IMG/VR virus record: IMGVR_UViG_3300020333_000061
Span: 1 to 53,204 of that record
Reading direction: 5' to 3' (one strand)
Length of the DNA stretch: 53,204 bases
Origin: a virus
Lineage: Duplodnaviria > Caudoviricetes
Both the position numbers and the translations under genes were made by a program. Positions 1-53,204 of this stretch are shown one piece after another; position 1 is the first letter of the stretch, and each line of letters starts with the position of its first letter. The notes below the pieces were generated by a model. It worked only from the letters and a program-made list of their open reading frames with translations. It was not told the DNA's origin and did no database searches.

Positions 1-1602
1 CCAATTATAGGAAATTTTTTAGCTGATGCTATTAATTTTGATGATATAGGTAAAAGTTTAATAGATGGTTTTAGAAGTACTATGGCTCCTGGTGGACCCG
101 TTGGTGATTCACTTGCAAAAACAATAGGAATGAGCACTTTTCAGGGAGTAATTGAAGGAACTTCATCTGGTCTAGTAGAATCAAAGATTACAAAATCTGC
201 CATTCAACAGACACAAGGCCAGTGGGAACAGGTCGGGGCGAGTCGAGGGAAAGGCTTTTTCGCAGGATTTAAAAATGCAGCTAAGAGTGTATGGGCCTTT
301 TTTACTGGTAGGAAATTTGGAGGACCTCAAGAGGAATTAAACTTTAATACAACTAACGCTGCTATGGCTGACGCAAAAAAAGGGACCTGGCCAGGGCTCA
401 AAGAAATGCATGAGAATCTGGGAAAAGAAGGTGATATTCAAGGGAAGATAAACAAAAAACTAGCGGCAAGAAGGATACTTACGACTTTTTTAGGAACTGC
501 AGCGGCACTTTGGGTCGCTAAGGCAGCTGCATTCGCATTCCAAACTGGGTTGGGAGTAGGGAATATGCTCAAGATGGGTCCTGCAATATTAATTAACAAA
601 AAATATGTTGAAGCTATGGCGGAAGAATTTGGTACCATTAATGATGTTAATTGGAAAACTGCTAAAGCATTAAAAATACAGGAATTTAGATATGGTATTC
701 AATCAGACCAAGCAGTAAAAATATTAAGAATTCAAACTGCAATATCTGATAAAACTAATGATCAATTAATAGCTATTCAAAAATCAGTTGCTCAAGAAGC
801 TAGATTGGCGGGAGTACTTCCAGCTAAATTATTTGAAGATATAGCGCAGAATATGGAATATTTTGCAAAGACGGCAAAAGAAGGTGGTGAAAATGTTATG
901 ATGACTGCTTTAGCCGCTAAAAAACTTGGATTAAATTTGGGTGTTGTTGATCAGATAGCTACACATTTGTTAGATATAGAAGGGTCTATAGCTGCACAAT
1001 TTGAAGCTTCAGCAGTACTTGGTAAAGAGCTTAATCTTGATAGAGCTCGTCAATTATCTTTATTAGGGAAAGATGCGGAAATGATGGAAGAAGTTTTAAG
1101 ACTGGTTGGTGGAGAAGCATCCTTTAATAAAATGAATAGAATAGAAAGAGATTTATTAAGTAAAGCAATAGGAACGGATATTACTAATGTAGCAAAAATG
1201 GTTACTGAAGAAGAAAGGGCTACTAAAGCGGTAGCAAAACAAAAGAATCAATGGATTGCGATTGGGGGAATTGTACTAGGTATAATTGGAGCTCTTGTGG
1301 GTATTATACCAGGATTCGGTCAAATAGCATGGGGAAAAATGGCAGCAGGCGCAGTGATAGGTGCAGGTATCGGTATGGGTATAGGTTCTGCAGTTGGATC
1401 GAAACTACCATCATTTCAAGGATTACCACCTGGAGTTGGAGCAAAGATACAGACTGGTGGAGCTATGGCACATGGTGGAGAAACTATTGTTAGAACTGAA
1501 AGTATAAATATGGATGGATTACTAACAGAAATTAAAGGATTAAGACAAGACCTTAATAAAGGTCAAGGAAGAATCTATAGAGGACTTGAGGAATTAGGAT
1601 AA
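1..1602 (+). CDS. Tail tape measure-like protein, C-terminal part (5'-truncated)
   Basis: Frame is open from base 1. Ala/Gly/Lys-rich helical sequence (IAAQFEASAVLGKELNLDRARQLSL), hydrophobic Gly-rich stretches, terminal AHGGETIV motif; lies directly upstream of baseplate-type genes. Confidence 0.65.
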   Translation, partial: PIIGNFLADAINFDDIGKSLIDGFRSTMAPGGPVGDSLAKTIGMSTFQGVIEGTSSGLVESKITKSAIQQTQGQWEQVGASRGKGFFAGFKNAAKSVWAFFTGRKFGGPQEELNFNTTNAAMADAKKGTWPGLKEMHENLGKEGDIQGKINKKLAARRILTTFLGTAAALWVAKAAAFAFQTGLGVGNMLKMGPAILINKKYVEAMAEEFGTINDVNWKTAKALKIQEFRYGIQSDQAVKILRIQTAISDKTNDQLIAIQKSVAQEARLAGVLPAKLFEDIAQNMEYFAKTAKEGGENVMMTALAAKKLGLNLGVVDQIATHLLDIEGSIAAQFEASAVLGKELNLDRARQLSLLGKDAEMMEEVLRLVGGEASFNKMNRIERDLLSKAIGTDITNVAKMVTEEERATKAVAKQKNQWIAIGGIVLGIIGALVGIIPGFGQIAWGKMAAGAVIGAGIGMGIGSAVGSKLPSFQGLPPGVGAKIQTGGAMAHGGETIVRTESINMDGLLTEIKGLRQDLNKGQGRIYRGLEELG

Positions 1603-4424
1603 TGGCATTATCAGATTTAGATAGACCGAAGCTTAAAGAATATGTGAAAACTTCTATTGAGAGAAAGCATAGTTCAGATCCTAATAAGGTTCATAAAACT
1701 GAATTATCATTAGTAGATTATATTAAAAATACTTTTGCTACTGGATTTAGTAAAAATTTACAATTAAGAGAAACTAAATTTGTAGGTATTTCTGAAAACA
1801 CATATACATATCCTGAACAATTTCAAACTGAATTTACACAACTGGGAATACAAGATAGATTTCATAATGAAGACGCTAAAGGATTTTCACTAAACTTTGT
1901 TCCTGGCAGTGAGACTAAATTTGTGGGTGTGAAAGATAATACGTATACATATCCAAATACATTAGGATTAAATTTTGCTCCAGATTGGGATGTAAAACCA
2001 AAATCCACTTTAAGAGTTAGTTATATACCATCACCCGCTGGATCTACAGATATTGATGCTACAGGATTTACAGTTTTTCAAGATGACTTAAATAAAACTA
2101 AATTCTTAGGTATTGATTTAACATCAGTTCCCAATACATATACTTATCCAGATAATTACGGATTTGGTTTTGGTAATTTAGGCGTTGTAGATTTTATGGA
2201 TGGTATTCCTCTAGGTAAAGGATTTATACCACCTGGAAATCATCCTGAAGGTTTTACAAAGAATATGACTACTAGTAAGTATATGTCAGAGGGTCATTTA
2301 GCAACAATAGATAATATCAATATATTTTCTGCAGATTATAAATTAGATAATAGCGATTGGATACCAAATACTTTATCTATTACTAAACACGATGACCGTA
2401 GATTTCATGCACCTCAACCTGGAACACATATACCAAATTTATACAGAAAGTATCCATCATTATTGAGTTATGGACCAATGGATCATATTGGATTATCAAT
2501 GACACTTAGTCAATCAAATTTGGTTCGTAGGTATGTTGAAGATTTAGGTGATGATTTTACTAGTTATGAAGATTTAAAACATAAAATGGATGGACCTTTT
2601 TATAGTGAGTTATTAATAAGTCCAGGTGGAAGAGCAATACAAGAAAAATTTCCTTTAATACGTACCATTGTTGATTTGGGAATAATGTTTGATGAAATTG
2701 GTAATATTTTAAAAGATCCTAAAAAATTATTTAATAGACAACAATTTAATCAAATATCAAGTCCAAATCCAAATACTAGATTATTAAATCCACTATATAA
2801 TGTTGGTGGAAGTACACCATTTCTTAAACAACCTAGAACTATAAATTTATCGCAGATTCAAACTGCATTTGTTGATACTTTGAATGAGTTAACTGGTAGG
2901 AATGCTTCTAAATATGGTGTTTATGAAAGATTTGAAGGATATGATTGGAATAGAAAAGATAAATTAAATGGAACTTTTTCTTGGGATTCTTGGGCTGGTA
3001 TTATGGGTCAAGAAGGTGCTGAAGAGGCATCAAGACGGGACACAGGTAATAAATTATATCAATGGACTCTTGCTAGATTTATAGATTCCGAGGGTGCAAC
3101 TGGAGTATCGGTTGAAAGACAGGAACAGAAAAAGAAAATGTCTACTGGTGAGTGGTTATTGGGGGTAGCTGGAGATGCTTGGGAAAGTCAAGTTATAGAG
3201 CCATTAGAAGATTTAAGAGATAGTACAATAATGGCTGTAACTGGTGAAAGAAAAGGAGTACCAACACCGCCAAAACAATATGTTAAATCCCAAAGAAAAT
3301 TAGATCCAGATGGTGAAAAGGTAAATCTTGGAGAACAACCAAAAACTAGTGATAGATATGCTAGTTTAGATTATGAAAATTTAGATCGTACAAAAGATTA
3401 TAGTGCAATAGATGATGTTTTTGGTTATAGATTTAAAGGTAAGTATGAAGATGATTTATTTTCTGGGGGCGAAAAACAAAATATTATAGATAAAGTTCCT
3501 GGAAAAACAGGTAATAGACCACCCAATGTAGTTAAAGCACAAGAAGATCACGGTATTATCGGTGGAGTGAAAATAATGACTGATTATAGGACAGAAGGTA
3601 AATCTATTGTAGATAATATTGGTCAACAGGGGATATCAGATGACGCTACAGTATTATCTGGAATTAATCAATCTGTAAATCATGGATTGGGATTAACTTC
3701 TTCACCTAAAAGTGCTAGAGTTGATAAAATAAATTTATATCCACCAACAATTGCAAAGGCTGAAGATTTACCAAGTGATTTTATAAAATTTAGATTTAAG
3801 GATGTAATAAATAATAAATTTTTAATATTTAGAGCAATTTTATCTGGTATAAATGATAATATAACACCAGAATGGCAAGGTGAAAAGTATATTGGTAGAG
3901 CAGATAAAGTTTATGTTTATACTGGGGCGGAAAGAAATATTGCTTTTAATTTTGCTATAGCTCCTAAATCAAAAATAGAATTTCCAAATTTGATACGGAA
4001 ATTAAATGCTTTAATGGGATTATGTTATCCAGAATATGACAAAGATGGATATGGTAATGCTAGAATGGTTGCTCCTTTTATTGAATTAACTATGGGTAAT
4101 ATTTTAGTGAATAGTCCAGGATTTTTAAATTCTTTTAGTTATACGGTTGAGGAATCTAGTACCTGGGAATTCGATGAAGGTTTACAGTTTCCAAAATTTA
4201 TTAATGTTAGTTGTGATTTTAGATATATTGGTAGTCAGATACCAGAAAAATATGGTAAACATTTGCATCATGGTTTTTACGGGGAAGGTGACAATAGATA
4301 TGATACACCAGATGTACAAGGGAATAAAACTTCTACTCTTGAAATTCCAGGATCAGACGTAATTGATGAGACTGTAGAACAAGTACAGAATATAGGAAAT
4401 ACAATACAGAGCTTTTTTGGATAG
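1602..4424 (+). CDS. Putative baseplate/tail-tube-initiator-type structural protein with N-terminal repeats
   Basis: C-terminal domain (DFIKFRF..FRAILSGINDNITPEW..YIGRADKVYVYTGAERNIAFNF..PFIELTMGN..PGFLNS) resembles contractile-tail tube/baseplate proteins; located after the tape measure gene. Confidence 0.55.
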   Translation: MALSDLDRPKLKEYVKTSIERKHSSDPNKVHKTELSLVDYIKNTFATGFSKNLQLRETKFVGISENTYTYPEQFQTEFTQLGIQDRFHNEDAKGFSLNFVPGSETKFVGVKDNTYTYPNTLGLNFAPDWDVKPKSTLRVSYIPSPAGSTDIDATGFTVFQDDLNKTKFLGIDLTSVPNTYTYPDNYGFGFGNLGVVDFMDGIPLGKGFIPPGNHPEGFTKNMTTSKYMSEGHLATIDNINIFSADYKLDNSDWIPNTLSITKHDDRRFHAPQPGTHIPNLYRKYPSLLSYGPMDHIGLSMTLSQSNLVRRYVEDLGDDFTSYEDLKHKMDGPFYSELLISPGGRAIQEKFPLIRTIVDLGIMFDEIGNILKDPKKLFNRQQFNQISSPNPNTRLLNPLYNVGGSTPFLKQPRTINLSQIQTAFVDTLNELTGRNASKYGVYERFEGYDWNRKDKLNGTFSWDSWAGIMGQEGAEEASRRDTGNKLYQWTLARFIDSEGATGVSVERQEQKKKMSTGEWLLGVAGDAWESQVIEPLEDLRDSTIMAVTGERKGVPTPPKQYVKSQRKLDPDGEKVNLGEQPKTSDRYASLDYENLDRTKDYSAIDDVFGYRFKGKYEDDLFSGGEKQNIIDKVPGKTGNRPPNVVKAQEDHGIIGGVKIMTDYRTEGKSIVDNIGQQGISDDATVLSGINQSVNHGLGLTSSPKSARVDKINLYPPTIAKAEDLPSDFIKFRFKDVINNKFLIFRAILSGINDNITPEWQGEKYIGRADKVYVYTGAERNIAFNFAIAPKSKIEFPNLIRKLNALMGLCYPEYDKDGYGNARMVAPFIELTMGNILVNSPGFLNSFSYTVEESSTWEFDEGLQFPKFINVSCDFRYIGSQIPEKYGKHLHHGFYGEGDNRYDTPDVQGNKTSTLEIPGSDVIDETVEQVQNIGNTIQSFFG
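1740..2283 (+). repeat. Three full and one partial intragenic repeat GF(S/T)..TKF(V/L)G..NTYTYP
   Basis: TGFSKN..ETKFVGISENTYTYP; KGFSLN..ETKFVGVKDNTYTYP; TGFTVF..KTKFLGID..NTYTYP; EGFTKNMTTSKY. Confidence 0.8.
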
Positions 4425-4433
4425 TAAAATATT

Positions 4434-4739
4434 ATGAATAGATATAATTATACAGATAAAAAAATTAATTCAAAGAAAAAACAGAAAGTTTTTAAGCCAA
4501 CAATTTATCCTAAAATACCTATAAGGGATAGTGATGTTTTTATTTATCCAAAAGATATGGAAAGGTGTGAACATATTGCGTGGAGATTTTACGGAGACCA
4601 ATCATTGTGGTGGATAATAGCTCAAGCTAATAATATATTTGATGGATCTATTTATTTGAATAGTGAAAAACAAATTAGAGTTCCTCAAAATATAGGAAGT
4701 ATATTGGTAGATTTAGAATCTGAAAATGCATTGTTTTAA
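4434..4739 (+). CDS. LysM-like baseplate wedge protein (T4 gp53/P2 gpX-like)
   Basis: ERCEHIAWRFYGDQSLWWIIAQAN..QIRVP pattern; 101 aa; tail context. Confidence 0.7.
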   Translation: MNRYNYTDKKINSKKKQKVFKPTIYPKIPIRDSDVFIYPKDMERCEHIAWRFYGDQSLWWIIAQANNIFDGSIYLNSEKQIRVPQNIGSILVDLESENALF

Positions 4740-4744
4740 ATATT

Positions 4745-7700
4745 ATGTCTAATTTTGCATTAAGACCTATAAATGAAAAAATAATTTATAAACTCCTACA
4801 GAAACAAAAGGCGTTTTCACGTCAAAGTACGACTTCTGCGGGAAGTCCTGTAGATGATGCTGGATTAGTTCAGTTTTTTAATAGATCAACTTGGGCACAT
4901 CTTATATCATTAAATGTTGTGTCATCTAAAAAAGATCCTACTGAAAGAATAGCTATCATAGGAGCAGGTGAATTTAATGAAGAACCAGGTGGGGCAAATA
5001 AACCATTATTTATGAGGTCATTTGAGGATATATATAGACCAACATTAGAGAAAGAGGGAGCAAATTTTTATAAGCCTATTTCTGGAATTAAATCTATATC
5101 AACTAGATTTGAAGGAACTTTAAGATCTCGTAGAGAAGCTTCAGTAGAATTTACAATATTTTCATTAGATGACCTTGATAGATTATCACCACACTTTTTT
5201 AGAGTAGGTGCTGAAGTTCTTGTAGAGTTTGGTTGGCATTCAAAACATTCTAAAGGTGCTAATAGCTCATATATGTTTCAAGGTTCACTTGGTAATATGA
5301 TTATAGATACGTATCACCAAGAAAACGTCAAATCAATAAAAAATAAACCAAGAGCAATTAAATTATTGAAAGAAAATACTTCAGATGTATATGAAGAAGA
5401 AGTTTTAACTTATGGTGGTGATTATGATTATGTATTAGGGCAAATATCAGATTTTGAATATTCATTACGAGATGATGGTGGATTTGATTGTACAATAAAA
5501 GTTGTGACAGTTGGAATGAGTTTACTTGATAGTAAAATAAATAGAGAACAATCACCAACACGTAGTAGTTTTAATACAGAATTACCACCTGATGTAGCCT
5601 CAACAGAGTTTTATCAAGTGATGGAACATTTACCTGAGGTTTTGACGTACTCGGTTATTGAAAATTATAACAAAAATGGAAATAAATTAGGAAATGCACT
5701 AGGTTCACTTACATCCAATACAAGTGCTGACGCCAAGAGAGCACAAGACGGTTTACCTACATATATTGATTTTGTTAAATTAATTACAAAATATGGGTTT
5801 AAATATGATGGGAACCCAGATGATTACGAGAATAAAGTTACTGCGGAAGAAAGTAGATTAGATTTGACTTACACAGAAGTAGAATTAGATCCAGTTCCCA
5901 GAGATTTTAAATATACTGAATATGGACCTTTGGGTATAGATGAAAGATGGGTATATCCAATTTATGCAGGTGAAATATTAAATACAGATGAAATGGTTTA
6001 TCCAAATACCGATTATTGGGAGTGGGGTCTTATAGGACACGGGTTTGTATTACCACAAGGTACATCCGTAGATTCGGAAGTTGTAAATTTATATAAGGCT
6101 AAAGGTTATTTATTAGATTCGTCAAGACAAAAAACTATAGATGCTGCTAGAAAAATAAATAAAATGTTAGATCAGTATATAGGTCAGTTGGGTGATATGA
6201 ATCCTTTACATACAAGTTGGTTTGGATCAGATTACAGTGAAGGATATAAAACTAGTACTGTAGAAGACCGTATTCAAGTTTTAAAAGAACCTAGTATTAA
6301 TTTTATGGTGGGTGAAATACTTTATGATGAATTTGCGACAACATATTGGAGAGAATGGCAGGATGTTACAGAAGAAGAAAAAGAAGAATATTATAAACCT
6401 ACAGTAGAGAAGACTCAAGAAGATGTAACTATATCAGCACCATCTGAATTTATAGAGAAGGATTCAGATCCAAATGGATATGCTGCATTTTTTAGTAAAG
6501 GTGAAGATGGTATATTATCAGGACAGAGGGGATCTGGTGTAGAAACGGAACATATTCAAAGAGGAAACACTTCAAGAACTGTGGGAACAGATATTGAAGG
6601 AGTATTAGGTGACGATGAGGAAGATATAACAATTTTTGTAACTTATGCTCAAGGCTCAACTGTACAAATATTTACTGGGTTAAATTGGGAAGGAACTTTT
6701 AAACAATTTAATGATGGTATTAAATCATTTCCAGCGGGAGCGTTTGTAGATTTTGAGGATAAGGATTTTGGAACACACAAAACAGATAATAAATTTTTAG
6801 AAAAGGTTGATGATAGAAACCCACCAAAGACATGGGTAAGATGGGGTTGGTTTGAAGATAATATCTTGACAAAGTATTTGGGAATTATGTCTAAAGATGA
6901 TATATTAGATAAAGATATACCTATTTCAGTATTTAAGTCAGTAGAGAGAAAAATGATTGGAGATGTAGCAGCAGTTGCTACCGACGTTACAGGCGAGACA
7001 GAGATAAAGGTATACGAATCAAATAAAATTACATTACCTTCTGGACTAAATTCTACTGATGTTAACCAAATATTAATACCTGATAGAGTACGTACTCTAA
7101 GTAAGGTTAAGGATGGAATTTCTGAATCAGGAGATTTTAATTTTTATGGAGCTTTAGGACAGTTTTTAGATAGTAATGTTGGAGATACTATAGCTAAAGT
7201 AGAAGTTACAAGTGATGATAAAGATACAGAAGATAATTTAAAAGTAGGATATCTTAGAAATGTATTTGTAGAAGTAAATGAGTTAAAAAACTGTTTTGGT
7301 AACGTTGGTAATTTAAAAGAAGGTATAACTAATCTTATTGGTTTGTTTAAAAATAATTTTGGTATGGTGCATAATTTAGAGGTGCAGGCTGGAAATTCTG
7401 ATCCTGGAGTTATTGGATTACAGGATAAAAATTTGATTCTCAATAAAGATATTTGGAACGTACCACGAAGAAATATAAGAGAATTGTTAGATGGGTTGGG
7501 TGATGAAAAAAGTTTAGAGAACATTTCTAAATTGATAAACGTATATGAATTTCCAACTTGGGAGAAAGAGTCAATTGTAAAGAAACAAGATTTAAAGGTA
7601 TCTATTCCAAATTCTATGGCTATTACGGCTTTATTTGCTGGTAAAGAAAATAATTTAGAGTTGGGAACTTATGATAAAAATAAAGGTTCTTTACAGGCTC

Positions 7701-9622
7701 AAAAATTATCTAAATTTTTAAAATTAGATGAAACAGGAAATCCATTCCCTAATAAATCTTTAGGTAAAGTATTTAATTTGTTACCTTATGCTCAAAGTAA
7801 CCAGTTAATGTTATCTGGTAATGGAGAATTTGAGTATGGTATGAATGTACCACAATCCACCGATATTTTTTATAATCTTATAAATGCAAGTTATAAGAGA
7901 GCATTTTCAGGTAAACCTATTGATGCTGTAGATTATGAAGCACCTAGAATAGAATTAGAAGTTATGGAACCAGAAGGACCTATGGATGTAGATAGATACA
8001 GAACTTCTCATTTAGGCACAGATGGAACTATGTATCATAATGATGGTACATTGAAAACATCTGGTAATGGTGTGATAGATTATTTAAAATTGCAAGAGTA
8101 TGAATTAGAGTATGATGTGAATAAGTCAGTACATGTAAATTTTTCAGCATTAAATGGACTTATGGATTTATCTTTAACTATTGATGGAACAGCAGGAATT
8201 TTTCCAGGAAATTCATTTATTTCTACATATTTACCAAAAGCTTGGCAAAAAAGAACAAGTGGTAAAGCCAAAGGACAATATCCTATTATATTTCAAGCAG
8301 TAGATGTAAGTCATGAAGTTTCACCAGAGGGATGGAGTACAGATATAAAAGGTATGCCTAGATTTAATCCTGAAGCGTTTCCATATGTAACTACTGAAGC
8401 TGAGAAAACTGTAGCAGAAAATGCAAATAGTTCTCAAGACTCTATTCCAGAAAATACTTATGGGATTGCTAATTATAGAAATTTCTTTAATTTAAATGCA
8501 ACTGCTACACATCATATATTGACAAGTGTGTTGAGAGGAATAAATACTTCATTATTGGATTCTGATGCAGGATTTGTTATAGGAGATCGTAAACTTGGAG
8601 CTTTAAAGGATATCTTTTTTCCTGGAGATAGAGATGAAATTGGAGCTAAATATCAAATAAGAGCTCATAATTTAGATCAATTTGGTGGTTATGGATATAA
8701 ATACGCAGATTTTACAGATATATGGGATGAATGGCAGGGTAAATTAACTTGGGATTATCAAAATCCATTAATTTCTATGGTTCCTTCATCATATGCGGAT
8801 GGGGATTATGGAAAGGTTGAACGAGCTATAGGTGGTGGTGCAAGAAATAAAATAATTAATATACCAGGTAGTGATGGAGTTATAAATACTCATATAGATG
8901 CAATGATATTTTTACAAATGTCTATTATTATAGCAGGACTGAGTTATTATGGATCAACTCCTACTGATTTGACTCATAGGGATAGACGTCTTAATGAGCC
9001 TTGGAAAAGAGGTGCACCTTATTGTTGGTATAATAAGATGTTAGCTGATAATAATTTTAAAGCTTCAAAAGAAAGACCATCTAGTTTAACGGTTAATGGA
9101 ATATCTAGAGTAACCCAAACTGACTCTGATATACAAGAAGCACCGTTTGGATCAAGATTAGAATATTTCAAACTTAATGATTTTAAGAAAGGTGTTAACT
9201 CAGAATGGAATCTTAATGCACAACATCCCCAGGATGTGGAGATACCAGTTAGAATTCGTTTTGGAGACTCTTATGGAGTACACACGCAGGCGGGTGGTCA
9301 CCAAACTGGTGGTTCACAAATGACCATTGGACCTATTAGGGCGGGAATCGTAAGCAACTTAACATGGTCGACTGGTAGAACAACAGATTTGGATTATAAA
9401 ATCACTATAGATTATTGGACTCAAGTTTTTCTTACAATTATAAGAAATGAATTTGGTGCAAAAACTTGGAAAGAGTTTGATAATATTATTGAGAATCAAT
9501 TTGAAGATGAAGATTTCGTTTCAATGATACCAGGTGATGCAGATATAGTCGGTGTGGTAAATACTGAAAATATTTTTGAATATGCACTTAAATGTCGATA
9601 TTTAATATCAAACCCTACATAA
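4745..9622 (+). CDS. Large putative baseplate hub/tail-associated protein
   Basis: 1625 aa. N-terminal GIKSI..REASVEF..VLVEFGW..GDYDYVLGQISDFEYS..GGFDCT and later LSLTIDGTAGIFPGN..VSHEVSPEGWSTDI are hub-like; follows the LysM-like gene. Confidence 0.5.
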   Translation: MSNFALRPINEKIIYKLLQKQKAFSRQSTTSAGSPVDDAGLVQFFNRSTWAHLISLNVVSSKKDPTERIAIIGAGEFNEEPGGANKPLFMRSFEDIYRPTLEKEGANFYKPISGIKSISTRFEGTLRSRREASVEFTIFSLDDLDRLSPHFFRVGAEVLVEFGWHSKHSKGANSSYMFQGSLGNMIIDTYHQENVKSIKNKPRAIKLLKENTSDVYEEEVLTYGGDYDYVLGQISDFEYSLRDDGGFDCTIKVVTVGMSLLDSKINREQSPTRSSFNTELPPDVASTEFYQVMEHLPEVLTYSVIENYNKNGNKLGNALGSLTSNTSADAKRAQDGLPTYIDFVKLITKYGFKYDGNPDDYENKVTAEESRLDLTYTEVELDPVPRDFKYTEYGPLGIDERWVYPIYAGEILNTDEMVYPNTDYWEWGLIGHGFVLPQGTSVDSEVVNLYKAKGYLLDSSRQKTIDAARKINKMLDQYIGQLGDMNPLHTSWFGSDYSEGYKTSTVEDRIQVLKEPSINFMVGEILYDEFATTYWREWQDVTEEEKEEYYKPTVEKTQEDVTISAPSEFIEKDSDPNGYAAFFSKGEDGILSGQRGSGVETEHIQRGNTSRTVGTDIEGVLGDDEEDITIFVTYAQGSTVQIFTGLNWEGTFKQFNDGIKSFPAGAFVDFEDKDFGTHKTDNKFLEKVDDRNPPKTWVRWGWFEDNILTKYLGIMSKDDILDKDIPISVFKSVERKMIGDVAAVATDVTGETEIKVYESNKITLPSGLNSTDVNQILIPDRVRTLSKVKDGISESGDFNFYGALGQFLDSNVGDTIAKVEVTSDDKDTEDNLKVGYLRNVFVEVNELKNCFGNVGNLKEGITNLIGLFKNNFGMVHNLEVQAGNSDPGVIGLQDKNLILNKDIWNVPRRNIRELLDGLGDEKSLENISKLINVYEFPTWEKESIVKKQDLKVSIPNSMAITALFAGKENNLELGTYDKNKGSLQAQKLSKFLKLDETGNPFPNKSLGKVFNLLPYAQSNQLMLSGNGEFEYGMNVPQSTDIFYNLINASYKRAFSGKPIDAVDYEAPRIELEVMEPEGPMDVDRYRTSHLGTDGTMYHNDGTLKTSGNGVIDYLKLQEYELEYDVNKSVHVNFSALNGLMDLSLTIDGTAGIFPGNSFISTYLPKAWQKRTSGKAKGQYPIIFQAVDVSHEVSPEGWSTDIKGMPRFNPEAFPYVTTEAEKTVAENANSSQDSIPENTYGIANYRNFFNLNATATHHILTSVLRGINTSLLDSDAGFVIGDRKLGALKDIFFPGDRDEIGAKYQIRAHNLDQFGGYGYKYADFTDIWDEWQGKLTWDYQNPLISMVPSSYADGDYGKVERAIGGGARNKIINIPGSDGVINTHIDAMIFLQMSIIIAGLSYYGSTPTDLTHRDRRLNEPWKRGAPYCWYNKMLADNNFKASKERPSSLTVNGISRVTQTDSDIQEAPFGSRLEYFKLNDFKKGVNSEWNLNAQHPQDVEIPVRIRFGDSYGVHTQAGGHQTGGSQMTIGPIRAGIVSNLTWSTGRTTDLDYKITIDYWTQVFLTIIRNEFGAKTWKEFDNIIENQFEDEDFVSMIPGDADIVGVVNTENIFEYALKCRYLISNPT

Positions 9623-9650
9623 CATTGAAGTGAAATAAAAAGGTTATAAA

Positions 9651-10349
9651 ATGAAAAAACAGGTTCTCAATAAGGGATTTGTTGAAGTTATAGATTCACT
9701 AGGAACGGATTTAACAGTAGTTAATTCTGCCAGAGTTTCCTTCGGCAAACGACATACAAAATATACAGATGGTGATAAAAAATTGGTAAAGTATCTTGCC
9801 AAATATAAACACTTTTCACCATTTCGACATATGGTGGTACAATTCCATCTTAAAGCACCAGAGTTCGTTATGCGACAATGGTATAAACACGTAGTTGGAA
9901 TAGAAACCACATCATCATATCCCACCAAAGACCACGCTTGGAATGAGATTAGTGGTAGATACACACCCGTATCAGATTATTATATTCCAGAGGTGTGGAG
10001 AAAACAATCAGAAGATAATAAACAAGCATCTGAAGGTGAGTTAAATGATTTAGACCAGAAAAGAATGGACCATTTATATGAAAGATATTTGTTAGAAGTT
10101 GAGAGAGTATATGACACAATGGTAAAAAGTGGAATGGCTAAAGAGCAAGCCAGAGTGGTATTACCATTATCACAATATACAGAAGTTTATTGGACGGCAT
10201 CTTTTCAGGCAATTATGAATTTTATAGAATTAAGAGATGAAACAACTGCTCAATGGGAAATTCAGCAATATGCTAAATGTTTAAAAGAAATGATGTATGA
10301 CATTTATCCCGAAACTGTTAAAATATGGAGTGATGTATATTGGAAATAA
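9651..10349 (+). CDS. thyX: Flavin-dependent thymidylate synthase
   Basis: VNSARVSFG, HFSPF, NEISGRY, AKEQARVVLP, ELR..AQWEI motifs. Confidence 0.92.
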   Translation: MKKQVLNKGFVEVIDSLGTDLTVVNSARVSFGKRHTKYTDGDKKLVKYLAKYKHFSPFRHMVVQFHLKAPEFVMRQWYKHVVGIETTSSYPTKDHAWNEISGRYTPVSDYYIPEVWRKQSEDNKQASEGELNDLDQKRMDHLYERYLLEVERVYDTMVKSGMAKEQARVVLPLSQYTEVYWTASFQAIMNFIELRDETTAQWEIQQYAKCLKEMMYDIYPETVKIWSDVYWK

Positions 10350-11617
10350 TTGAGTCAAAAAAAGAATTTGATTCCTTTTGGTCTAAATATAATAGCAGAA
10401 AGGCAGAACCTGTAATCTATTATGTATTTTCAGATATACATTTACACCCATCTCATAATAGGATATCTTTTTTATGTGTAAGAATAGATGATGATTATAT
10501 ATTACCGTTCAATCATAATGATGCTCTAAATTTACCTATTGAGAATTTAGGTCGGTTAGTAACAGAAAATAAAAAGTATGTGTGGAATAAAAAGAATCTT
10601 TTACATCAAATTGATTTTAAACATATGGTAGATATATCGACACTATTATATTTAGAAACTAATAAAGATTATAATGATATAGATGAAGCTGATAATTACA
10701 TATCTTTTTGGGATTATAAATTCCCAAATCAAAAAAATCTTAATGATTATATCCCATTATTAAAGCATTATGAATATATTAAAAAACACATGGATTATAA
10801 TATTTTTAATGATAAGTTTTTAAATTCACAATATGATTATATGGCAAGAATATTATATAATATAGAAAAAAATGGAATCTTAAAAAACGATAAATTGGTT
10901 TATACACAATATAATAATTTTACATCTACAGGTCGTCCGTCAAATAGATTTGGAGGATTGAATTTTGCAGCACTAAATAAAACAGATGGTAGTAGAAAAC
11001 CATATGTAAGTAGGTTTGGTGATAAAGGTAAATTGGTTGAGTTTGATTATGATGCATATCACTTGAGATTGATTGCAGATGTTTTAGATTTTGATTTACC
11101 AAAAACTTCAGTACATGAATATTTTGCCGAACTATATGGAATTACTTATGATGAGGCTAAAGTATTGAGTTTTAAATATTTATATGGTGGAGTGCCGTAT
11201 GATATTGGAAAAAATATAGAATTTTTTGGTAAAGTAAAAAAGTTTGTAAAGAAGCTTTGGAAGTTTTATATAAGGAATAAATATATAAAATCTTATATTT
11301 ATAGAAAGAAGATATATAGTAGTAATATGAGTGATATGAATAATAATAAATTGTTTAATTATTTTATTCAAAATTTAGAAACAGAGAGAAATATGGTAAT
11401 GTTAGATAATTTATTACCTAAAATAAAAAAGTATAAGAGTAAATTAGTTTTATATTCTTATGATAGTTTTTTATTTGATTTTTATGTAGAAGATGGTTTA
11501 GAGTGTTTAGAATTAATTAAATCTATATTGGAACATACTGGTAAGTATCCAGTAAAGGTAGGTTGGGGAGATAATTATCATGAGATGGAAGATATAACGG
11601 AGAAATTTATAGTATGA
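10340..11617 (+). CDS. Divergent, short family-A DNA polymerase-like protein (TTG start)
   Basis: TSTGRPS, motif A-like EFDYDAYHLRL, motif B-like AKVLSFKYLYG, NYFIQ, motif C-like YDSFLFD; only 425 aa. Confidence 0.75.
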   Translation: MEIIESKKEFDSFWSKYNSRKAEPVIYYVFSDIHLHPSHNRISFLCVRIDDDYILPFNHNDALNLPIENLGRLVTENKKYVWNKKNLLHQIDFKHMVDISTLLYLETNKDYNDIDEADNYISFWDYKFPNQKNLNDYIPLLKHYEYIKKHMDYNIFNDKFLNSQYDYMARILYNIEKNGILKNDKLVYTQYNNFTSTGRPSNRFGGLNFAALNKTDGSRKPYVSRFGDKGKLVEFDYDAYHLRLIADVLDFDLPKTSVHEYFAELYGITYDEAKVLSFKYLYGGVPYDIGKNIEFFGKVKKFVKKLWKFYIRNKYIKSYIYRKKIYSSNMSDMNNNKLFNYFIQNLETERNMVMLDNLLPKIKKYKSKLVLYSYDSFLFDFYVEDGLECLELIKSILEHTGKYPVKVGWGDNYHEMEDITEKFIV

Positions 11618-13719
11618 GTTATTTTAAAAAAATTGCGGAAAAATGGTCATATAAAATAAAAAAAGCAGAACCAAGTCTAAAAAATAAGCATCATATTTTC
11701 CATTTAGAAAATGTATTGTTAGAAGAGGGGTGGACTTGGGATGCTATTAATGAATTTATGGCTTTAGTGGAAGCAAAACCTTCGGATTCTGAAGTAGAAA
11801 AGAAGAAGAAGGATAAAATTAAATACAAAAAGAAAACAAAAGATGGTACTAAAGAAATAGAGATACAGGCAGGTTCAGCGTCTGATGATCCTGGACACGA
11901 AGCACATGACCAAGCTCATCAATATGTGTATGGAGAAAAACCAAAAGATAAAGATGATACACAAACGGCAGCACCAATGGATTTTGATAGAAAACTCGGG
12001 AGTGATAAAAAAGGAGCACCTAAACCGAAAGCTTCAGAAATATATAAAGATATAAAACCTGGACAGCTAATGAAAGGCGGAGATTCAGATATCAAGCAGA
12101 CTGGATTAAAATATGGTTATAAAGAAAAGAAAGGTGTATTTAAACCAGCTCCTGGAAATGCAGGTTCTATGTTGAATGAAATAGTTTCAGGTGAGGTAGC
12201 TCAAATTTTAGAACAAAATCCAGAGTTATCCGATGATGAATTAATCGATTTATTACAGAAACAATTTGGTAATACTGAATTATTTAAACAAAATAAAGAT
12301 TCTAAGAAAACGGCAGCTGGAATATCAGTAAAACAAATACCAGAAGGTGAGAATAGAGGACTTTATAGTAAGTTAATGATAGCAGCTGCATCTGGTAGAA
12401 GGAAACATAATAAATCTAAGAGAGAAGCTACAGGGAATAATTTTAAAAAACCGAAAATACAAAATTATTATGGACATTCAGAATCTTTTGATTCAATGGT
12501 GAATGATATACAAGGTAAACAGGTTATAGGACCAGATGGGACTTCGATAGATTTAAAAGAAGCTGAAGAACTTATTAGGTCTGGAGGGGGTGGAGATAAT
12601 CCATCTGATACTGCTACTTTAGTATTTGATTCAAATTCGGATAGAGTTATTATGACTTTCCATTCAGATAAAGATAGTACAGAAGCAATAATTGCACAAT
12701 CTTCCGCTAAGGCTGAAGCTAATGCAAATCAAGATAATGTACAGAAATTAGTTGATAGTAAGTTACTGGAACCAGAACAAGCTGAAGCAATAATGGGTGA
12801 AAATCAGGAATATGTAGAACAACAAGCTGATATTGAGAGAGAATTAAAACAAGTTAGTTCTTCTCCTGCTAAATTTTTCCAAGATAATGTTACATTAGAA
12901 GATGCTTTGAAAAGTATATTTAACGATACTAATCAAGATGGTAGTGTAGATAAAGATAAAACTTCTACTAAATGGGGTCCTCCTAAATCAACTGCAGTTA
13001 AAGGGGCAAGCGGACCGAATAAGAATTTATTAAAATATTTAGATAATAGAGAAGATCCAAGTGATGAAGAATTATTGGAAGCTTTTTTATCATATATGGC
13101 AGATGAAGATAAAGATGATGATCCAACTAATGACCAAATAACACTTATGGATAGATTGAATAGAAGGTGGGCTAATAAAGGTGCTCCAGATGTAGACCCA
13201 ATGATTGAAGATATAAGAAATAGAACAATATCAAATGAAACTGATTTTATAAAAAGACAGGATGCAATTAAAATAAATTATGGTGGTAAAGAGATAGGGG
13301 TTGGAACATTTCTAGAAGCTAATACAATTTTTAAACAGTTTCATTTAGAGGCTATGAATCCAGAATCAGAAAAAGGAGTACATAAACATAAAGGTATGTT
13401 TGAAACAAATCATGGAGGTCTTTCAGTAGATGGAGAGGTATTAAGAAAGTGTGTTCCTGGCGTAAGTAATAAAGAAGATTTTGTAACAAAGTTTGAGGTA
13501 GGAGACGCCACAGAACAAAAGGGTGTTAGTGGAAGTCAAAAGGGCAGAACTACTGGAAGTAAAAGAATTGTTTATGCTATAAATGAAAAGAATGAGAGAG
13601 TAGAGGTTGGTACTAAGGTAGCTAGAACTAAATCAGGAAAACTTGGTAAGTTACAGACAGTTTATCAATGGTCAGATCAAATGAAAAAATGTTTTTCAAA
13701 AGATGGTAAGCGCGGTTAA
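11614..13719 (+). CDS. Hypothetical protein, 701 aa, hydrophilic
   Basis: Long ORF with ATGA-type overlap at the start; no family recognised. Confidence 0.6.
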   Translation: MSYFKKIAEKWSYKIKKAEPSLKNKHHIFHLENVLLEEGWTWDAINEFMALVEAKPSDSEVEKKKKDKIKYKKKTKDGTKEIEIQAGSASDDPGHEAHDQAHQYVYGEKPKDKDDTQTAAPMDFDRKLGSDKKGAPKPKASEIYKDIKPGQLMKGGDSDIKQTGLKYGYKEKKGVFKPAPGNAGSMLNEIVSGEVAQILEQNPELSDDELIDLLQKQFGNTELFKQNKDSKKTAAGISVKQIPEGENRGLYSKLMIAAASGRRKHNKSKREATGNNFKKPKIQNYYGHSESFDSMVNDIQGKQVIGPDGTSIDLKEAEELIRSGGGGDNPSDTATLVFDSNSDRVIMTFHSDKDSTEAIIAQSSAKAEANANQDNVQKLVDSKLLEPEQAEAIMGENQEYVEQQADIERELKQVSSSPAKFFQDNVTLEDALKSIFNDTNQDGSVDKDKTSTKWGPPKSTAVKGASGPNKNLLKYLDNREDPSDEELLEAFLSYMADEDKDDDPTNDQITLMDRLNRRWANKGAPDVDPMIEDIRNRTISNETDFIKRQDAIKINYGGKEIGVGTFLEANTIFKQFHLEAMNPESEKGVHKHKGMFETNHGGLSVDGEVLRKCVPGVSNKEDFVTKFEVGDATEQKGVSGSQKGRTTGSKRIVYAINEKNERVEVGTKVARTKSGKLGKLQTVYQWSDQMKKCFSKDGKRG

Positions 13720-13724
13720 TTAGT

Positions 13725-14138
13725 ATGAAAACACAACTACTTTGCACTTTTGCAAAAAAAGAAAATTTAAATGAAATAATTGATATTATTATTAGTTGTA
13801 ATAAAATTTTGTTTGATAAAGTATATGTTTTTAATAATGCACAAGAACCTAATAATTTAATTTGTACTTATAATGTAGAGTATGAGACAGATTTTATGGA
13901 AGGAATACCAAATACAATTTCTATACATAGAAAAAAACATACTAATACTTTATATACAATAAATGCATTAAATCAAATTATATTACAATTAAATAATGGA
14001 GTATTAGATAAAAGATTTCCAATTCCCTGGGAAAATTATCGTAATTGTATTTTGTTATATAATGACGATAAGTTGGTAGAAATAAAAACAAAAATTCATA
14101 AAGTAGTATTGGTTTCAGAATGGGGAGTATCAGTTTAA
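13725..14138 (+). CDS. Hypothetical phage protein
   Basis: 137-aa ORF in operon context; function not recognised. Confidence 0.6.
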   Translation: MKTQLLCTFAKKENLNEIIDIIISCNKILFDKVYVFNNAQEPNNLICTYNVEYETDFMEGIPNTISIHRKKHTNTLYTINALNQIILQLNNGVLDKRFPIPWENYRNCILLYNDDKLVEIKTKIHKVVLVSEWGVSV

Positions 14139-14154
14139 GTTAAATTAAGGTTAT

Positions 14155-15006
14155 ATGGAATATAGGTTTTATTATCCAGATTTTAGAATACACAAAAATC
14201 ATACATTAGAGTCTAAGGAATTAGATAAAGTATTTGGGCAACCAATAGCATTTTGGTATGGATCGTCACAGTACAAAAAAGCTAAGAAAATTGAGAAACG
14301 TATTAAAAGATTATTTGATAGGGCAGATCCTTGTTTACCCTATATAGTTATATATTCAATACCTGATAGAGATTTGGGACATTATGCTAAGGGTGGTGAA
14401 TCAAGTAAATCAGAGTATATGGATTTTATAAAAAATGTTACAGAAGGTATTGGAGATAAATCACCAATAATAATATATGAGCCTGATGCGTTACCACAAT
14501 CATTTCAGATGACTTATGAGAATAAACAAAAAAGAATCAGATTAATTCGAGAAGCATTAAAATTTTTATATAAAGAGAGTAATGCTAAAGTATATTTAGA
14601 CGTTGGACATCCATATTGGTTAAAGAAAGATGAGGTTATAAATATTTTGAGTGAATTTGATAAAAAGCATTATGAGGGATTCTGTTTAAATAGTTCTAAT
14701 TTTGTTTCTACTGATCAATGTATGTTTTATGGAGATAGAATATTTGATAAAATAGGTAAGCATTATGTTATAGATACTGCTAGAAATGGAATGGGATATA
14801 CAGGAGATTGGTGTAATCCAAAAACGGCAGTAATTGGAAAATTTCCAACTACTGAAACTGGTAATGAATTGTGTGATGCATTTTTGTGGATTAAACCTAT
14901 AGGCGAATCGGATGGAAAAAGAAACGGTGGACCTAAAGCAGGTAGATTTTATTCTGAGTATGCTATGAAAATTGTCGAAAATTCAAAAAAAATTGGTAGT
15001 TTGTAA
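14155..15006 (+). CDS. Glycoside hydrolase family 6 (endoglucanase-like)
   Basis: YSIPDRD, IYEPDAL, YLDVGH..W, N.SNF, VIDTARNG, WCNP, DAFLWIKP.GESDG..GPKAG.F. Confidence 0.88.
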   Translation: MEYRFYYPDFRIHKNHTLESKELDKVFGQPIAFWYGSSQYKKAKKIEKRIKRLFDRADPCLPYIVIYSIPDRDLGHYAKGGESSKSEYMDFIKNVTEGIGDKSPIIIYEPDALPQSFQMTYENKQKRIRLIREALKFLYKESNAKVYLDVGHPYWLKKDEVINILSEFDKKHYEGFCLNSSNFVSTDQCMFYGDRIFDKIGKHYVIDTARNGMGYTGDWCNPKTAVIGKFPTTETGNELCDAFLWIKPIGESDGKRNGGPKAGRFYSEYAMKIVENSKKIGSL

Positions 15007-15014
15007 AACTACTC

Positions 15015-15101
15015 GATACTTATATGTGAATGGTTTTTAAGGTTACTAACCATTTACAATTAATAATTAATAATTAAAATATACATATAGGAGATTAGAA
15101 A
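15015..15101 (+). promoter_or_regulatory. Leader of SSB gene: putative promoter motif, hairpin, AU-rich repeats, SD
   Basis: GATACTTATA at 15015-15024; stem TGTGAATGGTT/AACCATTTACA; AATTAATAATTAATAATTAAAA; SD AGGAG. Confidence 0.5.
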
Positions 15102-15878
15102 ATGGATTTAGATCTAGTAAAAAGACGTTTGAATCAGTTACAAGCAACAAATCAAAGAACATCCGTTCTTTGGAAACCACAACCAGGAACACAAATTATA
15201 AGAATTGTACCTTATAAATTTAATAAGGACAATCCTTTTATAGAATTATTTTTCCATTATAATTTAGGTGGAAAATCTTATCTATCACCAATTTCTTTCG
15301 GTCGTCCAGACCCAATAGAAGAATTTGCTCAGAAGTTGAAATCTTCTGGTAATCGTGATGATTATAGGTTAGGTAAGAAACTTGAAGCAAAAATGAGAAC
15401 TTTTGCTCCAGTTGTAGTTCGTGGTGAAGAAAAAGAAGGAGTTAAATTTTGGGGATTTGGTAAAACAGTTTACCAGGAACTTCTTTCAGTAATTTCGGAT
15501 CCAGATTATGGTGATATTACAGATCCATTAAATGGACGTGATGTTAATGTTGAATTTAAAACAGCAGAAGAAACAGGAGCTACTTTCCCATCTACTGCTA
15601 TTAGAGTTAAGCCAGTAACGGCTCCGATTTCAGAGGATAAAAATATTCTCGAATTGGTATCAGATACACAACGTGAACTTACGGAAATTTATCAGGAAAA
15701 GACTTATGATGAACTTACAGAGATTTTAAATGATTGGCTTGAAGGTAAGAGTGAAGAAAAAGAAGAATCTACTTCTACTAAAGGCAATTCTGTAACTTCA
15801 GAAAAAGTATCTGAAACTACAAAAACTGTAGAATCAGTTTCTTCGGCTTTTGATGAATTATTTAATCAAAACGCTTAA
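15102..15878 (+). CDS. Single-stranded DNA-binding protein (gp32-like)
   Basis: WKP..G...IRIVP, FFHY, GVKFWGFGK, DYGDITD..GRD; acidic/Ser-Thr tail ending AFDELF; upstream of the recombinase. Confidence 0.75.
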   Translation: MDLDLVKRRLNQLQATNQRTSVLWKPQPGTQIIRIVPYKFNKDNPFIELFFHYNLGGKSYLSPISFGRPDPIEEFAQKLKSSGNRDDYRLGKKLEAKMRTFAPVVVRGEEKEGVKFWGFGKTVYQELLSVISDPDYGDITDPLNGRDVNVEFKTAEETGATFPSTAIRVKPVTAPISEDKNILELVSDTQRELTEIYQEKTYDELTEILNDWLEGKSEEKEESTSTKGNSVTSEKVSETTKTVESVSSAFDELFNQNA

Positions 15879-15894
15879 AACGTAAGGATATTAT

Positions 15895-17010
15895 ATGTCT
15901 GTACGGGATGAGTTAGCTGATGTCCTTGCTGATACTTTAAATAAGAAGTTTAAGGACATGAAAGTAGCGTATTTTTTAGATGGTTCTGATAGTACGCCAA
16001 CCGATATAGAGGATTTTGTATCTACAGGATCAACTATGTTAGATTTAGCAATATCAAATAAACCAAATGGTGGTATTGCAGTTGGTAGAATTACAGAACT
16101 TAATGGATTGGAATCAACAGGTAAATCTTTACTTGGTGCTCATATACTTGCGGAAACTCAAAAGAAAGATGGTGTAGCAGTTTATATTGATACAGAAACA
16201 TCAGTAAGTCATGATTTTTTAGAAGTTATTGGTGTAGATGTTTCAAAAATGTTATACTTACATCTTGAAACAGTCGAAGATATATTTGAAGCTATTGAAG
16301 AAATAGTTTTACAAGTAAGAGGTTCAGATAAAGATAGATTGGTGACAATATTAGTAGATTCACTAGCAGCGGCAACAACTAAGGTTGAATTAGATGCTGA
16401 TTTTGATAAAGATGGTTGGGCTACTGCAAAAGCAATTATTGTTTCTAAAGCACTGAGAAAAATTACTCAGATGATTGGAAGACAGAAAGTTGCTTTAGTA
16501 TTTACAAATCAATTAAGACAAAAGTTAGGTGTTATGTTTGGAGACCCTTGGACTACAAGTGGTGGAAAAGCATTACCATTTCATTCATCAACTAGAATTA
16601 GATTGAAGAATAAAGGTCAAATAAAAGATTCTAAGAAGAATGTTATTGGGATGACGATTTTGGCGCAAGTTATAAAGAATAGATTAGGACCTCCGTTAAG
16701 AAAAGCGGAGTTTCCTCTTTATTTTGAGAGTGGTATTGATGATGAAGGTAGTTGGCTAACTATAATGAAAGAGTATGGTATAGCTAAAGTATCTGGCGCT
16801 TGGTACTCCTTACCAATAATTGATTTGGAAACTGGTAAAGAATTGGAAGTAAAGAAATTTCAATCAAAAGATTTTGCTGATATGTTAAAAGATAAAGATC
16901 TAAAAGAATATCTATATAGACTCATCTGTGATAAAGTTATCTTAAAGTATGATAAAAGTGCTTTAGGAATAGACGATGTAGAAATTACAGATGAGGTCGG
17001 TGATGGATAA
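15895..17010 (+). CDS. recA: RecA/UvsX recombinase
   Basis: GRITELNGLESTGKS (Walker A), LVDSLAA, FTNQLR..GVMFGDP.TTSGGKAL.F, VIKNR. Confidence 0.93.
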   Translation: MSVRDELADVLADTLNKKFKDMKVAYFLDGSDSTPTDIEDFVSTGSTMLDLAISNKPNGGIAVGRITELNGLESTGKSLLGAHILAETQKKDGVAVYIDTETSVSHDFLEVIGVDVSKMLYLHLETVEDIFEAIEEIVLQVRGSDKDRLVTILVDSLAAATTKVELDADFDKDGWATAKAIIVSKALRKITQMIGRQKVALVFTNQLRQKLGVMFGDPWTTSGGKALPFHSSTRIRLKNKGQIKDSKKNVIGMTILAQVIKNRLGPPLRKAEFPLYFESGIDDEGSWLTIMKEYGIAKVSGAWYSLPIIDLETGKELEVKKFQSKDFADMLKDKDLKEYLYRLICDKVILKYDKSALGIDDVEITDEVGDG

Positions 17011-18070
17011 AAGATATGTCAGTATACTTGATGAGATAAAGAAAAAGGGCGGCAGTTTAGATGGTGGTCACTTCAATGATAAGGTACTTATTGTAGATGG
17101 CCTGAATACCTTTATAAGAGTATTCAGCGTTATGCCAACTCTCAATGATGATGGGATTCACATTGGGGGAATAGTTGGCTTTCTAAAAAGTATAGGTTAT
17201 GCAATCCATCTTTTCAATCCCACCCGAGCTATCATAGTATTTGATGGTAAGGGTGGGAGCACCCGCCGCCGTAAGATATTTCCTGAATATAAGGCTGGTA
17301 GGAAACCAAAGAGTAGATTAGTACGCGCATATGATTTTGCTAGTGAGGAAGATGAGCGAAAAAATATGTTAAAACAATTACAATCAGTAATTGGATATTT
17401 ACAAATGTTACCAGTTTCAATTATTGCCATGGATAATATTGAAGCGGATGATGTTATAGCTCATTTATCTAAACAAGTGTTTAATGAAAGTGAAGTGGTT
17501 ATATCATCTACTGATAAAGATTTTCTTCAACTAATAAATCATAGAATTAAAGTTTATAGTCCTACTAAAAAGAAAATATATGATAGGGATGCAATATATG
17601 AAGAATATGGAATTCCATCAAAAAACTTTTTAACTTATAGGATATTAGAAGGAGATAAATCGGATAATATTCCTGGGGTAAGGGGCGCTGGACTTAAAAG
17701 TATTATAAAAAGATTTCCTAAAATTACAGATAGAGATGAACCATATTATACATTAGAAGAATGTATAAAAATTTCAGACGATAAAAAAGATGAATTGAAG
17801 TTGTATGAAAGTGTAGGTATTTGTAAAGAGCAATTATTTCTTAATAGAAAATTAATGCAATTATTTAATGTAGATATAACACCTAGTAGTAAGATGAAAA
17901 TTATGGGATTGGTTGAAAGTCCTATAACTGAGTTGATAAAATTTAAATTTGAAACTAAGTTTTATCAAGATAAACTATTTACTGCGTTACCAAATTTACA
18001 AGGTTGGTTAACTCAAAATTTTACCCAATTAAATAGATACGCGAGAATGAGTCATGGGAAGAATTCGTAA
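17003..18070 (+). CDS. 5'-3' exonuclease / T4 RNase H-like flap nuclease
   Basis: IVDGLN, VFDG, PEYKAGR, EADDVI, STDKDFLQL, GDKSDNIPGVRG; start moved to the ATG at 17003. Confidence 0.9.
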   Translation: MDKRYVSILDEIKKKGGSLDGGHFNDKVLIVDGLNTFIRVFSVMPTLNDDGIHIGGIVGFLKSIGYAIHLFNPTRAIIVFDGKGGSTRRRKIFPEYKAGRKPKSRLVRAYDFASEEDERKNMLKQLQSVIGYLQMLPVSIIAMDNIEADDVIAHLSKQVFNESEVVISSTDKDFLQLINHRIKVYSPTKKKIYDRDAIYEEYGIPSKNFLTYRILEGDKSDNIPGVRGAGLKSIIKRFPKITDRDEPYYTLEECIKISDDKKDELKLYESVGICKEQLFLNRKLMQLFNVDITPSSKMKIMGLVESPITELIKFKFETKFYQDKLFTALPNLQGWLTQNFTQLNRYARMSHGKNS

Positions 18071-18236
18071 ATATTTTACAAAAAAAGAACAAAGGGAAGC
18101 TCAGCGTAAATGGCAGATGGAACATTATGAGCGTAATAAGGATAAGCTTCGTAAAGTTGCGCGGGATAGGTATAGAAAGAAAAGACAAGATGAAATAGCT
18201 GAAGAACGTAGAAAGCAGTTATATGGTGAATCATAA
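18054..18236 (+). CDS. Small basic helical protein
   Basis: 60 aa, Arg/Lys-rich; overlaps both neighbours; similar to 22103-22258. Confidence 0.65.
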   Translation: MGRIRKYFTKKEQREAQRKWQMEHYERNKDKLRKVARDRYRKKRQDEIAEERRKQLYGES

Positions 18237-19080
18237 ATCTTATACAGTAGAAGAAGTTAAAAATTCTGAACTTGTTGAGATTGATGAGGTAAGTGCATTA
18301 GATATAGTATTTACTAATCATTATTCAAAAATAATGCCAAGATTAACTAAACATTTTCTTGGAAGTTATATTAATAAGAAATTGGTAGGAGTTATTACTT
18401 TGGGTTGGGGAGTTCAACCACTTAATACTATTAAAAATTTATTTCCTACTTTAATATCAAAAGATTATTTAGAGATAGGTAAAATGTGTATGTTAGATGA
18501 ATTACCAAGAAATTCAGAATCTATAATTTTATCTAAAATGTTTAGGTGGGTTAAGGAAAATAGATCAGATATAAAATTAATTTATACTTGGGCGGATGGA
18601 ATATTAGGAAAACCAGGGTATGTTTATCAAGCAGCTAATTTTTTATATGGTGGGTTTATAACTACAGATTTATACTTATCTGAAACTGGTGAAAGAGTTC
18701 ATCCAAGAACAGCACAAGCTTATTTGAAAGATAAGAAAGGTGTTAATATAGGTAGGAGACCTAATAAAGAGTTTTTAATTGATAACAAATGGAGCCATTA
18801 TAGAGGTAGACAATTTAGATATGTCTACTTTTTGTGTAATAAGAGAGAAAAGAAAAGGTTATTGGCAGAAACTACTTTTGAATGGGGCAGAAAATATCCT
18901 AAAGATAAAGAATTGGTTTGGAAGAAAAAAGATTTTACAGATGGGTCGTGGAGTTTTGTAGATAAGATAGAATGGGAAAGTACATCGCCACTTAAATATA
19001 ATAAATCTGCTATAAAAAATAGTAGAGTAGTATCAACATATAATAAAGCTAAGGAGTTTTTTGATTTCGATGGAAAGTAA
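18223..19080 (+). CDS. Mom-like (GNAT-fold) DNA base-modification enzyme
   Basis: HYS..LVGV, EIGKM...PRNSES, YTWADG..G.PGYVYQAANFLYGG resemble phage Mu Mom family motifs. Confidence 0.75.
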   Translation: MVNHKSYTVEEVKNSELVEIDEVSALDIVFTNHYSKIMPRLTKHFLGSYINKKLVGVITLGWGVQPLNTIKNLFPTLISKDYLEIGKMCMLDELPRNSESIILSKMFRWVKENRSDIKLIYTWADGILGKPGYVYQAANFLYGGFITTDLYLSETGERVHPRTAQAYLKDKKGVNIGRRPNKEFLIDNKWSHYRGRQFRYVYFLCNKREKKRLLAETTFEWGRKYPKDKELVWKKKDFTDGSWSFVDKIEWESTSPLKYNKSAIKNSRVVSTYNKAKEFFDFDGK

Positions 19081-20578
19081 ATTGATTAACGGAGATTGTT
19101 TAGAAGAATTAAAAGAATTGGATGATAATACTATAGATTTAATATGTTCAGATCCACCTTATGGTTTATCGTTTATGGGTAAAAAATGGGATAGTTTTAA
19201 TGAAGTGATTAGTTTTGAGGGCGAATCTCATGTATATGCTAAGAAAGGATTTAAAAAACTTCCAAGAAATAAACCTATTGCTATGGAAGAATTTTTTGTT
19301 CCAATATGGAAAGAATGTTTAAGGGTATTGAAGCCTGGCGGATTTGCTTTTATAATGGCTGCTCCAAAACAGGATGTATTACAGAAACAAATTGAAGCTA
19401 TGGATGTGGCAGGGTTTAAAACTAATTTTACTTCAATTTATTGGGCATACGCAACTGGCTTTCCAAAGGCTATGAATGTTGGTAAGAAAACCGAGAAAGA
19501 AAATCTTGAAGGAAGTTATGCAGGATATCAACCAAAACCAGCAGTAGAAATAGTGATAGTGGCAATGAAACCATTAGAGAAGAAAGGTTATTTAGACCAA
19601 GCACTTGATAATCAAAAGGGAGTAACGTGGTTGGATGATGCTAGAATACCATTTGCAGGTATGAATGATAAAGAACAATTTGATAAAGATAATGTTGCTG
19701 CTATGAAGAACTTTGATGGGAAATATGAAAAAGGTGAAGGTAAGATGTATGAAGGTGGATGGGAAAAACCAAATAGAGTAGGATTATCAAGAGGAACACA
19801 TGCATCAAGAAAATCTAAAAGTGATACCTACGAACGAGTTTCAGCATTTGGAGATTCAAACCAGTCAGAAACTAAAGATGGTAGAAATTTATGGGGAAAG
19901 AAAGCCACTAAAAAAGTTAAAATAACAAAACGACAACCACGCACAGATCACAATGTATTTAAACAGAGTGGATTTAAGAGTGAGAATAATGATACAGCAG
20001 AGGCATCACCACTCGGTAGATTTGCCGCCAATCTATTAGTAAGTGATAATGTATTAGATACTGGTAAAAAAACTAAGTCAACGGGTGGTCGAGCATACCA
20101 AAATACAAATGATATGTATAGTGGTGGATGGGAATATGATGAAGAAGGTACGGGAGAAAATCCAGGTAAAGGAGATGAGGGAGATTTTAGTAGATATTAT
20201 AGTTTAGACGAGTGGTGGAAACATAGAGTGAGTAGATTACCAGAAGAAGTTAGAAATACATTTCCATTTTTGATTGTACCCAAGGCAAGTAAGTCTGAAA
20301 AGAATTTTGGAGTTGGTGGAACTGATACAAAGAAACAAAATGTCCATCCAACAGTAAAACCTATGACATTAATGAGTTATTTAGTTACACTTGGAAGTCG
20401 TAAAAGTGATATAGTTTTAGATCCATTTATGGGAAGTGGTACAACTCCAATTTCATGCGTAATTTCAGAAAGAAAGTACATAGGTATAGAGAAAGAAGAA
20501 GAATATTTTAAGATTGCCGAAGCGAGAGTAGAGAAGGCATTGAATCCAGCAAATTTAGTTAAACACGAGTTCTTTTAA
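19070..20578 (+). CDS. DNA amino-methyltransferase (N6A/N4C, beta class)
   Basis: DPPY near the N-terminus; HPTVKP and LDPFMGSGTT near the C-terminus; long variable insert. Confidence 0.92.
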   Translation: MESKLINGDCLEELKELDDNTIDLICSDPPYGLSFMGKKWDSFNEVISFEGESHVYAKKGFKKLPRNKPIAMEEFFVPIWKECLRVLKPGGFAFIMAAPKQDVLQKQIEAMDVAGFKTNFTSIYWAYATGFPKAMNVGKKTEKENLEGSYAGYQPKPAVEIVIVAMKPLEKKGYLDQALDNQKGVTWLDDARIPFAGMNDKEQFDKDNVAAMKNFDGKYEKGEGKMYEGGWEKPNRVGLSRGTHASRKSKSDTYERVSAFGDSNQSETKDGRNLWGKKATKKVKITKRQPRTDHNVFKQSGFKSENNDTAEASPLGRFAANLLVSDNVLDTGKKTKSTGGRAYQNTNDMYSGGWEYDEEGTGENPGKGDEGDFSRYYSLDEWWKHRVSRLPEEVRNTFPFLIVPKASKSEKNFGVGGTDTKKQNVHPTVKPMTLMSYLVTLGSRKSDIVLDPFMGSGTTPISCVISERKYIGIEKEEEYFKIAEARVEKALNPANLVKHEFF

Positions 20579-20579
20579 T

Positions 20580-21986
20580 ATGTCAGATACATTAATACAA
20601 TTCGGACATTCATTTCAGAAAAAAATAATGGTTTTATTATTATTCAATAGACGTTTTTTACAAACTATTAGTGATATTATTTTACCAGAATATTTTGATT
20701 CTGATGCTGATAAGTGGTTAGTAAGGACTATTAAGAAGTATTATGAAAAATATAAAGTAGAACCTACATTAGAAGCAATAAAAATACAAACAGATGATAT
20801 TACATCAGAAATGTTAAAAAAATCTGTTGTAGATAATTTAAGAGAAGCATTTCAACATAGAGAAGCACCAGATTTAGAATTTGTAGAAGAAAAAGTTATA
20901 GAATTTTGTAAAAATCAAAACTTAAAAAGTGCAATTATGGACTCGGTGGATATGCTAGAAAGACATGATTATGATGGTATAAAAACAGTTATAGATACTG
21001 CTATGAAAGCTGGTACTACAAAGGATTTAGGTCATGATTATGTAGAAGGATTAGAAGAGCGATTAACAAAATCTGTTAGAGATATAACTCCTACTGGTTG
21101 GGAAATAATAGATGAGATAATGGATGGTGGATTAGGTAAAGGTGAAATGGGAGTTTTAGTAGCTCCAGCGGGTATTGGTAAAACTTGGATGTTACAGAGA
21201 ATATCACATCATGCACTATGCATGGGTAAAAATGTTTTACATTACACTTTAGAATTAAATCAATCTTACGTTGGATTACGGTACGATACTATTTTTTCAG
21301 GAATTCCAACAAGTGAAATAAAATATCAAAAGGAAGCAGTTAGAAAGGCGTTGGAAAAGGCTAAAGGAAATTTGTTAATTAAATATTTTCCAACTAGATC
21401 AGCATCAGTTCAAACTTTAAATGCACATATGAGACAAGTAGAGTTAAGTGGGTTAAAACCAGATATTGTTATAGTTGATTATGCAGATATTATGAAAGAT
21501 ATTAGTGGTGGTAAGGAGTTACGACACCAATTAGGAAACATTTATGAAGATTTAAGGGGTCTTGCAGGTGAAATGGAAGTTCCTATATGGACCGCATCAC
21601 AAGCAAATCGTTCATCACTTGAAGAGGAAGTTATTGGAGCAGAAAAGGTTGCAGAATCTTACAGTAAGGTTATGACTGCGGATTTTGTTGTAAGTCTTAG
21701 TAGAAAAATTGAAGATAAAGCTAGTAATACTGCTAGATGTCACGTTATAAAAAATAGATTTGGTGTAGATGGTATAACATATCCATGTACTATGAATACA
21801 CATACTGGGTTGATAAATGTTCATAGACCATCTTCTAAAATGGGAGTAGAGTCTTCTAAAAAAATGAGAAGTGCAGAGGATTTTGTACGACAAACTGCTA
21901 GAAATGCTTATAGAGTATTAGGTCCAGATGCTCAAAAAAGTAGTGAAGAAAAAACTTCTGAAAAAAACTTAGATGGTTTTGAATAA
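20580..21986 (+). CDS. Replicative DnaB-like helicase (gp41-like)
   Basis: APAGIGKT, YTLEL, IVDYAD, WTASQANR, IKNRFG. Confidence 0.92.
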   Translation: MSDTLIQFGHSFQKKIMVLLLFNRRFLQTISDIILPEYFDSDADKWLVRTIKKYYEKYKVEPTLEAIKIQTDDITSEMLKKSVVDNLREAFQHREAPDLEFVEEKVIEFCKNQNLKSAIMDSVDMLERHDYDGIKTVIDTAMKAGTTKDLGHDYVEGLEERLTKSVRDITPTGWEIIDEIMDGGLGKGEMGVLVAPAGIGKTWMLQRISHHALCMGKNVLHYTLELNQSYVGLRYDTIFSGIPTSEIKYQKEAVRKALEKAKGNLLIKYFPTRSASVQTLNAHMRQVELSGLKPDIVIVDYADIMKDISGGKELRHQLGNIYEDLRGLAGEMEVPIWTASQANRSSLEEEVIGAEKVAESYSKVMTADFVVSLSRKIEDKASNTARCHVIKNRFGVDGITYPCTMNTHTGLINVHRPSSKMGVESSKKMRSAEDFVRQTARNAYRVLGPDAQKSSEEKTSEKNLDGFE

Positions 21987-22061
21987 AGTTGTAAAATTCA
22001 TAGTTATATTTTAATATATATTGTATTTATTATTGGCGATGGTAAAAAAATTTATTAATAT

Positions 22062-22089
22062 TGGGGAAGAAATTTTTCCCTACTTTTAT
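22062..22089 (+). terminator. Possible intrinsic terminator/attenuator hairpin
   Basis: TGGGGAAGA-AAT-TTTTCCCTA stem-loop (two G-U pairs) followed by CTTTTAT. Confidence 0.35.
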
Positions 22090-22102
22090 ATTGGGAATAA
22101 TT

Positions 22103-22258
22103 TTGGGAAGAAAGAGAATATACCGTACTAAAAAAGAGCAATTAGATGCTAGACGAACAAGGCAACGGAGATATTATTGGAAAAATAGAGAGTCTATTTT
22201 GGAAAAAAAGAAGAAGGCTTATTGGTTAAAAAAATATAAAGTTTATGAGGAGTTGTAG
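22103..22258 (+). CDS. Small basic helical protein, paralog of 18054-18236 (TTG start inferred)
   Basis: (M)GRKRIYRTKKEQLDARR aligns with MGRIRKYFTKKEQREAQR; stop overlaps the GTG start of the RNR. Confidence 0.6.
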   Translation: MGRKRIYRTKKEQLDARRTRQRRYYWKNRESILEKKKKAYWLKKYKVYEEL

Positions 22259-24249
22259 TGGAAGAATTTAAGTTATCACAAAAGTTTATAAATAAATATA
22301 AAAGAAAAAAGCCCCCATTTGGTTTTAATGGTTTAGGTGAATTAGTTTATATGAGGACATATTCTCGTATTAAAAAAAATGGTAAAAATGAGAGATGGTG
22401 GGAAACTATTAAAAGGGTTGTAGAAGGCACTTATTCTATGCAAATGAATTGGATAAATCAACATCAATTAGGGTGGAATCCGTGGCAAGCTCAGAAGTCG
22501 GCTCAAGAAATGTATGATAGAATATTTACTATGAAATTTTTGCCACCTGGCCGAGGACTTTGGGCTATGGGAACACCAATCACCGAAGAAAAAGGCTTGT
22601 ACGCCGCCCTTAACAATTGTGCATTTGTATCTACAGGTACACTCAAAGAAGATTACGCAAAACCATTTTGTTTTCTTATGGATGCATCAATGTTAGGTGT
22701 AGGAGTTGGTTTTGATACAAAGGGTGCTGGTGAAATTATAGTCAAAGGTATAAATAAAAGTAGACAAGAAGAAACATTTGTCATTCCAGATACAAGAGAA
22801 GGTTGGGTAGAATCTTTAAGATTGTTATTAGAAAGTTATTTCCATGAAACTGCATCTATAGTTTTTGATTATACAAAAATTAGAGCAGAAGGTGAACCAA
22901 TTAAAGGTTTTGGTGGAGTATCAAGTGGACATGAACCACTAAAAGAAATACACAAAGATATTAGAGAAGTATTAGAAAGAAATTCAGGAGAACCTATTTC
23001 AGTTACTACGATCGTAGATATAATGAACCTAATTGGTAAATGTGTAGTGGCAGGGAACGTAAGACGAACAGCAGAGATTGTGTTTGGTGATGCAGAGTCA
23101 GAAGAATATTTAGATTTAAAAAATTATAAAGTAAATAAACATAGAGAAACTTATGGATGGACTTCAAACAATTCAGTATTTGCAGAACTTGGTATGGATT
23201 ATACTGATATTTGTAAAAGAATTACAGATAATGGAGAACCAGGGTTAGCGTGGTTAGATAATATGAGACATTATTCTCGTATGAAAAATGGTGGTGATGA
23301 TAAAGACCATAGAGTAGCTGGTGGTAATCCTTGTCTTGAACAATCACTTGAATCATATGAGTTATGTTGTTTAGTAGAAACATTTCCATCTAATCATGAG
23401 TCATTAGAAGATTATAAAAGAACACTTAAATATGCTTACTTGTATGCAAAAACAGTTACATTAGGTAAAACCCACTGGTCGGATACGAATAGGGTTATGT
23501 TACGTAACCGAAGAATCGGTTGTTCAGTTAGTGGCGTTGCGCAATTTATCACAAAACACGGAATGGAAGAGTTAAGGAAATGGTTAGAAGATGGGTATGA
23601 TACAATACAAGATTGGGATTGTATTTATTCTGATTGGTTTGCAATACCCAAATCAATTAAAACCACTTCAGTTAAACCAAGTGGCACAGTTTCCCTTTTG
23701 GCTGGAGCTACACCAGGTTTACATTATCCTGAAAGTCGTTTCTATATAAGAAGAATGAGATTGTCAAATCAGTCTGATTTAATAGAACCTTTGGAAAAGG
23801 CGAATTATCATATAGAACCAGCATTTGGTTCCGAGGATACTACTAAGGTTGTAGAAATTCCTGTTGATGTGGGTGAGGGGATCAGAACAGCTAACGAATT
23901 GTCAATTTGGGAACAATTTAGTTTAGCTGCATTTATGCAACGCCACTGGGCTGACAATCAAGTTAGTTGTACAGCAACATTTGACCCTGATACAGAGTCA
24001 ACTGAACTACCACACGTTTTAAATTATTTTCAGTATTATTTAAAAGGTATTTCATTATTACCTAGATTAAATGGTGGTGCATATAAACAAATGCCTTATG
24101 AAGCAATAGATGAAAAAACATATCATTTTGAAGTTGAGAGACTTGGGTATTTAAGTTTTGTTGGAGTTGAAGGAGAACAAGCTGAAGTGGATAAGTTTTG
24201 TAATAACGATGTATGTGATATCCCAGGAGAAGAGTTTTATGAAGCATAA
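22258..24249 (+). CDS. nrdJ: Class II (adenosylcobalamin-dependent) ribonucleotide reductase, monomeric type
   Basis: PPGRGLW, LNNC, GNVRRTAE, NPCLEQ, VKPSGTVS, C-terminal FCNNDVC; no small subunit nearby. Confidence 0.92.
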   Translation: MEEFKLSQKFINKYKRKKPPFGFNGLGELVYMRTYSRIKKNGKNERWWETIKRVVEGTYSMQMNWINQHQLGWNPWQAQKSAQEMYDRIFTMKFLPPGRGLWAMGTPITEEKGLYAALNNCAFVSTGTLKEDYAKPFCFLMDASMLGVGVGFDTKGAGEIIVKGINKSRQEETFVIPDTREGWVESLRLLLESYFHETASIVFDYTKIRAEGEPIKGFGGVSSGHEPLKEIHKDIREVLERNSGEPISVTTIVDIMNLIGKCVVAGNVRRTAEIVFGDAESEEYLDLKNYKVNKHRETYGWTSNNSVFAELGMDYTDICKRITDNGEPGLAWLDNMRHYSRMKNGGDDKDHRVAGGNPCLEQSLESYELCCLVETFPSNHESLEDYKRTLKYAYLYAKTVTLGKTHWSDTNRVMLRNRRIGCSVSGVAQFITKHGMEELRKWLEDGYDTIQDWDCIYSDWFAIPKSIKTTSVKPSGTVSLLAGATPGLHYPESRFYIRRMRLSNQSDLIEPLEKANYHIEPAFGSEDTTKVVEIPVDVGEGIRTANELSIWEQFSLAAFMQRHWADNQVSCTATFDPDTESTELPHVLNYFQYYLKGISLLPRLNGGAYKQMPYEAIDEKTYHFEVERLGYLSFVGVEGEQAEVDKFCNNDVCDIPGEEFYEA

Positions 24250-25351
24250 GTTAGAATATATATGGTTAGATGGTACAGAACCAACAACACAATTAAGAAG
24301 CAAAACCAAAATTGTATCAGATTTTATAAATGAATCTAGGTCAAATGTTTTAACAAAAACATCATATGGAGAAGCACCAATATGGGGATTTGATGGTAGT
24401 TCTACAAACCAAGCAGAAGGAAGTGATTCCGATTGTGTATTACAACCTGTTAGAGTTTATCGTAACCCATTAGAACCAGCTAGTTCTTTAGTACTTTGTG
24501 AGGTATGGAATGTAGATTATACACCGCATGAAACAAATACAAGAAACAAGTTAGTTGATATTTTAGAAAGTTTAAGTGAGGACCCAGAAGAATGGGTAGG
24601 GTTTGAGCAAGAATATACTTTATATAAAAATGGGATCCCTTTAGGTTGGCCAGAAACAGGAGAACCAGCAGAACAGGGAGATTACTATTGTGGTAGAAAT
24701 GCAGGAGAAGGAATTATAACAGAACATACAAACGCTTGTATTGAAGCAGATATAAGTATCTGTGGAACTAATGCAGAAGTGATGTTAGGTCAATGGGAAT
24801 ATCAGATAGGAGCAGGAAGTTCTTTAAAAATGAGTGATGATTTATGGGTAGCCCGTTGGTTAATGGAAAAGATATGTTATAAGCATGGTTTAACAGTTTC
24901 ATTAGACCCAAAACCAATAGAAGGTGATTGGAATGGAGCAGGTTGCCATACTAATTTTTCTACAAAATGGATGAGGCATGGAGTGTCAGGGTGGTATAGA
25001 GGAAAAAGATTAACTTCAAGAAATGTATCTGGAGATAAAAATTTGAGATCAGTTGATGGTGAAACTTGGGATGGTTTAGAAGAAATTGAGAAACACATTC
25101 CTGAATTGGAAAAAAATCATAAAGAACATATGGAAGTTTATGGAAAAGGAAACGAAAGACGATTAACAGGATTACACGAAACTCAAGCTATAGATAAATT
25201 TAGTAGCGGAGTTTCAGACAGAGGTGCATCTATTCGTATTCCTTGGCAAGTAGCTAAAGATAAATGTGGTTATTTAGAAGATAGACGACCATCAGCTAAT
25301 TGTGATCCATATGAAGTTTCACAAAAATTAATTGAGACTATTTGTAAATAG
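24239..25351 (+). CDS. glnII: Glutamine synthetase type II
   Basis: EYIWLDG, WGFDGSST, FEQEY, YYCG, NAEVM.GQWEYQIG, PKPI.GDWNGAGCHTNFST, RLTGLHET, YLEDRRP; start moved to ATG 24239 behind AGGAGA. Confidence 0.93.
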   Translation: MKHKLEYIWLDGTEPTTQLRSKTKIVSDFINESRSNVLTKTSYGEAPIWGFDGSSTNQAEGSDSDCVLQPVRVYRNPLEPASSLVLCEVWNVDYTPHETNTRNKLVDILESLSEDPEEWVGFEQEYTLYKNGIPLGWPETGEPAEQGDYYCGRNAGEGIITEHTNACIEADISICGTNAEVMLGQWEYQIGAGSSLKMSDDLWVARWLMEKICYKHGLTVSLDPKPIEGDWNGAGCHTNFSTKWMRHGVSGWYRGKRLTSRNVSGDKNLRSVDGETWDGLEEIEKHIPELEKNHKEHMEVYGKGNERRLTGLHETQAIDKFSSGVSDRGASIRIPWQVAKDKCGYLEDRRPSANCDPYEVSQKLIETICK

Positions 25352-25354
25352 TAC

Positions 25355-25384
25355 TTGACTTGTATAGGGTTTTATTAGTATATT
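25355..25384 (+). promoter_or_regulatory. Sigma70-type promoter of the DNA polymerase gene
   Basis: TTGACT-N18-TATATT, then SD GGAG and TTG start at 25414. Confidence 0.6.
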
Positions 25385-25413
25385 CACATATGTTAAATTG
25401 GAGAAATACATAG

Positions 25414-27969
25414 TTGTACCAAAACGTATATTTTGATGGAAGAACAATTCATCTTTGGGATGATAAATTAGGTTATAAGAAATTTTCTAATAAAAGATAT
25501 GCTTATTTACCAAATAAAAATGGTAAATTTATAGCATTGGATGGTACTAGGGTCAATAAAGTTTTTAGATATGATAAAAAGGACTCTAACTTATATGAAA
25601 GTGATGTGCCCGCAGTTACTAGGGCATTAGTTGATAATTATACTCAAAGTGATGAGCCATCTATTGGACATAAAGTTATGGTGTTTGATATTGAGGTAGA
25701 AGTTACAGATGGATTTCCATCACCATCAAAGGCAGAAAATAAAATAACTTCTATTGCATTATGGGATAGTCTTACAGATGAATATTATTGTTATGTTTTA
25801 GATCCAGAGAATAAACTTGAGATTGAATCAGAAGACAGAGTATTAAAAAGTGGTAATAATACTATACTTGGTTATAAATCAGAAGTTGAGATGTTAAATG
25901 CATTTTTTGGAAAGTATTATGAGATAAGACCAACAATACTTACTGGATGGAATATAGATAACTTTGATATACCATATTTGTACAATAGGGCTACTCAATT
26001 ACTAGGTTCTGAAATATCTAATTTATTATCACCAATCGGAATTGTAAAATATTCAGAATATAGACAAAAATTTGAGGTAGCTGGAGTAGCTTCTTTAGAT
26101 TATTTAGGTATATATAAGAAATTTACACCTAATGAAGTTAGTAGTTATAGATTAGATAATGTGGGTGAAAATGAAGTAGGTCTTAAAAAAGTATCTTATG
26201 AAGGAACACTTAATGATTTATATGAAAATAATAGAAAGACATTTGTTAAGTATAACTTAAATGACGTTAAAATTGTTGTTGAATTAGATAAGAAGTTAGA
26301 TTATATTGAAATATCACGTGGTATATGTCATATAGGTCATGTATCATATGAAGATATTTACGCAAGTTCACGTTATTTAGAGGGGGCTATTTTAACTTAT
26401 TGTAAAAAGAGAAATATTGTAGTACCTAACAAGAATCCGTATGGTAGACAAATGATGGGTCAAGATGATAAGTTTGCAGGAGCGTATGTACAGGATCCAA
26501 TTAGAGGTAGACATGAATGGGTATATGATTTGGATGTAACTTCTATGTATCCAAGTGTTATTCGTAGTTTGAATATATCACCAGAAACCAAAGTTGGTAA
26601 AGTTTTGGGGTGGGATGCTGAAGAATTTATAAAGAAAGATAATGTAAAAACTTATACATTAATGAGTGGTAAAGAGGAAATTTGTAAATATAGTGAAACA
26701 GAATTAAAAAATTATTTGAATGAAACTAATGTTTCTATAGGATCTAATGGAGTGTTATATAGAATGGATAAAGAAGGATTGATTCCTGCTATTTTGTCAC
26801 AATGGTTTGATACACGGGTAGAATATAGAAAATTAGCAAAGCAATTTCATGAAGAAGGAAATGAACAACAGTTTCAATATTATGATAGACGACAATATTT
26901 ACAGAAGATTTTGTTAAATTCTTTATATGGAGTATTGGGATTACCTGTTTTTAGGTTTTATGATGTAGATAATGCTGAAGCTACTACTTTGACAGGACAA
27001 GAACTTATAAAATTTAGTAAAAAACTTGTTAATCTGTATTATAATAAAGAATTGGGAACAAAGGATGAAAATTATGTTATCTATATAGATACAGATTCTA
27101 TTTTTGCATCAGCTACACCATTGGTTAAATCACGACATAAAGGAATTGATACTAACGCTGAAGCGATTATGACACAACATATTCTTAACATAGCTGATGA
27201 AATTCAGGGATTTTTGAATCAGAGTTATGATTTATTTGCTAAGAAATTTTGTAATTTAGATAAACATTATTATGAAATTAAACAGGAAGTTATAGCTAGG
27301 TCTGCATTTTTTATAGTTAAAAAGAGATATGGAATGCGAATTATACATGATTCAGGACGTAAAGTAAATAAAATTCAGGTTAAAGGGTTGGATACTGTAC
27401 GTAGTAGTTTTGCGGTGGCTATGAAGAATTTATTGTCAGAAATTTTAGATGATATTTTAGGAGCAGTACCTAAAGAAAAGATTGATGAAAGGATTTTTAC
27501 ATTTAAAAAGGCAATGAAGGCTATGGATTATAATGAAATTTCATCACCAACTGGCGTAAAACGGATAGATAAATTTGAATGTAGTATTGATAGAGATAGT
27601 GGATTACCAGTAAATATTCCTGGTGGAAAATTGATTACTACATATTATGAAAAAGCTACACCAGTTCATGTTAAGGCTTCTATGGCATATAATGATATGT
27701 TAGAATATTATAATATAAAAAGATATCCTAAAATATCTAACGGAGAAAAGATTAAATGGGTGTATTTAAAACAAAATCCTTTAAATTTAAATACTATAGC
27801 ATATAAAGGGTATGATGATCCACCTGAGATTTTAAAATATATAAAAACTTATATAGATGTAGACAAAATGTATAAGCAAGCTTTAAGTAAAAAAATTGAT
27901 ATGTTTTATCAAGCTATGAGTTGGGATAATCCAGTTGATAAAAGATATACTTTAGAGAAGTTTTTTTAA
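25414..27969 (+). CDS. Family B DNA polymerase with 3'-5' exonuclease (gp43-like)
   Basis: FDIEV, GWNIDNFDIPY, YNLND, DVTSMYPS, KILLNSLYG, YIDTDS, KKRY. Confidence 0.96.
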   Translation: MYQNVYFDGRTIHLWDDKLGYKKFSNKRYAYLPNKNGKFIALDGTRVNKVFRYDKKDSNLYESDVPAVTRALVDNYTQSDEPSIGHKVMVFDIEVEVTDGFPSPSKAENKITSIALWDSLTDEYYCYVLDPENKLEIESEDRVLKSGNNTILGYKSEVEMLNAFFGKYYEIRPTILTGWNIDNFDIPYLYNRATQLLGSEISNLLSPIGIVKYSEYRQKFEVAGVASLDYLGIYKKFTPNEVSSYRLDNVGENEVGLKKVSYEGTLNDLYENNRKTFVKYNLNDVKIVVELDKKLDYIEISRGICHIGHVSYEDIYASSRYLEGAILTYCKKRNIVVPNKNPYGRQMMGQDDKFAGAYVQDPIRGRHEWVYDLDVTSMYPSVIRSLNISPETKVGKVLGWDAEEFIKKDNVKTYTLMSGKEEICKYSETELKNYLNETNVSIGSNGVLYRMDKEGLIPAILSQWFDTRVEYRKLAKQFHEEGNEQQFQYYDRRQYLQKILLNSLYGVLGLPVFRFYDVDNAEATTLTGQELIKFSKKLVNLYYNKELGTKDENYVIYIDTDSIFASATPLVKSRHKGIDTNAEAIMTQHILNIADEIQGFLNQSYDLFAKKFCNLDKHYYEIKQEVIARSAFFIVKKRYGMRIIHDSGRKVNKIQVKGLDTVRSSFAVAMKNLLSEILDDILGAVPKEKIDERIFTFKKAMKAMDYNEISSPTGVKRIDKFECSIDRDSGLPVNIPGGKLITTYYEKATPVHVKASMAYNDMLEYYNIKRYPKISNGEKIKWVYLKQNPLNLNTIAYKGYDDPPEILKYIKTYIDVDKMYKQALSKKIDMFYQAMSWDNPVDKRYTLEKFF

Positions 27970-27977
27970 ATTTTGAG

Positions 27978-28040
27978 AATGGTAAATGATATATATGTAT
28001 ATATACCATTTTAAATTAATAAATAACAAATAGGAGATGT
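27978..28040 (+). promoter_or_regulatory. Leader of sliding clamp: inverted repeat around an ATATATATGTATATAT element, SD
   Basis: AATGGTA (27978-27984)/TACCATT (28004-28010); 16-mer also present at 48273-48288; SD AGGAG. Confidence 0.45.
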
Positions 28041-28046
28041 AAAATA

Positions 28047-28772
28047 ATGAATAAAGTACTTTTAGAAAGATTCATTAATAAGTATTCACTTGGAGATAGT
28101 GTACAATCAGTAATACTTACAATAAAAGATAATGTTTTAACTACAGAATTCATCACTCCCGAAAAATCACTTTTAGGAAAATTAGCATTAAATGATTTTC
28201 AATTTGAAGATATTGAATTGGGAATTTATAATACTGCACAATTTTCACGTATGTTAAATGTGTTGGGAGAAGATGTTAAGTTAAATGTATTGAGGTCTGA
28301 AGATACTGCGATATCTGTCAAGTTAGAGGATGTAAATGCTAGTATAAATTATATGTTGAGTGATAAAACGGTCATTCCTCAGGTACCAGAAATGAAAAAT
28401 GTACCAGAATTTCAACTTACACTAGAGATTGATAGTAATTTTGTATCTAGATTTATAGCAAGTAAAAATGCTTTAACAGATAAAGAAACATTTACAATAG
28501 TTACAGATAAAGATAGAGAATCGTGTGATTGTATACTAGGATATTCAAGTATAAATTCAGATAGAATTACAATACCAGTTAATGTAGATCAATTTAATGA
28601 TATGGATTTATTATCATTTAATGCAGATCTTTTTGGGAAAATTCTACAAGCTAATAAAGAATGTAGTAAAGGTAAATTAGAAATTTCTGCACAAGGACTT
28701 GCTAGAGTTACATTTAAGGTAGATAATTATCACGTAGTTTATAATTTAGTAGCGACACAAAGTGCGGACTAA
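28047..28772 (+). CDS. Sliding clamp (gp45/PCNA-like)
   Basis: 241 aa, two-domain beta-rich pattern (LGIYNT.QF..ML; LEISAQGL..V.F....YNLV); between polymerase and clamp loader. Confidence 0.75.
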   Translation: MNKVLLERFINKYSLGDSVQSVILTIKDNVLTTEFITPEKSLLGKLALNDFQFEDIELGIYNTAQFSRMLNVLGEDVKLNVLRSEDTAISVKLEDVNASINYMLSDKTVIPQVPEMKNVPEFQLTLEIDSNFVSRFIASKNALTDKETFTIVTDKDRESCDCILGYSSINSDRITIPVNVDQFNDMDLLSFNADLFGKILQANKECSKGKLEISAQGLARVTFKVDNYHVVYNLVATQSAD

Positions 28773-29574
28773 TCATATATACAATGTAGATTGTATAGAG
28801 GGTCTTAAAAAACATATATTAGATAATTCTATAGATCTTTGTGTTACTTCACCACCATATAATGTTGGTATAGAGTATGATAATTGGAATGATTGTTTAA
28901 GATTAGATGATTATATGCAATTTTCTAAAGATTGGTTGACAGAAGTTTATAGAGTTCTGAAACCAGATGGGAGAATTGCAGTTAATATTCCATATGAAGT
29001 TAATATGAAAAAACTTGGGGGACATAATAGAGTTTACATATCATCTGAATATCATCAAATGATGAAGGATATTGGTTTTGGTTTTGGTGGAATTGCAGAT
29101 TTGGTTGAAAAAGCACCTCAAAAAGTAAAATATTCTGCATGGGGCAGTTGGTTATCAGCGTCTGCTCCTTATATGCACAATCCAAAAGAATGTGTATTGA
29201 TAGGTTATAAAGACCAATGGAAAAAGTTAGAAAAAGGTGAATCTTACTGGACTGATTCAGATGAAGATAAAAAAGGATTTATGGAAGTTGTATCTGGATT
29301 GTGGAATTACTTTGCAGAAACTCGTGGAATGACAGAAGCAAATTTTAGTCTTGATATACCAGTTAGGGCTATTAAATTTATGACATACAAAGATGATATA
29401 GTATTGGATCCATTTATGGGAAGTGGTACTACAGCAGTAGCATCAACAAATTTAGATAGAAAGTATATAGGATTTGAAATTTCAAAAGATTATTGTAAGA
29501 TAGCAAGGTCTAGAATTTTAAAAGAAAAAATAAAAATAGAAACTGCAGAGAAGGGATTTGAATTTTGGAAATAG
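28762..29574 (+). CDS. DNA amino-methyltransferase (N4C/N6A, beta class; GTG start)
   Basis: TSPPYNVG, RVLKPDGR, LDPFMGSGTT. Confidence 0.92.
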   Translation: MRTNHIYNVDCIEGLKKHILDNSIDLCVTSPPYNVGIEYDNWNDCLRLDDYMQFSKDWLTEVYRVLKPDGRIAVNIPYEVNMKKLGGHNRVYISSEYHQMMKDIGFGFGGIADLVEKAPQKVKYSAWGSWLSASAPYMHNPKECVLIGYKDQWKKLEKGESYWTDSDEDKKGFMEVVSGLWNYFAETRGMTEANFSLDIPVRAIKFMTYKDDIVLDPFMGSGTTAVASTNLDRKYIGFEISKDYCKIARSRILKEKIKIETAEKGFEFWK

Positions 29575-30491
29575 AACATCACGGTATTTGGAATGAAAAG
29601 TATCGACCGACTTCTTTGGATACTTATATCGGGAATGAACATTTAAAGTCTAAAGTTAGGATTTTTATAGAAACAAATGACCCGCCTCATTTATTATTTT
29701 ATGGAAGGGCAGGCACAGGTAAGACTACACTTTCAAAGATTATTACAAAGTCTATAGATTGTGAATGTTTGTATATAAATGCATCTGATGAGAATAGTGT
29801 AGATACTGTTAGAGATAAAGTTAAAGGTTTTGCGTCTACATTAGGATTTCAGTCGTTAAAAGTTATAATATTAGATGAGTGTGATTATATCACACCAAAT
29901 GCTCAAGCAGCATTAAGAAACCTAATGGAAACATTTAGTAGACATTGTAGGTTTATTCTAACTTGTAATTATGTAGAGAGAATTATAGACCCAATACAAT
30001 CTAGGTGTCAATCATTTCAGATAGTACCACCATCCAAAAAAGAAGTGGCAGTACATTTATCTGAAATATTAACTAATGAGAATGTAAAATTTGAAGTGGA
30101 TGATATAGCTACAATTATTAATGGAGCATATCCAGATATAAGAAAGGTTATAAATACATCACAAAGACAGGTTGTAGATGGTATTTTACGGATGGATGCT
30201 AGAGAGGTTATTTTAAATGATTATAAGTTACAAATATTAGAAGTTTTAAAATCAAGTAAATCTAAAAAAGAAACATTTAGTGAAATACGACAAATATTAG
30301 CGGACGCAAAGGTTACAGACTTTGCAGATTTTTTTAGATTACTATATGATGAAGTTGATAATTATGGTAGTGGACATATTGCCGAAATTATTTTATTGAT
30401 AGCTAAATATGAACAATCAGATAGTCAGGTAGTTGATAAGGAAATCAATGCTATGGCTATGTTAATTGAAATATTACAGGAAATAAGATGA
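29565..30491 (+). CDS. Clamp loader ATPase subunit (RFC/gp44-like; TTG start)
   Basis: W.EKYRP, GRAGTGKTT, INASDE, LDECD, AQAALR, QSRC. Confidence 0.94.
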   Translation: MEIEHHGIWNEKYRPTSLDTYIGNEHLKSKVRIFIETNDPPHLLFYGRAGTGKTTLSKIITKSIDCECLYINASDENSVDTVRDKVKGFASTLGFQSLKVIILDECDYITPNAQAALRNLMETFSRHCRFILTCNYVERIIDPIQSRCQSFQIVPPSKKEVAVHLSEILTNENVKFEVDDIATIINGAYPDIRKVINTSQRQVVDGILRMDAREVILNDYKLQILEVLKSSKSKKETFSEIRQILADAKVTDFADFFRLLYDEVDNYGSGHIAEIILLIAKYEQSDSQVVDKEINAMAMLIEILQEIR

Positions 30492-31099
30492 AAGATGAAA
30501 AGTATTGGGGTGAAGCTCCTATTAAAAAAATACCTAGTAAAAAACGAGGTGGTGAAGGCGATTATAAACATATAGCAGTAATTGAAAATAAAATTTATTT
30601 TTATGCAGGAGTAAATCGCGATAGTGCAGTAGAACTTAATAAGAAAATTGGAGAGTTACAATCTAAAAGTTTTACTTTAGCTAATAACTTAGATATTGAA
30701 CCGCCAGGTATGCATTTATATATAAATTCTGGAGGAGGGTCGATTACATCAGGTATTTCATCAATGGATACTATACTGAGATGTAAAGTTCCTGTTTATA
30801 CCTATGTTGATGGTTTTGCTGCAAGTGCTGCAACATTCCTTTCAGTAGTAGGTCATAAAAGATTTATGAGTAGACATTCTTATATGTTGATTCATCAGTT
30901 ATCTACAAATTTTTGGGGTAAATATTCTGAGTTCGAAGATGAGAAACAGAATCTTGATTTGATGATGGAAACTATTAAAAGGGTGTATAAGAAACATACA
31001 AAAGTTCCAATGAGAAAAATAGATGAAATTCTGAAACATGATTTGTTGTGGGATGCTAAAACTTGTTTAAAGTATGGATTAATTGATGAGATAATTTAA
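30488..31099 (+). CDS. ClpP-family serine protease
   Basis: YINSGGG, GFAASAAT, MLIHQ, D.LW.A...L.YGLIDEI. Confidence 0.88.
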   Translation: MKDEKYWGEAPIKKIPSKKRGGEGDYKHIAVIENKIYFYAGVNRDSAVELNKKIGELQSKSFTLANNLDIEPPGMHLYINSGGGSITSGISSMDTILRCKVPVYTYVDGFAASAATFLSVVGHKRFMSRHSYMLIHQLSTNFWGKYSEFEDEKQNLDLMMETIKRVYKKHTKVPMRKIDEILKHDLLWDAKTCLKYGLIDEII

Positions 31100-31749
31100 T
31101 GTTTTATTGTTTCGGAGACAGTTGGGGTGAAGGTGCTGAGTTAAAGGAAGATGAAAAACCATTTGTTCATTGGTTAGCAAAAGATTTAGATAAATCATAT
31201 AAAAATTTTTCATATGGAGGCAATTCATATCCCAAGATAGTATCTCAGATATTTGATAACATTCATAAGATTAATAATAAAGATATTGTATTAATAGTTA
31301 TTCCACCCGATATACGATGGATGGAAATGGAAGGAAATAGTGGATTTAGATCTTGGACAGTCGATGATGATCCAGAACGATATATGTCTTGGTTAGGTAA
31401 TAAAACAAAAGTTTGGTTTAGATACCACTCTAGCCTATTTACATATACTATTCAATCAGCATTAGATAGTATTGGTTGTAAGTATTTATTTATGCATAAT
31501 TATGGTGGTGAATTTATTATAGACCGTAGATTTAAATCTTTAATTAATGTTGATAATTTTTTAAATATTAAAAAGTCTTTGACTACATTATTAGGTGGAA
31601 ATGATTATTATGAATCTTGGAATTTAAAATCAGATGGTCCAACCACGAAAATTAAGGGGAAAAGTATATATTTTGAAGGAAATGATGTACACCCAAATGA
31701 ATTAGGACATAAGAGAATTGCAAAATTAATTAAAGATAAGATAATATAA
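31099..31749 (+). CDS. SGNH/GDSL-like hydrolase or acyltransferase
   Basis: FGDSWGEG, NFSYGGNS, DVHPNELGHKRIA. Confidence 0.75.
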   Translation: MFYCFGDSWGEGAELKEDEKPFVHWLAKDLDKSYKNFSYGGNSYPKIVSQIFDNIHKINNKDIVLIVIPPDIRWMEMEGNSGFRSWTVDDDPERYMSWLGNKTKVWFRYHSSLFTYTIQSALDSIGCKYLFMHNYGGEFIIDRRFKSLINVDNFLNIKKSLTTLLGGNDYYESWNLKSDGPTTKIKGKSIYFEGNDVHPNELGHKRIAKLIKDKII

Positions 31750-32822
31750 TGAAACCTCTTTTATCACAATGTTTAATAGGTCATAGATTTGGAAAGATAA
31801 ATGTAAGTAAGGATTATTTTCTTTGTTGTGGGACTCCAGCAATAGGAAATTATGATGTAGATGGTGGGTTTAAGGAATTTTGGAATTCTAAAAAATATAA
31901 TGATTTAAGAAAAGAGTTAAAATATAATTTAGAAGGACAGAATGAAAAATGGAATGGTGATTGTTTTGAATGTCCACATTATGCACAATTAATGATGTTG
32001 AATGAGAGTGGAGAAGTTATAGATGATTTACCTAGAAAAGGACCAAGTGAATTTCAATTTGAAGTAGGAAATCCATGTAATCATAGATGTGATTTTTGTT
32101 GGGGGTGGTCACATACAATGTTGAGTGAAGAAGGTCAATGGAATGGTTGGAAAGAGTGGGCAAAACAAATACTTGACTTGAAAACTTATGTTTCAATTAT
32201 TAATGATTTGAAAGAACTTGGTGGTTGTGAATTGATATCAATAAGTGGTGGTGGCGAACCATTTATTATACCAGATATTATGAAAATGATTGAACACACT
32301 AAAAAATTAGGTTTTAACCTTAAAATATTTACTAATTTTTCAAGGGTTAATTTTAAAGATATAGATAATTTTATTGAATGGGGGGTGGATAGGTTTGAGG
32401 TTAATATATCAGCAGGAACAGAAGAAACTTATTGTAAGGTAAGAAAATTAAAATCTAAGGATTGGAATTTACTTATTGATAATCTTACTTATTTAAATGA
32501 AAAAAGAAAAGAATTAAATTTATCATCACCCATTAAATATGTAGTTATTGTAACTAAAGAGAATATAGAAGAAATAGATGAAATTTTTGAATTGGCAATT
32601 AAACTTGGTTGTTGTTTTATTGATTTTAGAGATTTAGTTTCACAAGGAGTTTATAAGGGGGAAGATTTATTACCATTAGAAAAACAGGTTGAAGTGTTTA
32701 ATGAAAAGTTTTTTAAGAATATAAATAAACACGATTTTAAGGAAGTTAAAGATGAGTATTATTTTTATTCAGAAAGATTAAATATGGGAGTTTTTAATGA
32801 ATGTATTAGTTATAGGGGATAG
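31749..32822 (+). CDS. Radical SAM enzyme with N-terminal SPASM/twitch-like domain
   Basis: CNHRCDFC and GGGEP core preceded by C..CC..IGN..FKEFWNS..CFEC. Confidence 0.88.
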   Translation: MKPLLSQCLIGHRFGKINVSKDYFLCCGTPAIGNYDVDGGFKEFWNSKKYNDLRKELKYNLEGQNEKWNGDCFECPHYAQLMMLNESGEVIDDLPRKGPSEFQFEVGNPCNHRCDFCWGWSHTMLSEEGQWNGWKEWAKQILDLKTYVSIINDLKELGGCELISISGGGEPFIIPDIMKMIEHTKKLGFNLKIFTNFSRVNFKDIDNFIEWGVDRFEVNISAGTEETYCKVRKLKSKDWNLLIDNLTYLNEKRKELNLSSPIKYVVIVTKENIEEIDEIFELAIKLGCCFIDFRDLVSQGVYKGEDLLPLEKQVEVFNEKFFKNINKHDFKEVKDEYYFYSERLNMGVFNECISYRG

Positions 32823-33591
32823 CTGTGAGGACATTTTTATTTATGGAGATATAGAAAGAATAAGTCCAGAAGCACCAGTACCAGTTTTTAAACCAACACA
32901 TGAAGAAAAAAATGGTGGTATGGCTAGAAATGTTGCGGAAAATGTTGAAGCATTAGATATGCATATTCATACTGTAACAAATAAAAATAGTATTACAAAG
33001 ATACGATATGTAGAGAATCGATCTGGTCAAATGGTATTAAGGGTAGATGTACATGACCATTGTGAGAGAGTTGATGAGAGTTTATTAAAAGGACTTACAA
33101 TAAATAAATTTAAACACCCACCATTTGGATTTGGTTCAAGTACTGAGGATTATTATGATGCAATCATTATTTCAGATTATTGTAAAGGGTTTTTAGAAGA
33201 ATCTGATATTCAACATATTTGTGAAAATAATAAGAATGTATTTATTGATACTAAAAAGAAACTTGGTGAATGGATTAAAGACGCAAATTTTATTAAAATA
33301 AATGAATTAGAATATAAAAAGAACCATGAATTATTATCTGATGACGGATTTAAAGAAAAACTTATTGTTACATTAGGTAGTAAAGGTTGTAGATATAAAG
33401 GAGTGGAATATCCAGTAAAAGAAGTTCCAGTAAAAGATGTTAGTGGAGCAGGAGATACATTCATTGCAGGATTAGTTCGTGGTTATTTAGATACAAATAA
33501 TATAGAAAGTGCAATAGAATTTGCACAAGAGTGTACCACCCATGTAGTACAAAAACACGGAGTAGCAACAGTTAATTTAGAGGAGTTATAA
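32797..33591 (+). CDS. HldE/RfaE kinase domain (PfkB family sugar-phosphate kinase)
   Basis: RISPEAPVP, ISDYCKG, VTLG.KG, DVSGAGDTF. Confidence 0.88.
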   Translation: MNVLVIGDSCEDIFIYGDIERISPEAPVPVFKPTHEEKNGGMARNVAENVEALDMHIHTVTNKNSITKIRYVENRSGQMVLRVDVHDHCERVDESLLKGLTINKFKHPPFGFGSSTEDYYDAIIISDYCKGFLEESDIQHICENNKNVFIDTKKKLGEWIKDANFIKINELEYKKNHELLSDDGFKEKLIVTLGSKGCRYKGVEYPVKEVPVKDVSGAGDTFIAGLVRGYLDTNNIESAIEFAQECTTHVVQKHGVATVNLEEL

Positions 33592-33592
33592 A

Positions 33593-33838
33593 ATGAGTAC
33601 AAAACCAATGAAACCATTAGCCAAACCACAAAAACAAGTAGATTTGTCAAAAGCAGATACTTTGAAGTGTGATGAATGTGGTAATTATCTTTTTATTAAT
33701 TCATATGTAATAAAGAAGGTTTCTGCAATAATATCACCGACTGGTCAGGAAGTAATAGCGCCAGTTCAAGTGTATAGTTGTGGAAATTGTGGAGTGGTTC
33801 CAAAATTATTTACTGAGGGTACTGGGTTAGATTTTTGA
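33593..33838 (+). CDS. Small zinc-ribbon protein
   Basis: CDECG..CGNCG; SD AGGAG upstream. Confidence 0.75.
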   Translation: MSTKPMKPLAKPQKQVDLSKADTLKCDECGNYLFINSYVIKKVSAIISPTGQEVIAPVQVYSCGNCGVVPKLFTEGTGLDF

Positions 33839-34389
33839 AAATATTAGCTTGTTTATCTGGAGGAGTTGAAAGTACTTATGGTGTATATAATTTATTACAG
33901 AATACAGACCATGAAATAGATATATTTCATTTGTATTTTAGAAATCATCCACGATATGAAGGTGAAACTGAAGCGTGTGAACACATTGTAAATTGGTTAG
34001 AAAGTAATACAAGAAAATTTGATTGGAAATCTGCTGACCTAAGTCATAGTGGCGTTGATGAAATTACACAACCACCACATTCATCAGATATATGTTATAC
34101 GATAGTAACTTCTGCGAATATTTCTATTGATGAAAAAGACTATGATGAGGTTAGATTCTTTATAAATAAAAAAGAGTGGGATTCCGCGATAGAAGATAGT
34201 ATTCCTACATTTGATCATCCATTTATGGTAAATTTATTTAATCTAATATTAAGTAGATTTCCTACAATTGATACTAAATTAGGTTTTGATAGAAATGTTG
34301 GTACGTTAAATAAAAAAGAAATATACGAAAAAATACCTGAGGAATTACGAAAATTTATTCATAGTAATGATAAGGAATATAATGTATAA
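33835..34389 (+). CDS. PP-loop (QueC-like) adenine nucleotide alpha hydrolase (TTG start)
   Basis: N-terminal LSGGVEST. Confidence 0.6.
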   Translation: MKILACLSGGVESTYGVYNLLQNTDHEIDIFHLYFRNHPRYEGETEACEHIVNWLESNTRKFDWKSADLSHSGVDEITQPPHSSDICYTIVTSANISIDEKDYDEVRFFINKKEWDSAIEDSIPTFDHPFMVNLFNLILSRFPTIDTKLGFDRNVGTLNKKEIYEKIPEELRKFIHSNDKEYNV

Positions 34390-35797
34390 ACGAGTAGGTA
34401 ATGGACTTTTTGTTTTAGGTGGGAAGTATATTGATTTGTATAATGAAATTCAAATTAAAACTAAAAAGTTTGTAGAGGAAATTTTTGATGGAGAAGAATT
34501 ATGGACACCTTCTATATTATCTCTAGATAATACAGAAAAAAGTAATTATTTAGATTCTTTTTCTAATCAGGCTCAAATGATTCATAGACATTTAGATGGT
34601 TCTGATATAGGAATGAATTCACCAACTGTATGTTATAATTTATACGCATTATATGCAGATGATGTAGTCGATGGAAATAAAACTTATGTGATGACTGGTA
34701 AATGTAATAGGTTTGAAGAAGGCGAATTACATGATTTGACGAGGTTAATACAATTTACTGGTCAAGAGATTGTACATATAGGTAGTTATGATTATGTAGA
34801 GGATTGTTTTGTAAAATCGGTGAATTATGTAAAAAAAATATTTGATTATTTAGAATTAGATTATAAATTCGAAGTCGCGAATGATCCTTTTTTTGGTGCA
34901 AAATCTGAAGTTAAAAAACGAGCTCAACGAGTCAATGGGTCTAAAATAGAATATAAGTTATATTTTCCAAATGAAGATAAATATCTCCCAGTAGGATCAT
35001 TTAATTTTGTAGGTAATGCTTTTCATGATAGATTTAATATAAAAAATACTCAAACAGAGGATGTTGCTTCTGGTTGTTGGGGGTGGGGATTAGAAAGATT
35101 TATTTATGCATTGATAAGTCAAAAAGGAGAAAATGTTATTTTTAATTATCCTATTACGTTAGATGAAGATAAAAAACATGGATATAAGAATGTTATAGAG
35201 AATGAAGAAGGTTGGTACAGACTAGGTAAAGAAAACTGGTGGTTCGCTAAAAATAATATGGAAAACTATAAAGATATAGATGTAGATTTTAAAGATATCA
35301 AATTTGAAGTTATTACTGATTTAGATTCTTTAGATAGACGTAAAGTTGAAATTATATTGGGATTGAAGGAATGTAATAAAGATATAGGTTGGAAGTATAA
35401 TTGGACATGGAAAGATGCGGAGAATAGAATAAAAGATGGACATATTTTAAAAGCAGCATTTCATAATGGAATGGCAATTCATTGGGATTGGTATTTTACT
35501 AATAGTTTTATAATAAAAGATCACGATTCTTGGAGTGCCGTAGTTAATAAGTTACCTAAAGATTATCATTATTCAGCACATTGGTATTGTCATCCAAAAT
35601 ATAGAAGTAATAGAAAATATCCTACATTTATAAAAGATTTTATTTCAGCTTCATATAATTGGAGTTATAATAATGGTTACACTACTGATGTAAATTATCA
35701 AGATGGTTGGAATTGGAAATCTTTAAAGATTGTGAAAAAGATGGGACACGTTGGTTCTAATTGGATAGAAGAATTTGGTGAAATAAATGAATTATGA
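34382..35797 (+). CDS. Atypical SerRS-like class II ligase (amino acid:[carrier protein] ligase type) fused to a GNAT-like domain
   Basis: SPTVCY, CNRFEE..RL.QF..QEIV.IG, ANDPFFG, K.E, SFN, SGC.G.GLER; no tRNA-binding domain; C-terminal HPKYR..N.KSLKIVKKMG. Confidence 0.78.
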   Translation: MYKRVGNGLFVLGGKYIDLYNEIQIKTKKFVEEIFDGEELWTPSILSLDNTEKSNYLDSFSNQAQMIHRHLDGSDIGMNSPTVCYNLYALYADDVVDGNKTYVMTGKCNRFEEGELHDLTRLIQFTGQEIVHIGSYDYVEDCFVKSVNYVKKIFDYLELDYKFEVANDPFFGAKSEVKKRAQRVNGSKIEYKLYFPNEDKYLPVGSFNFVGNAFHDRFNIKNTQTEDVASGCWGWGLERFIYALISQKGENVIFNYPITLDEDKKHGYKNVIENEEGWYRLGKENWWFAKNNMENYKDIDVDFKDIKFEVITDLDSLDRRKVEIILGLKECNKDIGWKYNWTWKDAENRIKDGHILKAAFHNGMAIHWDWYFTNSFIIKDHDSWSAVVNKLPKDYHYSAHWYCHPKYRSNRKYPTFIKDFISASYNWSYNNGYTTDVNYQDGWNWKSLKIVKKMGHVGSNWIEEFGEINEL

Positions 35798-36461
35798 AAA
35801 TATCGTTTTATCGAATCTTAATATTTATCTTGACAATTATGAAAATGTATTTGGACATTCACACAGACCACTTGATTTAAATACAGAAAGATATAAAAAA
35901 AATATAGCATTTTTTGGATGTTCTCTCACATATGGTGAAGGAGTAAAAAATGAAGATACTTATCCTTCACAAATCCAAAAACTATCTAATGATGAATTCA
36001 ATTGTTTGAATTTTGGAGTTCCAGGTGGGAGTATAGATTTAGCTTATGTCATTTACAATAAAGTTATAAAGAAACTTGATATAGATTGTGTAGTTATTCA
36101 ATGGCCAAATTTTGACAGAAGAATGTATTTTAATGAAGGTGAATATGTTGGATATTATCCAAATGATGGAAAGGATATAACAAAACCTTTTAGTAAAATT
36201 GCTGATTGGGATTATGTTATTAGTAGAAATTTATCTAATTTACAAGTGATAAATTCATTTAAAAAAGTTTATAATTTATCACCGAAGATTGGACACGAAC
36301 AAAGAGAGTTATTTGAATTATATAATATTGATAATATTTTAAAGTTTCCATTCTATTTAGATACTGAAAATAAATACAGACTTAAAGACGGCCATCCAAA
36401 TGAATTATGGTATGATAATTATTCGAAATATTTGTATAAGGAATTAATAAGAGATGAATGA
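35787..36461 (+). CDS. SGNH-like protein
   Basis: FFGCSLTYGEG, NFGVPGGS, DGHP. Confidence 0.72.
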   Translation: MNYENIVLSNLNIYLDNYENVFGHSHRPLDLNTERYKKNIAFFGCSLTYGEGVKNEDTYPSQIQKLSNDEFNCLNFGVPGGSIDLAYVIYNKVIKKLDIDCVVIQWPNFDRRMYFNEGEYVGYYPNDGKDITKPFSKIADWDYVISRNLSNLQVINSFKKVYNLSPKIGHEQRELFELYNIDNILKFPFYLDTENKYRLKDGHPNELWYDNYSKYLYKELIRDE

Positions 36462-37089
36462 CAATGTTATAGCGTTTGGTTGTTCATTTACTTTCGGTGA
36501 TGAATTAGATGATTTACCAAATTGGTATGAAGATATGGAAGATGAGAGAAATTTTATGCCACTTAAATTAAAATATCATAAACCATCTAAAAAAAGTTAT
36601 CCATATATTCTTGGGAATTTATTAAGTTGTAAAGTTGAAAATTATGGTTGGAGAGGTGGTAGTAACGATAGAATCTTCAGAACATTTTTTGATCATATTT
36701 TGAACAATAAAAAGAAAAGTATTTATGTAATTCAATGGACATTTTCACATAGAACCGAAATTTGGTCTAACAAAGGTGGATTCTATAGTGGAATAACACT
36801 TAATTTGATTGAAGAAGATAAAAATGCTAAAGAGTATTATGAAGAATATTATGATGAAAATGATGTTAAACGTAGATTAGTGAGATATATGTGGTCGGTA
36901 GATGCTATATGTAAAGAATTTAATCAAAAGTTGTATCAATTTCATCCAATTGCAGATGAACAAATAGAAAATGAATTACCAAAGTCAGTTTTAGATACAA
37001 AGAAAATTTTAGAATTAGTAGATGGAAAAATACATCCTACTGAGCAAGGACATAAAAATTTAGCAAAATATATAAGAAGTTTAATATGA
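36454..37089 (+). CDS. SGNH-like protein
   Basis: FGCSFTFG, NYGWRGGSNDRI, HPTEQGH. Confidence 0.72.
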   Translation: MNDNVIAFGCSFTFGDELDDLPNWYEDMEDERNFMPLKLKYHKPSKKSYPYILGNLLSCKVENYGWRGGSNDRIFRTFFDHILNNKKKSIYVIQWTFSHRTEIWSNKGGFYSGITLNLIEEDKNAKEYYEEYYDENDVKRRLVRYMWSVDAICKEFNQKLYQFHPIADEQIENELPKSVLDTKKILELVDGKIHPTEQGHKNLAKYIRSLI

Positions 37090-37808
37090 ATTATAGAATT
37101 TCAGATTATCCATCTAATACGATTTGTAAATGGACAACTGCCGATTCTTTGGAGTTATTTGAGAAAAATACTATTAAGTATGGTAATGATAATAAATCAA
37201 TAAGACATTATAAAGAAAATCCAATAAAATATAGTTTTAACAATTATGGATTCAGGACACCAGATGATTTTAATGAAGTAGATGAAGGTAATGTTTTTCT
37301 TGGGGATAGTAATACAATGGGTACTGGACATCATTTAGAAAATACCTGGTCATATAAAATAAATCAAGATGTAGGTGGAAAGTTTTGGAATCTTAGTCAA
37401 GGTGGACATGGCATACAGACTGATTATAGATTATTATATGGATGGAAAGATCATTTAAAGATAAAAAATATATTTCATTTTACTATTAATCACTCTAGAT
37501 TTGAGTTTTTTAACAAAAGTGAATTACTTCAAATGAATAATTGGAGTGAGTTCAAACATAAAGATTTTTATTTAGATTTTCTTTGTGATGAAGGATATTG
37601 TGAATTTATAGAGGAAACTTATATTAATGCTATTAAAGGATTGTCAAAGGAAATTGGATGTAATTATTATTATGTAAAATTAGCGGAATCATTTTATGAC
37701 TATGATAAATCTACAGATGATTCATTGGAGGCACGAGATTTATCACACATGACGGTTAAATATCAAAATTGTATTTATGAAAAGTTTAAGGAGTTAAATG
37801 TTAAATAA
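37086..37808 (+). CDS. SGNH-like protein
   Basis: FNNYGFR, FLGDSNTMG, NLSQGG, ARDLSH. Confidence 0.68.
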   Translation: MNYRISDYPSNTICKWTTADSLELFEKNTIKYGNDNKSIRHYKENPIKYSFNNYGFRTPDDFNEVDEGNVFLGDSNTMGTGHHLENTWSYKINQDVGGKFWNLSQGGHGIQTDYRLLYGWKDHLKIKNIFHFTINHSRFEFFNKSELLQMNNWSEFKHKDFYLDFLCDEGYCEFIEETYINAIKGLSKEIGCNYYYVKLAESFYDYDKSTDDSLEARDLSHMTVKYQNCIYEKFKELNVK

Positions 37809-38334
37809 TTTATTAATTGTTGCACATCCAGATGATGAGACAATTTTTGCAGGAAATTCATTATTGACTTATGGATTTATTCATAAAGTTATTTGTGTCA
37901 CTAATGGAGATAATACAGTTAGAAGGTCTGAGTTTGAAAGTGTAATGAAAAGAGTAAAGGTAGATTATGAAATATGGAATTTTCATGATGAATGGAAAGT
38001 GGATTTAGATACAGAAGGTATTAGAAAGAAGTTACATAAAACATTAAGAGAGGAAAATTGGAATATGGTTTTAACTCATAATGAAGTTGGTGATAATAAT
38101 TATGAACATCCACATCATAGACAAGTTTTTGAGTGTGTAGAGAAAGAAATTCCAGATTTGGATAACTTATATTGTTTTGATAATCACGGAAAAGGTTTAA
38201 GTTTGGATGAGGTTAAACAAAAATTAAAATTGTTAAATTATTATAAAAGTCAAATGAAAGAACTTGGGATAATATATTTACCTATGTTAGAAGGTTATTT
38301 CTATAATGAATCTTTTATAAAGTATCAAAAGTAA
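37798..38334 (+). CDS. PIG-L/LmbE family N-deacetylase
   Basis: VAHPDDE, VTNG, R..E, HPHH, YKSQ. Confidence 0.88.
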   Translation: MLNNLLIVAHPDDETIFAGNSLLTYGFIHKVICVTNGDNTVRRSEFESVMKRVKVDYEIWNFHDEWKVDLDTEGIRKKLHKTLREENWNMVLTHNEVGDNNYEHPHHRQVFECVEKEIPDLDNLYCFDNHGKGLSLDEVKQKLKLLNYYKSQMKELGIIYLPMLEGYFYNESFIKYQK

Positions 38335-38372
38335 TGATATTTATTAATATATAGCGACCATTACTTGGAGAA
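38329..38372 (+). promoter_or_regulatory. Putative promoter motif inside an 8-bp inverted repeat, followed by SD
   Basis: AAGTAATG (38329-38336)..GATATTTATT..CATTACTT (38359-38366), then GGAG. Confidence 0.45.
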
Positions 38373-38378
38373 TTAAAT

Positions 38379-39977
38379 ATGAAAAGTACAGTAGTTAGTT
38401 TTGATTGGATCGCGTCAAGTGGATCACTAAAATTAACAGAAATAAATACAGATGTAAGTTTGGGTGGATATAGCCGTCCAGAATATGGAGTAGATTTTGA
38501 CGCTCTGGCACAGTATTGCTCAGATCAAAGTTTAACAGAAGTTAAAGTACATCACTCCGATCAAGCATATTATACAATAGATTGGATTTCTAATAGTATA
38601 ACATCTATATCAAATGAAGTCTTTGCAAAACTTTCATCAAGTCTTGCTACGCACGATATTTCTGCTTCAATATACCTAGATGAAAATAATTATGAGGATG
38701 GGTTAGATGAAATAGATAGTGGTACTACATTGGATTTGAGAGTAACTAGTTGTATAAATAGTAAATTAGATTATCATGCAGTTGATAAAGAAAATTTCGT
38801 AGATTTTGCAAATGGTATTGGTAGTGGAAGTTTACTGTCAGAAGTAGGATCATCTCAAATTACATCTAATAATGCTACAGGAGTTCCAGATTTTGTTTGG
38901 AAAGTACCCACTATGGATAGTGGAACTGGTTTATCATTTTATGAGTCTAGTGATAATAATAGTACTATATCCTCGTCAAAAGAGGGCGTAGCATTTGTTG
39001 AAAAATATTATCCACCTGATAATGATAAATGGGGATATTTTGCAGGAGATATTAGTTATAAAGTAGTATTGACGGAAGATGGTACCGTGATTCCAATTAG
39101 TAGTCATAGAAGTGAAGGTGAGAGAGTAGTTTCATTTAGTAGAGTATCAGAAGAAGATTACTCTAATAAAGATTTGGTATTACGGCCTAAATTAATACTT
39201 GCTGGTGTTTGTGGTGAGAGTACAGATATAACATTGGTAGATGGTAGTACAAAAACACCATTACAAATACATTCATCAAGTATTTCTGATAATTCAGATA
39301 GTGTTAAAACTGTACAAATTGATGATTTAAATTTGGATTCGTTTGAATATAATACACCAAGTACTAGACAAGGATCTTATACATTATATACAGGTAGTTT
39401 TAATTTTACAACTGGAAGTAACCACTTTATGTTTATTCCAAAATATAGTGAAAATTGTGTAACTATTGATAGTACTGTTTTTGATGGAGAAACATTAATA
39501 CCAGTTGAGATGCTTTCAGATAGTGGAAGTACTTGGCAAATAAAGAAGGCATCTGATGTAGTTGTAGGTGATAAATATTTAAGTTCAAGTATGGATAAGG
39601 GAACTGTAGGTAGTGTGGGTGATGCATCAAATCAAGTATTAGTACATCCATCAAGTACAAATCCTAAAAGTGATAATAGTGATATGTATTTTCAACGTAG
39701 TATGTTTTGTGGTGATATATTGACTTTAGCAGAAAATAAATTTTATACCATAAGTGAACCACACATTGGAGATAAGTTTGCCACTACAAGTGCTTCAAAC
39801 GCTGAGAAAAATTCTTATGTTTCTACTTCAAATCAACAATGGGCATTATTGAATCATAATAGTGTAAGTGGAACTACATATAATTGGTCTAATTATAGTA
39901 CCAACGTAGCACAGTATACTGAGAATATATTAACTCAAATGGTAGCATCATTCAGTTCTTCTTTGTGGGAGTATTAA
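38379..39977 (+). CDS. Circularly permuted ATP-grasp-like domain + Hint-like domain + 38-aa C-terminal peptide
   Basis: N-terminal SFDW..LKLTEINTD; later FVWK..SGTGL..FVEKY; Hint-like VCGESTDITLVDGSTK, WQIKKASDVVVGD, FYTISE..DKF, LLNHN-S. Confidence 0.6.
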   Translation: MKSTVVSFDWIASSGSLKLTEINTDVSLGGYSRPEYGVDFDALAQYCSDQSLTEVKVHHSDQAYYTIDWISNSITSISNEVFAKLSSSLATHDISASIYLDENNYEDGLDEIDSGTTLDLRVTSCINSKLDYHAVDKENFVDFANGIGSGSLLSEVGSSQITSNNATGVPDFVWKVPTMDSGTGLSFYESSDNNSTISSSKEGVAFVEKYYPPDNDKWGYFAGDISYKVVLTEDGTVIPISSHRSEGERVVSFSRVSEEDYSNKDLVLRPKLILAGVCGESTDITLVDGSTKTPLQIHSSSISDNSDSVKTVQIDDLNLDSFEYNTPSTRQGSYTLYTGSFNFTTGSNHFMFIPKYSENCVTIDSTVFDGETLIPVEMLSDSGSTWQIKKASDVVVGDKYLSSSMDKGTVGSVGDASNQVLVHPSSTNPKSDNSDMYFQRSMFCGDILTLAENKFYTISEPHIGDKFATTSASNAEKNSYVSTSNQQWALLNHNSVSGTTYNWSNYSTNVAQYTENILTQMVASFSSSLWEY

Positions 39978-39994
39978 ATAAAAAAAGGTTGTAA

Positions 39995-40933
39995 GTGGAT
40001 TACATTAGAGATAATAAAGATAAACCATTCATATATAAAAAACCATTTGATTATACTGTAGAAATACATTTAACTCATATGTGCAATTTTTTTTGTAGTG
40101 GGTGTAGTCATTATTCCAATTATAAACTTAATGGTTATTTATCTACTGAAAGATTTAAACATTATCTTGAAACTTGGAGTGATAAATTTAATAAATTACC
40201 GTTGGAATTTCGTTTACTCGGTGGAGAGCCAACTCTACATAGAAATTTAGTTGAGCTTATTGAGTTATCAAGAAAGTATATGCCTGATAATAATATTCTA
40301 CTTTTTACAAACGGAACTTATTTACATAAACATAAAAATTTAAAAGATGTTTTAATTGATAATAAAATAGTTTTAAAATTAACAGATCATTCACAAGAAA
40401 AAAAGTATCGTGATAAAATAGATCCAATTAGAGAAATATTATTAAAGTGGTCAGATGAAGGATTAGATTATCGTTCATATGATTATTCAACCGATTTTGG
40501 TTTTTCATCTGAAGCTACGGATAAAGGTGGTGGTAGGGGAGATAATACAAGTATTTGGAGAAAGCAATATAAAGGAGATGGCGTAACCATGAGACCTTTT
40601 GAAGATAACGAACCAAAAAAGAGCTATGAAATTTGTTGTTGTAGTTGGGCAAAGGGTGGGATAGCAAATATTCAGTTGTATGAAAATAAATTATGGAAAT
40701 GTCAACATATTGCATATTTAAAAGATGTTTTAACAAAATTTGGATTACAGACACATCCAAAATGGACACCATACCTTAAATATAAACCTTTAAGTAGTAA
40801 TGTAACATTTGATGAGATGGTTAGTTGGATGAAAAGAGAAGAAGAAGATGTTTGTAATATGTGTCCTGCTTATGATGACAAACGAGAAACGGTTTTAGAT
40901 AAAGATGTATTTGGAGAACGAAGATATGCATAA
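39995..40933 (+). CDS. Radical SAM enzyme (GTG start)
   Basis: CNFFCSGC, LGGEPTLH, FTNG; extra Cys in ICCC, WKC, CNMC. Confidence 0.9.
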   Translation: MDYIRDNKDKPFIYKKPFDYTVEIHLTHMCNFFCSGCSHYSNYKLNGYLSTERFKHYLETWSDKFNKLPLEFRLLGGEPTLHRNLVELIELSRKYMPDNNILLFTNGTYLHKHKNLKDVLIDNKIVLKLTDHSQEKKYRDKIDPIREILLKWSDEGLDYRSYDYSTDFGFSSEATDKGGGRGDNTSIWRKQYKGDGVTMRPFEDNEPKKSYEICCCSWAKGGIANIQLYENKLWKCQHIAYLKDVLTKFGLQTHPKWTPYLKYKPLSSNVTFDEMVSWMKREEEDVCNMCPAYDDKRETVLDKDVFGERRYA

Positions 40934-41735
40934 TATTTTTTGGTGTGGTGGCATCGATTCCACTTATTTGGTTTGTAAGCATTTGATTATAAATAAAGAA
41001 CCAATTGAGACTTATTATTTAAATTTTGAATGTGATGGTTATTATAAACCTTTTCCACTAGGCAGAGATAGTAAAGAGGTAGAAGTTAAAGTTATGGAAA
41101 AGTTAAGGGAAATGATAATTAAACAATTTCCTTATACTGAAAAGTTATTTCCACCAACAATAATGATAGATGAATTTCCAATAAATAAAGAAATATATAA
41201 GAAACTTAAATTTTTACATGAAGAACATCAATATAGATATAGGATAATATCACAAGAGTTATATATGATACAATATTCATTGGATGAGAATAAAATATTT
41301 GAATATTCTCTTGAAGATGGAATGTCCCTTGGAGTGGACGTAGGATATTTACCGACTGCAAAATTATTAAAAGAAAATTTCACAGAAGATTTTACAATAT
41401 CAACAGAAAAAATTCCTGAGTTGGAAATTTTAAAAAATTTACATCTTCCACTGTTTGAAACTTGGAGAAAGGATATGGTTGAAGAATCAAGAAAATATGA
41501 TTTTACAAATATACTAGAGAATACTTGGTCTTGTAGGTGGCCAAAATCTAATGGAGATATTTGTGGAAAATTAGAGAAAAATGGGGATGGTTTTGATTGT
41601 ACACATTTTATGTATGTTGAATTTGATAAACAACCTCAGTCAGAGATTGAAGAAGGATTTGTACGTTATTATAAAGATAATGAGTACGAAATTATTAAAA
41701 GAAAAATAAATTATCACGATATATTAAATGATTAA
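40926..41735 (+). CDS. PP-loop (QueC-like) enzyme
   Basis: WCGGIDST, LPLF...K.DM, TWSC..P....CG..C; start moved to ATG 40926. Confidence 0.7.
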   Translation: MHNIFWCGGIDSTYLVCKHLIINKEPIETYYLNFECDGYYKPFPLGRDSKEVEVKVMEKLREMIIKQFPYTEKLFPPTIMIDEFPINKEIYKKLKFLHEEHQYRYRIISQELYMIQYSLDENKIFEYSLEDGMSLGVDVGYLPTAKLLKENFTEDFTISTEKIPELEILKNLHLPLFETWRKDMVEESRKYDFTNILENTWSCRWPKSNGDICGKLEKNGDGFDCTHFMYVEFDKQPQSEIEEGFVRYYKDNEYEIIKRKINYHDILND

Positions 41736-42897
41736 AGATTATATAGTAAGTTTATTGATGGGATTTTCAGCAGGAGTTCCATTATTGATGACACTTTCTA
41801 TTCTACAGGCCTGGATGAAAGACTTTGGAATAGATTTGTCTATGATTGGTATATTTGGATTGGTGGGATTACCATATTCATTGAAGTTTACTTGGGCTCC
41901 ATTTTTGGATAGATTCTCATTACCATTTTTAGGTAGAAGAAGGGGTTGGTTATTATTAAGTCAAATTTTTATAATTTTAACTATGGTTGGAATATATTCG
42001 ATTGATATTTCCACTCAATTAATTCCTTTGGGAATGCTGTGTTTAATGTTATCATTCTTTTCTGCAACACAGGATATATTAGTAGATGCATATAGAAGAG
42101 AAAATGTGTCAGAACAACATTTACCTATGTCATCATCTTTATATGTTATTGGATATAGAGTTGGTATGGCAATAGTGGGTTCGTTGGGATTTATTTTATC
42201 TGATTATATGACATTTAATTTTGTATTTTTATGTTTATCGAGTTTAATGGGTGTTGGTATTATTACTACATTATTTTGTGATGAAGGTGATTATGTGGTT
42301 AAAGAAAGAGAATCAATAATAGAACCATTGTTAGATTATTTTCGTAAAAATAAAGCCATAGTTATATTATTATTTCTTTTTATGTATAAAATTGGTGATA
42401 TGTTAGCATTTTTTATGGGAACACCATATTATATGGATTTGGGATATACAAAATCTCAGATTGGATATATTAAATTTATTTCTACTTGGATGATTTTATT
42501 TGGAAGTTTTGTTGGTGGGGTTTTAATGGTCAAGTATAATAATATAATGAAAGGATTATTTTATTTTGGTTTGTTACAAATGATATCCACATTTGGATAT
42601 GTTATATTGGGTTGGGTAGAGCCGAGTCTTGTTTCACTTGGTATAATGTGGTCATTTGAAACCTTTTGTGCAGGATTAGGTATGTCAGTATTTATATCAT
42701 ATATTGCGTTACTTACTAATGTAAAGTTTACAGGAACACAATATGCCTTGTTGTCAAGTTTTGTTGCGATACCAAGAACTTTGTTTACTTCACAAACAGG
42801 ATTTTTAGTAGAGTCAATAGGTTGGGAATATTATTTTATATTTTGTACTTTACTTGCTATACCTGGATTAATATTACTGAAGTATTTAGATGAGTAA
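41728..42897 (+). CDS. ampG: AmpG-family MFS permease
   Basis: GFSAGVP, LPYSLKFTWAP.LD, GRRRGW, SATQDI.VDAYR, TQYALLSS; highly hydrophobic throughout. Confidence 0.88.
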   Translation: MIKDYIVSLLMGFSAGVPLLMTLSILQAWMKDFGIDLSMIGIFGLVGLPYSLKFTWAPFLDRFSLPFLGRRRGWLLLSQIFIILTMVGIYSIDISTQLIPLGMLCLMLSFFSATQDILVDAYRRENVSEQHLPMSSSLYVIGYRVGMAIVGSLGFILSDYMTFNFVFLCLSSLMGVGIITTLFCDEGDYVVKERESIIEPLLDYFRKNKAIVILLFLFMYKIGDMLAFFMGTPYYMDLGYTKSQIGYIKFISTWMILFGSFVGGVLMVKYNNIMKGLFYFGLLQMISTFGYVILGWVEPSLVSLGIMWSFETFCAGLGMSVFISYIALLTNVKFTGTQYALLSSFVAIPRTLFTSQTGFLVESIGWEYYFIFCTLLAIPGLILLKYLDE

Positions 42898-43447
42898 CTA
42901 CATAGTAAAAACAATCTTTACCAAAAAAGAATGTGATAAAATTCTTGAAATGGATAGAAGTTTTGTTAACAGATTTTATCATACTAATACATCATTTAAA
43001 AAAACATGGTTAAATGGAACACTTAGACCAGCAGAAGATAATATTTTAGATGAGGTAGTAAACGCTGAAGATTGGGTGTATGATAGACTAATGGAAAATA
43101 AGGACATAGGAAATTTTGCAACTTGTGAAGGATTATGGCCGTTAATTTTTAAAGAGTATCAAGTAGGTGATGAGATTGGAATGCATTTTGATAATGCTTT
43201 TGGTATAAGGAGAGTGACAGTTTCTATATGTTTAAATGAGGATTATGAGGGTGGGTTTTTACAATTTCCAAGTTGGAAATTTGATATGGATACTGGAAAA
43301 GATAATTTTAAAATAGTAGATGTAAAATTAAAAGTAGGACAAATGGTACAATTTCCGTTAATGTTATTACATAGGATTGCACCAATTACAAAGGGTGTTA
43401 GAAAGCAATTGGTAACTTGGTATACGGGAGAAGTTTTAAATTGGTAG
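42890..43447 (+). CDS. 2OG-Fe(II) oxygenase (prolyl-hydroxylase-like)
   Basis: HFD..LNEDYEGG..FP..LHRIAPITKGVR..LVTW. Confidence 0.88.
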   Translation: MSNYIVKTIFTKKECDKILEMDRSFVNRFYHTNTSFKKTWLNGTLRPAEDNILDEVVNAEDWVYDRLMENKDIGNFATCEGLWPLIFKEYQVGDEIGMHFDNAFGIRRVTVSICLNEDYEGGFLQFPSWKFDMDTGKDNFKIVDVKLKVGQMVQFPLMLLHRIAPITKGVRKQLVTWYTGEVLNW

Positions 43448-43453
43448 ATTTAA

Positions 43454-44029
43454 ATGATTGAAATAAGTGAATCAGTAATAGTTACAAAAGTTTTTAGTGA
43501 ATCAGAATGTCTTAAAGTGTTTGATTCTAAAGGCGAATTTGTTACAAGCCCACAAGATCAACAAGATGATGGAAAATATATAATTGTTCCAGATGAAAGT
43601 GATTATACTTTTGGTCATACTAATTTTCCATATTGGCATGTAGAATTTTCAGATGAAAACGAATGGTTTGTTAAAAAATTGAGAGAACACGTTACAGAGA
43701 TAAATGATAAATTTTTTAAATTTAAAAATAATGGTTTGTGGAATATGGGAATAAAGGAATATTCCGATCATCCAGACCATAATAATAGTTGTTCATGGCA
43801 TTTTGATGATATGAGTAGAGGTAAAAGGTTAGGATGTTCAACTACATTACATAATGCTATTGAAGGTGGGGAATTTGAAATTTTTAATGGTGAAAAAGTA
43901 TCTATAGATATAAAAGTGGGTGAAGTTGTAGTATTTCCTACTTGGCTTTTCCATAGAGTTAGCCCAGTACTTAAAGGAAAACGACTTTCACTGATCACTT
44001 GGATGAAGGGAGATCCCATTGATTTTTAG
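43454..44029 (+). CDS. 2OG-Fe(II) oxygenase (prolyl-hydroxylase-like)
   Basis: WHFD..EGGEF..FP..FHRVSPVLKGKR.SL.TW. Confidence 0.88.
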   Translation: MIEISESVIVTKVFSESECLKVFDSKGEFVTSPQDQQDDGKYIIVPDESDYTFGHTNFPYWHVEFSDENEWFVKKLREHVTEINDKFFKFKNNGLWNMGIKEYSDHPDHNNSCSWHFDDMSRGKRLGCSTTLHNAIEGGEFEIFNGEKVSIDIKVGEVVVFPTWLFHRVSPVLKGKRLSLITWMKGDPIDF

Positions 44030-44038
44030 GGTAGCGAT

Positions 44039-45016
44039 ATGATAAGTATAATATTTCATGATGTATTTAGTAGATTTCCAGAAGGAGTTGCTCATGAAGA
44101 TGAGGGAAAAGTTTTGTCCTACGAAGATTTTGGAAGAACAGCAAAATATTTGAAACAAAATAATATAGATTCATTTTCAGAAAATTTACCAGATGATTTA
44201 AAAGATAGAGGGGTGTATTGTTCTTCTAAATATGATAAAGTTATAGTAGTATCTCGTTCAATTGTGGTAGAGCAAATGTTATATAGTTTAGTTCAAAGTA
44301 ATGTTTATTATTATGGAGGACTTGCTATAACTAAAAATGTTGTTTTAGATTTTTTAAAAAGAAAGGGATTTAATGTACCAGATTTCGTTGTTAGTCCATC
44401 TACAAGAGAAGAGTTATTTGATAAGTTAGGTGATGATATTGTTGCAAAACCTATTGAGTATCTTACCCAGAAGGGTAAACTTGTACATAGAATATCTCAA
44501 AGTACAAAAAATATAGATTTAAATAGGTGGTTATTTCAAAAGTATGTAGGTAAAAAGATACAACCTTCATGGACACCTAGAGTTAACAGTTTATTTGGAA
44601 AAAATATTTCATATCATTCTAGTAAGTATTCTATAGCTGAGAATGAATCTTATGATAAAATTTCTAAACTTGAATATTATGCCAAAGCATGGTTAGAGGG
44701 TGCTAAATTTTTAACTACAAAGGTTGATGATGAAATATTAGATATATCGAAAAAAGTGTCAAAAGAACTTACTACACATTTTAGATGTGGAATTATTGGT
44801 ATAGATTTTGTAACTGATGATTTTAATATTCCCTGGATAGTAGAATGTAATTCTTCTAATGTTAGTTTACGGTCAGGAAAAAGTGTAGGATATCCAAAAC
44901 GACTCCAAGCAGTAGTTGATAAATTGGACTTAGACTATAAACCAGTTGATTCAATTTTAAATACACCTAAATTAATATCAGAAGCTTGTGTAAATTTTAT
45001 TGAGAATTTGATATGA
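44039..45016 (+). CDS. ATP-grasp fold ligase (RimK-like)
   Basis: K..L...GFNVP, IVAKP, LFQKYV, GIDFV..WIVECN. Confidence 0.75.
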   Translation: MISIIFHDVFSRFPEGVAHEDEGKVLSYEDFGRTAKYLKQNNIDSFSENLPDDLKDRGVYCSSKYDKVIVVSRSIVVEQMLYSLVQSNVYYYGGLAITKNVVLDFLKRKGFNVPDFVVSPSTREELFDKLGDDIVAKPIEYLTQKGKLVHRISQSTKNIDLNRWLFQKYVGKKIQPSWTPRVNSLFGKNISYHSSKYSIAENESYDKISKLEYYAKAWLEGAKFLTTKVDDEILDISKKVSKELTTHFRCGIIGIDFVTDDFNIPWIVECNSSNVSLRSGKSVGYPKRLQAVVDKLDLDYKPVDSILNTPKLISEACVNFIENLI

Positions 45017-45681
45017 AAAAATTAAATAAAATATATGATTTAGAAAAACTACAAATAGATAGAAAGTTTGTAGAAGAAAGATTTAAGTATGAGGATGGTG
45101 CTTTTGGACATTGTATATCATTACCGAGTATTTATGAGATAGCAGAATCACATAAAGAGCATCATAATAATGTACCATTGAGGGGAGTGTTAGATTATAC
45201 ACCATATTTCAAAGAAATTTTTGATAGTTTTGAAACAGAGATAACTGGATTTAGATTGTTGAGAAGAAAAGCACATTCATCTTATGGATTACATGAAGAT
45301 ACTGATATTGGTGAGGATGTAAAAAGAGTTCAAATACCCATTATTACAAATGATGATTGTTGGTTGGCGGCAACGGATTTAGATTATATACCAGAAGATA
45401 TTAGATTACTCTATGAAAAAGATGGAATAAAGAATGGTATCAACTGGACGGATGAAGTTCCTTATGATAAAGATGGTACTGCATTCAAGAACTTTAAAGA
45501 AAGATTTAAAGGACTCTATACATTGGTGCAATTCAAACCTGGAGTAATGTATCACGTTACATTTGCGAAGAAAATACATGGTTTATTTAATGAAGGTGAT
45601 ACAGATAGAATTACATTATTAATTGATGTAAAGGTAAATGATTGGTTGCTAGAATTTATTGAAGGGTTTGAATATTTTTAA
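45013..45681 (+). CDS. Asp/Asn beta-hydroxylase-like Fe(II)/2OG enzyme
   Basis: RL..LHED..RVQIPIITN..H..N.G..DRITLLID. Confidence 0.75.
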   Translation: MKKLNKIYDLEKLQIDRKFVEERFKYEDGAFGHCISLPSIYEIAESHKEHHNNVPLRGVLDYTPYFKEIFDSFETEITGFRLLRRKAHSSYGLHEDTDIGEDVKRVQIPIITNDDCWLAATDLDYIPEDIRLLYEKDGIKNGINWTDEVPYDKDGTAFKNFKERFKGLYTLVQFKPGVMYHVTFAKKIHGLFNEGDTDRITLLIDVKVNDWLLEFIEGFEYF

Positions 45682-45707
45682 ACTATTTATTTAAAAGGTT
45701 ACATTAC

Positions 45708-46133
45708 ATGAAAACAAAATCATTATTTGATCATATAAATCATATTACACAAAAACAAACAAAAGGTTATTGGGATTCACTAAACGAAACAGAGAAAAAG
45801 CAGTGGTCTAATTATATGATACATAGGTTTTTATCTATGAAGATGGAATGGGCAGATTTTGTAAATGAGATTCAAAAATTAAATCTTAAACCTAAACAAC
45901 TTTATTTAGTATATTCTAACGTATTACCAAAAGGTAAACAATATTTAAAATATATTAAGAAGAAGAAGGGTACTATTTATAATACACAAGTCATTCAGAA
46001 AATTTCGGAATACTTTCAAATCAGTCAAACAGAATCAGAAGATTATTTAAATTTGTTATCAAAAGATAAAATTAGAGAATTGATTTCTCTATATGGTTAC
46101 ACAAGTAAAGAATTAAAACAAATGGGATTATAA
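45708..46133 (+). CDS. Putative clamp loader small subunit (gp62-like)
   Basis: LFDHIN.I..YMIHRFLSM..VNE..LPK...YLKYIK..EA/SEDYL pattern; 141 aa. Confidence 0.6.
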   Translation: MKTKSLFDHINHITQKQTKGYWDSLNETEKKQWSNYMIHRFLSMKMEWADFVNEIQKLNLKPKQLYLVYSNVLPKGKQYLKYIKKKKGTIYNTQVIQKISEYFQISQTESEDYLNLLSKDKIRELISLYGYTSKELKQMGL

Positions 46134-46134
46134 A

Positions 46135-46557
46135 ATGAAAAAAGCAAAAGTTATAAGAGAAGCTAGTACAAGAAAAGGCTTAGAAGTGCCAGCATCATAT
46201 GGTACTGGAATCACGGATAAAGGTATAGTTACTATGATGGAAGAAGAATGGCCTCAGATGACTGCGGAGTTTCGTAGATTACAGAGGGCACAATACGAAT
46301 TGTTCTTATTTAAGCAGCATGATTATGGACCAGGAAATATTTCGGTAGGTTCACAATTACAAACACCCGAAGAAGTAAAGTTATCATTAACAGGTTTATG
46401 GTTTAGAATGAATGATAAGATACAACGATTAAAAACTTTGTTGATGGGTGATAGAGAAGCCGCAGTAAATGGTGAACCTATGGAAGATGCATTTCTTGAT
46501 GTATCCAATTATGGTATTATGGCAACAATCGTAAAAAATGGAAAATGGGGTAAGTAA
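46135..46557 (+). CDS. DUF1599 / nucleotide-modification-associated all-alpha domain
   Basis: KQHDYG..RMNDK..RL..E...DAFLD.SNY.IM. Confidence 0.7.
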   Translation: MKKAKVIREASTRKGLEVPASYGTGITDKGIVTMMEEEWPQMTAEFRRLQRAQYELFLFKQHDYGPGNISVGSQLQTPEEVKLSLTGLWFRMNDKIQRLKTLLMGDREAAVNGEPMEDAFLDVSNYGIMATIVKNGKWGK

Positions 46558-47428
46558 TTTGCCAGATAAATTAAAAGTTAGTTATTCACAATATTCTATG
46601 TGGTCTCAATGTCCTCATAGATGGAAATTAAATTACATTGATAGAATGTCTACCTTTACTGATAATATTCATACTTTATTTGGTACATCTATGCATGAAG
46701 TTATGCAGTTTTGGGTTAAGACTATCTATGAGGTTTCTGCTAAAGCTGCAAATGAGTTAGATTTAAATAATATGTTGTTGGCTAAAATGAAAAAATTATA
46801 TTCTGACCTTATGAAGGTAGAAGGGTCAGAGCACTTTACTACACCTGATCAATTAACAGAGTTTTGGCAAGATGGGTGTGCAATTTTAGATTTTTTAAAG
46901 AAAAGGCGTGGAGATTATTTTTCTAAAAAGGGATGGGTTTTAAAAGGTATTGAAACTGAATTGGATTATCCACTTACAGATCAAGTAGGTTTTAGAGGAT
47001 TTATAGATTTGGTACTTGAAAATACGATAAATCAGAAAATTAAAATTATAGATATTAAGACTTCTACAATGGGTTGGAATAAGTGGGCTAAAACAGATAA
47101 GAACAAAACAGATCAATTGTTGTTGTATAAACAGTTTTATTCAAAACAGTTTGATATACCAATGGATAAAATTAATGTAGAATATTTTATAGTTAAAAGA
47201 AAGTTATATGAAAAAGTAGAATGGCCTCAGAAAAGGGTACAGTCTTTTATACCAGCAAATGGGACTCCATCTATTAATAAAGTTTTAAATAATTTAAGTA
47301 ATTTTTTGGAAGATGGATTTGAGGGGAATACTCATAAACATAAAGATTATTTAAAAAATGCAAGTAAAAAAACTTGTAGGTTTTGTGAATTTAATCAAAC
47401 TGAACATTGTGATATGGGAGTTAAATAA
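46538..47428 (+). CDS. PD-(D/E)XK nuclease, Cas4/AddB-like with 4 Cys
   Basis: SYSQ..CP, FGTSMHE, GFIDLV..IIDIKT, QL..Y, CRFC..C. Confidence 0.85.
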   Translation: MENGVSNLPDKLKVSYSQYSMWSQCPHRWKLNYIDRMSTFTDNIHTLFGTSMHEVMQFWVKTIYEVSAKAANELDLNNMLLAKMKKLYSDLMKVEGSEHFTTPDQLTEFWQDGCAILDFLKKRRGDYFSKKGWVLKGIETELDYPLTDQVGFRGFIDLVLENTINQKIKIIDIKTSTMGWNKWAKTDKNKTDQLLLYKQFYSKQFDIPMDKINVEYFIVKRKLYEKVEWPQKRVQSFIPANGTPSINKVLNNLSNFLEDGFEGNTHKHKDYLKNASKKTCRFCEFNQTEHCDMGVK

Positions 47429-47883
47429 TGGAACGTAGACACCAGAATAGAGTAACATTGCGGATGTATTTACCAGATTTTATACAAAATTTAGATAGTA
47501 ATGTTGACGAATTACAAAAACTTTATAATGAAAATCATATGGCTATAACTTTATATTTGTGGTATGATAAAAATGATACTATTGATTTGGATGTTTTAAA
47601 AGAATTTATCAAAACCTGGGAATCTAAAAAATATTTTAGAACTATTATTAAAAGTAATTTTACAAATTTTTATCGTGAGTTTATATGGTTTGATATAATA
47701 CCATTAAAATATAAAGATAAGAGTTCACAAGTTAGGTTTTCATTTAGTTATCACAATAGCTCTCAACTGAGTGAGGGTCTTAAACATTTTGGTGAAATTT
47801 TAAGTTTTACAAATTCTACAAGACCAAAAAAGGTACAAAAAAGGACAGATCATAGTTATAATGAAAATAGCGATAGTCGGTAG
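47428..47883 (+). CDS. Hypothetical protein
   Basis: 151-aa ORF, TAATG-coupled to the upstream gene. Confidence 0.6.
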   Translation: MERRHQNRVTLRMYLPDFIQNLDSNVDELQKLYNENHMAITLYLWYDKNDTIDLDVLKEFIKTWESKKYFRTIIKSNFTNFYREFIWFDIIPLKYKDKSSQVRFSFSYHNSSQLSEGLKHFGEILSFTNSTRPKKVQKRTDHSYNENSDSR

Positions 47884-48262
47884 TAGGAAATACGATAATA
47901 AAATAAAAATAAAAGAGTTTATTTTCCAATGTAAAGAACAATTTGGAGATAAATTAGAAATAGTTAGTGGTGGATGTAAATATGGGGCAGATAAACATGC
48001 TAAACAGGTATCAATGGAGTTGGATTTAAGATATGTAGAATTTCCACCAGCACATTTTCCACATAATCAATATTGTGTTAGAGAAGCTTTTAATTATGGG
48101 AAACCTTATGCGGTATGGCATTATTTTGAAAGGAACGAGGAGATAGCAGACTATAGTGATATGGTTGTAGGTTTTATACCAGAGGGAGTTAAATCTAATG
48201 GAACCAACAATACATTAAAACACGCTGAAAAATTTAACAAAAAGGTTATTATTATAAATTAA
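47861..48262 (+). CDS. SLOG-fold (DprA/YspA/DUF2493-like) protein
   Basis: IAIVGSR, IVSGG..GAD, RN..I, S.GT. Confidence 0.8.
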   Translation: MKIAIVGSRKYDNKIKIKEFIFQCKEQFGDKLEIVSGGCKYGADKHAKQVSMELDLRYVEFPPAHFPHNQYCVREAFNYGKPYAVWHYFERNEEIADYSDMVVGFIPEGVKSNGTNNTLKHAEKFNKKVIIIN

Positions 48263-48298
48263 GTATATATTTATATATATGTATATATGGGATAAGAA

Positions 48299-48499
48299 AT
48301 GATTATGGATGAATTAAAATTAACATCAGTAAAAATTTTAGCAAGCCTACATAAAAGATTTAAAAGGTTTTGCTTAGAGGATGAGTTTACACTTCAAAAA
48401 CTGGTTAATAGATCGTTAGATTTATATACCACAGATGGGGAGTTTAAAAAGAAAATAGATGGTTATCAAGAATTAGAAAATTCAGGAAGTATGATATGA
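48299..48499 (+). CDS. Ribbon-helix-helix-like DNA-binding protein
   Basis: LTSVKI (strand), LHKRFK..C (helix), TLQKLVNRSLDLY (helix). Confidence 0.6.
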   Translation: MIMDELKLTSVKILASLHKRFKRFCLEDEFTLQKLVNRSLDLYTTDGEFKKKIDGYQELENSGSMI

Positions 48500-49884
48500 G
48501 TAGAAAAAAGATTTTACTTTTGTCGGATGATTTGAGAATGTCATCTGGGGTTGGTTGTGTTTCGAAAGAGTTTGTTTTAGGTACTGTTGGACATTATGAC
48601 TGGGTTCAGATAGGGGGAGCTATTAAACACCCAGATAAAGGTAAGGTATTTGATATGAAGGATGAGATTAAATCTCTACAACCAGAAATTGAAAATCCAT
48701 ACTTGATGATTTATCCAACAGATGGTTATGGTGATCAAGAATTAGTTAGGGCATTAATAAGGAGAGAAAAACCAGACGCAATTATGATTTATACAGACCC
48801 AAGATTTTGGGTTTGGTTATATCAAATGGAACATGAAATTCGGTCTAATATACCGATTTTTTATTATAATATATGGGATGATTTACCGTATCCAATGTGG
48901 AATGAACCTTATTATGAATCGTGTGATTTGATTATGAATATATCTAAACAAACTGTAAATATTGTTAATAATGTTTGGCATCAAGAACCACCTGAAGATT
49001 GGCAAGTAACTTATGTTCCGCATGGAATAAATCAAGATGTTTTTAAACCTTTACCGATAGATGATGAAGGGTATAAAAATTTTATGAAAGATAGTAAGCA
49101 TCCAGTTGAAGATTATGAATTTGTAGTATTTTATAACGCTAGAAATATTCGTAGAAAATTACCAGGTGATATTGTATTGGCATTTAGTAAATTTGTAGAT
49201 ATGCTTCCAGAAGAAAAGAGAGATAAATGTTTGTTGTTAATGCACACAAATCCAATTGATGAGAATGGAACTGACTTGATGGCGGTAGCTGATGCCGTAG
49301 CTAAAGGAAAAAATGTAAAATTCTCTGATGGCAAAATAACACCAGCACAATTAAATTATTTATATAATTTTGCAGATGTTACATTGCTTATTTCTTCAAA
49401 CGAAGGATTTGGATTAAGTACTGCGGAATCAGTAATGGCAGGTACTCCAATGATTGTGAATGTTACTGGTGGAATGCAAGACCAATGTGGATTTAGACTT
49501 GATGGTAAATTATTGACAGAAGAAGATTATGCAGAAATACATTCTTTACACGATGCGAAGAAGTGGAAAGATAATCCACGACTTACACATGGTAGTTGGA
49601 CAAAACCAATATGGCCTACTAATCGCTCACTACAAGGTTCACCACCTACACCATATATTTTTGACGATAGACCAAGTTTTGAAGATGTTGCTGAAAGATT
49701 ATATGAATGGTATCAGACACCAAAAGAAGATAGAGATAAGGCTGGATTAGAAGGTAGAGAGTGGATGTTGAGAGAAGATACTTGTCTTTCAGCTAAGAGA
49801 ATGAGTGAGAGATTTATAGAGGATATGGATAGGTGTTTTGAGAAATGGACACCAAGAAAACAATTTAAGTTATATGAGGCATAA
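48496..49884 (+). CDS. GT-B (GT4-like) glycosyltransferase
   Basis: SGVG, VPHGI, RNIRRK, EGFGLS.AES. Confidence 0.88.
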   Translation: MSRKKILLLSDDLRMSSGVGCVSKEFVLGTVGHYDWVQIGGAIKHPDKGKVFDMKDEIKSLQPEIENPYLMIYPTDGYGDQELVRALIRREKPDAIMIYTDPRFWVWLYQMEHEIRSNIPIFYYNIWDDLPYPMWNEPYYESCDLIMNISKQTVNIVNNVWHQEPPEDWQVTYVPHGINQDVFKPLPIDDEGYKNFMKDSKHPVEDYEFVVFYNARNIRRKLPGDIVLAFSKFVDMLPEEKRDKCLLLMHTNPIDENGTDLMAVADAVAKGKNVKFSDGKITPAQLNYLYNFADVTLLISSNEGFGLSTAESVMAGTPMIVNVTGGMQDQCGFRLDGKLLTEEDYAEIHSLHDAKKWKDNPRLTHGSWTKPIWPTNRSLQGSPPTPYIFDDRPSFEDVAERLYEWYQTPKEDRDKAGLEGREWMLREDTCLSAKRMSERFIEDMDRCFEKWTPRKQFKLYEA

Positions 49885-50262
49885 ATGAGTGATTATAATG
49901 GTTTTAGTTTTGATTTAGAAGGTAATGGTAAGAAAATAACTAAAGATAGAGTAGATAAAGTTCTTGAATTTACAGAAGATTCTAATGAATGGAATGTAAT
50001 AGGGGAAGTATTAGAGGTTGAAGATGGTAATATTATTCTTATGGGAGATAATGAGGACCCATGGAGATATAATTATGCCAATGAAGTTTTGTTTCTTATT
50101 AAAAAATTACAAGAAGAATTAGATTTTACTTTCAAGGGAGAGTTTGTGTGGATGTCAGACGACTATCAAAATAGTTATACAGATACATATACATTTGATG
50201 GTAGTGGAGATTATGAAGAAGAATTTGAAGAGGAAGAGCATGAGTGGTACGAAGATGAGTAA
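49885..50262 (+). CDS. Highly acidic hypothetical protein
   Basis: 125 aa, about 30% Asp/Glu by hand count. Confidence 0.65.
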   Translation: MSDYNGFSFDLEGNGKKITKDRVDKVLEFTEDSNEWNVIGEVLEVEDGNIILMGDNEDPWRYNYANEVLFLIKKLQEELDFTFKGEFVWMSDDYQNSYTDTYTFDGSGDYEEEFEEEEHEWYEDE

Positions 50263-51592
50263 ACCAGTATGTTTAGTTACAGCACCTGTAGCTACGAGAA
50301 GTGGATATGGAGCACATTCGAGAGATATAATACATTCACTTATTGATTTAGATTTATATGATGTAAAGATAATGCCAGTTCGGTGGGGATCAACACCACA
50401 AAATGCATTGGATGAGAATAATCCAGAAGATAAAAAAATACTGGATAGATTTTTACCAGAACCTACTTTACCAGATCAACCAGAATTACATATTCATATT
50501 GTAGTTCCAAATGAATTTCAGACATGGGGAAAATATAATATAGGTATAACTGCAGGAGCGGAATTTACCGCAGTAAGACCTGAATGGATAGAAGGATTAA
50601 ATAGGATGGATTTAAATATAGTACCATCTGAATTTACTAAGGAAGGGATTGTTTCAACTAAATTTGATAAGTCTAATGAACAAACTAAAGAAAAAGTTGG
50701 TGAATTAACAAATGAAAAACCAATAGAAGTTTTGTTTGAGGGTTATAATGAAAATATTTATGGAAAAGTTACCTCTGATGATTTATTAAACGAGGAATTA
50801 TCAAAAATTAAGGAAAATTTTTGTTATTTTTTCACAGGACATTGGCTGCAAGGTAATTTGGGTAATGATAGAAAAGATGTTGGAGCTATGATTAAGATAT
50901 TTTATGAAGCTTTTGGTAGAAAGTTAAATAAACCAGCTTTAATTTTGAAAACTACTGGTGCTACTCCATCAGTACTTGATAGGTATGAGATTTTAGGTAA
51001 AATTGAACAAATTAAAAAACAATTTCCAGGACAGAAGTTACCACCAGTGTATTTATTACATGGAGATTTGACAGATGATCAGATGAATTCATTATATAAC
51101 CATCCGAAAGTAAAAGCTATGGTTATGCTTACACACGGGGAGGGATTTGGAAGACCTATTTTAGAATTTTCAACTACTGGTAAGCCTATGTTGGTTAGTA
51201 ATTGGAGTGGTCATTTGGATTTCCTTAAAAAAGATGCAGTTACTTTAATTAAAGGAAGATTAACAGAAGTTCCAAGAGATGCATTTCCAGATAATATACT
51301 TCAAGAAGGAGCTCGATGGTTTACTTGTGATTATGGTACGGTTAAACGAGAGTTGATTAATTGTCATAAACAGTTTAAAAAATATAGTAAAAAATCACAA
51401 AGACAGAAAATATATGCTAGAAATTTTACTAGACAGAAAATGACAGAAAAATTAGGAATGATTCTTGATAAATACGTTCCTGAATTTCCAAAGGCAGTTA
51501 CTATGAATTTACCTAAACTTAAAAAGGTGGATGGTACAACCATGGCTACAGAACCAACTCAAATAAAACTTCCAAAGCTAAAAAAGGTGTAA
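50255..51592 (+). CDS. GT-B (GT4-like) glycosyltransferase
   Basis: TRSGYG, DRKDV, HGEGFGRPILEF; start moved to ATG 50255. Confidence 0.88.
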   Translation: MSKPVCLVTAPVATRSGYGAHSRDIIHSLIDLDLYDVKIMPVRWGSTPQNALDENNPEDKKILDRFLPEPTLPDQPELHIHIVVPNEFQTWGKYNIGITAGAEFTAVRPEWIEGLNRMDLNIVPSEFTKEGIVSTKFDKSNEQTKEKVGELTNEKPIEVLFEGYNENIYGKVTSDDLLNEELSKIKENFCYFFTGHWLQGNLGNDRKDVGAMIKIFYEAFGRKLNKPALILKTTGATPSVLDRYEILGKIEQIKKQFPGQKLPPVYLLHGDLTDDQMNSLYNHPKVKAMVMLTHGEGFGRPILEFSTTGKPMLVSNWSGHLDFLKKDAVTLIKGRLTEVPRDAFPDNILQEGARWFTCDYGTVKRELINCHKQFKKYSKKSQRQKIYARNFTRQKMTEKLGMILDKYVPEFPKAVTMNLPKLKKVDGTTMATEPTQIKLPKLKKV

Positions 51593-51593
51593 T

Positions 51594-52046
51594 ATGGAAA
51601 ATAAAATAACTTGTCCAATGTGTTCCGCTGAAAAAATGTGTATAGAAGAAACTCAAGCTGGAAATTCTTCATCATATATATGTTTTAGGTGTGGATATAT
51701 GTCAGATAGTAGAATGACTGAAGATTCAGAATTTATGGAAAATCATTTAAAAAATACTCCACAAATAGTTATAGAATTAAAACAATATGATATAGAAAGG
51801 TCAATTTATTGGTATCCTACCGTAATAAATGTACCAGATAAAGGAGTTATATTTCCAAAAGAAGAAGTTGATACTTATAGATGGACAGCAGCTAAATATA
51901 TTGAATCTAAAAAAGAAGGATATGAAGTTGAATTAGATATGGATAACGCAAAAGAATATAATGCTACTAATTTCTATAATGCTTTACAATATATAGGAGT
52001 AGTAGTAGAGGGAGATACTGTTGAAAGTAATCACGCAATGGCCTAG
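51594..52046 (+). CDS. Zinc-ribbon protein
   Basis: CPMC..CFRCG. Confidence 0.7.
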   Translation: MENKITCPMCSAEKMCIEETQAGNSSSYICFRCGYMSDSRMTEDSEFMENHLKNTPQIVIELKQYDIERSIYWYPTVINVPDKGVIFPKEEVDTYRWTAAKYIESKKEGYEVELDMDNAKEYNATNFYNALQYIGVVVEGDTVESNHAMA

Positions 52047-52497
52047 AGTAAAATCTGGAGATATAATTTCATTTAAATATAAGAATGAACGTAGTGGTAG
52101 AACTTTGACACATTCTATTTTAGTATTGGCTAAAGATATAAAAGTACCAACTAAATCAGGTGATAAAAGATTTTTGATTGGATTAAAAATAGAAGAAAGC
52201 AATAGACCAGTAGTTCCTAAAGATACTATTGAAAAGTTTTTGTTTGAGGTGGGAGAGATTAAATTAGTAGACCCAATAAATAAAATTTATGGGTTGGACA
52301 TGGAAACAAAAGGTAGTGTGGGAGAAGTACAACTGAAAAGGTTATGGAGAGATTTAAAACCTTTAAATAGATCTAATAATCTATATAGAACTTATGATTA
52401 TTTGAAAGCTAGAAAAGCGGCAGTTTATAAAGAACCAATAAAATTATCAAATACAGTAAAGGAAGCGTTAGAAGAAAAGTTTAAATATGAAAGTTAG
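52021..52497 (+). CDS. Hypothetical protein (TTG start)
   Basis: 158-aa ORF overlapping both neighbours; GGGAG upstream. Confidence 0.55.
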   Translation: MKVITQWPRVKSGDIISFKYKNERSGRTLTHSILVLAKDIKVPTKSGDKRFLIGLKIEESNRPVVPKDTIEKFLFEVGEIKLVDPINKIYGLDMETKGSVGEVQLKRLWRDLKPLNRSNNLYRTYDYLKARKAAVYKEPIKLSNTVKEALEEKFKYES

Positions 52498-53113
52498 TTA
52501 CGCAATTACAGTATGTAATGAAGAAGAAGAGTTACAAAAATTAGTTACATTTTTATTAAAACACAAAGAGTTACAAGACGAAATAGTAATTACATATGAT
52601 TCTAAAAATGGTTCTAAAGGAGTTGAGGAATATCTAAGAAGTCATTCAGTTAATGGAGAATTTAGTTGGCATCCATTTGAGTTTGAAGGAAACTTTTCAG
52701 ATTTAAAAAATCATACCAAGAAAATGAGTGGTGGAGATTATATACTACATTTAGATGCAGATGAAATTCCACACGAAATATTAATGGAACAAATACATAC
52801 TATATTGGAAATGAATGATGTTGATTTGGTTTGGATACCAAGAGTAAATACAGTAGAAGGTTTGACAGAGGAGTGGGTACAAAAGTGGGGTTGGAGAGTT
52901 ACAGAAAAAGGTTGGGTGAATTATCCAGATTATCAAGCAAGAATATTTAGAAATAGTGATGAAATACATTGGGTAGGTAAAGTACATGAAAGAATAAATG
53001 GTTGTAAGACTTATTCACATTTACCACCACACGAAGAATTATCTTTATATCACCCAAAGACAATTGACAAACAAGTGAAACAGAATGAGTTATATGAAGG
53101 GTTGATGAAATGA
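52487..53113 (+). CDS. GT-A (GT2-like) glycosyltransferase
   Basis: ITVCNE, F...KN, LDADE, PDYQ.R, VHE. Confidence 0.88.
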   Translation: MKVSYAITVCNEEEELQKLVTFLLKHKELQDEIVITYDSKNGSKGVEEYLRSHSVNGEFSWHPFEFEGNFSDLKNHTKKMSGGDYILHLDADEIPHEILMEQIHTILEMNDVDLVWIPRVNTVEGLTEEWVQKWGWRVTEKGWVNYPDYQARIFRNSDEIHWVGKVHERINGCKTYSHLPPHEELSLYHPKTIDKQVKQNELYEGLMK

Positions 53114-53204
53114 AAACATATGTTATAGCAGAGATTGGTATAAATCACAATGGAGATATGAATGCAGCTAAACTATTAATAGATATTGCATCAGTCGCAG
53201 GATG
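53110..53204 (+). CDS. NeuB/PseI-family nonulosonic acid synthase, N-terminus (3'-truncated; not in ORF track)
   Basis: Translates MKTYVIAEIGINHNGDMNAAKLLIDIASVAG, matching the IAEIG.NHNG signature. Confidence 0.85.
   Translation, partial: MKTYVIAEIGINHNGDMNAAKLLIDIASVAG

Follow-up and report, generated by a model that had tools for sequence, protein, structure and literature searches.

The window analysed here, a stretch of 53,204 nucleotides, comes from an uncultured marine T4-like phage of an abundant lineage. It contains genes for a gp44-like clamp-loader ATPase (29565..30491; phrog_168, 2.1e-79; RFC small subunit NF001679, 7.5e-62), a ClpP-like protease (30488..31099; PF00574, 4.3e-30), and a gp62-like clamp-loader small subunit (45708..46133; phrog_225, 1.1e-17). 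Between the ClpP-like and gp62-like genes lie 18 ORFs (i01 to i18; positions 31099-45681, 14.6 kb). A previous sequence-only reading had correctly placed a co-oriented group of genes in the clamp-loader locus, but had counted 19 of them. Spacing between the 18 ORFs runs from -29 to +44 nt, so that approximately 100% of the stretch is coding. Their shared orientation is nothing special, as the window's 52 main ORFs, including every gene described below, all lie on the + strand. GC content (28.7% vs 31.4%) reveals no compositional break at the island, codon frequencies of island and backbone correlate at r = 0.97, as expected of fully phage-like composition, and a search for flanking repeats around the island found none.

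The clamp-loader genes are split by the island in the order gp44, ClpP when present, Zn ribbon, and gp62. The 81-aa Zn ribbon, i04 (33593..33838), had been counted as cargo, yet it occurs in 50 of 51 gp44-gp62 intervals, empty ones included, and is thus a backbone gene with island cargo on both sides of it. Consistent with this, the cultured relative Mel-JY01 encodes gp44, an 81-aa ORF at the same place as i04, and gp62 consecutively, leaving the slot empty. The gp62 gene follows the slot in every relative whose contig reaches that point, and ClpP is semi-variable, being present in only some relatives and located after gp62 in others.

A total of 564 gp44-like relatives were found in viral contigs, and 51 distinct gp44-to-gp62 intervals from related contigs served for comparison. 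These range from 235 bp to 16,241 bp; 26 are shorter than 2.5 kb and contain the Zn ribbon alone, with or without ClpP, while the other 25 (at least 2.5 kb) are filled. Together with the gene order of Mel-JY01, the 26 short intervals show that the island is a hyperplastic slot in its filled form, and the proposal that accessory cargo enriched in ligases and tailoring enzymes had entered an otherwise adjacent gp44, Zn-ribbon, and gp62 arrangement was borne out. Near relatives with 90-98% identical gp44 carry differing subsets of the cargo genes. In blastn comparisons with the closest relative (L089), a clean indel affects i05 alone, other cargo takes the place of i01-i02 and of i16-i17, and identity is 91% across i06-i11 but only 76-78% across i12-i15. 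Gains and losses of single genes fall at gene boundaries. Slots of relatives also carry GT25, GT2, and GT32-like glycosyltransferases, sulfotransferases, a DegT aminotransferase, methyltransferases, GNATs, an AMP-binding enzyme, and arrays of 2OG oxygenases. The contigs are metagenomic assemblies and part of this mosaicism could be assembly-derived, yet the same arrangements were seen in several samples.

Two island genes stand out by their linkage. The first, i06 (34367..35797), encodes a SerRS-like aminoacyl ligase domain (residues 1-262) followed by a GNAT domain (residues ~269-465). The assignment made from sequence was upheld by the class II aaRS core profile (PF00587, 37.7 bits, above the curated cut-off) and by fold matches to an aa:[carrier protein]-ligase-like domain and to GNAT. 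The protein lacks a tRNA-binding arm, and 15 homologues all keep the Cys/Glu/Cys positions that align with methanogen SerRS. Among the 36 homologues found, every GNAT-fused sequence lacks a cellular name, and single-domain forms of ~300 aa occur in Patescibacteria, Asgard archaea, and others. The second, i11 (38379..39977), consists of a novel N-domain (~275 aa), a Hint domain recognized by profile (Cys278 to HN at ~493-494), and a tail of ~38 aa. Its profile matched Hint domains in the PDB (6y75, 8.9e-6; the VMA1 intein also matched). The expected co-occurrence with a Hint-domain gene was confirmed, as the i11 family is present in 24 of the 25 filled slots and in 0 of the 26 shorter ones; 17 filled slots contain the i06 family, each of them alongside i11.

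The i11 family comprises 108 representatives among 1.84 billion proteins, and its members carry one to three Pfam Hint domains each. One member terminates with Peptidase_S74, a self-cleaving chaperone known from tail spikes. The first Cys of the Hint domain is lost in distant members and the residue after HN varies, which makes classical splicing by the i11 Hint domain unlikely. The N-domain had been taken for one of two ATP-grasp enzymes, a view that found no support: 0 of 11 members of its family matched any Pfam model, ATP-grasp models included. An AF2 model of i11 (pLDDT 36) allowed no fold to be assigned to the N-domain. Compared with the Hint superfamily (inteins, bacterial intein-like domains, pretoxin-HINT, and Hedgehog), i11 has the initial Cys and the HN near the end, but its Hint domain follows an uncharacterised N-domain on the C-terminal side and is not embedded in a conserved host protein.

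A second linked set comprises i10, i12, i13, and i14, which co-occur in the partial interval L099 and in all four of the four complete intervals with at least one of i10, i12, or i14. i10 (37798..38334) is a PIG-L/LmbE-family de-N-acetylase (PF02585, 3.9e-17; 63.4 bits, above the curated cut-off), and i12 (39995..40933) is a radical SAM protein with a Cys-rich C-terminal part (PF04055, 35.2 bits, cut-off 29.5; Fer4_12) that matched 7wzv (3.6e-6) and the aminoglycoside radical SAM enzyme BtrN (4m7t, 2.5e-4) in the PDB. i13 (40905..41735) is a QueC-like PP-loop ATPase with a CGGIDST motif and Cys residues clustered C-terminally; one distant family member (P0205) carries PF06508 QueC, and i13 itself had no PDB match. 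i14 (41728..42897) is an AmpG-family MFS permease (TIGR00901, 5e-116; 387.8 bits against a cut-off of 350). It scores above the subfamily cut-off and below the AmpG equivalogue cut-off (286 bits vs 756), leaving its substrate uncertain, and its best cellular relatives, 41% identical, are from Gammaproteobacteria MAGs of 30% GC. The deacetylase and permease assignments of the sequence-only reading therefore hold, as does its count of two radical SAM genes.

The other radical SAM gene, i02 (31749..32822; PF04055, 67.3 bits vs 29.5), belongs to the tailoring genes around these sets. Its N-terminal Cys-rich domain is SPASM/twitch-like (SPASM match 2.9e-3, residues 22-76; NF033640, 65 bits vs a cut-off of 170), and homologues in L104 and L105 are 45-47% identical. 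The presumed HldE-like kinase, i03 (32797..33591), is a PfkB-family, RfaE-domain-I-like kinase (PF00294, 1.4e-19, 71 bits, above the curated cut-off; phrog_8133, 2.4e-84; TIGR02198, 2.6e-37, below cut-off) that shares 39-47% identity with the 'carbohydrate kinase' of cyanophage heptose/LPS-type sugar islands; its family is found in P-SSM2 and S-SM2. Most other assignments were supported only at the level of families or motifs. The four proteins read as SGNH-like, i01 (31099..31749; PF13472, 1.1e-4, below cut-off; GDS and DxxH motifs), i07 (35787..36461; 100% aa identity in L113/L089), i08 (36454..37089; DUF6071, 2.2e-3), and i09 (37086..37808; GDS motif; no match in the PDB), are merged by an iterated HMM into one DUF6071/SGNH family, of whose 16 members seven match DUF6071 and three match GDSL lipase models, with one Ser and one His invariant. 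Similarly, both presumed PP-loop proteins have SGGxxS-type motifs: besides i13, the small i05 (33835..34389; SGGVES; phrog_1550 QueC-like, 1e-4; no PDB match) is found in 3 of 51 intervals. As for the three presumed Fe(II)/2OG oxygenases, i15 (42890..43447) is a P4H/PiuC-like enzyme by PF13640 (9.3e-8, 33.4 bits vs a cut-off of 27; phrog_61, 9e-17), and i16 (43454..44029; phrog_61, 2.3e-15) is assigned through paralogy to i15 (BLASTP 2.9e-14). i18 (45013..45681) is a cupin/2OG-like protein by its HxD...H motif, with H94, D96, and H189 invariant in five homologues and a weak match to a 'beta-hydroxylase' (7v4f, E 0.41). Finally, i17 (44039..45016) is a probable ATP-grasp ligase (PF14398, 2e-4, 21.1 bits vs 26.8, below cut-off; ExN-type motif) with no PDB match; it occurs in 0 of 51 intervals and is unique to the source contig among those examined.

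Given the piecemeal swapping of island genes among relatives, the island is best described as an accessory slot of variable content that has a small conserved nucleus, and not as one acquired pathway. The earlier idea of a module acquired to carry out one multistep chemistry therefore finds no support in view of the single-gene indels, the differing subsets in near relatives, the uniqueness of i17, the cargo on both sides of a backbone gene, and the phage-like codons. The patchy, independent distribution expected of unrelated genes was found for the periphery; i06 with i11 and i10-i12-i13-i14 did not follow it. Gains, losses, and replacements of cassettes appear to have followed gene boundaries at three insertion points, without acquisition as a single block. 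The slot belongs with the T4-type hyperplastic regions. Available passages on these plastic-periphery regions, including the LPS/sugar islands of cyanomyoviruses and pelagimyophages, describe similarly variable cargo between core genes that differs in close relatives and is rich in sugar-related and 2OG genes (PMC7029224, PMC2993671). The islands in those passages are located within the structural region and at the junction of the replication and structural modules, whereas the present slot lies inside the gp44/gp62 pair, and its hallmarks (the aaRS-like-GNAT fusion, the N-domain-Hint protein, and AmpG) are not mentioned there (PMC7029224, PMC2993671).

Within this slot, one nucleus consists of the tRNA-domain-less ligase-GNAT protein i06, always paired with i11, whose Hint domain would be autoprocessing. 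A second nucleus, a putative amino-sugar-type extension, is formed by the PIG-L de-N-acetylase, radical SAM protein, QueC-like PP-loop ATPase, and AmpG-family permease. An interchangeable tailoring set around them includes the four DUF6071/SGNH paralogues, two or three Fe/2OG-type oxygenases, the PfkB sugar kinase, the second radical SAM and PP-loop proteins, and the probable ATP-grasp. We give about even odds to the reading of the 14.6-kb stretch as a filled hyperplastic cargo slot with two linked nuclei whose product would probably be a glycoconjugate or an amide of an amino sugar. Judging from families and folds, the likeliest chemistry would be one in which a de-N-acetylated amino sugar, or a comparable amine, is aminoacylated independently of tRNA and tailored. 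A GlcNAc-type substrate, imported via AmpG or made in the cell, may be de-N-acetylated by PIG-L; the aaRS-like domain of i06 may then form an aminoacyl-adenylate and a thioester, and the GNAT domain may transfer the aminoacyl group to the freed amine. Further amide or amidine chemistry could be contributed by the PP-loop proteins, i17, and perhaps the i11 N-domain, and oxidation by radical SAM and 2OG enzymes, O-acyl editing by SGNH proteins, and phosphorylation by PfkB could diversify the product. Such a product may change the envelope of the infected cell or feed the conserved glycosyltransferases of the phage. However, seven minimal slots of 3.6-5.5 kb carry i06 and i11 without the PIG-L/AmpG extension, and the nucleus therefore does not need an amino sugar.

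This chemistry would follow mycothiol- or butirosin-like logic. In the mycothiol/bacillithiol pathway, a GT4 glycosyltransferase (MshA/BshA), a PIG-L deacetylase (MshB/BshB), an aaRS-like ligase (MshC), and a GNAT (MshD) act together. The resemblance is one of shared logic and not of membership: the i06 ligase is class II (SerRS-like) whereas that of the pathway is class I (CysRS-like), family scores are all far below equivalogue cut-offs, the glycosyltransferases of the island phage are backbone genes, and minimal slots lack PIG-L. Butirosin (aminoglycoside) tailoring employs the PIG-L deacetylase BtrD, the twitch radical SAM dehydrogenase BtrN, and the ATP-grasp BtrJ. Counterparts in the island would be i12, by its BtrN match, PIG-L, and the probable ATP-grasp; the similarity is weak, and aminocyclitol synthase and aminotransferase are absent from the window. 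Among known systems, i06 itself comes closest to methanogen-type SerRS and to the amino acid:[carrier protein] ligases represented by Bll0957 of Bradyrhizobium (PDB 3MEY/4H2S), with which it shares the missing tRNA-binding arm and the aligned Cys/Glu/Cys. Unlike these, i06 is fused to GNAT, and no carrier protein gene was seen nearby among the small slot ORFs inspected by eye.

A single coherent biosynthetic cluster, in which all 18 genes yield one modified peptide or small molecule (RiPP-like or siderophore-like, for example) exported by the MFS protein, would suit the overlapping, tightly packed ORFs, the joint presence of SPASM/twitch-like radical SAM, probable ATP-grasp, 2OG, and GNAT proteins, and the C39-like peptidases that adjoin the Hint protein in relatives. 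We consider it improbable, since gene content varies among near-identical backbones, as the distributions of i01-i02, i05, and i16-i17 illustrate, a backbone gene lies within the stretch, the MFS protein belongs to an importer family, and inspection by eye of 61 distinct small slot ORFs found no precursor- or carrier-like protein. It is also rather unlikely that the oxygenases and ligases, with the glycosyl- and sulfotransferases of relatives, decorate virion or other phage proteins after translation and that the Hint protein is a self-cleaving structural or scaffold part. The slot sits in the replication module and not the structural one, collagen-like Gly-X-Y runs were not found in the five large upstream ORFs checked, and AmpG, PIG-L, and the PfkB kinase suggest small sugars, although P4H-type 2OG arrays, glycosyltransferases (GT25, GT32-like), and sulfotransferases in relatives' slots and the Peptidase_S74 ending of one i11-family member favor such decoration.

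The location within replication genes would suit DNA or nucleotide hypermodification, in which the kinase, QueC-like PP-loops, radical SAM enzymes, and ligases would build a modified base or nucleotide that shields phage DNA. Neighbours include DUF1599 ('nucleotide modification associated domain 1'), a SLOG/DprA-like protein, two GT4 glycosyltransferases, Mom, and N6/N4 methylases, and the DUF1599, SLOG, Mom, and methyltransferase genes make a nucleic-acid target equally compatible and thus count against the sugar reading. The i13 family also touches QueC, and the L102 slot carries a Vut_1/YhhQ-type transporter. Nevertheless, we regard hypermodification as doubtful: models of the TGT/DpdA, QueD, FolE, hydroxymethylase, and aGPT-Pplase types had zero matches in the island, radical SAM matches to QueE, MoaA, and viperin cover the generic core only and fall far below cut-offs (46.8 bits vs 180), and the sequence at hand is only about 29% of the genome. 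A patchwork of unrelated auxiliary genes with no shared pathway, acting independently in a slot that tolerates insertions, would explain the mosaic distribution, the three insertion points, and the very different cargo of some relatives, such as the 10 kb of mostly unannotated ORFs in L079. Its chances appear small against the perfect linkage of i06 with i11 and of i10-i12-i13-i14, and against the recurrence of the same enzyme classes in lineages whose gp44 is just 63-70% identical.

The gene island that separates the clamp-loader genes of this phage is very probably the filled state of a variable cargo slot, and this reading is well supported by comparison with related viral contigs. All 52 main ORFs of the window (a 53,204-base IMG/VR viral contig with an estimated completeness of about 29%) are carried on the + strand. 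The gp44-like clamp-loader ATPase (29565-30491, +) and the ClpP-like gene that follows it (30488-31099, +) form the left flank of the island, the gp62-like small subunit (45708-46133, +) forms the right flank, and the gp44-to-gp62 interval measures 15,217 bp. The island itself contains 18 ORFs (i01 to i18, 31099-45681) with spacings of -29 to +44 nt. Its composition is phage-like, with a GC content of 28.7% versus 31.4% and a codon-frequency correlation of r = 0.97 against the backbone. Neither direct nor inverted repeats bracketing the island were found, and none of its 18 ORFs matched an integrase or transposase family in Pfam, PHROGs, or NCBIfam, which argues against a discrete mobile element such as an integrative island or transposon. 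No Rfam family was found, and scans for promoters (127 sites vs 124 +/- 12) and terminators (3 vs 3.3) remained at the level of shuffled sequence. When 17.2 kb were compared with 50,697 phage records by megablast, there was no match, and PADLOC returned generic radical SAM-core and 2OG matches only.

A gp44 protein search of viral contigs yielded 564 relatives, of which 80 loci were retained; a further 22 were added via i06, and others came from additional scans. Both gp44 and gp62 were present in 70 loci, and removal of identical intervals left 51 distinct ones, loci missing a flank being excluded. These 51 intervals range from 235 to 16,241 bp, and 26 of them, all under 2.5 kb, contain nothing but a Zn ribbon and, in some cases, ClpP. 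The Zn ribbon (i04 in the window) occurs in 50 of the 51 intervals. In the nearest cultured phage, Microcystis phage Mel-JY01 (46% identical in polB and 42% in gp44), gp44, an 81-aa ORF, and the clamp-loader A subunit are contiguous. Together, the near-universal presence of i04, the short intervals, and the Mel-JY01 arrangement indicate that the ancestral slot was empty and that i04 belongs to the backbone, and not to the cargo among which the sequence-only reading had counted it.

The surrounding gene order, polB-u241-(MTase)-gp44 ... gp62-DUF1599-PDDEXK-SLOG-RHH-GT-GT, is kept in Mel-JY01 and in those related loci that extend far enough, and cargo differs even among relatives with 90-98% identical gp44. 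A conserved core order, contents that vary among close relatives, and the existence of an empty state are the marks of a hyperplastic region. Hyperplastic regions are already known from T4-like phages, as are LPS-type islands from cyano- and pelagimyophages (PMC7029224 and PMC2993671). In the literature, supplements aside, we found no description of a slot between gp44 and gp62 or of its hallmark genes. Cargo has entered at three points, namely gp44|ClpP, ClpP|Zn ribbon, and Zn ribbon|gp62. One sub-lineage (L092-L100 and others) has its ClpP-like gene, with 26-28% identity to that of the window, after gp62 and not before the Zn ribbon, so this gene also changes its position around the clamp-loader pair. 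The slot shows that 15 kb of cargo can come between two genes that are normally adjacent, gp44 and gp62.

Two genes recur in the filled slots. A member of the i11 N-domain family was detected in 24 of the 25 intervals of at least 2.5 kb (21 with default filters and three more with filters off), whereas none of the 26 short intervals held one; co-occurrence of the cargo with the Hint gene, which had been put forward as a check on the island, was thus confirmed. The i06 model matched 17 of the 25 long intervals, each of which also carries i11. The PIG-L (i10), radical SAM (i12), PP-loop (i13), and AmpG-family (i14) genes occur together in all four complete intervals that hold i10, i12, or i14, as well as in the partial locus L099, and minimal slots exist that contain i06 and i11 without PIG-L or AmpG. 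Other genes are patchy: i17 was found in 0 of the 51 intervals, i05 in 3, and i01 in 1. When compared with the closest relative (L089), the window shows about 92% identity along the backbone and 91% across i06-i11, but only 76%-78% across i12-i15. In place of i01-i02, L089 carries 4.2 kb of other cargo (PhyH, a radical SAM protein, a methyltransferase, and two GT25 glycosyltransferases); i05 is a clean single-gene indel, and i16-i17 are replaced. With such distributions and replacements, the single biosynthetic cluster proposed by the sequence-only reading is not supported, and this correction matters for genome-mining tools that score phage gene neighbourhoods.

The first of the recurrent proteins, i06 (34367-35797), was modelled by AF2 as two domains with a pLDDT of 83. 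The N-terminal domain, which was compared with amino acid:[carrier protein] ligases and the methanogen-type SerRS clade, has the catalytic fold of a class II aminoacyl-tRNA synthetase (aaRS) but lacks a tRNA-binding domain, and the C-terminal domain has a GNAT fold. Residues C89, E117, and C237 are invariant in 15 sequences and align to the Cys/Glu/Cys of Methanopyrus kandleri SerRS, which we take to be Zn ligands, making this a putative Zn site in i06. Full-length homologues with both domains extend down to 37% identity, and single-domain relatives of about 300 aa are found in cellular MAGs. Scanning for loci by i06 alone or by AmpG alone returned close relatives only, and a further scan (A8) added no new context. 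A complex prediction for i06 with the i11 N-domain scored 0.00, which is uninformative either way.

The second, i11 (38379-39977), gave no Pfam match and nothing significant in the PDB as a single sequence, and an AF2 model built with 15 close homologues was unusable (pLDDT 36). A profile of 18 family members, by contrast, matched PDB Hint domains (6y75, 8.9e-6; 9cop, 6.4e-4) and the VMA1 intein (1jva, 0.035), and family members carry PF07591, PF14890, and PF01079, which identifies the C-terminal part as a Hint domain. The window protein has Cys278 at the first Hint position and an HN motif near its end, followed by Ser. Splicing requires a conserved Cys or Ser at the first position and, at the end, HN with a nucleophile behind it. 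All 15 close homologues in alignment A1 retain Asn494, while the residue after HN varies and the first Hint Cys is replaced in 9 of the 18 aligned members. The N-domain of about 275 aa belongs to a rare family that has 108 cluster representatives in a set of 1.84 billion proteins. Between one and three Pfam Hint domains are present in many members, and there is one member each with Peptidase_S74 and NTP_transf_2. None of 11 members had a meaningful Pfam match, and none matched an ATP-grasp Pfam model at E values up to 5; hhalign gave a probability of 0.7% for similarity to i17, and Atlas neighbours with ATP-grasp/GshA scored 0.91-0.94, which is below 0.95 and makes them leads only. No similarity was seen between i11 and the 701-aa ORF at 11614-13719. 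Stand-alone ORFs of 186-303 aa (L089/L004:12201-13112, L104:6400-7248, and L102:9185-9745) match the N-domain model at 1e-9 to 1e-13 and contain no Hint domain, so the N-domain also exists alone.

Among the remaining cargo, several of the original domain calls exceeded curated cut-offs (Pfam, PHROGs, and NCBIfam models): radical SAM for i02 and i12, a PfkB/RfaE-domain-I-like kinase for i03, PIG-L for i10, AmpG-family MFS for i14, and 2OG oxygenase for i15, as did the class II aaRS core of i06. PF04055 scored 67.3 bits in i02 and 35.2 bits in i12 (gathering score 29.5), and CxxxCxxC is visible in both. A prokaryotic viperin assignment was rejected for these two proteins, with NF038283 at 46.8 and 35.5 bits against a cut-off of 180 and PADLOC pVip matches spanning only profile positions 6-152 of 257. 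In sequence and profile searches of the PDB, i02 matched PqqE alone (0.0026), and i12 weakly resembles BtrN. The PIG-L/LmbE deacetylase call on i10 rests on PF02585 (63.4 bits; gathering score 28.2). For i14, the subfamily model TIGR00901 was passed (387.8 bits; cut-off 350), but the AmpG equivalogue NF008238 was missed (286.5 vs 756 bits); therefore, i14 is a member of the AmpG family but only putatively a muropeptide permease. Its nearest cellular relatives (41% identity) come from Gammaproteobacteria MAGs with a GC content of 30%, a weak hint to the host, and none of three MAG neighbourhoods of these genes shared another gene with the island. Our searches found no literature on AmpG as a phage auxiliary metabolic gene, or on Mel-JY01.

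Other assignments are less firm. The protein i16 is a paralogue of i15. PP-loop calls on i05 and i13 depend on SGGxDS-type loops seen by eye and had no Pfam or NCBIfam match; i05 matched phrog_1550 at 1e-4, and PF06508 (QueC) was matched by one distant relative of i13. Iterated HMM searches merged i01, i07, i08, and i09 into a single putative SGNH/DUF6071 family with invariant Ser11 and His194, in which DUF6071 matches 7 of 16 members (best 1.4e-12) and GDSL lipase models match 3 of 16 (about 1e-4), all window members being below cut-offs. The ATP-grasp call on i17 relies on an ExN-type motif seen by eye, PF14398 at 21.1 bits (cut-off 26.8), and the RimK family at E 0.0083, and no ATP-grasp protein was among its PDB matches up to E 1. 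Only an HxD...H pattern was seen in i18. Sequence and profile searches of the PDB with i05, i09, i13, i17, and i18 returned nothing significant.

The slots of relatives hold 2OG arrays of one to four genes, GNATs, C39-like peptidases, sulfotransferases, Methyltransf_24, glycosyltransferases (GT25, GT2, and GT32-like), DegT aminotransferase, an AMP-binding enzyme, FabA, PLP decarboxylase, HAD phosphatase, and a Vut_1 transporter. At L102:11173-12469, a Vut_1/YhhQ-type transporter (3e-46) lies beside a DUF5020 protein where the window has AmpG, so transporters recur as slot cargo. Sugar islands of cyanophages also contain the PfkB kinase family to which i03 belongs, next to nucleotidyltransferase, phosphoheptose isomerase, and epimerases.

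It is possible, if rather doubtful, that this cargo acts on an amino sugar, in which case PIG-L would free a GlcNAc-type amine, i06 would aminoacylate it, and the other enzymes would tailor the product. This scheme resembles the mycothiol, bacillithiol, and butirosin pathways in logic only. Membership in the mycothiol or bacillithiol pathways was rejected, as the MshB model reached E 0.0067 and 16 bits (cut-off 224), MshA reached 32 bits (cut-off 462), and the i06 ligase is of a different aaRS class. The absence of PIG-L and AmpG from minimal i06-i11 slots counts against a purely amino-sugar reading, as does the lack of a visible carrier protein: no free ORF of 45-125 aa was found in the island of the window, and none of 61 distinct small ORFs of related slots looked carrier-like by eye. 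Alternatively, the island enzymes might serve DNA modification, a reading kept alive by the neighbouring DUF1599, SLOG, Mom, and methylase genes. No candidate RiPP precursor peptide was found in the window or, by eye, among the same 61 small ORFs.

A more specific and quite improbable proposal is that i06 and i11 together perform a virus-specific, tRNA-independent aminoacyl transfer coupled to Hedgehog-like autoprocessing. An aminoacylated amino-sugar nucleophile would be the joint product of the aaRS-like-GNAT protein and the tailoring enzymes, and the Hint domain of i11 would turn the end of the N-domain into a thioester to be resolved by that nucleophile. The N-domain would thereby be tagged covalently with a custom adduct or anchored to a cell-wall fragment, much as cholesterol is attached to Hedgehog, and the swappable genes would diversify the adduct.

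If the overall reading is correct, an abundant marine phage lineage keeps a dedicated plug-in site in its replication module for amide-forming and sugar-tailoring enzymes. The slot would then represent a natural library of enzyme combinations around two little-known proteins, the aaRS-like-GNAT ligase and the N-domain-Hint protein, and would allow tRNA-independent aminoacyl transfer to be tested in a concrete viral case. DNA near-identical to the central 8.5 kb of the island (34367-42897), the region used as query, was found in 15 runs at a share of at least 0.64, possible source samples included; besides those samples, at least 10 studies have marine metagenome runs that contain such DNA. Contigs from RNA libraries (X16, X17, X18, and X20) are short pieces only, some identical to the window, and are not proof of transcription.

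Several features outside the island were also observed. After gp62, the window (46135-53113) encodes DUF1599, a PD-(D/E)XK nuclease, u151, an SLOG/DprA-like protein, RHH, two GT4, and a GT2, a block that is kept in related loci that reach it; a PD-(D/E)XK nuclease and glycosyltransferases are likewise annotated downstream of the clamp-loader genes in Mel-JY01. In L029 (6758-10382), as well as in L035 and L030, DUF1599 and the nuclease are separated by a second variable slot, with a GFO/IDH oxidoreductase, Ldh_2 (5e-103), a CMP-sugar-type cytidylyltransferase, and a MORN-repeat protein as cargo. At 18223-20578, a Mom-family DNA modification protein (PF25680, 3e-50) is directly followed by a 505-aa N6/N4 methylase in which a long insert parts two conserved halves (phrog_67, residues 4-497 vs profile 122-350). 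The ORF at 24158-25351 codes for a glutamine-synthetase-like protein (Gln-synt_C 1.5e-13, Gln-synt_N 1.8e-9) and shares 92 nt with the end of the ribonucleotide reductase ORF; its product may represent a further amide ligase, this one not part of the island. The 283-aa ORF at 14155-15006 matches glycosyl hydrolases of family 6 (cellulase/cellobiohydrolase type; PF01341, 1.8e-44), which is unusual in a phage replication-region neighbourhood. Finally, two very large ORFs of 940 and 1625 aa with no Pfam or PHROG match lie on either side of a small baseplate-wedge-like ORF (1602-9622).
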